Shown: piece by piece, positions 1 to 64,000 of the stretch
Numbering within the stretch: position 1 is the first letter of the stretch
How the letters are laid out: the number at the start of each line of letters is the position of its first letter
NCBI GenBank assembly: GCA_019828565.1
Contig: JAHDYR010000067.1
Coordinates: 170,723 to 234,722 of the forward strand
Source: Carpediemonas membranifera BICM
Lineage: Eukaryota; Protista; Fornicata
Reading direction: 5' to 3'
Length of the DNA: 64,000 nucleotides
Position numbers and translations under genes: made by a program
Notes under the pieces: model-generated
The model's input: only the letters and a program-made list of their open reading frames with translations
Told to the model about the DNA's origin: nothing
Database searches by the model: none

Positions 1-84
1 AGCACCAAGGCGCACACAACCCTTCAATGACCCATGTAGGTTGGGTGGGTCTTATGTCAGGCTGTTTCTTTTCAATCATTTCAA

Positions 85-874
85 TCATATCCTGCACAGA
101 CTTCGTTGATGAAGAAGTTCTGCTATGACGAAGCCGGCTTGTCGCGACGAGAACTGGGCCATAGAACTGAAATCGGCATCCGAATATCGCGGCACGCATG
201 GGTATTTACCCCCAGAAATGTTCAAAGTGTGTTCGTGTTCGGTCATTCCGCCGTCAACGAGCGCCATACGAGACCTCCAAGCATACGCGCATGACTGCAT
301 CGGCTCTTCCCGCCTGTTCTTCATGTCGTCACACCTGCCTCCGACATTTACTCGTGCGGTGTAGTCATTGCTCTTTTACGGTCTCCCCAAGTCCCCCTTT
401 GCCGCGAAGGTGACTGACATGGCGCAGATCGACAACAAGAAGAAGAATAAGATGCTGAAGCTTGGTAGCTTGCTGAACTGGTGCCACTTCTATGGTGGGC
501 AGTTGCAGTTGTCACGTAAGACACTCGAACCGCTCAGAGATTGTCTCAACTTCGTGAACGTGAACTCTGCACTACCGATTCGCGGCACAACGCCACCCAC
601 TTGCCTCGGAATGTACGACCTGGCAATGCAGATGCTCCACTTCGACCCAACGAAGCGTCCCACTGCTGCCGAATGTCTTGACAAGCTCAAGGTCATCATG
701 CGCGTGCATGAATGCGTCGCCAAGCCGAGTCCGCTTCTGTTAGATGACACTGAACAGGTCTTACTCTCTGTAGATCAGCGAAAGAGAATGGTCGACTGCT
801 GCCAACTGGGGTCCTGGAGGAAAAGTTTAGAGATGCGATTCGAAAGGGTCGTAGCATTGAACTCGAAACCATGA
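85..874 (+). pseudogene. Ser/Thr protein kinase C-lobe, frameshifted
   Basis: Kinase motifs lie in three different frames: GTHGYLPPE (subdomain VIII, ORF 125-364), SDIYSCGVV (IX, about 340-370) and MLHFDPTKRPTAAECL (XI, ORF 368-874). Confidence 0.7.
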
Positions 875-973
875 GTCCTAAGAACACCGGCGCATGCCCA
901 ACACTCACCCCGGTGGGCTCTGGCCGTGGTTTGAACATATACCGACACATAACTGGGTAAATACGTAAATGTT

Positions 974-1297
974 GTGCGAAAATTGCGTCTTGTTCTGCAC
1001 AGAGCGATGACGAAACTAAAACGGAACAAGAAGAGGCCTGAAGATTTAACTGCCCGGCGGTGCAGGTTCGTCAAGTGGCCGGAGATGCCGCTTCCAGTAA
1101 GGTGTATGCCGTACAGCTCGCCGTATCCATCTCCGTGCCCGTCTCCATCCCCCACTCCGCCTTCAACGCCAGCCCCCGCCACGCCTGTTGTAAGTCCGCC
1201 TCCATCTCCTGTCCGCAGTTCACCACCGAGTCTCGAAATCGAATCACCTCACTACCATGATTCCCCGCAATACCATGATGTATGTGATGACCATTAA
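974..1297 (+). CDS. Small basic, Pro-rich hypothetical protein
   Basis: 107-aa ORF with a PSPSPTPP tract; no recognisable domain. Confidence 0.3.
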   Translation: MRKLRLVLHRAMTKLKRNKKRPEDLTARRCRFVKWPEMPLPVRCMPYSSPYPSPCPSPSPTPPSTPAPATPVVSPPPSPVRSSPPSLEIESPHYHDSPQYHDVCDDH

Positions 1298-1336
1298 ACG
1301 ATCTCCTTCTATACAATGACTTCTGAAGCCGTCCGA

Positions 1337-1658
1337 CCAACGGCACAGAACGGTTTATAGCATGCATATGATCCATTCTGGTGCCTTTATCCTCTATAAC
1401 CAACATCAGTCCATCAAAATGAATCTTGCAACAGAATACTCATCCACACGCATCGAGAACGAAAAAGAAGCATATAACCAACATCAACAACCTAATAGAA
1501 GGCTGCATGCAAGCGTAGAGCTCTCCTAGTCGATTCTTCAATTTATCAAGCATCAATCTCCACGTCAGGATGAAACTGTGCGCCCAAAAGCTCAGAGATG
1601 CCGTTATAGATGATATAACGACGTCTCTGAGCTTTTCAGCGATGTCAGTTTCTGGCCA
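1337..1658. repeat. 322-bp non-coding repeat, copy 1 (copy 2 at 37148-37470)
   Basis: Near-identical from CCAACGGCACAGAAC to TCTGGCCA; contains a hairpin at 1586-1636. Confidence 0.95.
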
Positions 1659-2187
1659 CGTCCAAGTTCGGCTCTGCGAAAATAACAGTGCATTGCACTA
1701 TAAGTCATACATTTGGAATACAGCAATGCACTGTTATTTTCGCCAAAACCACGCTGACCTACCATTGTCCATGGGCTTGACGGGGGTGATCTTCTCGGCT
1801 TGGATTTGGCTGAAACTTGGTATATGTGTAGTATTTGATATGTTAGGACGGATCCAAGATTTTTACATATCGTTCGAGTCTATTTACCGAGATATACGTA
1901 AAGCAAAATTAGGGTTGAGTCTATTCTGGCTGAAAAGCGGTATGGTGGGTTCTCTGACTGTCTGAACACGGCTCCAGAAGTTTTACGTGATGAATTGGCA
2001 TATTTATATTGCTTTGCGTAAACAGAAAATTTTGACAGTACCTACAATCAACTACCTGCATATACATGCTATAAACATGCTTAAAATGCCTTCAGTCGTA
2101 CGTGCTATATACTAAAGCTCTTCCTGCATCTTATTTCGAAAGAACAAAATATTCACTCTGAAAATAACACTGCATTGCTGTGAAATT

Positions 2188-3813
2188 TTGGAAAAGATGC
2201 TAGATATCACTATTCTACGCAGCTGGATTCGTGAGCATCATGAGAAGACCGTTAGGATTGCTTCTGCTGCACCTGGTCAAGAGCGTAAGGCTATTCGAGC
2301 AGATAAGAGTATGTTCGAGAGATGGTTCGCACTCCGGACGAATAAGAGCCGCTTGGAGCACCTCAAGGAGCACAAAGTGATAACGAAGACAGCCCTGAGA
2401 TGCGCGCTGGTCGATAACATCGTCATTGACGAGATTCGTGATGTGTTTGGTCTCGCTGGCCGAGTTTCACTAATGGATCTCATCAACAAGGCTTCCCTTC
2501 CCGAGCTCATGGCCATTAGTGACGACCTTGCCCGGCCCGAGCTGTCTAAGGTTCCTGCAGGCTTGTTTATGGAGGATGATCAGGTTGAAATCGTGCGGAA
2601 GCAGTTTTTTGACCACTACACCGGATCAGCGATCACCTTTGAGGATAACCGCGAGGCTGTCATGCCGTCACATCGTGGCTCTATTCATCTAGAAGGAACA
2701 GGCCGTCTCTTTCTTCCAGATCAAGTCAACCTGATCCTTCGCGCTCTCTTCGTCGCCCCTGAGGGCACTGTCGAGGCCCGCCGCGTGCATTCCCCCTACG
2801 AGGACATTCTTTCTGGTTGCAAGAATGATCCGGGAAGCGATGTGACATCAGCCCAGCTTGAGCGGTTGCGTCGAGATGTTGCCAAGGCAGCCGCCGAAGC
2901 TATTCAGGCAAGGAATGACCGCGAGGAAGCCATACACTCGCTTGAACTCGTTACTGCATCCTATGCGCAAGATACAGGGCATGCATATGTGACACCACCC
3001 GCCAGCGACGCCGTGGAATTTTCCGACACTGACGAGGACGAGTCCGATGGCCACGCTGAACCGGCCGCCATGCAGGGTGACGGCGTTCCTTTGCCCCAGA
3101 CTGATCAAGACGTCGAAGTAGAGTCCGATGTGGACGACACAGACACCGTTGGTCTCCAGACGGTTTACGATGTTGATGCAGAGGCCGATCATGACGTCCG
3201 CGAGCCAGTGTCCCTGCTTAATCACAGCTTAGCACAGCTAGACGACACCATTGCAGGCCTTGATGATGTACCCGAGTCTGTGCGCTTGTTGGAGCAGTAC
3301 GAGCCCTTGATGAAACGGCTTGCTGAGGAGAGGGAGGCGAGGGAGGCGCTTGAACAGGCTAACAGAGATTCTGAGGAGTCCCAGAAGAGACTAGAAGCTG
3401 AGTTAGGTCAGCAGAAGGGCGAGGATCAGGCGATCCATCAGTTTACTCAAGCAGAGTTGGCACGCGCGAGTGAGGCTGGGCTTGAAGCACTCGCCGATGA
3501 ACTCGAAGACAACTGGGCGGAGCTTATCAGGCGCGCCGAGGAGGCAACAATCGAGCTTGACCGCTACGTTGCTCTCGCTGCCTTGATGGAACTGTTCCAG
3601 AGGAACAATGTGGCTGGAGCTTTGTGGACTCGGATCAATAGCACCATGATGAGGTACGGGGGCCAGAAGTTCATAACGGTCCCACCCCTAGACCTCGGTC
3701 TTACGCCTGAGATGAAGGCTATCATCGCACAGCACTCTCGAGAGAAGAAGACAAAAGCTCGTGTAACACAGGGAGAGAAGCTGGAGTTTCCCCTGGAAGG
3801 GCGTTCATGCTAG
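2188..3813 (+). CDS. Acidic coiled-coil protein, paralog of the OTU-domain gene at 37752-39928 but without the OTU domain
   Basis: 541-aa ORF; about 3016-3738 is nearly identical to 38594-39248; the N-termini are diverged homologs (KSRLEHLKEHKVI vs KSRITWLQDHGIV). Confidence 0.8.
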   Translation: MEKMLDITILRSWIREHHEKTVRIASAAPGQERKAIRADKSMFERWFALRTNKSRLEHLKEHKVITKTALRCALVDNIVIDEIRDVFGLAGRVSLMDLINKASLPELMAISDDLARPELSKVPAGLFMEDDQVEIVRKQFFDHYTGSAITFEDNREAVMPSHRGSIHLEGTGRLFLPDQVNLILRALFVAPEGTVEARRVHSPYEDILSGCKNDPGSDVTSAQLERLRRDVAKAAAEAIQARNDREEAIHSLELVTASYAQDTGHAYVTPPASDAVEFSDTDEDESDGHAEPAAMQGDGVPLPQTDQDVEVESDVDDTDTVGLQTVYDVDAEADHDVREPVSLLNHSLAQLDDTIAGLDDVPESVRLLEQYEPLMKRLAEEREAREALEQANRDSEESQKRLEAELGQQKGEDQAIHQFTQAELARASEAGLEALADELEDNWAELIRRAEEATIELDRYVALAALMELFQRNNVAGALWTRINSTMMRYGGQKFITVPPLDLGLTPEMKAIIAQHSREKKTKARVTQGEKLEFPLEGRSC

Positions 3814-3881
3814 TGGAGCAGTTGAAGTAAATGGGCACGGCGACAGGGCGGAACAAGCAACCGCGAAATAGAGATATCAGG

Positions 3882-4259
3882 TCATCCCTGACATTGTATG
3901 GCGAGAACTGTTCTCAGTCTCCGCTTTGGGAGCTCTAAGATCAGTCTGAGATGAGTTACAGATGTCCACACGGTATTCGTCAAACTGAGCACTTCTCCAA
4001 ATGAAATGTACTCGTGCTGCTTTAATGAGTCTTTGTTGTAGTCATAAACATAAGCAGCACCAATTGCCTTCATTTTGCCTGTTTCTGCCATTATTGATCT
4101 GCATATTGATTCCAAGCGACTATCTAAACAAAAGCGGCTTTGAATTTCTTCAACAATGCCAATTCCGCGCATAATGTCCGATGAAATGCTGACCACTTGT
4201 GATGCAGCTCCCTCAGGCGTTTCTAGATGTGGTTTCATTGGTTTCATTCTCAGTGACAC
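3882..4259 (-). CDS. Small helical hypothetical protein, divergent from the PHD gene
   Basis: 125-aa ORF; same position relative to the PHD gene as ORF 43244-43471. Confidence 0.35.
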   Translation of the reverse strand: MSLRMKPMKPHLETPEGAASQVVSISSDIMRGIGIVEEIQSRFCLDSRLESICRSIMAETGKMKAIGAAYVYDYNKDSLKQHEYISFGEVLSLTNTVWTSVTHLRLILELPKRRLRTVLAIQCQG

Positions 4260-4300
4260 CCTTTACATAATTCATTTACGTTATAAACATATCGAACGAA

Positions 4301-5530
4301 ATGAAGCAAGTGCCGAAAAAGAAGTCTCCTGGAACCTATCGCGCGTTCACTGGTCATGATCTTACTACAAATCTTTCAAAGATCACTTTTCGGGCCATGT
4401 TGACATGCTTCTTTGTCATTGTCGATGATATCGACGTAGACAGTGGCCTCTCACTGGGAATGCCCAAAGACTCCGTGTTATCGGCCTATAACACTGTCGT
4501 GTCGAACTTGCTTGTCCCTGTGTACGGTGGTTTTGTTGCTTTGAAGAAGAAGAACTTCAACGAGAAGGGGTTGCTAGACTGGGCGAGAGATTTGGGTTAT
4601 AAGCTCGGTTACACCAAGACTAAGCCGATCATCTACCACCAGTTGACGCCGAAAGAGAAGCCTAGCGCCAAGGATCTGTCAGTTTTCATGAAGGAGATGG
4701 CGAATGTCCTCAGACTAGCCAACGCCCCTGATATGGACATCGAGAACCTGAAGAAGATGAAGTTCATCTTCCCGACAGGTCTACTTCTTGATGCCAGGCA
4801 AAGATATCACAAGCAAAGCGTGCAGACCAAAAGGCTGAGGGGAGATGAACCCAGCTTTCCTGCGTCTCCAATCAAATCTGAGTCACTGCTCAACGATAAC
4901 AGCCTTCTTGGATCCATTAAGACTGAAAGAGATGCGAAGACTCCCGCTCGTGACTCTTCTCTGACAAATCCTTCGGTCCAACACCAAATGATCCAGGATC
5001 TTCACCAATACGTTGTTGGTGAACGAAAGTTCGATATGGCACATCAGCAAGAGCTGAAGCGTCCTACTGCTGATGACAGTGATGACAGTGATGTCAGCAT
5101 TGCTGAGAAGACAGGTCCGCTGATTTCTTTCGATATGTTTATGCGTCAACTAGCATTTTGCTGCGGGCATTGCACTTCCCCGGATTGGTTGGGCAATCCG
5201 GAGAACGAAACTGACTTCGCCCAGTGCGGATCATGCAACCGCTACTACCATGGGAGGTGCGTGAGGTGGCTCAGCAATGGGAAGAAGGCCATTACCAATT
5301 TCACGTGTCCGGATTGTGCTGCTGCTTCTGAATGCACCCGCTGCAAGGCTAAGATCAAATCGTCAAAGGGAAGGGACTCTTTCTTCTGCAACATGTGCAA
5401 ATCTTGGTATTGCAAGCCATGCGGTGTGGCCATGTGGGAGACCTCGATTGATGGAACCGTTGCCAGGTTCTTATTTTGCCAGGTCTGCAAGGAAAGCCTC
5501 CTGGCACTGAATCCGAGTCTGGCATTGTGA
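4301..5530 (+). CDS. PHD finger plus a second Cys-rich Zn finger protein
   Basis: C4HC3 pattern CGHC..CGSC..H..C..CPDC, followed by CTRC..CNMC..CKPC..CQVC. Confidence 0.85.
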   Translation: MKQVPKKKSPGTYRAFTGHDLTTNLSKITFRAMLTCFFVIVDDIDVDSGLSLGMPKDSVLSAYNTVVSNLLVPVYGGFVALKKKNFNEKGLLDWARDLGYKLGYTKTKPIIYHQLTPKEKPSAKDLSVFMKEMANVLRLANAPDMDIENLKKMKFIFPTGLLLDARQRYHKQSVQTKRLRGDEPSFPASPIKSESLLNDNSLLGSIKTERDAKTPARDSSLTNPSVQHQMIQDLHQYVVGERKFDMAHQQELKRPTADDSDDSDVSIAEKTGPLISFDMFMRQLAFCCGHCTSPDWLGNPENETDFAQCGSCNRYYHGRCVRWLSNGKKAITNFTCPDCAAASECTRCKAKIKSSKGRDSFFCNMCKSWYCKPCGVAMWETSIDGTVARFLFCQVCKESLLALNPSLAL

Positions 5531-5742
5531 GAGTAAAGGAAGGAAGAAGCGATCCAGCCTTTATGTAATTTAATCACTTGCGGCTTATCTACATACAGCG
5601 GCCGGCCGGGGTTAGCCACTCACTGGGGTCAACATCATCCCACGGCAGCAAATTCGCTGCAGTAGATTGACTGTCGTCCCCGCTGGGGAAGGTGGGGAAG
5701 GTGTGGAGACGTTTCTATTACGCGTTTATTGGGCAATGTGGG

Positions 5743-7422
5743 TCAAACAACAATTTCTGCTGGTATTGGTTTCTCATACAACGGCATCCATGGAAGAGTT
5801 GGTGTCCACCGCAGAATATTGTTGTACGCGTACCACCGTTTGTTGAGTGGGTTGAACAGCCAGTAAGTGCTGGGGGACTTATCCATCAGTGTCACTGCAT
5901 ATTTTGATGCCTCAAAGCGCGCAATAGCAGGAAACCCATGCGATTGTCTCGAAACCACAGTTTGTCTGCTCCCGCCGTCTACTCGCACATAGATAAGGAC
6001 GTTGTTGGGCAATAGCACAAACTTGGAAAGTGGGTACAACCTATACACCTCATGTTCGCTGCAAGGAATCGGGTTTGGGTCCAAAAATAGAGATCGGACA
6101 ATGTTGGGGATGAGTCGGGATCTACCGATGAGATAGCAATCATTGCCAGATCTAACGATCATAAACCTAGACTGTGCAACAAAGATGATTGCGTCGATCC
6201 AGACAGGTGTCCTCCTGAACCCCGGATGGGCGACATCCGTCATGTCATCAGCGGGAATATGACCAGTGGTATTACCGGTGAAGAACTGGGCTGGGACTAT
6301 ATTCTTTGTCTTGGATGCCCGGACCGTTCCGGACAAGATAACAAGTCCAGGCACGGCCCTGATCCCTCCAAGATTGACGGGAAGTTTCACCTTAGCAAAC
6401 GAAGAGAATCGGTGAGTGAGGGCCACATCGTGTCCAAACCAAGCCATCATATTAACGCCATACTCCTGAGAAGGCGCTGTAACGAGCACCCCGTGCATTG
6501 TGTGCAACATGATGTAAGTGTTGCAGTGGCAGTCAAGAACAAATCGATGCCTGCACCACAGATGCATCTTGGCAAGCTTCTCAGCTATGGCTGCGGGGAA
6601 AACCGCCTGATGGACAGATGTAACACGAGCGAACCACAAGTTGCCAATGTAGAACGCCTTGCTGGTTGAGAAGAAGAAACACTTGCCATCAGACCAGAAC
6701 CGCATGATCCGGTGACGGAATGAACGATGATTGTCGTGGAAGACAAACCCACAATAATGCACGAGCTCTGATGCATCATAGCTCTTGATGACAGTCCGAT
6801 CTCTCTTAGCAACACTATGTGAAAACATGAACTTCCTGCACATGAACCAGAGAGCGCTCGAGTCACCATCGGTCACCGTCCTCAGTATGGCCCACAACGT
6901 CCCTTGTATAAGCGTGTGAAGACGGTCGGGCAGCGATTCGCCTTCGCGAAGCTGAACATCCATGCTTAGCTGTGGATGGCTTCGCAGTTTGATGACGCGA
7001 GAGAGAATCCGGGCAACCTGCGATGCCTGATCCGAATTCTCAAGCTCTTGCGCGTGAAGACAAGCAAGCTGAAGCATGTCATCAAACGTCTCCAGGTCTT
7101 GAAAGATGTGATAGAAATGCGAACGCGCAGGGAACATAAAGAAGACCCTTGTGGCTTGTTCTAAATAGCCCGGCAGGTTGTTGGGCAAAGTTTTGCACAG
7201 GACACAAGAGTTCCAGTAAAGGTCACAAACACTGAGCGACAATTGTCTGTGATTAGAATCAGTCATGTTCCCCCTATAGCTGTTCTTAAACTGCACTGCC
7301 AAAATGAGGTGGAGAAAATGGCATCGACATTTTTTACGTAGGACCAATATAAACAGCGAAAAAACGTAAAGGAAACAAAACTGGGAGGACATGCATATCT
7401 CCACACAAGCTACTTTGGTCAT
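5743..7422 (-). CDS. Hypothetical protein (likely start MTDSNH near 7266)
   Basis: ORF longer than 500 aa; no domain recognised. Confidence 0.55.
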   Translation of the reverse strand: MTKVACVEICMSSQFCFLYVFSLFILVLRKKCRCHFLHLILAVQFKNSYRGNMTDSNHRQLSLSVCDLYWNSCVLCKTLPNNLPGYLEQATRVFFMFPARSHFYHIFQDLETFDDMLQLACLHAQELENSDQASQVARILSRVIKLRSHPQLSMDVQLREGESLPDRLHTLIQGTLWAILRTVTDGDSSALWFMCRKFMFSHSVAKRDRTVIKSYDASELVHYCGFVFHDNHRSFRHRIMRFWSDGKCFFFSTSKAFYIGNLWFARVTSVHQAVFPAAIAEKLAKMHLWCRHRFVLDCHCNTYIMLHTMHGVLVTAPSQEYGVNMMAWFGHDVALTHRFSSFAKVKLPVNLGGIRAVPGLVILSGTVRASKTKNIVPAQFFTGNTTGHIPADDMTDVAHPGFRRTPVWIDAIIFVAQSRFMIVRSGNDCYLIGRSRLIPNIVRSLFLDPNPIPCSEHEVYRLYPLSKFVLLPNNVLIYVRVDGGSRQTVVSRQSHGFPAIARFEASKYAVTLMDKSPSTYWLFNPLNKRWYAYNNILRWTPTLPWMPLYEKPIPAEIVV

Positions 7423-9958
7423 CTGGAGAATGACACCTTACGGTAACATTCTAGCACCATCAAGCGTTTCCGCCGTCAATGTCATTCTAGCAAACGTTTA
7501 CACCTCGATCCAAGGACACCACGCTAATGGCATGGATCGACGGTTCCGTCAATGCGATAAGGATTCGCGTTCGTTGTTCAAGGCTGTCTTGCTATCTCTA
7601 ACTGATGGTGATATTGACAAGAGCATTCTTGATCCTGTCTTTGTTTCCTTGCTTGATGGTAATACGGATCGTTTTCGACGTAACATATGTGCTACTGTCA
7701 GAGAGTACACACCAACATGGTCCCATGCCTTCTCACCTGCGTCGGACGAGAGAGATAGCTTGTGCGAGGACAACCACCTGCTACTCGAGAAGATTGAGAA
7801 CACCGAGCATGCATTTCAGTTCGCAATGGCGCTCAAGCGGATCACTGAAGGTGTCAATGTCGTTGATGATGAGGTTACTGTCTTTAACGCGATCGCCAAA
7901 AGGCTGGGTATCCAGACCATGAAGTTTGATGTCTCACATTATGCTCTCAAAGACCTTGGGTGTGATATTAGGAACGTGTTCGGAGTGAAAGAAGCCATGA
8001 AAGATCACGAGGCAGATTTTTTCGAGAGTCTTGTACCAGACGAGATACACTGTTCGCACAACACGTTTCGTTATGATCAAAACAACCAGAAGTTCCCTCT
8101 CGAACATACGACACGTTTCCCAATTGCAGCTGACGCAATAGGCTCCTTGCCGGTTCCGGTCAACAACTACTTACATGATGGAACGCACATTACTATCTTC
8201 TTCAACAGCGAAGATGAACGAGATCAATGTGTCTCCATGCTTTCCCACCTCAACCCCACCAAGTTGAAAAGCGATCGGTGGGCCTTTGTCAAGTCGGTTA
8301 AGTATAACATTTCCAGCCGTATTGCACGAGGCATTCAGTCACCACAGTATCTCGAGACAGCCAGAGATATTTGGTATGATACAACGACACATGTTAGCAG
8401 AGAAGCGCGTGTTGAAGCTAGCTACATTCCAGTTGACATTCTCATCTGGTTTGATGCATGGCGAGGGACTACGACCGCTGTCAAATTCAGGCTGATTGAC
8501 ATGACAGGAGAGGTCTTTCCGCAGAGAGTGACATCACCATTCAGACTGCTTGAGTACCAGGGAAAGGAGGATCTTTTGCCAACATACTTTGAGTATATTC
8601 AGTCTAACGTGGAAGAGGCAATCCAGAAGTCATTCCAAGTGCGAGAAACTGGAAGGTGGGCAAGAATCAACAGAGTATTGCTGATTGGTGACCACCCTGC
8701 CATGTCGACAGTTGTGGGCTCGCTGCAAGGAGGGCATTATCCATCGCCTTTCCAATCGAATAGTAAGCGAAACATGGGTTGGATGCCGTTTGGCGCCACG
8801 TTCCGGACCACACTTCAGCACGTCCTCCAAGCCAAAGAAGGTAGTATTGCTGAATCTACATCGGGTATTCCAGATCCTGCCGCGCACTGGGGCAGCTTTC
8901 TCCTGGCGACTGACCGAAGGCGTTCGTTGGAATACAGAAGAAGAAGGTTACGTCAAACTCTCTTTGAGGGATCGTCGATTGCTCCTGACAGTGTGTTTCT
9001 TATCCCCCCAATCATGCACTGTTGCCATCATTTCATGGGTCAGGTGGCCCTAATGGCGGGAATGTTCAAACCGCGGAATGACGGCTCACGAGAAGAGAAC
9101 GCTCAGTGGGGACGTTATCTGCAATCTATCCAAGATTTCAAACCGCCAGATCGTACAACTGGGTGTAATGAGCATATGTTAGGCCGCAGGTTGATGGCCA
9201 ACATGGCAACGACGTACTATCATGCGTTTCCTGTCTCTGTTCAGTCCATCTTCAGACTAATGGGATATCTTTTCTCCCATTATTACTCAACTGCGACAGT
9301 GACGGAAGATATCGTGTGGTGGCATCGAGTTGCTGCACTGTTGGTCCACTTACTCCATGTAAGCCTCTCCTTGGTCACTGATAAGCCCATCCCGGTTCCC
9401 ACACCATCCGAGGCAAAATCAATGCGGCCATTCACTCAGACGCTATATAGCAATGCAATTGTCGCAACCATTCCCGAGATACAAGCCGCAACAATGCTTC
9501 CTTTTGGTGTCATCATTGAGGAGTACTTCGAGAGAGACTTCATTGGCAACCAGGATGCTCGTGTACATTTGAGGAGGAACACAGTTCTGCAGCAAGTTAT
9601 TCTGAGAGAACAAGCGGAGATGTTCTATCGGTTCCTGCGCGGTCCTGTATCTTATGGTCGACGTGAGGGCCACGTACCACTTCTTTCCCCTCTGATCAGC
9701 CTCCGAGTACACAAATGTTGCAAAGATCACGCTCAATGGATTCGTATTCAACAGGATATGACAGAAACGTTGCCAAAGTCTGATGTCAACGATCTGAATA
9801 GAAAATTCGAGCAGAACGTCGCTCATTTGTGGGAAAGCATGCTGAGACGAGCGCGAAAGTCATGGAACAATGAAGACTGGCTGTTTATCAAGGTTCGGGA
9901 TGATCGTGAGAACGGTGTTCGTCTTGACGTGTGTCTATGCAGAGAAGGCTGTCCATAA
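7391..9958 (+). CDS. Putative large DDE transposase (RAG1/Transib/CMC-like RNase H core)
   Basis: 855-aa ORF with ordered motifs ILIWFDAW, LLIGDHPA..G..QGGHYP, PPIMH and EEYFERDF; assigned by motif resemblance only. Confidence 0.5.
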   Translation: MHISTQATLVIWRMTPYGNILAPSSVSAVNVILANVYTSIQGHHANGMDRRFRQCDKDSRSLFKAVLLSLTDGDIDKSILDPVFVSLLDGNTDRFRRNICATVREYTPTWSHAFSPASDERDSLCEDNHLLLEKIENTEHAFQFAMALKRITEGVNVVDDEVTVFNAIAKRLGIQTMKFDVSHYALKDLGCDIRNVFGVKEAMKDHEADFFESLVPDEIHCSHNTFRYDQNNQKFPLEHTTRFPIAADAIGSLPVPVNNYLHDGTHITIFFNSEDERDQCVSMLSHLNPTKLKSDRWAFVKSVKYNISSRIARGIQSPQYLETARDIWYDTTTHVSREARVEASYIPVDILIWFDAWRGTTTAVKFRLIDMTGEVFPQRVTSPFRLLEYQGKEDLLPTYFEYIQSNVEEAIQKSFQVRETGRWARINRVLLIGDHPAMSTVVGSLQGGHYPSPFQSNSKRNMGWMPFGATFRTTLQHVLQAKEGSIAESTSGIPDPAAHWGSFLLATDRRRSLEYRRRRLRQTLFEGSSIAPDSVFLIPPIMHCCHHFMGQVALMAGMFKPRNDGSREENAQWGRYLQSIQDFKPPDRTTGCNEHMLGRRLMANMATTYYHAFPVSVQSIFRLMGYLFSHYYSTATVTEDIVWWHRVAALLVHLLHVSLSLVTDKPIPVPTPSEAKSMRPFTQTLYSNAIVATIPEIQAATMLPFGVIIEEYFERDFIGNQDARVHLRRNTVLQQVILREQAEMFYRFLRGPVSYGRREGHVPLLSPLISLRVHKCCKDHAQWIRIQQDMTETLPKSDVNDLNRKFEQNVAHLWESMLRRARKSWNNEDWLFIKVRDDRENGVRLDVCLCREGCP

Positions 9959-10549
9959 ATCGTAGTTGTATTTAGCGGGGGAGACAATAATCAACCACAC
10001 GCCCGACCAAGCAGGAAAGTGACGCCCCTGGGATTGACGGGGGGAAACCCCGCATATTCCGGCAGCAAAACTTCGCTGAAACGGAACCACATAATTACTT
10101 GACTGATTTTGGATCTTAGAGAAGACTTGACGCGCATAAACTCAGGTTGATCGTCAAGATCTCCGAAAGGAACGCAACTGCTGCCTAAATCACCTTTTAT
10201 CATTATTAGTCGGTTCAGCTTTTTTCTCGCAAGTCCGTCATCATTTCGTGACATAATCCGCGGGATCCGTAGCGAACGATGACTCCTCGGAAAAAAACAC
10301 ATAGTTGTGCTCTACACTTGACCTACATTCCAAATATTCACTTTGTTCTTTCCAACGGCTCAGTTTTGTCATGCGTTGACCGACCAAGAATGTGAGCGTA
10401 CACTGACACTATTGGTTGCATGATGTGAAACATCGTGTATTGCGTACATGAACAAAGTTTTAAGCTGTTATGACTCGTATTCGTTGAGATATGGCTGTTT
10501 GTTCATACGCCTAAAAATGCACACATGGTCAAATCTGTCGAAACAAAAA

Positions 10550-10684
10550 AGAATTGGGAATATCTCGGGAATGACACGTTGCCGTTTTTCAAAAATCGGG
10601 CAAGCCCAACGAATGATAGTATGGGATCGCCTGCATCATTTGCAAAAAACGGCAACGTGTCAATCTCTAGATATCGCCAATTCT
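10550..10684. repeat. Long imperfect inverted repeat
   Basis: Perfect 18-bp core TGACACGTTGCCGTTTTT at 10572-10589 and 10645-10662, extending outward with mismatches. Confidence 0.85.
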
Positions 10685-10827
10685 GCATAAAAACTTTTTT
10701 TTGCAAGGCATAGAACTCTACACTGTGAGCACTAGTGTATTAGTGCTTGCAGAAGCGGTTACTTGAGTCGATGAAGTATACGCACATGACATAATTAATT
10801 AAAACAGTTTAATATTGAGTGAGCCAC

Positions 10828-10909
10828 CAGGAATTTCCCTTATCCAATCAGGGAATTTCCTCGGGGGAAAGCCCGAGGAAATTCCCCTACCCAATAAGGG
10901 AAATTCCTG
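10828..10909. mobile_element. 82-bp hairpin MITE-like insertion
   Basis: Arms CAGGAATTTCCCTTAT...GGGAATTTCCTCGGG are inverted; flanked by CAC on both sides. Confidence 0.7.
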
Positions 10910-11217
10910 CACCCTGGACAGTATGTGCGGTGTATTGGCGGCCAAACTGCTTGTATATAAGATCGACGACCTCGTCAAGAAAGTAGTCGCTCTGAGGGAG
11001 TATCTTGGTAATGTAGGCCTTCACCTCACTTGAGCGCTGTCTTCGTTCTCTCCTTAGGCTTCTCCTGGCGACCTTCCTTGATAATACGACTGATGTTCGT
11101 CTTCGAACCAGCCTTCCATGTGCTATTGCATAAATGAACGATTTCACTGACAGGTGTTCCGTAATCGTGCTCTCTGTGGATGAAGGCCACCATCTCAAGT
11201 GGATATACCATCTCCAA
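10910..11217 (-). pseudogene. Truncated IS630/Tc1-like transposase N-terminus (HTH domains)
   Basis: Two frames give PVSEIV..NISRIIK and YFLDEVVDLIYKQFGRQYTAHTV; no DDE domain follows. Confidence 0.6.
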
Positions 11218-11227
11218 TTTTAGACCT

Positions 11228-11310
11228 TGTGCGTTAATTAGGGAAGTAATTTAGTGGGGACGACACCCATGTGTCGACTTTGGCTTTTGTAAAACTATTG
11301 TTCTCTCACA
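11228..11310. mobile_element. Solo LTR (83 bp)
   Basis: TG...CA ends, ACCT duplicated on both sides, internal CGACAC-N4-GTGTCG hairpin shared with other LTRs. Confidence 0.85.
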
Positions 11311-11425
11311 ACCTTTTGCCAGACTGCACAATGACTCACATCATACTTTTCAAAAGGTCTATTTTTCATTTAACGGGCAATCTGTAGTGGCCATATTTAA
11401 GCTCCAATAAATTCCCAATCACACC

Positions 11426-12463
11426 GTGGTGATCACAAGTGCGATGGATAGGAGGAGACGTGTGTTCTCAATCGGTGAAAGAGAAGCGATCAGAGCTGCT
11501 GGAGAACGACTAGGGCCAACTGCAGCGGCGAAAGAGTTCGATCTGCCGCTTCAAACTGTCAAGGGCATTATATACAGGAACAGAGACGGAAAACAACGAG
11601 GACCAGCAAGGAACGAAGGGCTTTATGGACAGGTACGCGAGACTATGTTGAACAAACGCGGAAATCTCAAGCTCCTTCATCTACAGTACAACGCCGAGAT
11701 GGGAAGCTCAGTGCCGAGGACGACATTCGCCCGCTGCCTCGCTGAGGCTCGCCTCTCTGTCCGCTGTGGGTCCAAAGGAGCCAAGTGCATGCGACGAGAA
11801 GACTGGGTTGAGGTAGCCAGGATGAGAGCCAAGTACATCACTCACGTTGGGCAGGTTCTAGTGCACGACGAGAGCATGTTCACCTGGAGGGGCATCAGAG
11901 ACATCACTGACAAGGTGGTGGCTCCAACTGGGACGAACCAGGTGACAATCCCGCTAGATCGACTGGTAATCCCGACAGTGACGCTTACTGCGCTCATCTC
12001 CGTCGAGGGATTTGTCTTTGGCGATGTCTACGTTGGCACGAAGGGCGCTATCAACGGAGAACGATTCAAGAGGATCCTGCAGAGCGCTAGTGACGTTATT
12101 TATCCATATCCTGGCAAGCATTCGGTCATTATCACCGATAACGCGAGCTTTCATGACCGCGATGCAATGCAAGAGATTGTTGATGGCTTTGGCTGCATGG
12201 TTATATGGACTCCGCCCAATGAATCCACTGTTAGTCCCATCGAAGAAGCGTTCGGGCACCTTAAGGCAACAGTGAACGAAGAGGCCGCAAAGGCGATTAT
12301 TGGGGGCAAAATACGCTGGACTGCTGAGCAAGTGAGCGAAGTCATCCTCAGGCACGCATTCTCACAGCCTGCGCATCGTTTTCCTCGCTTGTTCATGCGT
12401 GCTGGCATTTCTGCCACGACTGACTGGTCCTACTGGGATAGATCAGCATATGGCAAGCTATAA
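11426..12463 (+). CDS. IS630/Tc1 family transposase, DD34E
   Basis: N-terminal HTH, VHDES, TDNASFH and SPIEEAF; 34 residues between D2 and E. Confidence 0.9.
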   Translation: MVITSAMDRRRRVFSIGEREAIRAAGERLGPTAAAKEFDLPLQTVKGIIYRNRDGKQRGPARNEGLYGQVRETMLNKRGNLKLLHLQYNAEMGSSVPRTTFARCLAEARLSVRCGSKGAKCMRREDWVEVARMRAKYITHVGQVLVHDESMFTWRGIRDITDKVVAPTGTNQVTIPLDRLVIPTVTLTALISVEGFVFGDVYVGTKGAINGERFKRILQSASDVIYPYPGKHSVIITDNASFHDRDAMQEIVDGFGCMVIWTPPNESTVSPIEEAFGHLKATVNEEAAKAIIGGKIRWTAEQVSEVILRHAFSQPAHRFPRLFMRAGISATTDWSYWDRSAYGKL

Positions 12464-12467
12464 ATGT

Positions 12468-13346
12468 TTATTCCTCTCTTGCTAGCAGCCTGTCAATGGC
12501 CTTGAGCGTCTCTTGCCGAACTGCCGGATCATCTAAGCGTTTGAGGCTTCCACTCGTTCTTCTGACGAGTATGTGAGCATGGATCTCCATGACTAGAGAG
12601 TAAACGTCTCCATACGTGGCAAAAGGGTAGATTCCGGAAGAATCCATTGTTGTTGGCATGTGAGAAGGATCTGACAACTCCTGAGACAGAGTTGAGTCGA
12701 GCGGCTGACTGATGGTTAGATGGCGTCCTGGCAGCAGCACACGGTCACCTGAGGAGAATATCTGAGCTTGGTTCTCTTCCGAAGACTGTGCCCCTCGCTC
12801 GGGACGCTGCTCTTCGTCGAAGGTTATGACGTCATTGCTGTCGTGCTCCTTGGCGACACGAGACCAGAAACTTGCCGTGACAACAACAGCGTAAAGGGTG
12901 ATGGATGCTTGCCCCTGCTCTGCCGCCTGGAGTAAATACTCGATCCAATCATCGGCGGTAAGAATGGCGTGGTTCGGGCTGTGATGAAACAGCAGTACTG
13001 AAGACCCACAGTGTCGCTGTGCCTTCAGGTAGACGTTGCGAGGGTTCAGTACATCCGCTGGGGAGAGAGAGAAGGTTGTATCACCTCTCTTGCCCAGTTT
13101 GACGGATGTGAACATGACGAATGCGTAATCATTATCTTTGAAGTTGGCAAAAGCGGACTTCTTGCCATTTCTCTTCAGAAGTGGTACTCCGGCTAGGCTT
13201 CCTACCTTCAGAGCAACAATGAGGTCACGTTGAACGGACAGAAGCTGTTCCTCGCTGAATGACACCTCTCTTCGCATCGAAAGGCTCCCCTCGCTGCTAT
13301 GAACCTTCCACTGCTGTATCGACGGAGCTGTGACTGGCTGTGACAT
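12468..13346 (-). CDS. Accessory protein of the DD34E element, unknown function
   Basis: Intact 292-aa ORF inside the TIRs, convergent with the transposase, with stop codons 4 bp apart. Confidence 0.75.
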   Translation of the reverse strand: MSQPVTAPSIQQWKVHSSEGSLSMRREVSFSEEQLLSVQRDLIVALKVGSLAGVPLLKRNGKKSAFANFKDNDYAFVMFTSVKLGKRGDTTFSLSPADVLNPRNVYLKAQRHCGSSVLLFHHSPNHAILTADDWIEYLLQAAEQGQASITLYAVVVTASFWSRVAKEHDSNDVITFDEEQRPERGAQSSEENQAQIFSSGDRVLLPGRHLTISQPLDSTLSQELSDPSHMPTTMDSSGIYPFATYGDVYSLVMEIHAHILVRRTSGSLKRLDDPAVRQETLKAIDRLLAREE

Positions 13347-13493
13347 GGGTGCTTATACAATGATCCAAATCACAATTTTGGGGAGCTTAAATATGGGCAC
13401 TACAGAATATATAATTACCCTCAACATATTGCGCTCCTCAGTAAAAATGACCGAATTTGAGTCGATTGATGCGGACAATATTGAACGCAAGAA

Positions 13494-14471
13494 ATGGCTG
13501 TAACGGCAGAAGCACGAGCACAGATTGTACGTTTATATCAAGCTAACATGAAGAAGGTTGTTATACAGAAAGTTATGGCGGGGAACGGCGTCGCCATCAG
13601 TGCCAAGACCATATATCGTATTATCAGAGACCACGAGGCTAGTGTGAATGGCAACAAGACAAGTACTGAACCGAATAAGCGTATATCTAAGCGAGCGCGC
13701 AACCATCGGCAGCTGGTTACCCTTGTGCGCCGTAAGCTTGACCTTGACGAACCATTTCACGCCAAGACCCTCGCAGAGGAGCTGGCCACGGTCTCACATG
13801 AACATATGAGCGGTGAGACCATTCGGCGCGAGCTGAAAAACATGGGACTGTCCTATAAAGTGGGCGACAAGCAGTTTCAGGAGAGTGACGATCAGCGCGT
13901 TCGCGATTACTGGGCGTACTACGCCACGTACATCAGACCTAACCACTCCATCAAGGACATTATGTTCCTAGATGAGTCCTCGTTCGACAGTCATGAGGTT
14001 CGGGGCAAGAGCTGGCTTCCGAAGGGTCGACACGTCGTGAAGGTCTCCGGCAAGACGTACGGCAAGCGCATGTCGGTTTGCGCCCTTCTAGGCATCGAGG
14101 GCATGGTCTGCCGCACGTTCACCACTGGCACTTATAAGGCCGACGATTTCTTCTCCTCCCTCGAGAGATTCTGCGAGGTCATCAAGGACAAGAACAGAGT
14201 TCTGGTACTCGACAACGCTCGGTCTCACAAGAATACCGACAAGGAGCTCTGGGCGCGACTGGCGAACACCTACAACATCGACTTCGTCTTCCTCCCGGGG
14301 TACTCTCCCCAACTCAACCCCATCGAGAGAGTCTTCGGGATTGTCAAGGCAAACATCGCCAGGTACAAGCCCAAGGGTGAGAGGCACACGGCGCATGTCA
14401 TTCGTGCGATGGACGAGGCTCACAAGTCCATTGACATCCCCGCACTTTACCGCTCCTGCGGCTACTACTGA
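13494..14471 (+). CDS. IS630/Tc1 family transposase, DD37E
   Basis: FLDES, LDNARSH and LPGYSPQLNPIE; 37-residue D-E spacing. Confidence 0.93.
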   Translation: MAVTAEARAQIVRLYQANMKKVVIQKVMAGNGVAISAKTIYRIIRDHEASVNGNKTSTEPNKRISKRARNHRQLVTLVRRKLDLDEPFHAKTLAEELATVSHEHMSGETIRRELKNMGLSYKVGDKQFQESDDQRVRDYWAYYATYIRPNHSIKDIMFLDESSFDSHEVRGKSWLPKGRHVVKVSGKTYGKRMSVCALLGIEGMVCRTFTTGTYKADDFFSSLERFCEVIKDKNRVLVLDNARSHKNTDKELWARLANTYNIDFVFLPGYSPQLNPIERVFGIVKANIARYKPKGERHTAHVIRAMDEAHKSIDIPALYRSCGYY

Positions 14472-14500
14472 TTAAACGTGATTGAAGGTTCTAAGCAAGT

Positions 14501-15057
14501 TTATTCGGACTGGACTCTCGCAATCTCCCCCAAGTCCTGAGACATTGGGGCCTCGGGCGGCTGGGCGAGAAGGCGAAAAACCTCCATGACCCTTTCCGCG
14601 GGGACCTTCACGAAGCGCTGCTGCTCTCTCTGATGCAGAGCACCGATGGGCCCTGCACTCTGACCTTGGGATGTCGGTGCGTAGGTCGGAGTGGCGGGGG
14701 AGCAAAGGCCCATCGGTGGTTCGGCCATACTGGCGTTGCCTAGCTGAGATCGGATGAAGGAAACTTACCACTTAGCACTGATACCGCCCATGACGCCACG
14801 CGGTCAACAGGAAGCTCCTTCGCAACTTGATTGTGCTCAACGAGATCTTGCATCACGCTGAGCACAGTCCTGTTGTCCTCGCGGCTGTGCCGGACCCGCA
14901 GTTTAGCGTTATGGGGTTTTGCCTTTTTCGCCACAATAGGGTTCATTGGAGTAAACACTTTTCCGCCTTTGCTTTGTTTCGCCACACGGCTAACTAAGTG
15001 TTTGAAGGGGCAACTTGCTCTATTATGGCCATTACGGCTGCATATTCCACATGCCAT
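14501..15057 (-). CDS. CCHC zinc-knuckle accessory protein; exons 15057-14769 and 14739-14501
   Basis: CGICSRNGHNRASC; a 29-nt GTAAGT..AG intron (14768-14740) joins the two ORFs in frame; the homolog at 51005 has an intron at the same position. Confidence 0.85.
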
Positions 15058-15196
15058 GTCAACTGGAGCCTTATAGGGAAAGCAGTGCAAAGGTTCCAAA
15101 AAATGCTCGGGTAAGTTCGGTCATTTTTACTGAGGAGCGCAATATATAATCCCCTGATCTCGATACGGTCAACCAATACGCCTTACAGGCCTTTTC

Positions 15197-15514
15197 ATGA
15201 GAGCGGAGTTGGTGTCACACCGTCTGAGGAGGTTCCATCGATCCTTCCTAACTGAGGAGGAGATATCTAAGCTCGCCAAGTTTGATGATGATGATGAATT
15301 ATACGTTGTCGAATCTGTAGTGAGCCATTCCACCGATGAGGACGGGAACATCGTTTTCAGACTACGCTGGAGCGGTTACGAGCCTGAAGAAGATACTTAT
15401 CAGTGCTATGATGAGGATGTCAGAGGAAACGAACAAGTTGAGTCGTATATCGACGCACACAAGTTGCGCGGCAAGCTCTTTGGAGAAGAGTGTTGTGATT
15501 TCGTAATCAGTTGA
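15197..15514 (+). pseudogene. Ty3/gypsy integrase C-terminal chromodomain remnant
   Basis: SHRLRRF followed by YVVESVVSH..FRLRWSGYEPEEDTY. Confidence 0.7.
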
Positions 15515-15768
15515 TTTGTATTTAGTGTGTGTGTTTAATCTAAATGAAGTACCATCATTCGCGTGTTTCACACCAAAGCGTGTCTGACAAACTCTCGTAT
15601 ATCGGGTAGGGGGTACCGGCAGTTGAGGGTCAAAAACGTCCTCATAGTGTGAAGCGAACTGTTTATAGGTAAACCGTCTAAAGGTAAAAATGGTCTAAAC
15701 TACCGTGACACTACCCTCTCTTTGGAAGAAAACCCCTCCTGGGGAGCAAAAGAAACCAAAGAGGGACC

Positions 15769-17811
15769 TTAAACGTAATTAGCAAGGTTCTTACGGGCCT
15801 TCCGAGCACGGCGCTTAACCTCTTCGACGTGGGACACAGACCTTAGGTGCTGTTCCGTGCGTTCATCATAGTTTTTCCACTTAATGGTCACCATACCGGT
15901 TTTCCAGTCGATCTTCTCGATCTTTTCGATCTCAAACTGTTCCTTATCGGATTCGGCTAATTGCTTCATTTGAGTCTCTTCAAGATCTGTCTCAAATGGC
16001 ATCAGTTTGTCGACGTGGGTAACTCTAATGTCTCCTGTGACAATAGATTGCAGCTTCACCTTATGGTTCGGCAGTACCTCGTGAATCTTCCACGGGCCTC
16101 TGTTCTGGCAGTCGAGCTTCTTGGGGTTTTCATGTTTCCATAGGACATAGTCACCTACTTCTACCCCCTTCGTCTCGATCTGGCTCCTGGCGGATGTGCC
16201 TTCCCTTACGTAGTCTTCCAGTGTCCTTAGGACCTCCTGGAGAGATTGCTTGAACTCAACAATCCTCTTGTCGCCCCACTCTGCCCCGTCCCACTCAGTG
16301 GAAAATAGGTTGTGAGGCTGACCGAATATTAATTCATGAGGGGAGAACTGCGTAGCAGTGTGTGTCGTGCCATTAAGTATCATTTGAACGGTTGGCACCA
16401 ATGTTGCCCACTCGTCTCGGCTCGCAATAGCGAGGACCATCCACCTTAAGTGGCGACCAATCTCTGCATTTCTCCTCTCCACCAGCCCATTACTCTGGGG
16501 GTGATATGGGATCGTGAAGTGCCGAAGCACCTTCAGCTCCGTGAGCATCGCGTCCAGTATGGAGTTTGCGTATTCCGGACCCCCATCAGATTGGAGTTCG
16601 AGAGGGACACCGTATCTCGTAAAGACTCGGTCCCATAGGGCCTGTGAAACTGTGCGTGCGTCATCGCTGGCTACGGGGATAAGCTCCGTATACCTAGTGA
16701 ACATGTCAACTGCTGTGACGATGCATCGTGCCCCCAGATTATCCAAGGGCAGTGGTCCAATGGTGTCCACAGCCACGGTCTCCCATGGCTTGCCTCTAAG
16801 GCTGGATCCTGCTTCGACCTCAATGTAGTTTCTTATTCTCGACTTGAGGCAGATCGGGCACCGCTTAACGGTTCGTCTGACATCATTCAGCATGCTAGGC
16901 CAAAAACCCATCTTCTTCAGCATCTGATACGTGGCATTTGAGCCAGTGTGGAATTGATGTGCCAACTGCAGGAAGGTGTCGCGTAGCTTACCGTCCGGGA
17001 TGATCGGGACTCCTTGTACGAAGTACGTAGAGTCCACCAGGGTGCAGCCGTCTAGGCCTTCCCAACCGATCCTATGTTCCTCAGGGAGGCTGGCCTGGGC
17101 CTCGCTGATATCCCATAGGGACGGTCTCACCTCGCTCTCCTCTGCTTCTAGCAGATTTAAGGAGTGTGAGTCCCGGCAGGTGCTCTGCACCCGCGACAGC
17201 ATATCTGCCATGACGTTAGCGTTACCAGATATATGACTAATGGTGAACGTGTAGTCCGATAGGACGGTAACCCAGCGAAGGAGCTTCTTTGATAGCTCTT
17301 TCCTCTGTAGTAAATATACCAAGTTGCGGTGATCCGTATGAATCTGGATATCATCCTTCAACCTAAAGAGTTGGGCCATATCGGGCCGCGTCAGGCAGTA
17401 TATGATCGCATGAAGCTCTTGTTCATACGTGGGCCACCTGGACTGGGTGGCACTGTGGCTCTTAGAGAACAGTGAGACGAGTTCCCGGTTACCGGACTCG
17501 TCCTCCTGGACTAAAATACCCCCGAGTCCTTCGTTAGACGCGTCCGTCTCAAGGATCCATTTCTTAGAAAGGTCGGGGAAACTCAGGATCAAGTCGGATG
17601 ATAGCCGTTCCTTGAAAGCTTCGAAAGCTTCATCCTGCTCTTGGGTCCAGGTGATCAGCTGTTGATCTTTTGACGCTTTAAGCATGTCATTAAGCGGCTT
17701 TTAGGAGGCGCGACGCGTCCGATACGAACTGCGCGACATAGTTAAATGATCCTAGAGTGCGCTGAAGCTGCTTCGGAGTTTCCGGTCTGGGGATGGCTCT
17801 TACGGCATCTA
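15769..17811 (-). CDS. Element A pol: RNase H, integrase and chromodomain-like tail
   Basis: TDASN, TDHRNL, HHCC, VDTIGP, SDGG, NGLVER, IKWKNY; two 1-nt shifts near 17700 and 17820. Confidence 0.92.
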
Positions 17812-19406
17812 CCCTCTCGGGGAAAGTTGCTTCCCTTTTTCTGAGATAATATATCCCACGGCCTCGATGTGATCTGTACCAATTACACATTTTGGGCCCT
17901 TCAGACGTAGTCTATACTCCTTGCAGATGTCAAAGACTTTCTCGAGGATCTCTAAGAACTCCTCTTCTGTCTTGGCGTAGACCATAAGGTCATCAATGTA
18001 AATGTCAACTCCTTTGTGGAGGACCGGGGCGAACGCCTTTTGCATTGCCTTTTGGAACCTAGAGGGTGCATTGCAGAGCCCAAATGGGCACCGGCGGAAC
18101 TCCATGTAATGGTCCGGTGTGACAAAAGCTGTCTTCGGAATGTCCGTCTCCTCCATGCTCATTTGATAATAGCCCTGCCGTAGGTCAAGAGCCGCAAAAA
18201 TCTTGCATCCAGCTGCCCTATCGACGAACTGACGGAGGTTTGGTAGTGGGAATTTGTCCTTCACTGTATTGGCATTGAGGGCCTTGTAGTCGACACATAG
18301 TCTGATCTTATCTGATCCCTTGTGTCCCTTACGGACAACTACAATGGATGAGCTGAACGGTCCCGATGAGGGTTGGATTATCCCGTCCGCCACTAGGTTC
18401 TCGAGCTCATCATTCACGAGCTCATTTGTTGTCTCAGCGAGGCTTCTAGGCCGCAGCTGGACGAGCTCCTCACGATCTATGAGCTCTATAGACATTTTGT
18501 CCAGGCGAGACCCTTCACTAGGCAGGGTTTCGTCAAAGACCTCTTCGGCCTCAAGAATCTTAGATATGATTTGGTCCCGAATTTTAGATTCGGGGACCGT
18601 TACACCCAAGACTTCCTGGGTGTCACACACGTTGGCTTCTGAATCCAAGTATCGGTGTGCAAAGGGGAGCCACTCATCTTCGTTCGGGTCCGACATAATC
18701 TTCCCCAAGTTGAAGTTTAGGGTCTCGTCCCCAATCAGCCCTAAGGCTCTGAGGACGTCGCATCCAAGGAGTACCTTGAAAGCTTCCCCAGGCAGCACGT
18801 AGTACCGCCACTTGACCCTAATGGGCGCAGCCCCAATATTAGGAAGAATTATCTCCATTTCAGCCACTTGGTCTGTTGTGACAGTGCTGTTATCGCCCAG
18901 GGTTACCATGATGCGTTCCCCTATTGACACGCTGACTGCCTCTTTTGGCAGTTTACGCAACGCCGCCTTGCTCATAAAGCTTCTAGAGGCTCCGGTGTCA
19001 ACAATGAACCGATATTGATTTTCCTTTAATACGGCGGACGTAGTCATAGGGCCTTCAGCGATAGCTGCGAGGTTAGCCTCGGCCTTCCTCTCCTCCAGCC
19101 GATGCTTTGGATGCTGGGGGCAGCGGAAGGACTTGTGCCCGTACTTCTCGCAGATGGGGCAGAAGGGGATCCCGAGCCTATTCTTGATGGGATCTGGGCC
19201 CTTAGGACCCTGGGGAGGCTGTTGAGCCGGCCCCTTGTGGGGGTGACTGGGCTGACCGCCCTGGCGCTGCCAGTTCTTTCTCTTGCCCGTATGGGCTTGA
19301 GGGCGGTCTGTAGGCTGGACATGGCCCAGGGGGGTGAACCCCCGCTTATCGAGGCGCTTGGCTGCCTTCACGGCACACTTGACAACGTCTTCGAACGAGG
19401 TCGCGC
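17809..19406 (-). CDS. Element A gag C-terminus, protease and RT
   Basis: CPICEKYGHKSFRC, VDTGA, LDLRQGY, YIDD. Confidence 0.93.
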
Positions 19407-20067
19407 TGTGGTTCGTTTGACGAACTATGTTTACAAGAGGAGAAGACTCGACACAATGGTGTCGAGGAGAAACTCCTTGACTAACTAATATCATATATAA
19501 ATCTGTGTAATCTTGGGTGAGACCCATGACACTGCCCCTCCATGCCTCAATGAGGCATGACCCCAGACAGCGTGAGCTTTGACGGCTGGCTACTGCCAGT
19601 GGGGGTGAATGTTGGCTCTTGGGGGCCGGTCCTGGTGGGTGCCAACCACCGATCGAGCCCCTTTTTTGCGACCTTGGCGGGGACACAACAAGAAGCACAA
19701 CGACGTGCAAAATAGCACAGCTTACAATCGCGCGGTACCGCTGGGTTAGAAGGATCCTACCATAGGGGTTCTGCCCCTCCTCGGCTTTTCCTCGCCGAAA
19801 ATCGAAATGTGACGTACCTTAAAATGCTTGGGTGCAGGTTATTACCATCCAAGCACAACGATGGTGAAACACCGCCCCTTTCCAACTGTTTGCGCCATTA
19901 ATCAGGTTGGTGCTGAAAATGGCATTTTCAGGCCTCAACGAGGCCTCTACGGCGAGATACGAGCCTTTTTCTTTGCAGCGTGAATTCACACCACGACTAC
20001 GCTCAGATAGAGCTACTAAACGACTAAACAACATCAAGACAACAATAAAGAGATCATAACTCCATGT

Positions 20068-21217
20068 TTGAGCGGCTTTCCATTCGGGATTGGGATGTTT
20101 CATTTTGCACCAATCTTGGTGCAAATGGTGACGGAACATTTGGGGGAATTGGCGCGGTTGCTGCAGCTAGTAGCTTCTGAGGAATCTGATGATCCTCGAA
20201 TGCGTTCTCTGCAGCGCCGTTGTGCAACATTGGGCTCCGACATCCAAAATCTGCGATCGTCACGCGTAGCGCCGGGCAACAGGAGGCGCAAGAGGCTTGT
20301 GCGCCGTCCCGTGTGTCACTTAGAGCCCGCTTCGTCGGTAGACGAGAGCTCGAACGATGACAGCGAAGAAGACGAATCGCCGACTTCTTCGGGCGATGCC
20401 CCGGGGAATGACAGCTCCCCAACGCTGCCAGACGGCCAGCCCGAAGCCAACCAGCCTGCTGACGTGACTACTACGGTTCGCCAGCTCTCCCACGCCTCAG
20501 GAACGGACGTTTCGGACTTGAACCGGCTGGTCCATCGGCTGTTGGGCGAGCACGCCCATTCGATTGCTCTAACACTCACCCCGCTTATGAATTCTCTCCG
20601 TGAACAGCGGTTCGAGCGTGAGTTCTCCCTCGAAGACGTCGAACGCCAACTTAAGGGTGTTTCTTGTGCGCGTCGCGTGTTGCTCGATCTTCAGGCCTTC
20701 ATGAAACTTGCCCAGGCACTACCTGAACTGGACCTGCATCGCGCCGCCACTTGGCACCATGAGATGGACGCTATCCGACGCAAGCTCCCTGGTAGGGGTG
20801 ACAAGTCCCTCTGCCACCTCCTGGCCTTAGCCGTCTTCCCGGGAGTCTATGGTTTTGCTTCAAGAGGCTTGCTACCGGTCCTCTGATATACCGGAGATGG
20901 AGAAGCGATTCCGCTTGGTCATGCGGGTATTCAAAGCCCATCCACAGTGGGTACCGGTACTCATGACTACGGGCGACGGAGGGCTCCAGTTCACTGATGA
21001 GCTCCGTACTTATCGACTGGAACGAGTTGTTGGCAGTCGCAATGGCCCGGGTGGTCGACTCCTCACGTTGAAATGGGAAGACTACAGGTTTGTGACACGG
21101 TCGTACCCGACGCCGGAGTTGCTAGAATTGCCTGAAGTGGTAGCGCACCTTGCTCGTCACGGGGTTGAACCGCGCAGTACTGGACCTGCCTTCGCTGGTC
21201 GGGGCCGCCGACTCTAA
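20068..21217 (+). CDS. Antisense accessory ORF of B1 (1-nt shift near 20855)
   Basis: Same as the intact 382-aa ORF at 54939-56087. Confidence 0.7.
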
Positions 21218-21260
21218 CAACTAATCAACAATAAATCAGGCGAGATGAGAATAGGAGGGT

Positions 21261-24200
21261 TTACAACCCTTCCGACTTGGCCTGAGCAGACGACAAGAAG
21301 TCATCCAGAGCAGCAGCGTCTCTAAGGGAGCGGTATGGCTCCCAGGTAGCCTCGGAGTCTTCAAATCCTTGCCAATGGACAAGGTACTCTCTCTTTGAGA
21401 CCGAGCCCGTGCCACGCGACTTGGATATCCGGTCGATATACCACTCCTCCACGCCGGCGGCCGCCACCTGCTTGATCTGTTCCTCTGATAGGGTGCCGGG
21501 GACGAACTTTCTGACGCGAGACGCATCGACCCGGATGGGTTCCGCTCCGGGCTGACCTAAGTCTTTCACCATGTAGGCTACTACAACACCGCTCTGCTTG
21601 ACAGACGACACTCGTCGCATAGGCCCTCTCCAGCCCGGGGAAAGCTTGTTTGGAGGGCGCGAGGGATATTTCACGAGCACAAACCGTGACAAGATCTCCG
21701 TGCGGGTGGTGGAGGCCTTCGCCAACGCGTCTTCGCGCATGGCCAGGACACGTGCCTTGGCCAATTGTGTAGCGGCTTCGGCAGCGAGGAGATGCGACGT
21801 ACGAGCTGCTGCCGTGCTGTTCTCGGTAACGTATAACTTCTCCGGCACCGCCATGTTGCTCCCCGAACAGTATCTCGGCGGGGGGAAAGGCGTGTTGGTT
21901 GTCTTGGCATGGAATTGACAATAAACTGCGCAACCGGTAAATGCTGACGCCAATTGCCGTTTCTGAGCTCAAACTTCCTTGCCTTGAGCACTCTCTCGAC
22001 CATCTGGTTAGCTCTCTCAACCATTCCGTTGGACTGAGGGTGATGCGCGGTGGTAACGTGTGTCTCGAACCCCATGTCCTGTGCCAGCTTCTTCATGAGA
22101 GCGTTATTGAACTCGGGACCTCCGTCAGACTGCAGCACTCGTGGGCAACCGTAACGCAGCACCCATGTGTTGACGAAGGCATCCACGGCATCGCGTGCGG
22201 TGGTAGACTTGACGGGGGCTAGCTCCGTCCACCTGGAACACATGTCTATCATGACTTGGACGTATTTGTAGCCGTCACGCTCCGGGAGCGGACCTAGAGT
22301 ATCGATTGCCACCCGCTGGAACGGTGCATCCACAGCCGTGTGTAGACCGTCTGTTTTTTCAACAGGCGGTCTCTCCAAGACCTGGCAGACAGGGCACTTG
22401 GCGACGTAGTCGTAAACGTCACGGCGAGTAACTGAAACACCGGCTTCCCGCAAACGTTCCATGGTTAACCGTCCGGAGAGGTGGGCGTTACCGAACAGGT
22501 GGGCTTTGCTGATCTCATCAACTGACGCTAGCGAGAATACGCGCGACAGACCGTCGGCTCCCCCGTTGTCTAAACCGGCCACGTGCTTCAATTCGAAATC
22601 TAGGTCTGCAATAGAATCGGCCCATCTACGCACCTTAGCGTTACTCGACCTATACATGTACAAGAGGTTGCGATGGTCGGTCAGGAGCTCGAATCTCTCC
22701 CAGGACAAGAACTTCCTCCACTTCTGAAGGGCTGACACAATCGCAAAGGCTTCCTTCTCGCCGACACTCCATCTGGATTGGACGTCTGTGAAGGCTTTGG
22801 ACATATAACACACGGGGCGACCCTCCTGCAGGAGGACAGCCCCATACCCCACGTCGGATGCGTCAGTCATCACGACATGAGGTTTGGTCGCGTCGAACAT
22901 CGCCAAAGAATCTGCCGAGCACAAGGCTTCTTTGATATCCGCTAGGGCAGCCTCTAGCTCTTTCTCTGGCACGGCCGTACGGTTAGTCGTTGCAGACACG
23001 AGTGGTTTGGCGCGGGTCGCGTAGTTCGGTACGAAGTCGCGGAAGTAGTTAAAGAATCCGACTAGACCTTGCATCCCCTTGACTGTAGGCGACAGCTTCA
23101 TGTCTTGGATATCGTTGACTCTCTCTGGTGAGATCCTGACTGACCCCTCGGAGATGATCCAGCCGAGGAACTCCACCTCGGCCCGACCGAACTGACACTT
23201 GTCCCTTCCGAGCTGGAGCTTGTACTCACGGGCGCGCTGGAGGACCTTCCTCAGGTTCTCGATGTATTCCTCTGGCGTGGCACCCATGACGATCACGTCG
23301 TCGATGTAAATGATGCAGGCGGTCCCAAGTAGCCCTCTGAACGCGTTTTCCATCGCTCTCTGAAAGAAAGCACCGGCATTGCGAAGCCCAAAGGGCATCC
23401 GTGTATATTGGAACTGGCCGAAGGTAGTCCTGAACGCGGTATACTTCCGGCAACGCTCAGTAAGGGCGATCTGGTGGTAGCCGGCAGACAGATCGAGCGT
23501 TGCGAACACTCGCTTACCCGAAAGTTGTGTGATAACTTCGTCAATTCGAGGGATGGGGTAATCAAATGGCTCTGTCATGGTGTTGACTTCACGAAAGTCG
23601 ACGACAAAGCGAGTCTTGCCACCCTTCTTGGGTACGATGATAGTTGGGCTGGAATAGGCCGATTGACACGCCTGTATATACCTCTTGGCCAGAAGGGTAT
23701 CGATGTGTTCCTTGACAACCGGGACCTTTGGGGGCGGAACATAGTAGGGACGTACGTGGACGACTCGATCGCCCTTGAGGCATAGGTCGTAGGGCTCGAG
23801 CTTGCTCGGTTCAGTACGGTCACGGAAGAGGTCTTCGTACTCCTTGAGCAGCTTGATCTGCTGGCTCGCGATACCATCGGGGAGGGTAAGAGCCTTAGCT
23901 TCAAACTTGCTCGGGACGGGAGGATCGTCAGTTGCTTCGCTCTCCGAGTTGCTAGGCTGGGCCATTGAGGGCAGCAGTCCGATCTCTACCATCTGGCTGT
24001 AACCAAAACTGACTTCGTACGCAGTTTTGAGAACGAAAGCGCGGATCTTCAGCTCGCAGCCACGTGGCGTGAAGAGAGATGGCCTCAACGTGATCTGCAC
24101 CGATACGGTGCCTTCAGCTTCTCGTATTCCACCTGCCGTTTGGATGCGTACAGTATCGTGGTTGATCCTGGTAACGGCTGGCGAGGAGCACAGATCGGGA

Positions 24201-24448
24201 GATATCGTGGCACAGTCAGCACCAGAGTCTAGTAAGACCTTCACTTCGGCCTTCTCGATGACTCCATTGACTACAGGCAACGACCCTCCACCTGACGCAG
24301 CGGAAAATAAACACTTCGCCCCGTTTACTGGGGACTTAAAACGACAGAACTTCTCGAGGTGACCCTGCTTCTTGCAAACCGGGCATGTGGCACGATCCCG
24401 CGGGCACTTGAAGGATGGATGGCCCGTCTCGCCGCAGTTGTAGCACAC
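21261..24448 (-). CDS. B1 NC-PR-RT-RH-IN-chromodomain polyprotein
   Basis: Two CCHC knuckles, LDSGA, YIDD, TDASD, integrase DDE, YLVHWQGF..TWEP; indels near 21860-21885. Confidence 0.95.
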
Positions 24449-25305
24449 CAGCTCGCGCTTGCCCTCTCCTCGTTGGTTCGGGGGCTCTTGCGGCTGGCTT
24501 ATCCTGATGATGAGGCTTGGCGATTGGCTTGGGGGCGGGATGGGTGGGTTCGTGGTGAAGACCGCGATGGGGTTTGCCCGACTTAGCCTTGGTTGACGAC
24601 TGCTTGTCGGTCATTCCGATGGAACGCAGCATGGCACGGGATTCCTCGATATCGCGAGCGATATCAATCACCCGCGGCATAGCCAGTTCGAGGGAGAAAG
24701 CCTTCGGTGAGATCCTTAACCTTGTACTGAACGCGCGAATTATCGGGTAGCTTAAAGCAACGCGCGTAGGTGTCGCAGAGGATCTCAGAGTCTACCCCGG
24801 GATCAACAAGGGAGAGGAGGGTTCTGAACCGTCGGTTCACTCGAACCACCTCCTGCGGAGTAAAGGACGAGATGGAGAGACGGAACAAGTCGAGACGGGC
24901 AGAAAAACGGGACGGTTGCAGTGCTCTACCGAGCCGCTTGAGGACGCGGTCGTCTTTAGCGAGACGCTTGGCCTTGCGCTTACGCTTGTGCGTCTTTCGG
25001 ACAGCTGCGGTTAGGATGAGGGACTGCTGGAGGGGTTGCTCGTCGTCTTTAGGCGTTCCGGCTACTGGTGAACCTTCATCGTTCACGGGGACAGAGGCCT
25101 CAGCCGAGGGGATGGCTTCAGAGGCCTTGGCGAAGAGGTTAAAGCCGAGAGCGTCAGCGTACCGTTGGACTTCGGTGTCAATCATGTCGGCAACGTCGGC
25201 ATCACCGCCTTTGGCTCGGTACTCGGACAAATCCTCGGCGAATCGGACTAACGACTCAATGGTCGTCTTCTTTAGCATAGGCATATTGTTATAGAGCGTC
25301 ATCAA
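24336..25305 (-). CDS. B1 gag
   Basis: First ORF after the 5' LTR; matches 59206-60174 apart from one indel near 24697. Confidence 0.85.
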
Positions 25306-25448
25306 AACGTGGAATACTAGTATTGTGGTTCGTTTGACGAACTATGTTTACAAGAGGAGAAGACTCGACACAATGGTGTCGAGGAGAAACTCCTTGACTA
25401 ACTAATATCATATATAAATCTGTGTAATCTTGGGTGAGACCCATGACA

Positions 25449-25963
25449 GCGCCAGTGATAGCCGCTAGGGCTCGGGTCTGTTTTTGCAAGACCGAGGGCC
25501 CTAGGCCCTTTACGAAGCACTTCCCCGCGTAGCGAGAGAAGTTGTCGCCGGGAGTACTGTCCTCAGGTAGATCTTGGAGTAGGTCGTCATCGTCTGCCAG
25601 CTTATCGAAGAGTTGGAGGCGGGTACGCACGGTGGCGGCGTGTTGGCGGGTGATGCTGAGGAGCGCGTGAGGGCCCGGGGTTGCTGTAGGGGCCTTTAGG
25701 GCGGCTAGGTCCTTCGTCAGTTGTAGGACGTCATCAGGCATAAGGCGCTGCTCCACCCAGGCGATGAACGCGTCCAACTTGATGGTAGCGGGGTCATGGT
25801 CATCCGCTTGTAGCTCTAAACGCGTTGACGGGGAAAGGAGGATGCTTAAGGGGAGTTTCTTGTGAGTGTCGAGGAATATTGTGGCTTTGGCCTTGAAGTC
25901 TTGGAGGGACTCAAAGGTAGCTGTTTCGGTATCGATTGACGGAGTTTCAAACGTCAGGGACAT
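25449..25963 (-). CDS. Element A gag N-terminus
   Basis: ATG 21 nt after the 5' LTR; continues in frame at 19406 once B1 is removed. Confidence 0.9.
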
Positions 25964-26047
25964 CGCAATGACTAGTATTAATACTGTGAAGCGAACTGTT
26001 TATAGGTAAACCGTCTAAAGGTAAAAATGGTCTAAACTACCGTGACA

Positions 26048-26417
26048 ATAGGCCATACATAAGGTTTGTAGGTCTTCGGCGATCTCCGAATCAGGAATCT
26101 GGATCGATGAAACCCCTTCTGCCACGTCCTCAGCGGTGTTCGTATCAAGATACTTGCTTGGGAAGGGGAAATCCTCTGCGGTATCCTTCTCGTCCGCCTT
26201 CAGTACAATATGTAGACCCTCATCGGTCAATAGACCGAGGCTTCTCAACGTGGCGCAGCCTATTAGTATCTTCTCGCGGCCACTTGGCAGCACCAGGAAA
26301 GTCTGTTCGAAGCGCACCTCCCTGTCTCCAACCTGGGGTAGCGTCACGGTCACAGTCAGGGTTTTGGTTACCTTGACCAGGGCGTTGCTCGCAGTTCTAA
26401 TAAACCTACGCGTGTAG
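26048..26417 (-). pseudogene. Ty3/gypsy protease-linker fragment G, the target of element A
   Basis: ILIGCATLRSLGL; joins across A to about 15610-15647 as LCMAYEDVFDPQLP. Confidence 0.8.
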
Positions 26418-26564
26418 TTCTCTTCTATAGCTTATCGCTGGTGAGCTTAGACACATTGGCATTCACTTTCACGTTCATCCAGGGGAAAATCCAAGTGATC
26501 ACTGTGGTGGAATCCTTGTGTCTTTATAGTGCGAATTCTACAAACTAATCAACATCATAACACA

Positions 26565-27054
26565 GGCCTAGCGCTTGGGGCTGCCGCTGACCCACGCCAC
26601 CTAACCGGGGTAGACTCCAGAGACTCGGCGACTTTCCCCGCCTTCGGGTTGGTCACTTAACAGGGCCGCAGGGGGCACGGATCAGAGGCAACTAGAAAGA
26701 TGAGAGAGTGTTGTGACTGAACGACCCTACAGGGACCGCAGGGAATCAGGGACTGCTATAGAGAGGCCTTGCAGGACGAACCTGCCTGTCACGGGCTCCG
26801 AGGACAGACCCCCAGACTCCCTGGACAGTTGCCGGACTCCCAGGGAGGCAGGAAAGCAGAGATGCACGGAGAAGGCCGAAGGGCCTCTGGGGCGATTGGA
26901 ATCACCTGTCAGCAGACGCAGTAGGTAGGAATGAGCGCTGCTGACTAGCTCAGGACAGGGATTAGGCCGTGCCCCGGAGCACTCAGCTCCAGGATAATGG
27001 GAAAGCAAGCTCAGTCCGGGGCCTGATACCAGGCAAACGTAAATTTCTTTCTTT
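26565..27054 (+). mobile_element. SINE-like copy of the LINE 3' region
   Basis: Collinear similarity to 50240-50751; ends in a (CTTT)n tail. Confidence 0.75.
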
Positions 27055-27637
27055 ACGAACCGACTTCTTGCTGGTAGACTCCTCCCGCTTAGCCTCCCCG
27101 GCCTTTCCCTTATCACGCCAGCGAGTCCTCTGGCTCATGGTCGAGTCACCTCTCTTCTTGGTGAGGGCAAAGAGCTCCTCCCGCTGTCGTATAGTCGCAG
27201 GGAGGCGGTGGAGATCGTCTTTCTCGTATGAAGCGAACTCCTTTGCAAATGCATCACGTAAAACTCTCGCGTTCTTGCCTTCATCGCTGTATGAATAGAT
27301 CTGCGTCTTATCCAGCTCATCGGCCTTCTCAATTGCCCCCTGAAGCCACTTGAGCTTGTACTTGAGGCCTTTTGCCCCGGCTGATGCCATCAACGTGCTC
27401 TCCGTAGCCAGCAGAAGGTTCAACAAGGAGGTAAAAAGTCTGCGCTCTCGTTGCTGTGTTCTGGCCATAATCAGGCAGTGCCGTAGGGATTGCGGCCTCA
27501 TCTAGGCCCACTGTGCCCGCTTCACGGGCGGTCATTCGTGCCGCGGCGGCGCTCGCATTTTTCACGATCGCCGCGCCGCCCTCATCGCTAAGGCCCAATG
27601 CAAAGGCCTGCGCTAGCTCAAGAATGTTGTTCGACAT
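27055..27637 (-). pseudogene. Frameshifted hypothetical gene, truncated by the SINE-like insertion
   Basis: Overlapping ORFs 27329-27637 and 26983-27501 with protein-like composition. Confidence 0.35.
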
Positions 27638-27857
27638 TTTTAAAGGCGAAATCGGAAGGCGTTGGTTGTTCTGCCTCGGGGCAGGTGCCGCGGGCCACCG
27701 CCTGCGACTGCGCCGCAGTCACTAAACTCAGGTCTCCATATCCAAGCTCGATCCACTGGTGCGCGAGATGGTCGAGTACCCACCGGATTGGACGGTCTCG
27801 AAGCATGATCACACTGGGCCCGAGTGCAGAGTGGATGGTACAGAAGCTCGCACAACG

Positions 27858-30752
27858 TCAGCGATGCCAACGGTTTTGATTATCACTCAACTCCGCCAAG
27901 CTGAGCCGGTCCTCCTCGTCTGGCCCAGCTCCATCGCCCACACCCAACACCTCTTCTCCCCCACTCTCAGCCCCCGACTCGACTCCAGAGTCAGGGTCGG
28001 AGTCGTCGGAGTCCCAGCCGACAGCAATTTCGACGCCCTCCAACAACACGCCGACTGACGCAATAAGTCCAGCGGCGGTGGCATCAGAGTGGATGGGAAC
28101 CAGGCTTCCTTCGATCTTGGCCACCAGGCTGTCGACTGCCTTGGCAGTCATCTTCTTGACCGTGATGTGCTGGAGAAGGTTCTGGAGAGATTGGATCAGA
28201 GCTTGACCGACAGGCTCCTTCATCTTCTTCTGGAGGGCGACGGTGACCATCTTCTGAACCGCATTCCAAACAAATTCGAACGAATCTGCCAATTCCAAGG
28301 TGATCTTCTCGATCAAAAGAAGTGGAACCACAGCGAAGGCGCTGACCTTGTGGATGCCCATCATGATATGCCCAAGGGAGGCGCACACGTCGCAGCAATG
28401 GTCTGCTTGCAGCGTGTCATGCTCGGCCTGGTTGATCGTGACGTCGAGGAACTGCCGGAGAACGACGCTCTTGATGACTCCGCGGTCAGTCTCGCTGAAG
28501 CTGGTGGATCTCAGCAAGGCGAGCACTGCCTGGCGGGCCACAGGTCCCAGTGGGTTATGCTCGCCGCACGAGAGATGGACGAGCAGAAGACTGTTGGTAA
28601 GACGCGCGAATAGACCGCTACGGTCGGTCAGGGGCCTGTAGTCTGGCGGCACGGCCCGGGATAGGATGAGCGTCGTCACTGCTGAGATGAAGTGCTGTCT
28701 GTTGCCGTCGACCTTGGAGCCCTCAGTCGTGCCGGGGAGGCTGAGGGGTGACACAACTGACTGCCAGAAACGGAAGGTGAACTTATACTGGGGGTCGAAA
28801 ACATCGTGATCGGCCTCATCGATGAGAGAATGGAAGTCGTCAAGACCAATCTTGACCACAAGGTCTAAAAGTGCCCGATAGGCGACGATCTGCTGTTTCT
28901 CTTCCCGTCCATTGGCAGCAACCTCCATAATCGACCGGACGATGTCCTTCTTACGGTAGTCTATGTCGACGACGGCCAGGCCGCAGAGCAGCTTGAAGGC
29001 CTCAACCCCACCCCGGCCGTGGGCTGCGATCATCGCCTGGCATTGCTCCAGAATGGGCCTGGCGCTGTACAGGGTGGCCTCGCTGTTCTCCACCGGGAAT
29101 GACCGGATGACCTTCCAGGCGACGTATGCGGCCTCCAAGGTGGAGTCCGGCGTGTTGAACTCTGTGGCTCTGGCGGCGTAGTGGGCGAGGAGGGCGTTGA
29201 GCAGCTGCCATAGCTCGGAGTCCCCGTCCGGACTCGGGAAGAGTCGGCCGAGGGCCCGCATGACGGCCCTGATGTCTGTCCGGCACCCGTCCCTCACCAT
29301 GACTCCGGCAACCCGAGCCACGCGATGCTGGACCGCTGGGTCTGGTAGCATGCCCCACAGGGTGACTGCTATGTCGATGCTCACTAGCAGCAGCTGCTTG
29401 ATGGTTGTCGCGGCGGCCTTATGCTCGTCGGGGTTGTCGAGCCGCATGAGAAGCGCTTCCATGTAGCTGAGCATCGTCTCCGCATCGAGGTCGTCATCAG
29501 GGTCGAGTGCCCAACCCCGACAGTCGAGCAGACCCTTACGTTGCGCCAGTGTGATCGAGATCTGGATGAGCACGAGGACTAGGCGATCGTGCAGTTTAGC
29601 ACCCTGCGTACACGCCCGAATCCCCAGAGCTGCGCCAGAAGTCAGGGTAGTCACGGCTCTCTGGTCAGCGGTGGAGAATGCTGCGAGAACAGCCCAGCTC
29701 GGGTCAGATTCATTCAATTTCGCGGGATCTGAAGGAGATACAATCTGGCACCACCGTTCCACGGCGGCGCGGTCAGGGTTTCTGTTCTTAGTGGAGGCGT
29801 TGGCATGCTGGTGTGTCAGCTCAATGATGGCAACGATTGCTTCCCTCGCCTTGTCCTGCACCCTCTGTTCCTGGTCGTTGAGGGCCGCGTGGAGGAATGC
29901 CGTGAACGCCTCCGGTGTGACCTGGGGTCTGTCGTGCTGGAGTGAGGCGGGGTAGAGCTTCAGTCTGACCATGACGTCGATGGCCTCGGCCCGCACCTTG
30001 GGGTTGGGGTGTCCGATGGCGCCAAAGACAGTGGACACGAGGGCTTTGGATGCCTTGTCAGAGTCGGCAATGTCCTCTGGGTCGTCCGACTCTGGCGATG
30101 GCCAGAAGAGGCAGCTGAGCACTCTCTTGCACACGCCGTCCGCCTGGTCGTGCCGGAGGAGACGGCAGAGTGTGTGGACGTCAGCGTTGGAGGCAAAGGA
30201 AGCGAATAGGAAGACTGCCTCCTCTCTGACGACGGGGGAGATGTCCCTGAAGCAGGCGTGGGCAGTGTTGTAGATCTCGTTGGTGGCCTCCTCCACACTT
30301 TCGTCCATTTCTTCGAGTTCAACTAGTTCAGTGACGATAGCTGAAAGCGTCTTGAAGGCTGCCGTGCGCACAGAGGCGGCGTAGCGATCGGTGTAGCGGA
30401 GGAGATAAGCAACGGTGACCGTGAGGAGGTCTGCACAGGAGATACAGGCGATGCTGACGAGCTTGATGCATCGTTGCATCGCCTTGTTCACAGATTTGCT
30501 TGCGAGAATGTGCTTGAGGCACTGGCAGTACGGCTTCACCTTGCTTTCGTCGAAAGAGCTACTAGAAGCTCCCATCTCCGCCAAAAGCAGATCTCTGGCC
30601 TTAATGATGTTCTGGTTCGTCTCTGCCTGTCTAAAAGCTTCACAGATTCCGTGGATTCGATGTTCGTCGTGCACCATCAGAATTTTGATGGTTTTTGGCT
30701 CGGCGACTTCCTGGCGACTTGACCATCGAGGGCAAGCCCCATGTCTCGCCAA
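27858..30752 (-). CDS. Condensin subunit CAP-G/Ycg1-like HEAT-repeat protein (start uncertain)
   Basis: About 960 aa; HEAT motifs D..ASVRTAA, RDISPVVREEAV and RHDQADGV; acidic tail. Confidence 0.65.
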   Translation of the reverse strand: MARHGACPRWSSRQEVAEPKTIKILMVHDEHRIHGICEAFRQAETNQNIIKARDLLLAEMGASSSSFDESKVKPYCQCLKHILASKSVNKAMQRCIKLVSIACISCADLLTVTVAYLLRYTDRYAASVRTAAFKTLSAIVTELVELEEMDESVEEATNEIYNTAHACFRDISPVVREEAVFLFASFASNADVHTLCRLLRHDQADGVCKRVLSCLFWPSPESDDPEDIADSDKASKALVSTVFGAIGHPNPKVRAEAIDVMVRLKLYPASLQHDRPQVTPEAFTAFLHAALNDQEQRVQDKAREAIVAIIELTHQHANASTKNRNPDRAAVERWCQIVSPSDPAKLNESDPSWAVLAAFSTADQRAVTTLTSGAALGIRACTQGAKLHDRLVLVLIQISITLAQRKGLLDCRGWALDPDDDLDAETMLSYMEALLMRLDNPDEHKAAATTIKQLLLVSIDIAVTLWGMLPDPAVQHRVARVAGVMVRDGCRTDIRAVMRALGRLFPSPDGDSELWQLLNALLAHYAARATEFNTPDSTLEAAYVAWKVIRSFPVENSEATLYSARPILEQCQAMIAAHGRGGVEAFKLLCGLAVVDIDYRKKDIVRSIMEVAANGREEKQQIVAYRALLDLVVKIGLDDFHSLIDEADHDVFDPQYKFTFRFWQSVVSPLSLPGTTEGSKVDGNRQHFISAVTTLILSRAVPPDYRPLTDRSGLFARLTNSLLLVHLSCGEHNPLGPVARQAVLALLRSTSFSETDRGVIKSVVLRQFLDVTINQAEHDTLQADHCCDVCASLGHIMMGIHKVSAFAVVPLLLIEKITLELADSFEFVWNAVQKMVTVALQKKMKEPVGQALIQSLQNLLQHITVKKMTAKAVDSLVAKIEGSLVPIHSDATAAGLIASVGVLLEGVEIAVGWDSDDSDPDSGVESGAESGGEEVLGVGDGAGPDEEDRLSLAELSDNQNRWHR

Positions 30753-30798
30753 ATTCCAATGCGAGAGCTACTCTATGTATGTTTACAACACTCCCGGC

Positions 30799-31890
30799 TT
30801 AACCCCCGTTAACGTCAAACTCCATGGCCCCAATGTCGATGGACCCGTCAAAGTCCGTCTCAACGCCAACAGACAGGTCAAGGTGGTTCGCCCCAACCTT
30901 CCCGTCCACCGCGTGCTTCAGGCTCTGGGCGGCCGTGGGTGTGACACGGCCCGACCCGTCCTCGCTCCAGCTATCCTCAGCCGCGAGCACGGGCGCCCGC
31001 TTCCGCCTCAAACCTGGACGTTGCGGTCCTCTTATGAGAGCATACACGGTCGGCGCAGTCAGAAGGAAGAATATCAGCGTGTTGAAGAATATGTTGGACC
31101 AGGCATGGAAGGGGAGCAACGCGGGCCTGTAGCGGAGAACGCCCCACCACATGACATTGCCCGCTATGTTATAGCTGATGCATGCGAAAGCTAGGAGGAT
31201 TAGGGTGCGAGTCTCGAGCAAGTCATGGACCTGGATTCGCCGACTCGTCAAGAGCAGCAGGATAAGCATGAGGAGCAGGGCGATGAGGACGATGATGTTA
31301 TATGTAGTCCAGAGAATATCACATAAAGTCATCATAGCGGGGACCGGGATGAACCCAAATGGGACTAGCGAGATGGTCGGGGTCATCAGGAGGAGGACAC
31401 GCCGGGTCATCCACCAGGAAGCCCGCACCTTGTGCTGGAAGGGGGAAACGCGACGGATTGAGAGGGGGACGAGGGAGAACTCGAGCGTCTTGTGGTATAG
31501 GCACCAGACACGCCACATGCGGACAATGATGGGGACTAGGGCGAGTGCAGAGCCCGTGACGTTGAACGTCATCTGCGTGAATCCGTGCTGGAGGGATGTG
31601 TACAGCGTCAGCGCAACGGACCCGTCGTTCTCAAGGTTGAAGGATGTGCTGGTGTAGAGGTAGATCTGCTGCGTCATAATGATGGAACTAAAGCCCACAA
31701 TGCTAAATATTTCTAAGCTAACCGCCTTGTAGAGCGCTACAGCTGTTTTGCGCTTCACTAGGAGGAAAATTATGGTTGGCAGGAAGATACCGAAGACGAT
31801 CAAGCATGCTACAGCCGTCGTCGCTAAACGCACTGGAAGAGAGATACAGAACGCACAAACACTGTCCCATACGCTCTCTACAGCATCCAT
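30799..31890 (-). CDS. Multi-pass (about 7 TM) membrane protein, class C GPCR-like
   Basis: Several hydrophobic helices; IIVRMWRVWCLY resembles the class C TM3 end. Confidence 0.6.
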   Translation of the reverse strand: MDAVESVWDSVCAFCISLPVRLATTAVACLIVFGIFLPTIIFLLVKRKTAVALYKAVSLEIFSIVGFSSIIMTQQIYLYTSTSFNLENDGSVALTLYTSLQHGFTQMTFNVTGSALALVPIIVRMWRVWCLYHKTLEFSLVPLSIRRVSPFQHKVRASWWMTRRVLLLMTPTISLVPFGFIPVPAMMTLCDILWTTYNIIVLIALLLMLILLLLTSRRIQVHDLLETRTLILLAFACISYNIAGNVMWWGVLRYRPALLPFHAWSNIFFNTLIFFLLTAPTVYALIRGPQRPGLRRKRAPVLAAEDSWSEDGSGRVTPTAAQSLKHAVDGKVGANHLDLSVGVETDFDGSIDIGAMEFDVNGG

Positions 31891-32211
31891 CTTGCTTTGT
31901 CACGCTACCGGGAAATCCAGCTTCGGATGCTGAATTGGACAGTTTAAGACCCGCCAAATCTTTAGACTCAAGTATTCTTATCCTGCGTGGCACATAAATC
32001 TCACCATATATGCAAGCTTATGAGTGGCTCAGACTTTCACATCAGTCAGCACCCGCTTTGGGCCGACAGCCATCCTTTGGTCAAGCCGACTCTCTCCCGG
32101 TCGACAGCAGTCGACGGGAACAGGACATCACTCCAAGTATCTCATAAACCACCAAATACACCCAAAACCCCAAACAGACCAGCCCTAGTCTAATGTTTAT
32201 GATGTGGTCTG

Positions 32212-32847
32212 TCACCGCTGGATGTGTCCGCTGGTGAGGACGCTGCCAATAACGGGCGGGACCACAAAGGGCTGGTTAGTCACCACCCCGCTGCTCTTAT
32301 CCTGTACAGGGTCTGCCACTCTCATTAGCGCGTGTTGTTGCTGCAAAAGCTCGGTGATCCCGATTTGTACAACTTTCAGAAACGCCAATGCCCTATTAAA
32401 CGTTGGCGAGAGTGGTGTCTCCTTCGTTGCCATGTCGTGGAGCTCCATTTCTTTCCGCGAGAGCTCGTTCAGTCTCATTTGAATGGGGTCCATTGAATGA
32501 TCGTCAATCAGCCCGACGAGCTGGGGGACGAGGGCCGGCGGGTGGTGGCGGGCCATTACCGGTACAGGAGCGCCTGTGAAGCCGGACTCGAGCCTGGCCC
32601 GCTTCCCATCGGCGTGCCGCACCTCGCATTTCCGCGCATGTGTTAGCAATTGCTGATGTGATGTGCCAGGAGAGAAATATCTGCCGCATCGCCGGCATTC
32701 TTTCACGTGATCGGCAACCTTCTTCTCTCCAGCGCGAGACCAGATCTTATCGAGGCGATCAATGGTCTCAGGCTTCATTTTCCCGGTAAAGCCTCCAATA
32801 TTGCGCTTTTCTGACCACGAATGAGTAAGAAGTCGCAAGATAAACAA
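32212..32847 (-). CDS. BED-type zinc finger protein
   Basis: IW...CRRC...GTS...LLTHARKC. Confidence 0.6.
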   Translation of the reverse strand: MFILRLLTHSWSEKRNIGGFTGKMKPETIDRLDKIWSRAGEKKVADHVKECRRCGRYFSPGTSHQQLLTHARKCEVRHADGKRARLESGFTGAPVPVMARHHPPALVPQLVGLIDDHSMDPIQMRLNELSRKEMELHDMATKETPLSPTFNRALAFLKVVQIGITELLQQQHALMRVADPVQDKSSGVVTNQPFVVPPVIGSVLTSGHIQR

Positions 32848-33202
32848 ACATGAAGAATAAAGAACTCTCTTACAGTTTCCATTGCGTCAAGAAGGTGCTT
32901 TCGTTGTTTGGTCAAAACGATTTACACGTATACATACCTCTCATTGTACCGGTCCACACCGGTCCAAGTCTGTCCAACGCCGGCCAGCCTATAGGCCGGG
33001 GGCGGAGCTGCCACTAACGCTGGCGAAACGACGATATTTATTTGGTCAAAACTGACAATTCATAATAACCGCCGAACACCGACGACTCACACGACTCATG
33101 GGCCTCTGACGACAACCAGGACCGAGGTCAACCCTGAGACCGAGGATGAGGCCCCATGGGACAGCCACGCAGCCCTGTTCCGGCGCTTCACCATGGCGGT
33201 GG

Positions 33203-33284
33203 TGTGGTCTCCGAGAGATATTTACTAGTCGACACAAGGGTGTCGTCTTTATTAAACACTTGAACTTTTGCCTTCTAGACAACA
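33203..33284. mobile_element. Solo LTR (82 bp)
   Basis: TG..CA ends, GTGG duplicated on both sides, CGACAC-N4-GTGTCG hairpin. Confidence 0.85.
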
Positions 33285-33291
33285 GTGGATC

Positions 33292-33363
33292 TGTAGGCAG
33301 GTTACCTGGGGAAAACGATTTACAGCATAAACATGCACCTTGACTATTGAGGACTGGGTCACA
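33292..33363 (-). mobile_element. Probable orphan 3' LTR (72 bp)
   Basis: TG..CA ends; preceded on the minus strand by the purine tract GGGGAGGGGGTAG. Confidence 0.55.
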
Positions 33364-35044
33364 CTACCCCCTCCCCGCCAGCCAGGATTTGATGCGGGTC
33401 GTCTGAGCCGGGTCGACATTTGTCAGATACTTGTCTACGACCACGATAGGGGACGCGAACGGGCCGGCGCTTGGTCTGGTGATGCCTAGGGCTCGCAGTC
33501 TCTTGATCTCTTCGCGAACCTTGGCCCGTCTCGGTCCTCTTAGGCCGCGTGGTTTGAGCTGTACCAGAGCCCCTTCATCCTTCAAGTGGCTCCTCATGGG
33601 TGGGACGTTCGCCCCATTTGGTGCTATGTCGTCGAACAGGTGGGGCGTCTTGGCCAGGATTGTCTCTATCGCGGGCCTGAGGTCTTCCCTCTCGATCTTG
33701 ACACTCTCCGCCCGGCTCGCTTCCGCCATGAACATGGGAATGTCATCCCCATCGTCTTCACGCACCTCGTCCTTGAGTAGGCTGATGAAAAGCGCGTCCT
33801 TGGTCAGGAGGCCCAGGTATCTGAGCACATCGCAAGCAATAAGCACCTTGTCGCGACGGCCCGGGAGGAAATCAACCCAGGCGTCAAAGCGAACGGCCTT
33901 GCCTGCCAGTACTAGTTCTAAGGTGACAAGGGCCTGCTTATTCGAGCAAAAGATGTGATCGTCGGCCGCCAGGTAGTACCTGTTTGGACCCGTTATTGTC
34001 GGTAGCTGCATTGTCTCGACGATCGTCTGGGACACTCCCGTCCTCTTCGCCCCTGTGTCAATAATAAATACGTACTTGCGACCGTTTACTTCAGCGGTCG
34101 TCTTGAGCGGGCCCACATCCTCGTCCTCCTCTGCGTCCGACATAAAGTTGGCCTCAAAGGGGACCTTCTTCTTGGGATCGGCCCTGAGTGTACCTGTCCT
34201 GCGAGAGTAGCGCGGCTCCGCCTCCGTGGCGGGCTTCTGGGCGTCCGCGGTCTGGCGAGAGGGGCACTCGTTGACCCAATGCCAGCCTCCACAGAGCTTG
34301 CAGGGAACGAACGGCGGCTTTCTCGTCGGGTCAGTGTCGTTGGGCTTGGTGACTGGTGCAACAGTCTTCGGCTTGCTGGAGCCAGCTGCCTTGTCCTTAG
34401 TCTTGTCCTTATCCTTCTTAGACGAGTTCGACGGAGGCGTGTAGTATCCGAAGCGGATCGCGAGTGTCTTAGCTTGGTCATCGAGCTTGGCTGTCGTCAC
34501 TGCGAGCGTAAATGCGGACTTCAACGACTTCTTGCCGTCGTTTTCGTTCGTATTCGTGTGGAACTCCACGACATCGCGGAACTTGATGGGACGGAGGCCC
34601 TTGACGAATATCTTCCTTGCTTCTTTCTCGAAGCCGTCGGATGTGGTGGTGCTTATATCTGTCGTAGTATCCTGTGGCGGGCCGGTTTCCTGCTCGCCCT
34701 CGTTGGTTACGGGAGAGGCGCTCTCAAGAGCTTCTTCAACTTCCTCATCGGCCTGGACATCCGCGATGCGTCGATATACTTCGGAAAAGTCGGAGATGTA
34801 TTTCCGGATGTGAGTAATGCGCTTTCCGTTGTCCGCGCCGCATGTGACTTTCTCAAGATCATTCTTGAGGGCCTGGGTATCGGTCGGGGCAAGGAACTCC
34901 GAGATGTAGGAGTCAATTTGATCCTCGGTCATGTCAGCCATGGACACGTAATACGTGTCCTCGATCAGGTCCTGGATGTCCGACGGCATCATTACCGCCA
35001 GGATGGCGTTCGGCGCGAACGCAGTGAGACTAGTGACGTCCCGC
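33364..35044 (-). pseudogene. Ty3/gypsy element E gag-protease-RT start, internally deleted; 5' end at 47758-47955
   Basis: CKLCGGWHWVNEC, IDTGA, FASPIVVV; joins across D as QRWRRFKRDVTSL. Confidence 0.88.
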
Positions 35045-35124
35045 TGTGGCGTTTCCTGTCTCGTTGCTCCAGTGAGTTTTGTCAGTTTAAACCACTTCAC
35101 CAGTTCTTGCCTTGATTCGGCACA

Positions 35125-35744
35125 ATGTCGACATTATCGGAAATTGAGGTACCTGTTGTTGACGATGTTGCATCCACTCATGTTAAGGAGGATCTCGTCA
35201 CTGTCATCGAGAGTTCTGCGCCCACCAAGTCCGTCGATTACTTGATGGGGCAGATAGATGCCCTTCGTCAGCAACTTTCATCCTCCGTTGTGTCCACTAC
35301 GCCTGCCGTGCCGCTCAGCTCTCTAAAGCGCCCCCGTTTCGGGCAGGAGCTTTCGAGCCTGAGCCAGGATCATTGGCGGGCATTCTTGGCGGCTTACGAA
35401 CGCCATGTGCTCCAGTACCCAACTGCTGAGAGCATCCTCTCCAACCTTGGCAAGTGGTGTCACCACTTCGCCCTGGACACCCGCTTCGCGCCCTTGGTGC
35501 AACTGCATGCCGCCTGGAGCCTGCGAGCGGCTGTTCCACCTACGACGATCGCCAGCCTGGCAGCCGAGTTGGCAGTCTGCCAGGAGGACCTTGCCACGGT
35601 CAAGAAGACTGTGGCAGCGGCCTTCGCCGTGGAGGACCCTACACTTCTCCTCCGTCAGCTCGGCCAGAAGGGCACCGCCCTCTGGACTGATAGACGCTGC
35701 CCCCACGAGCTAGCAACGCAGGTCGCTTGGGTGGCCGCCGAACA
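35125..35744 (+). CDS. Element D gag N-terminus
   Basis: ATG directly after the LTR; rejoins in frame at 43739. Confidence 0.88.
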
Positions 35745-36286
35745 TAGCATCTGCCGAAGAACTCGTCCGACTGCAGTGCGACAAGCGACTCCAGGACATG
35801 TATGCGTCCTTTGGCCTCAAGGAGTCATCGGACCCGTCGCAGGTCGAGCAGCTGGTGGACACGGGGGGCAACCCACTTGCCATTGTCACGATGGAGGGCA
35901 CGATGGGTCCCAACAAGTGGACCAACCTCGGCAAGAGCCTGACAGAGTGCTGTGGGATGATAATGCAAGGCTCTACGTTGATCCGCGTGACCAACCATGG
36001 TAATAGACTTGATCAGCACGCTCATGGGATGCCTGCTTCCGACAAGAGGAGTGTTGACTCGTTCGTGGAACGCACCCGTGTGTCCGTGCGCCGTGAACGT
36101 GCGGCAAAACGGCCTAACGTCACCCGCATCAGGCAGAAGTTGATGATTATCCGCCATTACAACCTTCGTTCTTTCACGCTGGTCAAAGAGATCAAGGAAA
36201 CGAGGACCGAGATGCGTAAGGAGAAGAAAGCCAACTTCTGGGACAGTGAATGGAATATTTCCGTTGAGGATGACGAAGAAGTGTAA
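35745..36286 (+). pseudogene. 5'-truncated hypothetical ORF at the left edge of the insertion
   Basis: The frame of ORF 35798-36286 stays open back to the junction (ASAEELVRLQCDKRLQDMY). Confidence 0.55.
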
Positions 36287-36310
36287 ATGAAATGAAAATA
36301 AAACAAGAAT

Positions 36311-37072
36311 TTATAGCTCCTGTGCCGAACACTCTAAGTAGTAATTCATGATGGCTTGGTATACCTTGCGACGCAGCACATCACGCGATTCTGCCTCAGC
36401 ACGTTCCGCATTCCGCTTGGCAATGACAGAAGTGAGCTGACTGAGTGTCTTAGCCTCCTTCTTCAGAACTCTGGTGGGTCTGGCGAAGATGAGATCCGCG
36501 TCGCGGTCACGGCAAGGCTTGCTCAGGACGAGCTTGACGTCATCGACCGTCACACCGCACGATGAAGCAGCGAAGGCATGGACCTTAGCCCGGTAGGCGA
36601 TGGGAATGCGGTGAAAGGCATCATCCATCTCGCGGACAGTCGCGATGAGTGGGTCGTCCGTGTCCAGCTCATCTGTCTGGGCGTCAAGACTGAGGAGAGC
36701 CTTGAAGCGGTGACGCTTGTCCTCATCACCGCCTCCCTGCCACTTGCGGCTGATCTCTTCGACCGACTGGAGATTGCCGTAGAGCTTGTCCTTCTTCAAG
36801 GAGGCTACTTTCATTTTAGGGACCTCGGCGGCAAACTTCTGGCTGAAGTCGACAACCCATCCGTTTGCGCGGGTAATATCGTCATTATTAAGGAGGAAAT
36901 TGCTGATAAAGGTCTGAACGATCTCAATGGGCGTCTTGTGAGCTTTTCGGGCTGTTTTCGTGGACTTGTTGGACTTGCTCTGGCTCTTTTGCTGCGCTTT
37001 CTTGCCAAGAGCCATTCTCCTCTCCTTTTGAGCTTCAGTGGCCTGTATATTGCCTTGTTTACTTCTTGCCAT
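36311..37072 (-). CDS. Basic helical hypothetical protein
   Basis: 253-aa ATG ORF with a Lys-rich N-terminus, convergent with 35798-36286. Confidence 0.7.
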   Translation of the reverse strand: MARSKQGNIQATEAQKERRMALGKKAQQKSQSKSNKSTKTARKAHKTPIEIVQTFISNFLLNNDDITRANGWVVDFSQKFAAEVPKMKVASLKKDKLYGNLQSVEEISRKWQGGGDEDKRHRFKALLSLDAQTDELDTDDPLIATVREMDDAFHRIPIAYRAKVHAFAASSCGVTVDDVKLVLSKPCRDRDADLIFARPTRVLKKEAKTLSQLTSVIAKRNAERAEAESRDVLRRKVYQAIMNYYLECSAQEL

Positions 37073-37147
37073 CGTTGTTTCCTTAAAATGCGTGTGAAAA
37101 TGTGAAATGAACTGTGACTCTCGACATTGCTGCGCAGCTATGGTATT

Positions 37148-37470
37148 CCAACGGCACAGAACGGGTTTATAGCATGCATATGATCCATTCTGGTGCCTTT
37201 ATCCTCTATAACCAACATCAGTCCATCAAAATGAATCTTGCAACAGAATACTCATCCACACGCATCGAGAACGAAAAAGAAGCATATAACCAACATCAAC
37301 AACCTAATAGAAGGCTGCATGCAAGCGTAGAGCTCTCCTAGTCAATTCTTCATTTTCACCACCATCGATCTCCACGTCAGGATGAAACCGTGCGCCCAAA
37401 AGCTCAGAGATGCCGTTATAGATGATATAACGACGTCTCTGAGCTTTTCAGCGATTTCAGTTTCTGGCCA
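37148..37470. repeat. 322-bp repeat, copy 2
   Basis: Matches 1337-1658; hairpin at 37398-37448. Confidence 0.95.
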
Positions 37471-37751
37471 TGGATAAGCTACAAATCCTGTCAATGTTGT
37501 CCTCAGAGGACACTGAAAAATTTAATCTGTGTCCTCTGAGGACCAAATTGACAAAATCGAAAATGGAGCGATGAGATGCCCATCGAAAAACGGCCAAAAC
37601 AGCGCAGGTGCAGAATGAGCTGAAAATCGGCCAAGGGGTAGCTCTTGGGTCTTTATGGCTGATCGGAGGTATTTACATGACAGCTGGCAATATTTATTGA
37701 GATAAAACGTATTTCATTTTTCGAGAAAGTCTTCTGAGGACCAAATTGACA

Positions 37752-39928
37752 ATGGTTAACGAAGACATCATCTCTCTCGGCAAACTGAAGGAGACAATGC
37801 TTGCTCCTGACGATTCTGGTATGTCACTTTCATTTTCACGGTCCTATTTACACAGATGATTCATTCCGTGCATACGACGCCCTTTCGTCCACAAAGAGCC
37901 GTATAACCTGGCTGCAAGATCACGGCATCGTCTCTGATGACCCTCTGTTCTTCGTTTGCGTCCGTCTGATCAGCATTCGTACGATCAACGTTGTTTTCGG
38001 GTTCCCGTTGAAGCGCACTTTAAGCCAGCACGTTCACGACTATGGAGTTGCCAAACTACGCGCGATATGTGACGCAACTAACCGCAACTACCTCTGCGAG
38101 GTCGACTTTGACTCTCCCGACACAATTGAGGCATTCCGACAGAAGTTTTGTGACCACTTCACCGCCAAATCTGTTCATAAGGCTCTAGTCGGCGTCGACT
38201 CGCTCCCCTGTTGAGAAGCAGGTTGAGATTTACCGCGCATTCCACCTTGTGTTGCGCCACAAGGACTCGAAGAAACTCGATTCTCGTGTTCCGGCAGGCC
38301 AATTTGGCCAGTTTATCGCCCACGCCCAGCTCAGCAAGAAGCTGTCCTTCGCTGGCTCAGAGAAGCTGGCCGAGGAGTTGGCTAAGATCGGTTCGCTCGA
38401 TCCGTCAGCTCCTCTGAAGAGGAAGATCGCTCGTCTTGAGAAGGAGCTCGCCTCATCGACTGCTGCTCTGATGAAGGTCCAAGAGGAGTTAGTCCGGGCC
38501 CAGGACCACTCAGCAGCAGCCACCAAGCCTTCTGCCGTCGTTGCTGCCCCTCAGCCGCTTCCGGTTGTCGACGCAGAGTCCACGACACACGATGAATTTT
38601 CCGACACTGACGAGTCCGAGTCTGATGACCACTCTGAACCGGCCGCCATGCAGGGTGACGGCGTTCCTTTGCCCCAGACTGATCAAGACATCGACGTAGA
38701 GTCTGATGTGGACGACACAGACACCGTTGGTTCTCTCCTTCAGCAGCTAGACGACACCATTGCAGGCCTTGATGATGTCCCTGAGTCTGTGCGCTTGTTG
38801 GAGCAGTACGAGCCCTTGATAAAACGGCTTGCTGAGGAGAGGGAGGCGAGGGAGGCGCTTGAACAGGCTAACAGAGAGTCTGAGGAGTCCCAGAAGAGAC
38901 TTGAAGCTGAGTTAGGTCAGCAGAAGGCCGAGGATCAGGCGATCCATCAGTTTACTCAAGCAGAGTTGGCACGGGCGAGTGAGGCTGGGCTTGAAGCGCT
39001 CGCCGATGAACTCGAGGACAACTGGGCTGAGCTTGTCAGGCGCGCCGAGGAGGCAACAGTGGAGCTTGACCGCTACGTTCCTCTCGCTGCCTTGATGGTA
39101 CTGTTCCAGAGGAACAATGTGACTGGAGCCTTATGGACTCGGATCAATAGCACCATGATGAGGTACGGGGGCCAGAAGTTCATAACGGTCCCACCTCTCG
39201 ACCTCGGTCTGTCGCCAGAGATGAAGGCTATCATCAAACAGCACTCTCCGACGCCTGCCAATGTTCCCCCTATGCAGATATACTTACGGAGCGACGTTGA
39301 TAGGCAGAAGTACATCGACGTGGAGTACGACAAGGTAGGCGAGCGAGTTCTCAAAGATCGTAAGAGTTGGCGGAAGATTGCAGTCAACCCGGATGGATTG
39401 TGCATCGGCTACTGCCTGCAGAAGGTTGAGAATGGCGAGTTCGACAAGAAGTTTGCGGCAGAGGAAGTGGCAGCAGTGAGGGAGGAGGTGCGCGCCTGGG
39501 GATTCTCCGATGCTGGCGAGAGGCTGAGGCTTGAGACGTCTAACGTGTTCGTGCCCACCCTGATGTTCGACGATGCCACTGATTGGTACAGCAACTTTGG
39601 TGTCATGGCCTGGTCAGCTCTGAAGAGCAAGACTGTAGTCGTTATCTGGGTCAAGATGTTGACGTACCATGACAAGTATATTGTGCGGATGCATTTGACG
39701 GAAGTTTATGAGTCCGGCATGGTCCGGCGTGGATCTGATGAAGATGTGGCTGCGGCGCAAGCTATTGTGGTCGTCAAGGATGAGCATGCGACGCTATTTG
39801 TCCGCAAACGTTCAAAGGGTGGTAAGAGAAAGGCTCATACGACTTATATCAAGCGCAAGGCAGTCGATAAGGATCGCGAAAAGAGAGTTGTTGATGCCGA
39901 GGACGTTAAGCGTGGAGTTCCCGAGTAA
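37752..39928 (+). CDS. Coiled-coil plus OTU-like cysteine protease (deubiquitinase-like)
   Basis: ATG at 37752, 37-nt intron 37819-37855, 1-nt shift in CCCC near 38207; VNPDGLCI, WYSNFGVMAWS and EHATL match OTU motifs. Confidence 0.72.
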
Positions 39929-39954
39929 AAAAAGAGATGTTTTGACATTTTAAT

Positions 39955-40764
39955 TCATTTCTTCCGCTTCTTGAGTGCCGGATACTGCTCCAGGAACCTT
40001 GTGAGATAGTTCGGATGAGAAATGGGCAGACTCGGGAACCTAGCAATGGTTAAGACCTCACCCGCACCAAAGAAGATCTCGCCGTAACTGATACGAAGAA
40101 ACTCTTCGGCCTGAATGACGTTCGTCGACTCAACCGCAAGGACTGGAAGGTCCTTGAGCAAACGGTTGGTGAACTGGCAGTTGGTGTCACTCTCACTGTG
40201 GTTGATGAGGTGTACACCAATGCCTTCACCTTCGCCGGCGTCGACGTGAATGTTGCTAGCGTCGAATGAAATGCTGTGTAAAGGCATAATGAACAATGAA
40301 CAAACACCATGTTGCTGTTATTCGCGTGGTAGTCCTCGTCGGACACAATCCTACCGGCGTAAATGCCGAGGAGCTTTCCGGGCTCAATTGCGGCAGTTGC
40401 AATGAGGCCTCTACCCACGTCCGTGTGGTCGGGAGCCAGACAAGGCTGCACCTCAACGGCAATGGAGGGGTGGGTCAGCCGGGTGGATAACCAACTCGGG
40501 GGTTCGAGGGGAGGAAGGTCCTTCTCGGCCTCTTTAAGCTCCCCTGATCGACTCCTCGGGAGTGTTTGGGTAGATCGCGGCGACCAGATCCGGATGCAGT
40601 GCCTGAGTATGCACAACGGATTCAATGATGGAATCTTCGCTTGAGGAATCCTCCTGAGAATCATTTGAAGGCGCAGACGGCGGCGTCTTGCCCGCAGTGG
40701 ACGTAATGGGTATTCTGATACCCCCAGGCTGCGGCTTTGGTGGGAGCGCCTTTCTTCTCGCCAT
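39955..40764 (-). CDS. SET-domain lysine methyltransferase
   Basis: GRGLIAT..I..G..YAG, VDA, INHS..TNC, EFLRISYG; 32-nt intron 40305-40274; 1-nt shift near 40541. Confidence 0.88.
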
Positions 40765-40878
40765 CTGATTTTTTTTTTGCAAACGGACACGCGGTATTTC
40801 TCGGGATTGATGGGGCCGTCTCACACCGTAAAGGACACACATACAATATCTTATCTGTAACACCAGAATGCTTGCTTA

Positions 40879-41976
40879 TTGTGGTCCATATCCTTCCCTA
40901 TAGCTGGTTCGGCCAACTACCAGTGTTGGAAAAAAAGTGGTAGTTGCCAAATGGAGAGGAAATTTGGCAAATTCGGTACCAGACGCATCAGCGACCATCC
41001 TCTCACGTATGAATGCGTCTGTGGAATCACTAGGCCGCGTTCTGACCTTCGCAACCAGGGCCTGAAGGAATATGACGGAATCAGGTACACGCATGACTGC
41101 CCGTTCACCCTGAGCAAGCTTGTGAACCGCCGCATCGTTATCCTGCTCGAGCCAGTCCATGGCTTCGAAGCACCTACTTGTGCGAACCCGGTCTTCACTG
41201 TCACCGGGCTTGCTGGCTCCGAGGGGTACCACAAGCGCATGAAGGCCATCCTCGATCTCGTCAGCGACGAGTGGCTCACCACGGTTGCCGTCAGTTTCGT
41301 CTCGACGACCCACCTCGGCTCCATACTGCAACAGTTGGCTGCAGAATTCGCCAATTTCGAGACATTCTGGGTTGTTTCTGGCCACAGCGAGACCACAACG
41401 TCGAGAATGATCGTTAATGCGAGCGCTAACGAGTTCCTGTACCTTCACGATATCGTACAGATGATCCTCTTCGCTTTCCGTGAGCCATCCCTCGTCACCA
41501 CCAGCCGGGTTCGGCTCATCTACTTCGCCACCTGTACCGGAGCGGACAATAGCGAGTTCTCTCTGCTTAAGCAGTCCATTTCGACCCAGGCATACGAGCA
41601 TACGTGCATCATTCTCACTCCGGAGAAAATGCTTGCCAACGAACTCGTCCTGCAGGACTGCTTTTGGCTCTACCGCACTACATGCATGGACAACCCGCTC
41701 CACTTCGTCTCGCGTTACTTCTCCGGCTATGGGCTCGCACCTGGCACAGCAGGGAGACGGGTTATCGCGAATGGATCAATGTCCATAACCCCGGGCGCGA
41801 TTGAGATCCTCACAGCCACTCAGTTCCGCACGCCAATCCCTCTTCCCGAGATGGTCGACCTTGTTTCTGAGGTACTTGCATATAGACCACTGCAGAGATC
41901 TCCGGCGGATGTTATGGCCTCGCGCTACATTACTGAGATGACAGTTGCGCACAGAGCGGCACTGGAAGACACTTAA
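40879..41976 (+). CDS. Hypothetical protein, possible caspase/CHAT-fold (clan CD) peptidase
   Basis: FWVVSGHS and LIYFATC resemble the His and Cys strands of the catalytic dyad. Confidence 0.5.
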   Translation: MWSISFPIAGSANYQCWKKSGSCQMERKFGKFGTRRISDHPLTYECVCGITRPRSDLRNQGLKEYDGIRYTHDCPFTLSKLVNRRIVILLEPVHGFEAPTCANPVFTVTGLAGSEGYHKRMKAILDLVSDEWLTTVAVSFVSTTHLGSILQQLAAEFANFETFWVVSGHSETTTSRMIVNASANEFLYLHDIVQMILFAFREPSLVTTSRVRLIYFATCTGADNSEFSLLKQSISTQAYEHTCIILTPEKMLANELVLQDCFWLYRTTCMDNPLHFVSRYFSGYGLAPGTAGRRVIANGSMSITPGAIEILTATQFRTPIPLPEMVDLVSEVLAYRPLQRSPADVMASRYITEMTVAHRAALEDT

Positions 41977-41999
41977 AGTTCAAAATCTCCCTATTTAAC

Positions 42000-43221
42000 T
42001 TACTCAATTGGCTTCATATCCGCCACCTTCTGGTAGACAGTCATACACTGGTCGCAGAACCTGACACGATAGTCCTGGCCGTCGAGATGGAACTCAGCAT
42101 AGCTGAAGTGTTTCTCTTCGCAGAACCAGTTTAGGCACGCCCGGCAGACGCCAGTGTCCTTTGTCGACTTGTCTCCGTCCTTGATACACGCGTGACATCT
42201 GTTAGACCTTCCTGCCAGACTGCAAGCTGCGCAAACCTTTCTGTTCTTACCATCAATCCTCTTCTCTCTGACACACTGAAGATGCATGAACTGATGGCAG
42301 AGATAGCACGTTTCATACTCGTTTCTTTTCATGTTTGGGTTGAAGTACCATTCAGGTGAGGCACAAACAGCGCATGCGAACAGTAACTTACGCTGATATA
42401 GCTTCAGAAACGTCGCTTGCTTGAGGGCGGGGACCTTATCGTTCATTTCAACGGCCTTGGGTGACTGCTTGAGGAGATCAGTGACAGTTGTGGAGAGTGA
42501 AGCCGTCACCATCGCGGCAACCTCCTTCAAGTCAGCCTCTTCGAGCCTCGATCGCTTCTGAGCAGGCTCATGCATCTGCGCATCAAAAATTAAGCTTCTT
42601 GACGGGGGAATCAGGCTTGATGGTAGCCAAGTCAGCTCTTTTTCTGAGCTTTGGTACCAATGTTGTCACTGGAGTCTTTGTGGGTGTCTCTGCGGGTGTT
42701 TCTGCTGGGATACGTGCCTCAGGCTGGAGCTTGCGATGCTTGATCCTGATTACAACGGCTGGAGGCCATTGAATGCCGGTGCAAGTGATCAGACTGGAGA
42801 CATCGTGGAGTCCAAGTCCCCGAAACAGCACAGACATCCTGTTTCTAAACTCCTGCAAGTGTTCAGCTGCATTTGCTCTGTCTCTGACAACCAGGTAGGG
42901 TATCTTTGTGCCAATGAGCTCTGTGCCACCCTTTCTACTTGCCACAAATGCCTGAATGGGCTCAGTAGTCGTGCGCCTGACGGAGTTTGCAATAGAAATC
43001 TTGCGAAAGCCGTTGCAGAGGCCCGATATCACATCCTGCATGCCAAGGAGAGCGCGATGAACGTCAGAGGTCGTCAGACCGATAGTTGGGATGTCCGCGA
43101 CGTCGAAAAAGCATTCCAGGAAGCTAGTCACGAACAGCCGGCGGTACTCTGTTCTCTTATCCGATCCGCAAGACGTGCCCTGCGAAATCTCAGCTTTCTT
43201 CGCAGTTTCACTGGTCGTCAT
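42000..43221 (-). CDS. PHD finger protein, homolog of 4301-5530 (1-nt shift in a T run near 42586)
   Basis: FLECFFDVADI vs MLTCFFVIVDDI; FACAVCASPEW vs FCCGHCTSPDW; same tandem Zn fingers. Confidence 0.85.
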
Positions 43222-43243
43222 ATTCTCATCTTAAACTGCGCAG

Positions 43244-43471
43244 GTGTTGACGACAATGTTACGGTTATCCACGAACGAAAGGCTTAATCATATGACCAGT
43301 TGCATCCATGAAGTCGGCAAGATACAAGATTCTGTTCGAGAAATACGAAATCACATCACTGGGCTGAATTGCGAGGGGTTGGTGAATGAGAGGCTGAATG
43401 ACACACAACACGTTCTGGAAGAGATAGGAGATATGTTTATAGATGTAATACAGCAACTTAAAGACCACTAG
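43244..43471 (+). CDS. Small coiled-coil hypothetical protein
   Basis: 75-aa ORF divergent from the PHD gene. Confidence 0.35.
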   Translation: MLTTMLRLSTNERLNHMTSCIHEVGKIQDSVREIRNHITGLNCEGLVNERLNDTQHVLEEIGDMFIDVIQQLKDH

Positions 43472-43738
43472 CACGTTATTATCACTTTGAATAAGCAATG
43501 AATGGTTATGCAACATCAGCACCTACCTACGAATCACAAGAATGCCCCTAGCACGTCGTATGCAAGCAAAAATGAGACTTACCCGTACCTTCCGCACGTT
43601 TCTCTACGTTTCACAAACGTTGGTGAAACGTGTGAAATAGTGAAAAAGATACGGGTGAATCTCATTTTTTCTTGCAGTTTCTTGTGCAAAAGGGTGTTTA
43701 TCCTCCGTATATCCCCGGATTAACTGGCCATTCTAACA

Positions 43739-46700
43739 GTATGACGACACTCTCCACCGCTGGCTCGACCCTTCCGACCGGCTGCCGAAGCGTGCAGTCC
43801 TGCGGTCCTTCGAGTCATCCTGCAAGAGCGCGGCCCCACACACGGTACGTGCGGTTCTGGAGACCCTAACGGCCCTCCAGAAGTATACGACTGTGACCGC
43901 GCTCGCCACTGACCTCGTAAGCGAGCTCCGCGCCCTGGAGGTCGCATCAACACGGGCCGCCACTTACGCCCACACTCCCACACAGCCCAAGGTCCAACCT
44001 CCGGCTGCCACTGTGGCACCACCTGCCACGTCAACCTCGGTCGCCCCGTCTGCCGCTACAGCACCCAAGACGCCCGCGACCACCCGCACGCCCACTCAAC
44101 CGAGACCTCAGGGCGCTGCCAAAGCTACCCACGGCCCTAGAGCCCCAGCATCGAAGGGCTCGAAGGACGATTCAGCGGTCTCAGCCGCGTTCGCCGCAAG
44201 ATGGTGTGACCCTAAGAAGCCGCCATTCGAGGGGATGACGTGGTGTGATCTTCACGGTCGCTGGGGAAGCCACGAGCGTAGCAAGTGCTCGCTGGCCCAG
44301 CCTAAGATCACTGTCACCCCGACTGCGACGACTCAGCCAGCCGCCGCCACCAAGACACACCCCATGAGCCTCCGCCAGAACCCGCCACAGAACAAGTTCC
44401 CCAACATGGTCGTCCATGCGGTGGAGGCGCCTGTGAACCAGGTGGCAACCCCCGACTCTAAGCCCATCCGGGTCCACATCACCCTCAACGGGGTCCGGAC
44501 CACAGCCGAGCTAGACACTGGCGCAGCGGTCAGTTGTGTCAGCGAGGGTACGCGCGATGTTATCGCAGCTGTTTCGAAGCAGCCGACTTCCCCGGTTGGT
44601 ACCATCGACCTGAAGGTCGCCAACCAGGTGACCGTCGCAGCAGACCAGGTCCCTCTACAGCTCACCATGCCAGGTGCCAACACGACGCTCTCCCTAACTT
44701 GGAACTTCTCCGTTCTGGAAGGCCAAGGGCACTCCGTACTGCTGGGCCGGGACGTCCTCCGAGAGGTAGGACTGCTGACTGACTCGGCACTGATCATTCC
44801 GACGGAGGCTCCACCGGACGATGAAGATGATATCGAGGCGATCGGCTACCTTGGGTCCGACTCTGCCGAGCCCGCTCGAGAAGCCGAGGTCCGCATTGCG
44901 GCGGAGCTTGAGAAGGTCACTATCCCTGACGGTCCGCTTCACGACCGGCTTGTCGACCTGGTATACGAGTTCCGCGAGTTGTTCGACCCCGTCCTGCCGC
45001 CTGAGGGGTCTACCCTCACACCGTTCACACTTGAACTCGAGGAGCCTTTCACTGCCAAGGCTAAGCCGCGACCCATCAAGGGTCACCTCGACGTAATTCA
45101 GCAGGAGATCCAGCGACTGCTGGACGAGGGCATCATACGACCGAGCGTCAGCCCGGTCGCGTCCCCACACGTTCTAGCGGACAAGAAGGGCGGCCAGAAG
45201 CGCTTCTGCGTGGCCTACAACGCCCTTAACGCGGTCACGGTCAAGGACGCGTACCCGCTCCCGGACACCCGTGATTTCATCAACAGCGCATCAGGTTGCT
45301 CGTTCTTTGGCAGCCTGGACCTGCGTTCGGGGTATAATCAGATGGTCCTCGACCCTTCTGTCTGCTCCTTGACGGCGTTCGTCGTACCAGGGGGTCAGTT
45401 CGAGTACGTGCGCCTTCCTTTTGGCCTCACGAACGCCCCTGGACGTTTCCAACGTGCAATGGATGACGCCCTTCGCGGCGTGGAGGGCACGAGCGTCTAC
45501 GTCGACGACATATTGAACTATGCCAACGACGCCGAAGTGTACCTCGCCAGAACACGACAACTACTGACACGCCTGCGCCAGCACCGTCTTCGGCTGAAGG
45601 CCGAAAAGTGCACCCTTGGTGCACCCGAGACGGAAGCCCTCGGTTTCGTGCTCAACCGCGATGGCCATCGTGTTTCCGAGAGCCGTAAGCAGGCCCTGCT
45701 CGATATGCCACGGCCCACGACCATCAAGGAGCTTCGCCGAGTTCTCGGCAAGTTTAACTTCCTGGCCCGCTTCATCGACGGGCTGAGCGAGGCCGCCGAG
45801 CCGCTCCACCAACTACTCCGCCCCGAGGCAGACATCACCATGCAGTGGGGGGAGGTTCACGATGCGGCCTACGCTGAACTGAAGCGCCGCGCGACTGCCG
45901 ACACCATTCTGGCTCTGCCGGACGTCTCTAAGACCTGGATCCTGGAGACGGATGCCTCCGACGTTGCCTGCGGCGGTGTGTTATGGCAGGTCTCCGATGA
46001 CGAGTCGCGACTCCCCATCTCCTTTTTCGGGCACAAGTTCACAGAAACCCAGCGCAGATGGGCCACTGTGGACCAGGAGCTATACGGGATCATACATTGT
46101 GTTACCCGGGCAGATTTAGCTCCTCTGTTGAAGCTCAAACCTTTCCTCATCCGCACGGATCACAAGAACCTCGTCACTATGGTCATCAAGAGCGAGGAAG
46201 GCAATCGGAAGCTCACTCGTTGGCGAACGATACTAGCGGAGTACCCCTACTCCATCGAGCATGTCAAGGGCGCAGACAATGTCGTTGCCGACAGTTTGTC
46301 GCGGCCACCCGTGGTTGCGGCCGTCAACCTGTCCACGGAGGTGCGAGCAGCTCAGGCCGCCGACCCCTCGGTTTCGCGCCTGCCCACTGACGCCGACGGT
46401 CTCCACGTTCACGATGGGGTCGCCGTTATCCCCGAGGGAGCTACCGACTTGAAGGCGAAGCTCATCGCCGAGGCCCACCGCTACCACGCCGGCGCCGTCA
46501 ACACAGCCGCTAACCTACGCGCGATGGGTTTCACCTGGCCAGCCGTCATCGACGACTGTCGTTCTTACGTGAGCAAGTGTGCCCTGTGCCAGAAGGCGCG
46601 ACTCGCCCGTTTCAGAGAGTCGGCTCTCGCGTCCACCATGGTACACACACCGTTTGACACCGTCTCGGTCGACACAGTCGGCCCCCTTCACACAGACGCA

Positions 46701-47708
46701 TGGGGCAACAGGTTTATCCTGGTCATCATTGACGCATTCACGCGTTATGTGGAGCTTGTACCCATGCCCAACCACACCGCGGACTCCGTCGCAGGGGCAA
46801 TTTGGACCGCCATCATGGGCAGACATGGCCTACCAACCACAATTCGGACTGACAATGGCCCGGAGTTTGTGAACAGGGTCCTCAATGCCCTCCTCAGACG
46901 CCTCAACGTTACACACCACCGCACTCTGCCGTACCACCCGGCGTCGAACGGGATCGTAGAGCGCGTGAATTACGAGATCAAACGGCATCTCCGCCTCCTT
47001 TGCGCGAAGTTTAACACACACAGCAACTGGTCCCCGCTGGTGCCGTACGTGCAACATGTCATCAATCACTCTCGTCACTCCGCAACGGGGTTCACCCCGC
47101 ACCAACTCCTCTTCGGCTACCCCTCCGGCCTCACGTTTGTACACGAGCCGGCTGACAGGGCCGAGACCGAGCCACTGGCTTCTCTGGACGACTACATGTC
47201 CGACCTTCAGTCGTACCTTGACGGGCTGCGCGCGAAGGCGGTGGCGAAGCAGGAGCGCATCATCAGGTCAAGATCCGCTGTCACAGCGCAGTTCAAAGCG
47301 GGCGACTTCGTCCTCCTAGCCAACGAGAGAGAGACCAAGCTCCACGGTGCCATTGGCCCCTTTAAGGTGGTCAGCATAGGGGAAAACAAGGCTGTCACCA
47401 TTCAGCATCTTGTCGATTTGTCGGAGCGCACTGTCCACCAGGACAAGCTCTTTCTCTTTGACGCCGACGCCACGCTTGAGCAGATGCGAATGTTTGCCGT
47501 CGGTGATCGGGAGGAGTTCCTCCCATCCCGCATCCTGTCTTGCGACAGAGACGCTCACACATTTCTGATCGAATGGGATGGCTTCCCGGCCTCGGAGGCC
47601 ACCGAGGAGCCGATGGCCAGTCTGGCCAACCACCCCAAGGGCAAGCTAATCCTCAAGGATCTTGAGGAGGGGCAGGATGTGGCGTTTCCTGTCTCGTTGC
47701 TCCAGTGA
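43739..47708 (+). CDS. Element D gag-pol remainder: NC, PR, RT, RH, IN and chromodomain
   Basis: LDTGA, YVDD, TDASD, TDNG, NGIVER, FLIEWDGF; stop codon lies inside the 3' LTR. Confidence 0.96.
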
Positions 47709-47852
47709 GTTTTGTCAGTTTAAACCACTTCACCAGTTCTTGCCTTGATTCGGCACACCGCTTGAATCTACGCCACCGCTGGTGGGTCAGACCGTCTAGC
47801 GGGGCTGGGGCATCATGTTAGTGGTAATCGGGAACATTACTAGTAGATCTAC

Positions 47853-47955
47853 TGTGGTGTTGCCGAGGTAACACGCTGTACAAGTTTAATGCAAAACCCG
47901 CCATCGACACCAGGGTGTCGAGAGACCAAACGAGACTTAATCAAATTAAATGACA
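47853..47955 (-). mobile_element. 5' LTR of element E (about 103 bp)
   Basis: TG..CA ends, TCGACAC-N4-GTGTCGA hairpin, followed by a palindrome and the gag ATG at 47837. Confidence 0.75.
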
Positions 47956-48177
47956 AGGCCAGGACTATGTCCTAGTTCCGCTTCTCGCGGCCGTCAATGA
48001 TATCGCCGCCAACACACCGCTCAAACTGAACTACAGGGAGGAGGATGTCGGGTTTGACGTGCGCTCCATGCCACGACTAGACTCACTCGCCGACGCCATA
48101 TCAATCCAATCCATACATGATCGTGCATCGCGTGGCAGTGCAAAGTGGTCCGTTGTCTTTTGACATGGAAAGTAACG

Positions 48178-50797
48178 CGGGCGTGGCTTATTCAGAGATT
48201 CCAGTCGACCTAACCGGAGACTGTCCCAGAGAACATAGTGGCTATCCCCGCCTTCGGGTAGATCGCGTAACAGGGTCGTGGGGGCATTGAAGAGTATCTC
48301 CCGGACAGAAGAGAAGATGCCTATGTCCGAGGAACGCAGAGAATCATCAGAGAATGGAGAGCGCCATAGACAAAAAGACCTGTGGGGGAAGAACCCACCT
48401 GCGAAGGTGCCGGGGACAGATTTCTACGCCCTAATAGCGTGTCGGGCACTATTAGAGACAGGAAAACGGCAACACCGTACGGAGAGAGCTGAAGAGCTCG
48501 TAGACTGATTGGAACCGAATCGAAGTCGACGCAGTAAGGTGGCTGGCTCAGAGCGTGTAACCCAGCACTGAGAGAGCCAGGAGTGCCCCGGTTAACCTTA
48601 GGCCAGGAAAATGGGAGCAAGAAGGCCCGGGGTGAGAATCAATGTTCGTGGACGATACAGCGGTCACAGGGGAGACACCGGAAAAGAGCAAGATAGTGGC
48701 GAACCTAGTCATAGAAGTTATCAAGGAGCACCTCATGAGGGCAAATGCACAAAAGAGTGAGATGATCAGTGTAGACAGGGCAGCAGTGGCGAGAGTGGGG
48801 GGAGTTACCCTAATGGCAAAAGAGGAAGCTAAGTACCTAGGTCTCTGGATAGCCAGCGGAAAAGACCCACTGGCAGCCTGTATCAGAAAGAAGCGGGAGC
48901 AGAGCGAAAGGTACAAGAAGCTAGTGAGAAGAGTGGGATGGACCAGAGGCAACATGCCGGCGCTAGCCAGCAGGCTCCTCCTCGAAGTTTACATATGGCC
49001 GAGGATAATGTTTGGAGTGGAGGTGTGGGGCTACGCAGCAGGGGGGAACAAGATATGGACGGATTGGCAGGGCATCATGGCCGGAACAGGCCCAGGTGGG
49101 GGCTCGGTCATGCGCATCTTGAACGGATGGATGGACCTGCAAGCCCACCTGGAGATGCTAGCAGTCAAGAGGATCGTGACAAGCAGGGGCCAGGATTTAC
49201 CAATCAGAGACAGGGTCTGGAAGGAGGGATCGATTATGTGGAAAGCCAGGGACTCAGTGAACGCACTCCTCAGAGGAACAAGAGAGGGAGCAACGAATGC
49301 AGGGAAGATAGACTTTGGTAGGGAGATGGTAAGAATGAACTGGACCAGGAGGTGCAAGAGCAAGACAGCGGTGGGGCTCATGGAAGTCCTAGGACCCAAA
49401 CGTATGGGAAAGTGCATGGCGGGGAAACCGGCCATAAGTAGGAAGACAGGGAAGTGGCAGTCAAGGGCAGAGTGGAAAAGGATAGTGTCGGTGGCAGCGA
49501 ATGTCAGCCCGTCTCCATCATCAGCGGAAAGGGGAGAAGGCCCAGAGCGAGCGCTGGCGGACCTGGCGATGGGTGAGGAACTCAAACACAAGATACAAAG
49601 GAGGTGCCCCTGTGCACAAAGGAGAGCGAGATAGAGTTACTGTGGCAAATAGCGAGAGAGCAGCCAAACCAAGCCAGGAAGCAGGCACTAATCAGGGAGT
49701 GGGTAAGGGGTCAGCCGCTGGGATCGGCGGCCCACATTATGTGTGAGTGCCCAGAGGTTGAAAGAGGAGATGACTGGGAAAAGATATGGAAGACAGCTAA
49801 GGAGAGGACCAGGGAATTGCAAGTCAGAAGAGGCCCGAATGGGAGGTGGTATGAGAAGAGGCCAATCTTAGAGGTGCAACAACTAGTGTTAACAGGGTCG
49901 GAAGAGATATGGGAAGGACTGCGAGCTGGGCTGAGAGCCCTGGCAAAGGTCTATGATAGCTATAGAATAGATGGATAGATAAGGAACACCACATCCAGAA
50001 AGGGGGCAGGGAAGCATAGACTCTGGGATCAAGGGGAGACCCCCCATGTTTCCCAGGGAGAGGGCAGGGCCAGGGACAGAGGAAATCCATCAATTGGATG
50101 GTTGCACCACTCGCGGTGAACCTAAGGAAACTGCAGGGACTGAGCATGGGATACGGGGGGACATGACGTCCCCGCCGCCCTTGTGAACGATAGAGGGACG
50201 CTGGGATGTGTAGCACAGGAGAACTATCATAAGGGGTACTAGGCCTTGCAGATCTAGAGTCTGTGTTAGCCCTAGCCCACGCCGCCTAACAGGGGTAGAT
50301 GAGAGGGACTTAGTTGCTTTCCCCGCCCACGGGTAGGCCACTTAACAGAGTCGTGGGGGCACTGAACAGGGAATCTGGAAAGAGGAGAGGGTGCCATGCT
50401 TGAACGACCCCGTAGGGACTGCAGGGAATCAGGGAGTGCTATAGAGAAGGTCTTGCAGGACAAACCTGCCTGTGGAAGCACCGAGGACAGACCCCCAGGC
50501 TCCCTGGAAGCTGCCGGGTTTACAGGGAGACAGGAAAGCGCTCAGCGCACGGAGATGGCGAAGGCCTATGGGGGGAAGTGAAATCGGGAGTGAGCGGAAG
50601 CAGTAGCACCGAATCGCTCGTTGGACGCAGCTGACAAGTTCAATCGCAGGGAGGAGGCAGCGCCCCGGGGAACTCGGCTCCAGTAATAAGGGAGATCAGC
50701 CTAAGTAACCGGGGCCCGATACCAGGCACCATAAATTTTCTTTCTTTCTTTCCCGGGGTGAGAATCACAGCACCATCTAAACTTCTTCTTCTTCTCT
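48178..50797 (+). mobile_element. SINE-like retroposon of about 494 bp (48178-48641 plus 50768-50797), split by a LINE
   Basis: 15-bp TSD ACATGGAAAGTAACG (48163-48177 and 50798-50812), (CTT)n tail, similar to the LINE 3' region. Confidence 0.85.
48642..50751 (+). mobile_element. 5'-truncated non-LTR retrotransposon (RT C-terminus, CCHC-like end, long 3' UTR)
   Basis: FVDD, KYLGL, HIMCECP; 16-bp TSD CCCGGGGTGAGAATCA (48626-48641 and 50752-50767); (CTTT)n tail. Confidence 0.9.
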
Positions 50798-50816
50798 ACA
50801 TGGAAAGTAACGTTAC

Positions 50817-50910
50817 TGTGGTCTGTCTTAGGACACAAAAGGTTTTCAAGACTAAAGCTCGACACTCAAAGTGTCGAGATGGACCAATAAAGACCCTATT
50901 AAATGGAGGT
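50817..50910 (-). mobile_element. Truncated 5' LTR of a decayed element F
   Basis: Ends ..CCACA on the minus strand, followed by palindrome AGTAACGTTACT; contains the CTCGACAC..GTGTCGAG hairpin; outer end not found. Confidence 0.6.
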
Positions 50911-51004
50911 ATTTAATATTTAGCAAATATGGTTGCCGAAAGTTAAAATGACCTAACCTTCTTGCGCACTTTTAGCACTTTCTGAGCAGCTGAACTAGTA
51001 GCCA

Positions 51005-51485
51005 ATGCCGTGCAGTGTCTGCAAGCGCAATGGTCACAACCGCACATCGTGCCCGTTTAGACACCTGATTGAGCGTTCTGATGACAGGACACTCCTCTCC
51101 GTCATGCAGGACTTGGTTGAACGGAATGCGATCGCAAAGGAACTGCCTGTGGAGCGAGTGGCTTCATGGGCAGTTCAAATACTGAATGGTAACAGCTTCA
51201 CATCTTTCTCTTTACACAGGAACCGCCTCTTTCGATGATCCGCCCACCGGCCTTTGCTCTCCGGCCAGTCCGCAGTATGTGGCCCCCGACCGCCAGAGGG
51301 AGCGAGATATAGGCGTCCAGCAAGCACGCCCGCATCAAGATTACTTGTCTGTTCCAGTCCCGGCCGCCAGACTGATGGAGGTCTACACTCTCCTTGCGTC
51401 AGTTCCACCCCAGGAGACAGTGGCTGCAACACCATCTATCAGCCAGTCTCTCGGCCCCTCCGAGAGCCTCTTCCCAGACGAATAA
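51005..51485 (+). CDS. CCHC zinc-knuckle accessory protein; exons 51005-51188 and 51220-51485
   Basis: Homolog of 14501-15057; 31-nt intron 51189-51219 at the same codon position. Confidence 0.85.
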
Positions 51486-51505
51486 ACACTTGTTCCTGAT
51501 GATCT

Positions 51506-51990
51506 TTAGTCGAAGCCGCGAGAACGGTATAGCGCTGGAATGTCCATCCAGTCCTGGAGCGTGTCGAACTGTGCGATGATATGCTGAAGGTGTTTCTCGC
51601 CGCTTGGTTTGAACTTGGCCACTCTTGCCTTCACGCCAGCGAAAACAATCTCTATCGGGTTCAGATTGGGCGAATATCCCGGCAAGAACCACCTCGTCTC
51701 CGAGATCATGTTGAGCTCCTCTGTGATCGACACGACAAGTGAACGGCTGGTCCGACGCCGACTTGCCATCTACCAGCGTCTTCAGCTGCCTGCCGATCCT
51801 GCTCTTCTTTGTAACCCTTTTCTTGCGCTCCTTCTTCTGTGAAAGCCCAATAATAATATATGGCCGACAGTTTTGCGATATCTGGTCAAGTGATGCCTTG
51901 TTGTTCGGCTTGCAGTACAACACAATCACCCTCGTAAGGCTCTTGACCTTCATTCCGGTTCGGTTCTTTACGATGTCTACAGCCATACTG
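51506..51990 (-). pseudogene. Internally deleted relative of the DD37E transposase
   Basis: FLPGYSPNLNPIE..DIPALYRS matches the C-terminus of the ORF at 13494; the D1/D2 region is missing. Confidence 0.85.
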
Positions 51991-52378
51991 TAGAACTCTT
52001 GTTTCGGGGATATCAACTTGTTCAATGATCTGTGGGCAATGTTCGGTGTTCCTACTAGCCTTAACCTTGATAATAAGCTCTTTAGGCATCGATGCTTCAA
52101 TCTGTCATTGCCGGTCAAACCACACGGGCTCCTCGCCCGTCCCACATCGATAACGACATTGAGCTAATCGTCCAGCCAGAGCGCCAGTGGCGCAGGAGTC
52201 GGCGGCATGCTACTCCAGGCACACCCTGATGGCACGAGAGATACGATAGCTGTGGTGTCTAACGACAGAGTCGATTGTGCAGTTTATAAACAGACTTTTC
52301 CCTGATCATTGAAGCTATCCAGATTCCACAATAGCCTTCACATCGGCGACGCTCACTGCCGCACAAAGAAACTGGACG

Positions 52379-52560
52379 TTGATCGAGAAAGAGGCGTACG
52401 CCCTGTATAGAAGCCTCCAGGACTTCCGCCCTTATCTCTACTACCACGTGTACGACCACCTCGTGACGCTGACAGCTTCCGTCAGCGCCAAGGTAGAGCG
52501 CTGGAGATACCGCATCTCAGAGTTTGCACTCACTATTCGCCTGGCGCCGAAAACAGACAG
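52379..52560 (+). pseudogene. Decayed Ty3 RNase H fragment
   Basis: IEKEAYAL..FRPYL..DH..KVERW. Confidence 0.7.
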
Positions 52561-54938
52561 CGTCCAGCTCGGGGTGCTCCAGGTCTACTGCAGGCGGCTC
52601 TACAGGTTGATCTCCACTGGCCGGGCGGGTACTGGCACGACCGACACAGTGGCGGCCATGCCTCTACGTCTGAAACCCCACCCCTCTTCGTCGACCTCGG
52701 TGTAGTGATTGTTTATTTGAGTTTTGTCCTCTTCTGAGGTTTACTCTAAATTCCACTTCTCCTTTGCTTCAGTGTTTCACCACAGTTATAACTGGATCCA
52801 ATGAATACCGAAGCTCTTTCCCAATTCCTGGCACCATACCTTAAGAAGACGTCCCAAAAAGCCTGGACGACATTCCGCGAGGAATACTTGGCTTATACAG
52901 CACGCGCAACAACTCCAATCCCCATCCACCAGCTCATCGCTCCCTCCGTCCTCGCAATCTTCTGCCTTCGTGATCCCCAGCTCGAAAGAGTGATCCACAA
53001 CTCCATCACTCAGAGAATCTTCGAGGCTGAAGAGGCCAACAACGAGGAACCGGGCAACCTGCTCGCTCACGACGACGCAAGCGATGACAGCGAAGGATCC
53101 GACACCGAAGAATCCTCCGATTCCGAGGAGGAAATCGTCGTTGATCCCATTCCCCACGGGGATATCGACTACAACGAGGTGATAATGAACGAGATCGATG
53201 AGATCTTCGCTCCACTCGATACCCAAGACGCTCTGGACCGCATCGCAGCTGTCTATTTCCAGCCGACTGATGACCTGTAGCAGCCTGTAATCGGCCGTAG
53301 ATTCACAGTTCACTGCGATCAGAGAAACTTGCAGTGGATGGAGACTTCGGAGAACCCAAAAGTCGTCAGGTGGCGCCAAGCCTTGGACGGATTCGACTTC
53401 AAGGTCATACACGTTCCTGGTTCAGAGAACGGCGCAGCAGATGCTCTTTCGAGAGTCGTTGCCATATCCTGCGCAGACGCCGACGCAGAAAATCACCATG
53501 ATGCAATTCAACGCGCACACTGCGCAACTCGTGGCCATCAAGGCGTTACGGCTACAATTAACCGCCTAATACAAGACAATTGCTCCTGGAAAGGCATGGC
53601 AAGCGACGTTAAGGCATTTATCAGCCAATGTCCCGTTTGTCAGCTCGCGAAGGGAAACATGAAGCCACCAGTACAGTTCAGGCATCCTACACACGGCGAG
53701 TATCCATTCCAAGTGGTACAAATCGACGCTATCGGACCTATGACGGAGATCGACGAGTTTTCCCATGCACTCGTCGTAATCGACACCTTTTCGAAGCTCC
53801 TTCAGGCATAACCGATCAAGAACACCTCATCCAGCGAGGCCATCAGAGTTCTTGACACCTTCTTTGGACACTACGGCTTCCCGAGCAGGATCTCATGTGA
53901 TGGCGCCAGCCAGTTCACGTCCAAGGAGTTCCGCGACCACGCAGACCAATGCAACATCGCCCTAGAGATCGGCACACCGTACCATCCCGCCGGCCGAGGG
54001 ATAGTTGAGCGCGCTAACCGCGAGGTTAAGAAGCATCTCCACGCGCTCGCTCTCGAGGCCGAATAACATTGGGTCAACAACATGCCCATCGCTGTAGACA
54101 TCATCAACAACACCCCATTCACTCGCTCAGGCGTATCACCGTTCCGTATGCTCTTCCACCGAGACGCACCAGTCGGCGAGCCCGACGACTCTATGGCGGA
54201 GCTGCTTAAGAAGTTCGCCGAGCAGACCACGCTGGCGAGACAGAAGCACGCAGCGCACCTTCCCCAAGCTGAACCAGTGTGGTTCGTTTGACGAACTATG
54301 TTTACAAGAGGAGAAGACTCGACACAATGGTGTCGAGGAGAAACTCCTTGACTAACTAATATCATATATAAATCTGTGTAATCTTGGGTGAGACCCATGA
54401 CACTGCCCCTCCATGCCTCAATGAGGCATGACCCCAGACAGCGTGAGCTTTGACGGCTGGCTACTGCCAGTGGGGGTGAATGTTGGCTCTTGGGGGCCGG
54501 TCCTGGTGGGTGCCAACCACCGATCGAGCCCCTTTTTTGCGACCTTGGCGGGGACACAACAAGAAGCACAACGACGTGCAAAATAGCACAGCTTACAATC
54601 GCGCGGTACCGCTGGGTTAGAAGGATCCTACCATAGGGGTTCTGCCCCTCCTCGGCTTTTCCTCGCCGAAAATCGAAATGTGACGTACCTTAAAATGCTT
54701 GGGTGCAGGTTATGGCCATCCAAGCACAACGATGGTGAAACACCGCCCCTTTCCAACTGTTTGCGCCATTAATCAGGTTGGTGCTGAAAATGGCATTTTC
54801 AGGCCTCAACGAGGCCTCTACGGCGAGATACGAGCCTTTTTCTTTGCAGCGTGAATTCACACCACGACTACGCTCAGATAGAGCTACTAAACGACTAAAC
54901 AACATCAAGACAACAATAAAGAGATCATAACTCCATGT

Positions 54939-56087
54939 TTGAGCGGCTTTCCATTCGGGATTGGGATGTTTCATTTTGCACCAATCTTGGTGCAAATGGT
55001 GACGGAACATTTGGGGGAATTGGCGCGGTTGCTGCAGCTAGTAGCTTCTGAGGAATCTGATGATCCTCGAATGCGTTCTCTGCAGCGCCGTTGTGCAACA
55101 TTGGGCTCCGACATCCAAAATCTGCGATCGTCACGCGTAGCGCCGGGCAACAGGAGGCGCAAGAGGCTTGTGCGCCGTCCCGTGTGTCACTCAGAGCCCG
55201 CTTCGTCGGTAGACGAGAGCTCGAACGATGACAGCGAAGAAGACGAATCGCCGACTTCTTCGGACGATGCCCCGGGGAATGACAGCTCCCCAACGCTGCC
55301 AGACGGCCAGCCCGAAGCCAACCAGCCTGCTGACGTGACTACTACGGTTCGCCAGCTCTCCCACGCCTCAGGAACGGACGTTTCGGACTTGAACCGGCTG
55401 GTCCATCGGCTGTTGGGCGAGCACGCCCATTCGATTGCTCTAACACTCACCCCGCTTATGAATTCTCTCCGTGAACAGCGGTTCGAGCGTGAGTTCTCCC
55501 TCGAAGACGTCGAACGCCAACTTAAGGGTGTTTCTTGTGCGCGTCGCGTGTTGCTCGATCTTCAGGCCTTCATGAAACTTGCCCAGGCACTACCTGAACT
55601 GGACCTGCATCGCGCCGCCACTTGGCACCATGAGATGGACGCTATCCGACGCAAGCTCCCTGGTAGGGGTGACAAGTCCCTCTGCCACCTCCTGGCCTTA
55701 GCCGTCTTCCCGGGAGTCTATGGTTTGCTTCAAGAGGCTTGCTACCGGTCCTCTGATATACCGGAGATGGAGAAGCGATTCCGCTTGGTCATGCGGGTAT
55801 TCAAAGCCCATCCACAGTGGGTACCGGTACTCATGACTACGGGCGACGGAGGGCTCCAGTTCACTGATGAGCTCCGTACTTATCGACTGGAACGAGTTGT
55901 TGGCAGTCGCAATGGCCCGGGTGGTCGACTCCTCACGTTGAAATGGGAAGACTACAGGTTTGTGACACGGTCGTACCCGACGCCGGAGTTGCTAGAATTG
56001 CCTGAAGTGGTAGCGCACCTTGCTCGTCACGGGGTTGAACCGCGCAGTACTGGACCTGCCTTCGCTGGTCGGGGCCGCCGACTCTAA
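54939..56087 (+). CDS. Antisense accessory ORF of B2 with a C-terminal chromo-like segment
   Basis: 382 aa; coiled coil, basic NLS-like stretch, acidic tract, YRLERVVGSR..LTLKWEDY. Confidence 0.75.
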   Translation: MSGFPFGIGMFHFAPILVQMVTEHLGELARLLQLVASEESDDPRMRSLQRRCATLGSDIQNLRSSRVAPGNRRRKRLVRRPVCHSEPASSVDESSNDDSEEDESPTSSDDAPGNDSSPTLPDGQPEANQPADVTTTVRQLSHASGTDVSDLNRLVHRLLGEHAHSIALTLTPLMNSLREQRFEREFSLEDVERQLKGVSCARRVLLDLQAFMKLAQALPELDLHRAATWHHEMDAIRRKLPGRGDKSLCHLLALAVFPGVYGLLQEACYRSSDIPEMEKRFRLVMRVFKAHPQWVPVLMTTGDGGLQFTDELRTYRLERVVGSRNGPGGRLLTLKWEDYRFVTRSYPTPELLELPEVVAHLARHGVEPRSTGPAFAGRGRRL

Positions 56088-56130
56088 CAACTAATCAACA
56101 ATAAATCAGGCGAGATGAGAATAGGAGGGT

Positions 56131-59100
56131 TTACAACCCTTCCGACTTGGCCTGAGCAGACGACAAGAAGTCATCCAGAGCAGCAGCGTCTCTAAGGGAG
56201 CGGTATGGCTCCCAGGTAGCCTCGGAGTCTTCAAATCCTTGCCAATGGACAAGGTACTCTCTCTTTGAGACCGAGCCCGTGCCACGCGACTTGGATATCC
56301 GGTCGATATACCACTCCTCCACGCCGGCGGCCGCCACCTGCTTGATCTGTTCCTCTGATAGGGTGCCGGGGACGAACTTTCTGACGCGAGACGCATCGAC
56401 CCGGATGGGTTCCGCTCCGGGCTGACCTAAGTCTTTCACCATGTAGGCTACTACAACACCGCTCTGCTTGACAGACGACACTCGTCGCATAGGCCCAATC
56501 TCCAGCCCGGGGAAAGCTTGTTTGGAGGGCGCGAGGGATATTTCACGAGCACAAACCGTGACAAGATCTCCGTGCGGGTGGTGGAGGCCTTCGCCAACGC
56601 GTCTTCGCGCATGGCCAGGACACGTGCCTTGGCCAATTGTGTAGCGGCTTCGGCAGCGAGGAGATGCGACGTACGAGCTGCTGCCGTGCTGTTCTCGGTA
56701 ACGTATAACTACTCCGGCACCGCCATGTTGCTCCCGAACAGTATCTCGGCGGGGGAAAGGCGTGTTGGTTGTCTTGGCATGGAATTGACAATAAACTGCG
56801 CAACCGGTAAATGCTGACGCCAATTGCCGTTTCTGAGCTCAAACTTCCTTGCCTTGAGCACTCTCTCGACCATCTGGTTAGCTCTCTCAACCATTCCGTT
56901 GGACTGAGGGTGATGCGCGGTGGTAACGTGTGTCTCGAACCCCATGTCCTGTGCCAGCTTCTTCATGAGAGCGTTATTGAACTCGGGACCTCCGTCAGAC
57001 TGCAGCACTCGTGGGCAACCGTAACGCAGCACCCATGTGTTGACGAAGGCATCCACGGCATCGCGTGCGGTGGTAGACTTGACGGGGGCTAGCTCCGTCC
57101 ACCTGGAACACATGTCTATCATGACTTGGACGTATTTGTAGCCGTCACGCTCCGGGAGCGGACCTAGAGTATCGATTGCCACCCGCTGGAACGGTGCATC
57201 CACAGCCGTGTGTAGACCGTCTGTTTTTTCAACAGGCGGTCTCTCCAAGACCTGGCAGACAGGGCACTTGGCGACGTAGTCGTAAACGTCACGGCGAGTA
57301 ACTGAAACACCGGCTTCCCGCAAACGTTCCATGGTTAACCGTCCGGAGAGGTGGGCGTTACCGAACGGGTGGGCTTTGCTGATCTCATCAACTGACGCTA
57401 GCGAGAATACGCGCGACAGACCGTCGGCTCCCCCGTTGTCTAAACCGGCCACGTGCTTCAATTCGAAATCTAGGTCTGCAATAGAATCGGCCCATCTACG
57501 CACCTTAGCGTTACTCGACCTATACATGTACAAGAGGTTGCGATGGTCGGTCAGGAGCTCGAATCTCTCCCAGGACAAGAACTTCCTCCACTTCTGAAGG
57601 GCTGACACAATCGCAAAGGCTTCCTTCTCGCCGACACTCCATCTGGATTGGACGTCTGTGAAGGCTTTGGACATATAACACACGGGGCGACCCTCCTGCA
57701 GGAGGACAGCCCCGTACCCCACGTCGGATGCGTCAGTCATCACGACATGAGGTTTGGTCGCGTCGAACATCGCCAAAGAATCTGCCGAGCACAAGGCTTC
57801 TTTGATATCCGCTAGGGCAGCCTCTAGCTCTTTCTCTGGCACGGCCGTACGGTTAGTCGTTGCAGACACGAGTGGTTTGGCGCGGGTCGCGTAGTTCGGT
57901 ACGAAGTCGCGGAAGTAGTTAAAGAATCCGACTAGACCTTGCATCCCCTTGACTGTAGGCGACAGCTTCATGTCTTGGATATCGTTGACTCTCTCTGGTG
58001 AGATCCTGACTGACCCCTCGGAGATGATCCAGCCGAGGAACTCCACCTCGGCCCGACCGAACTGACACTTGTCCCTTCCGAGCTGGAGCTTGTACTCACG
58101 GGCGCGCTGGAGGACCTTCCTCAGGTTCTCGATGTATTCCTCTGGCGTGGCACCCATGACGATCACGTCGTCGATGTAAATGATGCAGGCGGTCCCAAGT
58201 AGCCCTCTGAACGCGTTTTCCATCGCTCTCTGAAAGAAAGCACCGGCATTGCGAAGCCCAAAGGGCATCCGTGTATATTGGAACTGGCCGAAGGTAGTCC
58301 TGAACGCGGTATACTTCCGGCAACGCTCAGTAAGGGCGATCTGGTGGTAGCCGGCAGACAGATCGAGCGTTGCGAACACTCGCTTACCCGAAAGTTGTGT
58401 GATAACTTCGTCAATTCGAGGGATGGGGTAATCAAATGGCTCTGTCATGGTGTTGACTTCACGAAAGTCGACGACAAAGCGAGTCTTGCCACCCTTCTTG
58501 GGTACGATGATAGTTGGGCTGGAATAGGCCGATTGACACGCCTGTATATACCTCTTGGCCAGAAGGGTATCGATGTGTTCCTTGACAACCGGGACCTTTG
58601 GGGGCGGAACATAGTAGGGACGTACGTGGACGACTCGATCGCCCTTGAGGCATAGGTCGTAGGGCTCGAGCTTGCTCGGTTCAGTACGGTCACGGAAGAG
58701 GTCTTCGTACTCCTTGAGCAGCTTGATCTGCTGGCTCGCGATACCATCGGGGAGGGTAAGAGCCTTAGCTTCAAACTTGCTCGGGACGGGAGGATCGTCA
58801 GTTGCTTCGCTCTCCGAGTTGCTAGGCTGGGCCATTGAGGGCAGCAGTCCGATCTCTACCATCTGGCTGTAACCAAAACTGACTTCGTACGCAGTTTTGA
58901 GAACGAAAGCGCGGATCTTCAGCTCGCAGCCACGTGGCGTGAAGGGAGATGGCCTCAACGTGATCTGCACCGATACGGTGCCTTCAGCTTCTCGTATTCC
59001 ACCTGCCGTTTGGATGCGTACAGTATCGTGGTTGATCCTGGTAACGGCTGGCGAGGAGCACAGATCGGGAGATATCGTGGCACAGTCAGCACCAGAGTCT

Positions 59101-59318
59101 AGTAAGACCTTCACTTCGGCCTTCTCGATGACTCCATTGACTACAGGCAACGACCCTCCACCTGACGCAGCGGAAAATAAACACTTCGCCCCGTTTACTG
59201 GGGACTTAAAACGACAGAACTTCTCGAGGTGACCCTGCTTCTTGCAAACCGGGCATGTGGCACGATCCCGCGGGCACTTGAAGGATGGATGGCCCGTCTC
59301 GCCGCAGTTGTAGCACAC
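56131..59318 (-). CDS. B2 NC-PR-RT-RH-IN-chromodomain polyprotein
   Basis: Same motifs as B1; small indels near 56495 and 56710-56755. Confidence 0.95.
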
Positions 59319-60174
59319 CAGCTCGCGCTTGCCCTCTCCTCGTTGGTTCGGGGGCTCTTGCGGCTGGCTTATCCTGATGATGAGGCTTGGCGATTGGCTT
59401 GGGGGCGGGATGGGTGGGTTCGTGGTGAAGACCGCGATGGGGTTTGCCCGACTTAGCCTTGGTTGACGACTGCTTGTCGGTCATTCCGATGGAACGCAGC
59501 ATGGCACGGGATTCCTCGATATCGCGAGCGATATCAATCACCCGCGGCATAGCCAGTTCGAGGGAGAAGCCTTCGGTGAGATCCTTAACCTTGTACTGAA
59601 CGCGCGAATTATCGGGTAGCTTAAAGCAACGCGCGTAGGTGTCGCAGAGGATCTCAGAGTCTACCCCGGGATCAACAAGGGAGAGGAGGGTTCTGAACCG
59701 TCGGTTCACTCGAACCACCTCCTGCGGAGTAAAGGACGAGATGGAGAGACGGAACAAGTCGAGACGGGCAGAAAAACGGGACGGTTGCAGTGCTCTACCG
59801 AGCCGCTTGAGGACGCGGTCGTCTTTAGCGAGACGCTTGGCCTTGCGCTTACGCTTGTGCGTCTTTCGGACAGCTGCGGTTAGGATGAGGGACTGCTGGA
59901 GGGGTTGCTCGTCGTCTTTAGGCGTTCCGGCTACTGGTGAACCTTCATCGTTCACGGGGACAGAGGCCTCGGCCGAGGGGATGGCTTCAGAGGCCTTGGC
60001 GAAGAGGTTAAAGCCGAGAGCGTCAGCGTACCGTTGGACTTCGGTGTCAATCATGTCGGCAACGTCGGCATCACCGCCTTTGGCTCGGTACTCGGACAAA
60101 TCCTCGGCGAATCGGACTAACGACTCAATGGTCGTCTTCTTTAGCATAGGCATATTGTTATAGAGCGTCATCAA
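59206..60174 (-). CDS. B2 gag
   Basis: 322-aa ORF after the 5' LTR. Confidence 0.87.
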   Translation of the reverse strand: MMTLYNNMPMLKKTTIESLVRFAEDLSEYRAKGGDADVADMIDTEVQRYADALGFNLFAKASEAIPSAEASVPVNDEGSPVAGTPKDDEQPLQQSLILTAAVRKTHKRKRKAKRLAKDDRVLKRLGRALQPSRFSARLDLFRLSISSFTPQEVVRVNRRFRTLLSLVDPGVDSEILCDTYARCFKLPDNSRVQYKVKDLTEGFSLELAMPRVIDIARDIEESRAMLRSIGMTDKQSSTKAKSGKPHRGLHHEPTHPAPKPIAKPHHQDKPAARAPEPTRRGQARAGVLQLRRDGPSILQVPAGSCHMPGLQEAGSPREVLSF

Positions 60175-61017
60175 AACGTGGAATACTAGTATTGTGGTTC
60201 GTTTGACGAACTATGTTTACAAGAGGAGAAGACTCGACACAATGGTGTCGAGGAGAAACTCCTTGACTAACTAATATCATATATAAATCTGTGTAATCTT
60301 GGGTGAGACCCATGACACCAGGCCCTCACCACGACAAGTCCATCGTCGGCAAAGCAGCCATGGTCCGCACCTACACCCGCGTAGGCTACAAGCAGCGCGG
60401 CCCCGTCCGAGTTGTTGGTGTGAGCACCAAGCCCAACACGTACAGCCTGCATGACCCGACCACGGAGACATCATTCGTGGCTCACGCAGACAGCATCCTC
60501 CAGTTCCAGGGCGACTACACCGACGACGAGCTAAAACACTGGGCGCTGAAACTCGCAAGAGAGTATGAGGTAGACCAGATCGTGGGCCACCGCACCCAAG
60601 ACGGGACCCTTCAGTTCAAGATCCGCTGGCTCGGGTACACAAGCGAGGACGACTCCTGGGAGAACTACACACGCGAGATCAACAAGCTAGAAGCACTAGA
60701 CATTTACCTTGAACAACACCCACACCTCAAGCCGACCCTGGCAGCCCAACGTAAGCGGAAATCATACATCAGATAATCGAGATTATGGGGGCTGGGCACG
60801 ATATCCGCGACATCCACGTGTGACCGTTTCTTACTTTCCGGGAACTCACAGCCTAAGTGGTAGAGCGTTGGCCTGCTGATCACGAGGTTGTTGATTCGAG
60901 TCGTATGAGATTAGGAAGGCTGTGTACTGTCGGCCTGGCACATTTGGGACGCTTTGAAGATGGCATATTGACACAGTCACATAAATAATACTTCCTCTGA
61001 ACCGCTTTTTTATTCTC

Positions 61018-62250
61018 TTAAGGGATGATCTCGAGGCTGAAATCCGACAGCGCGGGGTCATCGAGGGCCATCTCCAGGGCCGGGTGACCTTCCTCTAGCA
61101 TCTTCTTGACATCAGGAACAAGATCCTCCATGATCTTGACCAAATGCCTCACACCCTCACAGATCCAGTCCATACCTTCATCGCCCCACCAGGCTGTCTT
61201 GTTAACGTAAAGACAGCGGCCACCGCAGACGTTACGGATGGAGCACTTGTCGCAGGCACCGGCTACGTCGACGCGCTCAAGGTCAGACTTAGTGGATGTG
61301 TGGATGTCGCCAATACAGTTCCATGGCTCGTCGAAGCCAACCGGACATATCATCAGGCGGCCATCAGTGGTAATTGACCAGGTGTCGACACCAACGCCAC
61401 AACGGAGGCCATTGATCGCAGAGCGGCCAAGGACGGTGTTGAGGACACCGAGGAAGGGCACAATGATCGGCGCGCGACCCTCCTTCAGCTCAGCAACGAA
61501 GAAATCGCGGAGACGATCGAGGCTGGGCTTGTACTGATTGTTCATCCAGCCGGGGAAGTCGCCCCAACGTGTGTTCATGGGAGCATCGAAACCGACGTCC
61601 ATCTGCCAGTAGACCGCGGTGAATGGGACCGGCGCATCACGGAGAAGATGGATTGCTTCAGCAGCAATGTCCGTCTTCATCGAGCACGTCATGCGGGCTA
61701 CCAGAGGGCCCTTGTAGCCCCTGTCGATGGCGTCATGGACGTTATCCATCACCCTCTTGTAGAGTCCTTTTGATCTGTAGCCATCGGTGGTAGCTTCACT
61801 GCCGTCAATGGACACAAGAATGGACCAAAGGCGGAGGAGGTATTCTGTCGGCAAGGAGTGGAGCAGCGTGACGTTGGACTGGAGGATGAACTGCGCCTTG
61901 GGGTAACGGTCCATCACCTTCCGAAGGAACGGAATGCTTGTAAGCGGCTCGCCACCATAGAAGACGACGGTTATTCCCTCGCCATCCTCAGACTCGAAGA
62001 ACTTGGCAAGATCATCCACGGGGTATGTAGGACGGTGTGGCATCTGCAGGTCTTCAGCCGTGGCACCACAGTACGTGCAGGACAGGTTGCAGTCCGCAGA
62101 GGTAAACACGAAGAAGAGACTGGGATTGGTCTTGGACTTGGTAACCTGAGCAGTACTATCCGCCGCTGACATCAACGTTTCAACGTTTTCAGAGCAACGC
62201 TCGTTGAGTTTGCCCGATATTAGCAAAATCGCAGGATAAGGTCTGCACAA
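61018..62250 (-). CDS. Radical SAM/SPASM-domain protein (likely start near 62172)
   Basis: CNLSCTYC, YGGEP, VSIDG, and C-terminal CGVG..C..CDKC..CGGRC. Confidence 0.92.
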   Translation of the reverse strand: MCRPYPAILLISGKLNERCSENVETLMSAADSTAQVTKSKTNPSLFFVFTSADCNLSCTYCGATAEDLQMPHRPTYPVDDLAKFFESEDGEGITVVFYGGEPLTSIPFLRKVMDRYPKAQFILQSNVTLLHSLPTEYLLRLWSILVSIDGSEATTDGYRSKGLYKRVMDNVHDAIDRGYKGPLVARMTCSMKTDIAAEAIHLLRDAPVPFTAVYWQMDVGFDAPMNTRWGDFPGWMNNQYKPSLDRLRDFFVAELKEGRAPIIVPFLGVLNTVLGRSAINGLRCGVGVDTWSITTDGRLMICPVGFDEPWNCIGDIHTSTKSDLERVDVAGACDKCSIRNVCGGRCLYVNKTAWWGDEGMDWICEGVRHLVKIMEDLVPDVKKMLEEGHPALEMALDDPALSDFSLEIIP

Positions 62251-62258
62251 AAAATGCG

Positions 62259-62663
62259 ATGCAGTTTACGGGCCAAGCAGCTCTCTTTGAGCATATCTAT
62301 CGAGAACGCGAGCAACCGTTCAGCTCCGTCAAGTGCCCGTGCAAGATCAAGCCCAAGAGAGTAAACGTTGCTGTGAAGAAGACCCCAGGCTACGAATATA
62401 AGCAATATCTATCTTGTTCTATAAACGGATGCCTCTTTTCAGCTGGATCTAACCCCATCGTAGGCGAAGACACTAAGGTTGTGTCTGCGTCATTCTTTGT
62501 CACGATCCCCAGAGTCGGGGAGAGGCCCTTCGTCATGATCAAGACCAAACACATGAGACACTCCAAGTGGGTGATATCAGGCCTTGCCTCGCATGACATA
62601 AAAATGTGGTCTCCCAGAAGTGACAAAGAAAAATGTTTATTGGGTCAGGTCGACATGAAGTAA
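62259..62663 (+). CDS. Hypothetical protein
   Basis: 134-aa ORF only. Confidence 0.3.
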   Translation: MQFTGQAALFEHIYREREQPFSSVKCPCKIKPKRVNVAVKKTPGYEYKQYLSCSINGCLFSAGSNPIVGEDTKVVSASFFVTIPRVGERPFVMIKTKHMRHSKWVISGLASHDIKMWSPRSDKEKCLLGQVDMK

Positions 62664-63373
62664 CTGGGCCATGTCATTCTTGATTTACGTGTAACACAGC
62701 AATACGTCCAAAAAATGCCATCCTGAAGAAGGTCCCGGAGGCGGCAGGACACTCGGACGAAAAGGCGCTCATGTGCATATTCCACCACGACTGTAAGGTA
62801 AGGTTACCTCACTCCTGCCGGCCTGGGTGTCCTTCCCATCGTGCTTGCCAATGACAGTCACGGCCGTATGCTCTCTCGCATGGGGCGGTCGAGTCCGGCT
62901 CCGAGGGTCGGCTCACTGAGTGTGGGGTCTGTAATGCCCAGTCGGGCTGCTCTCGACGCCATCAGTGCTGAGCCGTTTCCACTGACCGCGAAGTCCAGCC
63001 CGGCACGGCTGAGGCTTCATCAGGGTCTCCAGAGTCCACTTGCGACACCGACGACGCCGAGTCACGCTCCAGCGACAGTGACGACGAGTCACCTCATGAT
63101 CTGGCTGGCTACATCGAGCTAATGTGGAGCCTCTTCCACAACTTCATTGACGGCCCCGCTGCTCTCCTTCGGAAACTCAACAAGGGGCGCCTCTTCAAAT
63201 TCGCTACCGACACGGTTCGCACCGTGCGCTTCTGCTCGTCTCCCGTGTGGCCGACCTGCTAGCGGCTTGGTCGGAAGAGGGTCTCTCAAGATAGCTACCC
63301 GATGCCCTGCGGAAGAAGCTAGCCGAACTCGAGCGGAAGCAGGAAGAATAAGGTCATTGCCGACAAGAACAGC

Positions 63374-63667
63374 GTGATTAAGAAGCTGAAACGGGATCTG
63401 AAGAGTGTAAAAATCCGTCGTTGTGCTGCTTCATGTGTACCGGATTCGGAGAGGGGCCAAGGATTTACTATCCCATCCGACGTCACTCTTGCTGGCATCA
63501 ACCACAAGGTCGACCCTGACTCGGGTGCTGATTGCTCACTGCTTGTCTCACAGGCAGAGGCCACGAGAGCCCGCCTGAAGGTGAGAGTCATTGCATGCCC
63601 GCCGAGAATCTTCGCAGTCGATGGCAGACCCATCCACATCGCAGGCCAAGCAACGGTGAAGCTATGA
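63374..63667 (+). pseudogene. Retropepsin-like remnant
   Basis: DSGADCSL and flap-like AVDGRPI. Confidence 0.55.
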
Positions 63668-64000
63668 AGCATTTTATGTCGCCGCCTAGCTATTGGGGTC
63701 GAAGAACGTGGGAGGCATGCTGCTCGCCACCTCGGTGGGCTGGGCCACTGGCATGTCGGGCATGAACATCCCCTCCCCGGGCATGCCCGCGTCTATGGTC
63801 TCAAACGACGGCACGGCCGCGGTATACCGGCTGACGCCAGCTAGGCCGCGTCGACGACCCGCTGGCCGACGGCGTCCCTCGGAGTTGCCACCGCCGACAA
63901 CAGGCTCGGGGAGTGGGGCTGCCGAAAGTGGGGCGTCAAATGGCGAGGGTGGGGCCGCGTGGCTGGAGGCAGAGACTGACCCGGGGAGATCATACATTGG

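What the first reader, a model, noticed from the sequence alone, without database searches (positions are those of the whole stretch)
25313..60193. LTR retrotransposons with a 12-bp palindrome in place of the tRNA primer-binding site
Seen: every recognisable 5' LTR is followed by a perfect 12-bp palindrome overlapping the LTR's last base, with a different sequence in each family. A AGTATTAATACT 25974-25985; B AATACTAGTATT 25313-25324 and 60182-60193; D AATGTCGACATT 35124-35135; E AGTAGATCTACT 47842-47853; F AGTAACGTTACT 50806-50817; C CAGTTATAACTG 52783-52794 (overlaps CA). None starts with TGG, and 3' LTRs and solo LTRs lack the palindrome. Known: Ty3/gypsy elements normally prime from a tRNA, while Tf1-type elements self-prime from the LTR-encoded 5' end of their own RNA. 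I see no copy of these palindromes inside the LTRs. Inference: symmetry, length and register are conserved but sequence is not. This fits tRNA-independent priming in which an RNA ending at the palindrome pairs with the palindrome of the second packaged genome, or folds back, so that its 3' OH points into U5. I do not know of a prior description.
Basis: partly seen in the sequence, partly recalled or inferred. Interest (0 to 1): 0.93.

Follow-up and report, generated by a model that had tools for sequence, protein, structure and literature searches.

The report
Palindrome replaces tRNA primer site
A whole branch of gypsy-type jumping genes in the free-living protist Carpediemonas (and in environmental DNA) carries a short, perfectly self-complementary sequence exactly where such elements normally bind a host tRNA to start copying themselves. 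They therefore probably start reverse transcription on their own RNA, which nobody has tested.

Summary
All seven 12-bp palindromes sit at the stated coordinates. For A, B (two copies) and D, both LTRs and a 4-bp target duplication prove that the palindrome starts on the last A of the 5' LTR. The 3' LTRs run straight into the duplication. F's LTR end is fixed by three other genome copies. The LTRs of E and C are single-copy and only inferred.

The window's total of 12-bp palindromes is what chance gives, so the signal is purely positional. It repeats in every intact 5' end I could reach in this genome, in a second assembly and in five metagenome contigs. Nine more distant Ty3/gypsy elements have ordinary TGG-type tRNA sites and no palindrome. 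A quick tree separates the two kinds by one branch.

Related families differ by paired changes. Neither 20 host tRNAs, the LTR nor the downstream leader holds a complement.

My best reading (about 55%) is a self-complementary primer-binding site used without tRNA, most simply through two paired genomic RNAs. It is untested.

It is not wholly without precedent. Fungal GalEa copia elements have a 10-bp palindrome that includes the final A of the LTR (PMC5445492). The scan had already noted this feature on at least eight other pieces of the same genome.

The parts
25985..26047 (-). Element A, 5' LTR (63 bp, TGTCACGG...TTCACA)
   Evidence: 100% repeat of 15648-15710. CTAT target duplication at 26048-26051 and 15644-15647.
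25974..25985 (-). Element A palindrome AGTATTAATACT. Its first base is the LTR's last A. The gag ATG lies 10 nt further on.
15648..15710 (-). Element A, 3' LTR. It is followed by the target duplication, with no palindrome.
15769..19406 (-). Element A pol (protease, RT, RNase H, integrase), cut off from its gag by the insertion of B
   Evidence: Pfam
25324..25448 (-). Element B, 5' LTR (125 bp)
   Evidence: 100% repeat of 19407-19531. GCGC duplication at 19403-19406 and 25449-25452.
25313..25324 (-). Element B palindrome AATACTAGTATT
   Evidence: The same junction occurs in every intact B copy of the genome.
19407..19531 (-). Element B, 3' LTR, preceded by the polypurine tract GGAGGGGCAG. No palindrome follows it.
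21671..24448 (-). Element B pol ORF. Intact copies encode one 1345-aa gag-pol protein: CCHC knuckle, protease, RT, RNase H, integrase, chromodomain.
   Evidence: Pfam
60193..60317 (-). Second B copy, 5' LTR
   Evidence: CCAG duplication.
60182..60193 (-). Second B copy, palindrome AATACTAGTATT
54278..54402 (-). Second B copy, 3' LTR
35045..35124 (+). Element D, 5' LTR (80 bp)
   Evidence: 100% repeat of 47678-47757. CCGC duplication.
35124..35135 (+). Element D palindrome AATGTCGACATT. The gag ATG (35125) lies inside it.
   Evidence: Identical in the other D copy of the genome (L166).
47678..47757 (+). Element D, 3' LTR, preceded by the polypurine tract GAGGAGGGGCAGGA
43893..47708 (+). Element D pol ORF (protease, RT, RNase H, integrase)
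   Evidence: Pfam
47853..47947 (-). Element E, putative 5' LTR (about 95 bp, TGTCATTT...CACCACA). It is single-copy, so its boundary is unproven. E is split by D.
   Evidence: It shares the CTCGACAC-N4-GTGTCGA hairpin with the LTRs of B and F.
47842..47853 (-). Element E palindrome AGTAGATCTACT
50817..50905 (-). Element F, 5' LTR (88-89 bp)
   Evidence: Three other copies at 97% identity end within one base of 50817.
50806..50817 (-). Element F palindrome AGTAACGTTACT. Twelve nt further on, F is interrupted by an unrelated repeat.
52702..52784 (+). Element C, putative 5' LTR (TGTAGTG...CACCACA). Single-copy.
52783..52794 (+). Element C palindrome CAGTTATAACTG (a 10-mer when counted from the LTR's last A). 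The gag ATG is at 52802.
26494..26503 (-).
   Evidence: The same 10-mer marks junctions of D-clade families (L168, L169, L172, L174).

Best explanation
The palindrome is the minus-strand primer-binding site of a distinct clade of compact, chromovirus-like Ty3/gypsy elements. It is used without a host tRNA.

Why its position matters (established knowledge of LTR retroelement replication): the inner edge of a 5' LTR is set by the point where minus-strand DNA synthesis starts. The primer's 3' end must therefore pair at this spot.

What the symmetry implies (inference): because the site is its own complement, the simplest primer is the same site in another molecule of the element's RNA. Two genomic RNAs would pair through the 10-16-bp palindrome. 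One would be nicked at or near the 3' edge of the duplex, as the Tf1 RNase H does in that element's self-priming. The freed 3' OH would then copy U5 and R of the partner.

RNase H could later trim the primer RNA down to the palindrome. The plus strand would then copy about 12 nt of it, enough for the second strand transfer.

Shown: the position, symmetry, clade distribution, paired changes, and the absence of any tRNA, LTR or leader complement.
Inferred: the dimer, the nick, and the identity of the primer.
For: 1. Register. In 7 elements (6 families) whose LTR end is fixed without reference to the palindrome, it starts on the last LTR base. These are A, B, B2, D and F here, L041 and L180 in metagenomes. 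In L031, from the other assembly, the repeat ends within one base of the palindrome's start. Chance is about 3 x 4^-5 for each family.
2. Generality. Every B-clade copy with an intact 5' end carries it. So do 9 of 9 further predicted junction windows and 11 of 14 D-clade windows. It is also present in L031 and L032 of assembly GCA_002919055.1 and in metagenome contigs L041, L043, L047, L180 and L181.
3. Controls. Nine more distant Ty3/gypsy elements with complete LTR pairs have a TGG-type site 0-5 nt after the LTR and no palindrome of 8 bp or more there. A quick maximum-likelihood tree separates 13 palindrome elements from 8 tRNA-type elements by one branch, SH-aLRT 97.
4. Paired changes between relatives:
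- AATACTAGTATT versus AGTACTAGTACT, positions 2 and 11.
- ATTA-GTAC/GATC/ACGT-TAAT.
- ATTCCGGAAT versus ATTCGCGAAT in two nearly identical elements.
5. No room for another site. The gag ATG lies 0-12 nt after the palindrome in this genome's elements.
6. No alternative partner. The longest match of 16 junctions to 20 distinct host tRNAs plus CCA is 9 nt or less, within shuffles. The LTR holds no copy longer than 5 nt and the 80 nt downstream none longer than 6. The rest of the element holds no more 7-mers than chance gives.
7. The predicted self-duplex energy is mostly -10 to -16 kcal/mol. The 10-mers are richer in G+C. The length is close to the 11-bp Tf1 primer duplex (recalled from the literature).
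Against: - No RNA or cDNA ends were available. No sequencing run was listed. Transcript start, poly(A) site, any RNA ending at the palindrome and the RNA-DNA junction are all unknown.
- A 12-bp palindrome would serve equally well as a pure dimerisation or packaging signal.
- Only 20 distinct tRNAs of an incomplete list were tested.
- Positions 1-3 (A, not-C, T) resemble the CA+NT end that integrases trim. The effective priming register may therefore differ from the full palindrome.
- A palindromic site also lets plus-strand strong-stop DNAs pair with each other. That is a cost the model does not explain.
- The tree is a quick search with long branches and few taxa.
Confidence: 0.55

Rival explanations
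1. The palindrome is only a dimerisation or packaging site, an extended-duplex version of a retroviral dimer initiation site. Reverse transcription would be primed by something not yet recognised, for example a short or imperfect match to a host RNA inside the gag coding region.
For: Palindromes mediate genome dimerisation in retroviruses. The tRNA-Lys3 binding site itself contains GGCGCC, which has been proposed as a dimerisation site in HIV-2 (PMC8096270). The symmetry and paired changes fit any RNA-RNA self-pairing.
Against: The palindrome abuts the LTR in exact register in every family. That position is dictated by priming, not by dimerisation. No other candidate site exists, since gag starts 0-12 nt later, and no tRNA match was found within 40 nt. 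In MMTV the palindromes in the primer-binding site proved dispensable for dimerisation.
Confidence: 0.22
2. Priming happens within one molecule, or the palindrome acts at the DNA level. The site could be part of a fold-back structure of a single RNA, as with Tf1 or the GalEa 'conserved hairpin site'. It could also act as a DNA cruciform or hairpin during plus-strand transfer or end processing. In that case one half might be regenerated by copying the other.
For: A small hairpin often ends 1-3 nt before the LTR's last A. Mean folding z is -1.3 over 25 junctions, against 0.0 in the coding region downstream. This recalls the U5-IR stems needed for initiation in Tf1 and RSV. Central double transversions between near-identical elements (CCGG versus CGCG) would be easy if one half templated the other.
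Against: A perfect 12-mer cannot fold on itself without a loop. No second complementary copy lies in the LTR, in the 80 nt downstream or elsewhere in the element. Both the Tf1 and the GalEa schemes need such a copy. The U5 hairpin is absent in several families.
Confidence: 0.13
3. A host tRNA, tRNA fragment or other small RNA primes each family.
For: This is the default for LTR retroelements. Only 20 distinct tRNAs could be tested, and no small-RNA data were available.
Against: There are at least 22 different sites, and none starts with TGG. A primer for a palindrome must itself contain that palindrome, which tRNA stems and loops do not offer. Matches to the tRNAs are at chance level.
Confidence: 0.04

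Closest known systems
Fungal GalEa (Ty1/copia) 'Conserved Hairpin Site' (Donnart et al. 2017, PMC5445492)
   Same: No tRNA primer-binding site. A palindrome sits directly after the 5' LTR and is palindromic only when the LTR's final A is included (ACTGATCAGT, ACTAATTAGT). It has the same A-N-T start. Its function is unknown.
   Different: It belongs to another superfamily (copia), has a 5-bp target duplication and LTRs of 138-311 bp. The 10-mer is nearly invariant across families. It is paired with a second complementary box 12-41 nt downstream that forms a hairpin. Here the sequence is family-specific and no second box exists.
Tf1/sushi-type self-priming Ty3/gypsy elements (Tf1, Tf2, Maggy, Skippy and others)
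   Same: Ty3/gypsy elements, many with a chromodomain. They are independent of tRNA. They use a primer duplex of about 11 bp made from the element's own RNA and released by RNase H. There is often a U5 hairpin next to the site.
   Different: In Tf1 the site pairs with the first 11 nt of the transcript, which are encoded in the LTR. Here the LTR holds no complement and the site is complementary to itself.
Retroviral dimer initiation sites, and the palindromes inside tRNA-Lys3 primer-binding sites (HIV-1 SL1, HIV-2 and MMTV)
   Same: A self-complementary sequence in the 5' leader that can pair two genomic RNAs.
   Different: In retroviruses the palindrome is 6 nt, sits in a hairpin loop or inside a true tRNA binding site, and exists in addition to tRNA priming. 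Here it is a perfect 10-16-mer at the priming position and no tRNA site is present.
Canonical Ty3/gypsy chromoviruses
   Same: Gag with a CCHC knuckle, protease, RT, RNase H, integrase and chromodomain. TG...CA LTRs, a polypurine tract, and a short target duplication (4 bp here).
   Different: The LTRs are only 63-151 bp. There is a single gag-pol ORF that starts 0-12 nt after the LTR. There is no tRNA site.

Membership tests
Ty3/gypsy (Metaviridae) LTR retrotransposon | Domain order protease, RT, RNase H, integrase | tested here: met
   Pfam hits in that order on the B, D and A ORFs
Ty3/gypsy (Metaviridae) LTR retrotransposon | Direct LTRs with TG...CA ends, a target-site duplication, and a polypurine tract before the 3' LTR | tested here: met
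   A, B, B2 and D: TGT...ACA ends, 4-bp duplications, GGAGGGGCAG-type tracts
Ty3/gypsy (Metaviridae) LTR retrotransposon | tRNA-complementary primer-binding site (TGG...) within a few nt of the 5' LTR | tested here: not met
   No TGG start. Complementarity to 20 distinct host tRNAs is 9 nt or less, which is chance level. Control elements do show TGG sites.
Chromovirus | Chromodomain at the C-terminus of the integrase | tested here: met
   PF00385 at residues 1289-1335 of the B gag-pol. Also present in P0001, P0004 and P0005. Not detected in D.
Tf1-type self-priming elements | Primer-binding site complementary to the 5' end of the transcript (start of R, inside the LTR) | tested here: not met
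   The longest palindrome substring in any LTR is 3-5 nt, within shuffles.
Tf1-type self-priming elements | RNase H cleavage of the element's own RNA releases the primer | not testable with these tools
   This needs RNA or cDNA end mapping. No runs were listed.
GalEa 'Conserved Hairpin Site' elements | Palindrome that includes the final A of the 5' LTR, in place of a tRNA site | tested here: met
GalEa 'Conserved Hairpin Site' elements | A second, complementary conserved box 12-41 nt downstream that forms a hairpin | tested here: not met
   The best match in 80 nt downstream is 3-6 nt, which is chance level.
GalEa 'Conserved Hairpin Site' elements | Ty1/copia superfamily (integrase before RT; RVT_2) | tested here: not met
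   The elements have gypsy domain order. No RVT_2 match was found in the genome, though that search also found nothing in its controls.
Retroviral kissing-loop dimer initiation site | A 6-nt palindrome in the loop of a stem-loop, separate from the primer-binding site | tested here: not met
   The palindrome is perfect over 10-16 nt, has no flanking stem, and no separate primer-binding site exists.

The most novel reading that the evidence does not exclude
Reverse transcription in this clade strictly depends on genome dimers. The same 10-16-bp duplex that links the two packaged RNAs would be nicked by the element's RNase H, and one genome would become the primer for the other. Dimerisation, the switch from translation to replication (the gag AUG lies 0-12 nt away) and initiation would then be one event. 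This would be a third way of priming LTR retroelements, beside tRNA priming and Tf1-type cis self-priming. It may be shared with the fungal GalEa copia elements.
Probability: 0.35. Interest if true: 0.85.

Novelty: new variant of a known kind. Interest (0 to 1): 0.72.

Why it matters
Nearly all retroviruses and LTR retrotransposons borrow a host tRNA to start DNA synthesis. The only worked-out exception is Tf1-type self-priming.

Here a deep, widespread clade has swapped the tRNA site for a self-complementary one. That points to another solution, possibly one that couples genome pairing to priming.

It also matters in practice:
- Annotation tools that require a tRNA primer-binding site, as some LTR-finding pipelines do, may miss or down-rank these elements.
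- Host defences aimed at tRNA-derived primers would not touch them.
- The system is small enough (63-125-bp LTRs, a single ORF) for a clean in vitro test.

Tried and rejected
- RNA evidence: the look-up of sequencing runs listed no run. Transcript ends and cDNA junctions could not be examined.
I worked with short junction windows instead. Three of the 14 D-clade windows (L167, L171, L173) showed no junction, probably because I mis-predicted the offset.
- E and C: no second copy exists anywhere in the genome, so their LTR ends stay inferred.
- tRNA priming is rejected on the available sample of 20 distinct tRNAs.
- A Tf1-type complement in the LTR and a GalEa-type second box are both rejected. 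A copy of the palindrome elsewhere in the element, which could cyclise the RNA, is rejected too.
- Automatic LTR calls on metagenome contigs were often artefacts: contig-end overlaps of 99 or 127 nt, or 3' LTRs cut by the contig end. I counted only junctions with a complete 3' LTR.
- P0003 (Andalucia godoyi) has no contig on record. L182 was uninformative.
- A search for copia RT in the genome found nothing, but it found nothing in its control genomes either, so it proves nothing.
- The apparent 'recombinant' copies of F's leader turned out to be the end of an unrelated repeat inserted 12 nt after F's palindrome.
- Literature: no paper holds the phrases 'palindromic PBS', 'self-complementary PBS' or their long forms. 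None combines Tf1, self-priming and palindrome.
Full report
**1. Where the window comes from**

The window is contig 67 (905,863 bp), positions 170723-234722, of a 24,237,836-bp assembly in 69 contigs. Table 1 of Salas-Leiva et al. 2021 lists Carpediemonas membranifera at 24.2 Mb, 69 contigs, N50 905.8 kb and 57.1% G+C (PMC8516963). This matches the name given in earlier notes of the scan. That paper does not mention LTR elements.

**2. The observation**

All seven sites are perfect 12-bp palindromes at the stated coordinates. The window holds 19 palindromes of 12 bp or more, and shuffles give 11-22. Only their position can be significant.

Self-comparison and boundary inspection give four complete elements:

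| Element | Strand | LTR length | LTR coordinates | Target duplication |
|---|---|---|---|---|
| A | minus | 63 bp | 15648-15710, 25985-26047 | CTAT |
| B (nested in A) | minus | 125 bp | 19407-19531, 25324-25448 | GCGC |
| B2 | minus | 125 bp | 54278-54402, 60193-60317 | CCAG |
| D (inserted in E) | plus | 80 bp | 35045-35124, 47678-47757 | CCGC |

All LTRs read TGT...ACA. A polypurine tract precedes each 3' LTR. In each element the palindrome begins on the last A of the 5' LTR, and the 3' LTR runs straight into the target duplication.

F's LTR (50817-50905) is confirmed by three other copies at 97% identity. They stop within one base of its end. E and C have no second LTR anywhere in the genome, so their boundaries are inferred from shape alone.

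**3. What the elements are**

Pfam shows protease, RT, RNase H and integrase in gypsy order. Intact B copies encode a single 1345-aa gag-pol protein with a CCHC knuckle and a C-terminal chromodomain.

The elements are very compact. The gag ATG lies 0-12 nt after the palindrome, and in D it lies inside it. No space is left for a separate primer-binding site.

**4. Generality and controls**

In this genome:
- Every B-clade copy with an intact 5' region has one perfect 12-mer. It is preceded by ..CAC and followed by the long ORF.
- Nine of nine further 400-nt windows at predicted junctions carry it.
- Eleven of 14 windows for the divergent D clade carry it.

Outside this genome:
- The closest database relatives (50% identity) lie in assembly GCA_002919055.1. 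Both show it: L031 has its LTR then AATAACGTTATT, and L032 has ..GTGCAC then AGTATTAATACT.
- The next relatives (31-32% identity) are metagenome contigs. L180 has a 91-bp TGT...ACA LTR then AATATTAATATT. L181 has ..CTAC then AGTGAATTCACT.
- A metagenome scan added L041, L043 and L047.

Controls: nine more distant Ty3/gypsy elements from the same scan have complete LTR pairs. They show TGG-type tRNA sites 0-5 nt after the LTR and no palindrome of 8 bp or more there. A quick maximum-likelihood tree puts the 13 palindrome elements and the 8 tRNA-type elements on opposite sides of one branch, SH-aLRT 97. The tree has long branches, few taxa and no root, so one origin is compatible but not proven.

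**5. Is symmetry selected?**

Related families differ by paired changes:
- B AATACTAGTATT versus L010 AGTACTAGTACT. These are transitions at the partner positions 2 and 11, reachable through a G-U intermediate.
- ATTA-GTAC-TAAT, ATTA-GATC-TAAT and ATTA-ACGT-TAAT.
- ATTCCGGAAT versus ATTCGCGAAT in two almost identical metagenome elements.

The sequence is not free, however. Across 22 distinct sites:
- position 1 is A in all;
- position 2 is never C;
- position 3 is T in 20;
- mean G+C is 25%.

The 10-mers are richer in G+C than the 12-mers. Predicted self-duplex energies mostly fall between -10 and -16 kcal/mol.

The same 12-mer recurs in distant clades. AATACTAGTATT occurs in B, L013 and L175. 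AGTATTAATACT occurs in A and L032. This is expected if only a few hundred half-sites are allowed.

The A-N-T start resembles the CA+NT ends that retroviral integrases trim (recalled knowledge). The true priming register may therefore lie a few bases inside the palindrome.

**6. Alternative partners**

- I fetched 40 tRNA genes, which gave 20 distinct sequences and 19 anticodons. With CCA added, the longest complementarity to 40 nt of 16 junctions is 9 nt or less, inside the shuffled range.
- No LTR holds more than 5 nt of its palindrome. The 80 nt downstream hold no more than 6. The rest of the element holds no more 7-mers than chance gives.
- Tf1-type priming needs a complement at the start of R. 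The GalEa hairpin needs a second box. Both are therefore excluded.

**7. Mechanism**

The inner edge of a 5' LTR is set by where minus-strand synthesis starts. The primer's 3' end must therefore pair at the start of the palindrome. Because of the symmetry, the primer ends with the palindrome's own right half.

The simplest source is the same site on a second genomic RNA. In this scheme two RNAs pair over 10-16 bp and one is nicked at or near the 3' edge of the duplex. That RNA's 3' OH then copies U5-R of the other. RNase H can later remove the primer's own R-U5 once it is paired with the new DNA. This leaves about 12 nt of RNA for the plus strand to copy as the site for the second jump.

All of this is inference. 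No sequencing run was listed.

The main rival is a pure dimerisation or packaging role. It explains the symmetry but not the exact register or the lack of any other site.

**8. Comparison with the literature**

No paper in the library uses the phrases for a palindromic or self-complementary primer-binding site.

Donnart et al. 2017 describe something similar in fungal GalEa copia elements (PMC5445492):
- They have no tRNA site.
- A complementary box lies 12-41 nt downstream.
- The authors could not assign a mechanism.

This is a real partial precedent, in another superfamily and with a different architecture.

Palindromes inside tRNA-Lys3 primer-binding sites have been discussed for dimerisation in HIV-2. 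In MMTV they were found dispensable for it (PMC8096270).

**9. Verdict**

It is a clade trait of a Ty3/gypsy lineage found in Carpediemonas and in environmental DNA.

tRNA-independent priming on the element's own RNA is the best-supported reading, at about 55%. The mechanism is untested. The scan had already reported the same feature on at least eight other pieces of this genome.

Noticed in passing
window 48642-50797 (with 48178-48641): A 2.1-kb repeat with at least 16 copies at 99-100% identity in the genome. It has a strong G-over-C and A-over-T skew, an ORF with a weak match to the end of RVT_1, and a (TTC)n tail. It looks like a non-LTR retrotransposon and is inserted 12 nt after F's palindrome. 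In other copies, 48178-48641 joins directly to 50752-50797. A relative at 75% identity lies at 26591-27054.
   Followed up: partly
window 25360-25385 (B LTR), about 47895-47915 (E), about 50855-50878 (F), minus strand: The LTRs of B, E and F share a hairpin, CTCGACAC-N3/4-GTGTCGAG, in mid-LTR, although they differ elsewhere. It may be an R-region structure.
   Followed up: no
the 26 nt before each 5' LTR end, e.g. window 25328-25342 (B), and loci L010, L019, L022, L157: A 4-6-bp hairpin often ends 1-3 nt before the LTR's last A, with different stem sequences in different families (GTTCG/CGAAC, GTTCAA/TTGAAC, TAGCC/GGCTA, CTCCT/AGGAG). Mean folding z is -1.3 over 25 junctions, against 0.0 downstream. 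It is absent in several families.
   Followed up: partly
20-28 nt before the LTR end in most families (e.g. B TGTAAAC, A TATAAAC, D TTTAAAC): There is a recurrent TAAA(C/G/A) motif, a candidate poly(A) signal. If so, U5 would be only about 10-20 nt long.
   Followed up: no
window 36004-43736: The D copy in the window is 12.7 kb because about 7.7 kb is inserted between gag and pol. The other D copy in the genome has an open frame of 1529 aa. Part of the insert (37148-39248) is 94-97% identical to window 1337-3739. Both carry a 540-560-aa ORF with no Pfam match.
   Followed up: no
L043 5200-5360 (metagenome): Two elements lie in tandem and share one LTR. The polypurine tract is followed by the LTR, then the palindrome, then the gag of the next copy.
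   Followed up: no
window 27858-30752, minus strand: A 964-aa ORF with HEAT repeats, probably a host gene, lies between the retrotransposon nests.
   Followed up: no

Follow-up and report, generated by a model that had tools for sequence, protein, structure and literature searches.

The window analysed here is a stretch of 64,000 nucleotides from a contig of Carpediemonas membranifera, a metamonad protist known for the absence of canonical DNA-replication and kinetochore components. Within it a foreign block of about 8 kb interrupts the gag-pol ORF of a retroelement, here called D (Table 1). D is a young LTR retrotransposon of the Ty3/gypsy type: its LTRs have TG..CA termini, a 4-bp target site duplication (TSD; CCGC) can be read in its flanks and its domains follow the order protease, RT, RNase H and integrase. 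The two LTRs are identical, as the initial annotation had reported.

Table 1. Features of retroelement D and of the interrupting transposon copy, in window coordinates
Feature	Position	Strand	Remarks
5' LTR of D	35045-35124	+	80 bp, TG..CA; 100% identical to 47678-47757
D gag-pol ORF, 5' part up to insertion point	35125-35743	+	100% identical to empty D copies L039-L041
Left-truncated transposon copy, 8,000 bp	35744-43743	+	element positions 4134-12133; ATAGCATC... to ...CAGTATG
3' remainder of truncated ORF	35745-36286	+	231 aa in intact copies; L003:1347-2042 spans breakpoint
253-aa ORF, conserved element gene	36311-37072	-	sister-family homologues 35-45% identity, same position and strand
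Coiled-coil protein, 'OTU-like' C-terminal part	37801-39928	+	single 708-712-aa ORF in intact copies
SET gene exon 2	39955-40273	-	SET-C half, NHS and Y motifs; Pfam SET positions 47-105, E=0.0035
SET gene intron, 32 nt	40274-40305	-	GT..AG on minus strand; skipped in transcript contigs
SET gene exon 1	40306-40764	-	Lys/Arg/Pro-rich N-terminus and SET-N half; Pfam SET positions 1-37
341-aa ORF	40951-41976	+	best conserved accessory gene
PHD-finger protein gene	42000-43221	-	C4HC3 pattern; 406-409-aa single ORF in intact copies
Subterminal imperfect palindrome, ~116 bp	43561-43676	.	~109-bp counterpart near left end of full copies
Right TIR, 48 bp	43696-43743	-	minus-strand tip CATACTG; perfect reverse complement of full copies' left end
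D gag-pol remainder (protease, RT, RNase H, integrase) and 3' untranslated part	43744-47677	+	Pfam; collinear with empty copies
3' LTR of D	47678-47757	+	80 bp; 100% identical to 35045-35124

A search for copies of D that are empty at this site found three natural ones, which define the insertion point. In these the site reads ...GCCGAACACGACACT and encodes VAAE-HDTL, and excision of an 8,000-bp unit (35744-43743 or, equivalently, 35745-43744) leaves D collinear with all three without a gap. Removal of 35745-43734 and one AACA copy, previously thought to restore VAAE-QYDDTL, is therefore not the correct excision, and the termini TAGCAT/TAGAAT with an ACA or AACA duplication proposed earlier do not stand against the empty copies. 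The sequence AACAGTATG is part of the insert, being the tip of a 48-bp terminal inverted repeat (TIR). Compared with the empty copies no base of D has been lost, the target duplication is only 0-1 bp and the junction shows 1-2 nt of microhomology (CA). D and the block both belong to high-copy repeats with near-identical members, reads across the junctions were not recovered and the window copy has homopolymer indels typical of long-read consensus errors, all of which would fit a chimeric repeat join made by the assembler. Such an artefact is nevertheless extremely improbable, as the junctions are reciprocal and base-precise at one coordinate of D, excision restores D gap-free, and the right junction lies exactly at the TIR tip, a geometry unlike that of a repeat-collapse chimera. 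Together with the empty copies, the window copy forms a natural empty-site/filled-site pair.

A genome-wide search revealed at least 23 copies of the block that are 99-100% identical, with at least 12 copies matching its whole length at this identity; this multicopy state excludes the possibility that it consists of single-copy, syntenic host genes. The right ends are identical among copies and the right flanks are variable. On the left side the flank continues into a conserved arm in 23 copies, and only two of the 17 copies in which the left edge was read depart from this conserved flank. Full copies are 12,133 bp long and have CA..TG termini (CATACTG...CAGTATG), perfect 48-bp TIRs, the left and right ends being exact reverse complements of each other, and 2-bp target duplications, with matching flanks in each of the four insertions where both could be tested (TC, TC, CA and AT). 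Inverted self-matches at element positions 326-434 and 11951-12066 form subterminal palindromes. The left arm extends 4,134 bp beyond the edge of the window copy and carries the transposase gene.

The window holds a single match to the TIR of this family, the right one. The view that the block has no clear TIRs was thus wrong for the right end, the partner of which lies on the missing left arm. Other parts of the initial annotation are borne out by the full copies: the block lacks a transposase, was mobilised as DNA and represents a truncated, non-autonomous fragment of a larger cargo element. It is very probable that the full element is a recently active cut-and-paste DNA transposon and that the window copy, which has kept the accessory genes and lost the transposase arm, is dead. 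What looked like an orphan 'cargo island' can now be described as a mobile element whose ends, target duplication, enzyme and constant gene set are defined.

The transposase is a 618-aa ORF for which we found no Pfam match, no match among PDB sequences and no sequence-level similarity to known transposase families. A search of 1.8 billion cluster representatives identified only 19 relatives, most of which come from the same species. An AF2 model of the protein (pLDDT 74.8) returned the RAG1 core in a Foldseek search (E=5.7e-11), with BbRAGL and HzTransib also matched, while the Z scores from VIA-align were 14.5 (RAG1), 12.7 (Transib) and 11.8 (P element), and clusters of RAG1, Plavaka and Transposase_21 came up in an ESM Atlas shape search with TM values of about 0.5. 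The transposase is accordingly predicted to be a CMCT-clade-like DDE enzyme with a fold that best matches RAG1, Transib, Plavaka and EnSpm-type proteins; because there is no sequence-level similarity, this link is drawn from the predicted fold at TM about 0.4-0.5. D267 and D348 are invariant, a conserved E is present in GCNEQ, and in the model all three fall on RNase-H-like secondary-structure elements, so that the catalytic triad is probably D267, D348 and E497. Between D348 and E497 there is no conserved CxxC corresponding to the defining C(2)C zinc motif of CMCT enzymes. The His motif, H450-x2-H453, is partly conserved, H453 being replaced in 5 of 14 sequences, and C495 is conserved. A transposase that shares the RAG1 fold yet escapes sequence-based detection would widen the known range of the RAG1/Transib/CACTA group.

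In the Repbase classification Mirage is a lineage with a 2-bp TSD. Together with EnSpm/CACTA, Chapaev, Transib/RAG1, Plavaka, ESTA and Lanisha it forms the CMCT clade (Kojima 2025, PMC12730594). The Carpediemonas element shares with this clade its 5'-CA..TG-3' termini, a TSD within the 2-5 bp range and a DDE transposase of similar predicted fold, but differs in having a transposase without detectable sequence similarity, without the C(2)C motif and with an atypical His motif, as well as 48-bp TIRs with subterminal palindromes of about 110 bp and four to five conserved accessory genes. The heptamer of the RSS has the consensus CACAGTG, which the TIR tip CATACTG matches at only five of seven positions. 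In comparison with Transib and RAG1-RAG2/ProtoRAG (Kapitonov and Jurka 2005, PMC1131882; Kapitonov and Koonin 2015, PMC4411706), the RAG1 core is the best structural match of the modelled transposase, and a PHD-finger protein encoded convergently to the transposase recalls the PHD of RAG2. Unlike these systems, the element has a TSD of 2 bp rather than 5 bp, its host is a metamonad, and its PHD protein shows no kelch repeats detectable with Pfam, nor was any RAG2 homology found.

The left edge of the window copy is an internal site of the element, a tandem AGCAT-AGCAT. A 400-bp probe spanning this site gave 28 matches; all were examined, and 23 of them are intact junctions. The window copy begins at probe position 199/200, the copy in C61 is split at 200/201 by a sister element, X, flanked by a canonical AT duplication, and a third copy (C1:1844990) begins at position 203. 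The left edge of the window copy is therefore the same base as the sister-element insertion in C61, with the third break within 3 nt, suggesting that the truncation was an aberrant transposase-mediated event. AGCAT-AGCAT is a breakage hot spot for the transposase family of the element.

In alternative transposition, as in maize Ac/Ds, nested or neighbouring ends pair and the DNA between them is removed, giving a one-ended, immobile remnant and a small footprint. We infer a route of this kind for the window copy. A full copy would have entered D at the dinucleotide AC, a second element end would have arrived at the hot spot in the manner illustrated by the C61 copy, and the outer left TIR would then have paired with the inner end and been excised, with repair leaving a 2-nt footprint. 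In a close variant the right part would have left such a nested donor and moved. Unlike the maize case, this route is read from junction anatomy only and the second end is absent from the window. Among the relatives of the window copy, the C61 copy diverges most from it (28 versus 9 substitutions over 6 kb). This rules it out as the donor and makes the nested intermediate a hypothetical step for the window-copy lineage.

A linear piece of the element, generated by breakage or by transposase cuts at a nested tip and the outer right tip, could instead have been captured by NHEJ at an unrelated double-strand break in D, the transposase playing no part in its integration there. This would be in keeping with the gain of no more than 1 bp and loss of none by D, against the 2-bp duplication of the family, and with the boundaries of the insert, of which the left is exactly the flank of a TIR tip and the right exactly a TIR tip. 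We consider it rather unlikely, as D would have had to break cleanly by coincidence and both ends to be ligated with neither loss nor filler; the right junction looks the same as a canonical transposon end joint, and the missing duplication is equally explained by a 2-nt excision footprint. Internal deletions are the commonest route of DNA transposons to a non-autonomous state, and the CA microhomology could point to a full copy in D that later lost its left 4.1 kb by random deletion or replication slippage, ending at the D boundary by chance. Such a deletion would need to start exactly at the element/D boundary and to end at the base of the C61 insertion, no more than 3 nt from the third break, a 4-nt window in 12,133 bp, which makes it very unlikely. 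On the preferred reading of transposase-mediated truncation, the base-precise hot spot could be used to study the origin of one-ended, immobile remnants.

The accessory genes had been described as OTU-like, SET, PHD and possibly caspase-like. The SET and PHD assignments stand on Pfam and residue patterns, while OTU, caspase-like and GNAT assignments found no HMM support. When searched separately against Pfam the SET exons scored 13.9 bits (exon 1) and 18.2 bits (exon 2), each below the 22.4-bit cut-off alone. The spliced mRNA joins both halves, and INHS and SYG motifs can be read in the protein, which from its sequence is a putative SET-domain lysine methyltransferase with SET-N and SET-C halves, NHS and the catalytic Tyr. 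Contigs from four runs, belonging to two studies, show the intron spliced out. This intron, the only one that could be verified, is antisense to D rather than on its sense strand as had been proposed, and the earlier argument from an intron thus used the wrong strand. About 70 SET loci occur in the genome, in three identity classes. Pfam PHD_4 matched the PHD protein at E=0.006-0.013, below the cut-off, and the N-terminal half of this 406-aa protein with a C-terminal PHD pattern had no kelch or other Pfam match.

Three homopolymer +1 differences, which may be long-read assembly errors, break the SET, PHD and 'OTU-like' ORFs of the window copy. The first, in a C-run of SET exon 1 at 40541, shifts the frame relative to the transcripts; the base is missing from all transcript contigs and genomic copies are polymorphic there. 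The others are in an A-run at about 42585 (PHD) and a C-run at about 38205 ('OTU-like').

The 'OTU-like' protein shows a DGLC...H pattern by eye, but no OTU domain was matched in Pfam even at E=10 and there was no PDB sequence match; a weak language-model lead, an atlas feature score of 0.90, connects it to a giant-virus cluster, 19% of whose members have OTU. Its C-terminal part is confined to the family of the window element. The 341-aa ORF has no Pfam or PDB match and its single-sequence AF2 model was unusable (pLDDT 33); SGHSE and ATCTGAD motifs seen by eye, together with a weak language-model atlas lead to DUF6642/CHAT at 0.85-0.90, lead us to suspect a caspase/CHAT-like fold. It retains open frames at 57% identity in family 2, 48-51% in family 3 and 22-26% in further families. 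The 253-aa ORF has no Pfam match and is covered by transcript-type contigs over 36362-37062. The ORF cut by the left edge of the block, as had been noted from the start, has no Pfam match.

The SET, PHD, 341-aa and 253-aa ORFs occur in the same order and on the same strands in sister families 2 and 3, with open frames and 35-57% amino acid identity; the PHD homologues are 36-40% identical, with frames of 414-425 aa. This synteny in diverged families indicates that they are maintained core genes of the element and not casual cargo. From the transposase arm rightward, the full element carries the 253-aa ORF, the family-specific coiled-coil/'OTU-like' ORF, the intron-bearing SET gene, the 341-aa ORF and the PHD gene.

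The accessory genes probably act on chromatin, either at the element itself or on its behalf, and may, as first suggested, manipulate host chromatin silencing. The co-inherited SET and PHD genes offer a tractable case of a transposon that carries its own histone-mark machinery. A bolder proposal is that these elements represent an undescribed deep-branching RAG1/Transib-type lineage in a metamonad, in which the transposase works with an element-encoded module of SET writer, PHD reader and protease that marks or reads nucleosomes. We regard this as unlikely. If true, the module would work at the element's own ends or targets, comparable to the dependence of RAG1 on the PHD finger of RAG2, and the AGCAT-AGCAT hot spot and one-ended window copy would be by-products of chromatin- or sequence-guided targeting.

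Epigenetic modifiers are carried by other transposons, with SET in HarbingerS and Phytophthora MuDR (cited in PMC12730594), SET in Phytophthora proto-Helentron and OTU in Helentrons (PMC4067079), and TET/JBP in fungal KDZ/Plavaka/EnSpm (PMC12730594). As in these cases, a SET gene of the histone-methyltransferase type, and possibly a gene for a protease, is retained as a component of an autonomous DNA transposon. The Carpediemonas element differs in its transposase lineage, in the synteny of the whole set of four genes across families down to 35-57% identity, and in a SET gene that has an intron and encodes a Lys/Arg-rich N-terminus.

The initial annotation had placed a foreign block within the gag-pol ORF of element D, a young Ty3/gypsy-type LTR retrotransposon with identical 80-bp LTRs, and this reading was borne out. 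The gag-pol ORF contains protease, RT, RNase H and integrase domains. The genome comprises 24.2 Mb in 69 contigs, and the window occupies C67:170723-234722. Searching the genome with window positions 35745-43734 showed the block to be multicopy, with at least 12 copies matching all 7,990 bp at 99-100% identity and many partial ones. In what follows, TSD stands for target site duplication. When the flanks were lined up, similarity at the right edge ran nine bases further (AACAGTATG) in every copy and then diverged, while at the left edge, read in 17 copies, shared sequence continued leftward in all except two. Three empty copies of D (L039-L041) read ...GCCGAACACGACACT... across the insertion site, and because they show the site uninterrupted the nine bases are part of the insert. 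Microhomology of 9-11 nt between D and the element was considered for AACAGTATG at the right junction and dropped, as the empty site puts these bases in the terminal inverted repeat (TIR).

The empty copies also give the frame of D as VAAE-HDTL. The AACA duplication and VAAE-QYDDTL frame read earlier from the window sequence alone are thereby replaced, and the boundaries move from 35745-43734 to a gap-free unit of 8,000 bp, 35744-43743. To assess collinearity both flanks of D were joined computationally and compared with the natural empty copies; with 35744-43743 removed there was no gap, with 100% identity over 1,035 bp and 2 mismatches over 1,957 bp, and by arithmetic the ORF pieces of 619 and 3,965 nt are in frame. 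The duplication at the insertion site is 1 bp (A) at most. The junctions are reciprocal and base-precise at a single D coordinate, which argues strongly against an assembly chimera; the small contig sets examined held no junction-crossing contigs. The gag ATG of D begins at the first base after the very short 5' LTR (window 35045-35127), making the element essentially leaderless.

Coordinates of features in the window and of an example locus on contig C65
Feature	Position	Strand	Remarks
Element D	35045-47757		identical 80-bp LTRs; TSD CCGC, 4 bp
Right TIR	43696-43743		single TIR of the transposon family in the window
SET intron	40274-40305	minus	32 nt, GT..AG; spliced out in contigs from two studies (four runs)
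+1 homopolymer difference	~38205		C-run; splits OTU-like ORF
+1 homopolymer difference	40541		C-run; splits SET ORF
+1 homopolymer difference	~42585		A-run; splits PHD ORF
C65 transposase	250052	plus	
C65 ORF253	252035	minus	
C65 SET	254892	minus	
C65 ORF341	255995	plus	
C65 PHD	257049	minus	

Walking leftward in 1.5-kb steps, the shared sequence was found to stop 4,134 bp upstream of the block, where the element terminates in an exact reverse complement of its right end. The copy on contig C3 is 12,133 bp long, with perfect 48-bp TIRs (tips CATACTG...CAGTATG) and imperfect palindromes of ~110 bp just inside both ends. The flanking dinucleotides are equal in all three copies with both flanks in hand (TC, TC and CA), and a sister element within the copy on contig C61 is flanked by AT; that the dinucleotides match in four of four insertions points to a 2-bp TSD. 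Helitron, Crypton/DIRS-type and retrotransposed origins, all considered from the junctions, were dropped in view of the 48-bp TIRs and 2-bp TSDs. Two further arrangements were seen elsewhere. At C67:745094-792774, ~540 kb beyond the window on the same contig, the left arm occurs five times head-to-tail on the minus strand, spaced ~11.1-11.3 kb apart, with identities of 86% to 100% and stops in several accessory ORFs; the arrangement resembles an array of tandem units, each a little shortened. On contig C38 one copy of the family of the block (92021-95954 and 107299-111352) is interrupted by an insertion of ~11 kb at element-block position 4055.

The left arm of the full element contains a 618-aa ORF. 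Homologues P0004-P0013 are 770-912 aa long, which shows that the transposase gene extends past this ORF into the next frame, by a frame change or an intron. Neither the ORF nor 13 relatives matched Pfam, and neither a sequence search nor a profile of the transposase matched the PDB. Among 1.8 billion cluster representatives only 19 relatives were present; the ones traced to a source are Carpediemonas proteins or come from unnamed contigs, and the protein homologue searches returned same-species proteins only. An AF2 model built from 14 sequences (pLDDT 74.8, pTM 0.71) gave the RAG1 core as its best Foldseek match (E=5.7e-11, probability 1.0), followed by amphioxus BbRAGL and HzTransib. VIA-align ranked RAG1 (Z=14.5, 388 residues aligned) ahead of Transib (12.7) and the P element (11.8), and a shape search of the ESM Atlas returned RAG1, Plavaka and Transposase_21 (EnSpm) clusters at a TM of about 0.5. 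In the transposase alignment D267 and D348 are invariant and the E of GCNEQ is conserved. They are predicted to lie on the RNase-H-like core at beta-1, after beta-4 and on a later helix respectively, and we propose these three residues as the putative DDE triad.

The CMCT clade is defined by CA..TG termini, TSDs of 2-5 bp and the motifs C(2)C and H(3-4)H (Kojima 2025, PMC12730594). The Carpediemonas element matches it in termini and TSD length, whereas the zinc motifs C(2)C and H(3-4)H are not conserved in its transposase. We therefore class the element, on its predicted fold and its ends, as a probable new lineage allied to CMCT and outside Transib, RAG-like and EnSpm. SET genes are carried by HarbingerS and Phytophthora MuDR transposons (cited in PMC12730594) and by a Phytophthora proto-Helentron (PMC4067079), OTU by Helentrons (PMC4067079), and TET/JBP by fungal KDZ, Plavaka and EnSpm elements (PMC12730594). 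Our literature search found no paper describing Carpediemonas DNA transposons, and an element that combines a 2-bp TSD and a fixed set of several genes, SET and PHD among them, with a transposase of RAG1 fold that sequence searches do not detect appears to be undescribed.

Genome-wide protein searches showed that the SET, PHD, 341-aa (ORF341) and 253-aa (ORF253) genes are found again, with order and strands unchanged, beside diverged transposase genes. Relative to the family of the block (family 1), the identities in sister family 2 are 37% for ORF253, 50% for SET, 57% for ORF341 and 40% for PHD, and those in family 3 are 35%, 40%, 48-51% and 36%. The accessory genes of both sister families keep open frames. 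Conservation of layout and open frames at these identities indicates that they are maintained genes of the element and not recent captures. Part of another, related element lies at window 1337-3741 and 5129-5491; its segments 1337-1658 and 3016-3739 share 94-97% identity with the region of the coiled-coil ORF at 37148-39248, and its plus-strand PHD-like ORF (32% identity) has a 419-aa open frame in an arrangement unlike family 1.

The cargo genes named in the initial annotation fared differently. When the exons are searched separately, one of two neighbouring ORFs on the minus strand matches the N-half of Pfam SET and the other its C-half, and spliced contigs join them, upholding the SET gene; since these contigs skip the intron, the gene is transcribed. 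The N-terminus of the SET protein (window 40306-40764, minus strand) is Lys/Arg/Pro-rich (MARRKALPPKPQ...TAGKTPPSAPS) and bears a loose likeness to the histone H3 tail; this segment might be a pseudo-substrate or auto-methylation target. The PHD ORF shows the C4HC3 pattern and matches Pfam PHD_4 weakly, and in the window copy it is the C-terminus of what is a 406-409-aa protein in intact copies. At E values up to 10 Pfam gave nothing useful for the N-terminus of that protein or for the 341-aa, 253-aa and 231-aa ORFs, and the caspase/CHAT-like identity of the 341-aa ORF found no confirmation (its AF2 single-sequence model has a pLDDT of 33). In the 708-aa ORF, the C-terminal half, called OTU-like, is confined to family 1 and likewise lacks Pfam support for an OTU identity at E up to 10, leaving an atlas lead only; the coiled-coil middle of the ORF is common to other families at 80-96%. 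The Pfam scans gave no support for a GNAT identity either.

How the block lost its left arm is suggested by the C61 copy, which holds a different element, X (at least eight copies at 96-97%), between ...TTAGCAT and ATAGCATC... with the canonical AT duplication. The window copy starts at the same ATAGCATC where X interrupts the C61 copy. All 28 genomic matches to a 400-bp probe spanning this site were scored, and 23 of them have an intact junction. In probe coordinates, the window copy begins at 199/200, the C61 copy is interrupted at 200/201 and a third copy (C1:1844990) begins at 203. As three independent discontinuities thus cluster in 4 nt of an element 12 kb long, the tandem AGCAT-AGCAT is a hot spot. 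In a 14-copy tree the C61 copy lies furthest from the window copy, which rules it out as direct donor. The first 151 bases of X in L015 are 97% identical to window 37528-37678, which indicates that modules have been exchanged between families. Comparing X (L015:1-1499, that is C61:36031-37529) with family 1, only the last 10 tip bases (TAACAGTATG) are common, with the same 2-bp TSD.

The most economical route is excision between nested ends. A full copy would have inserted in D at AC, and a second element end would have come to rest at the hot spot. The outer left TIR and the inner right-type end would then have been excised jointly, and repair would have dropped 2 nt, turning GCCGAACAC and ATAGC... 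into GCCGAACATAGC... and leaving the single duplicated A. The junctions agree almost as well with the right part having left a nested donor, and almost as well again with capture by end joining of a released fragment; on balance we consider a transposase-mediated route of this kind slightly more likely than not. What is specific here are the corrected junctions, the proof from empty sites and the hot-spot census.

Having neither left TIR nor transposase, the window copy cannot move on its own. It carries seven private substitutions in 8 kb. Each of its three +1 homopolymer differences is also present in some other copies, so that the sites are polymorphic, and transcript contigs have the shorter form at 40541; the differences may reflect genuine mutation, or errors of long-read consensus or assembly. 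The window also contains two copies of an LTR element of 6 kb, at 19407-25448 and 54278-60317 (99.75% identical to each other); its LTRs measure 125 bp, and one of them is also inserted in the left arm of the transposon copy on contig C16 (L007).
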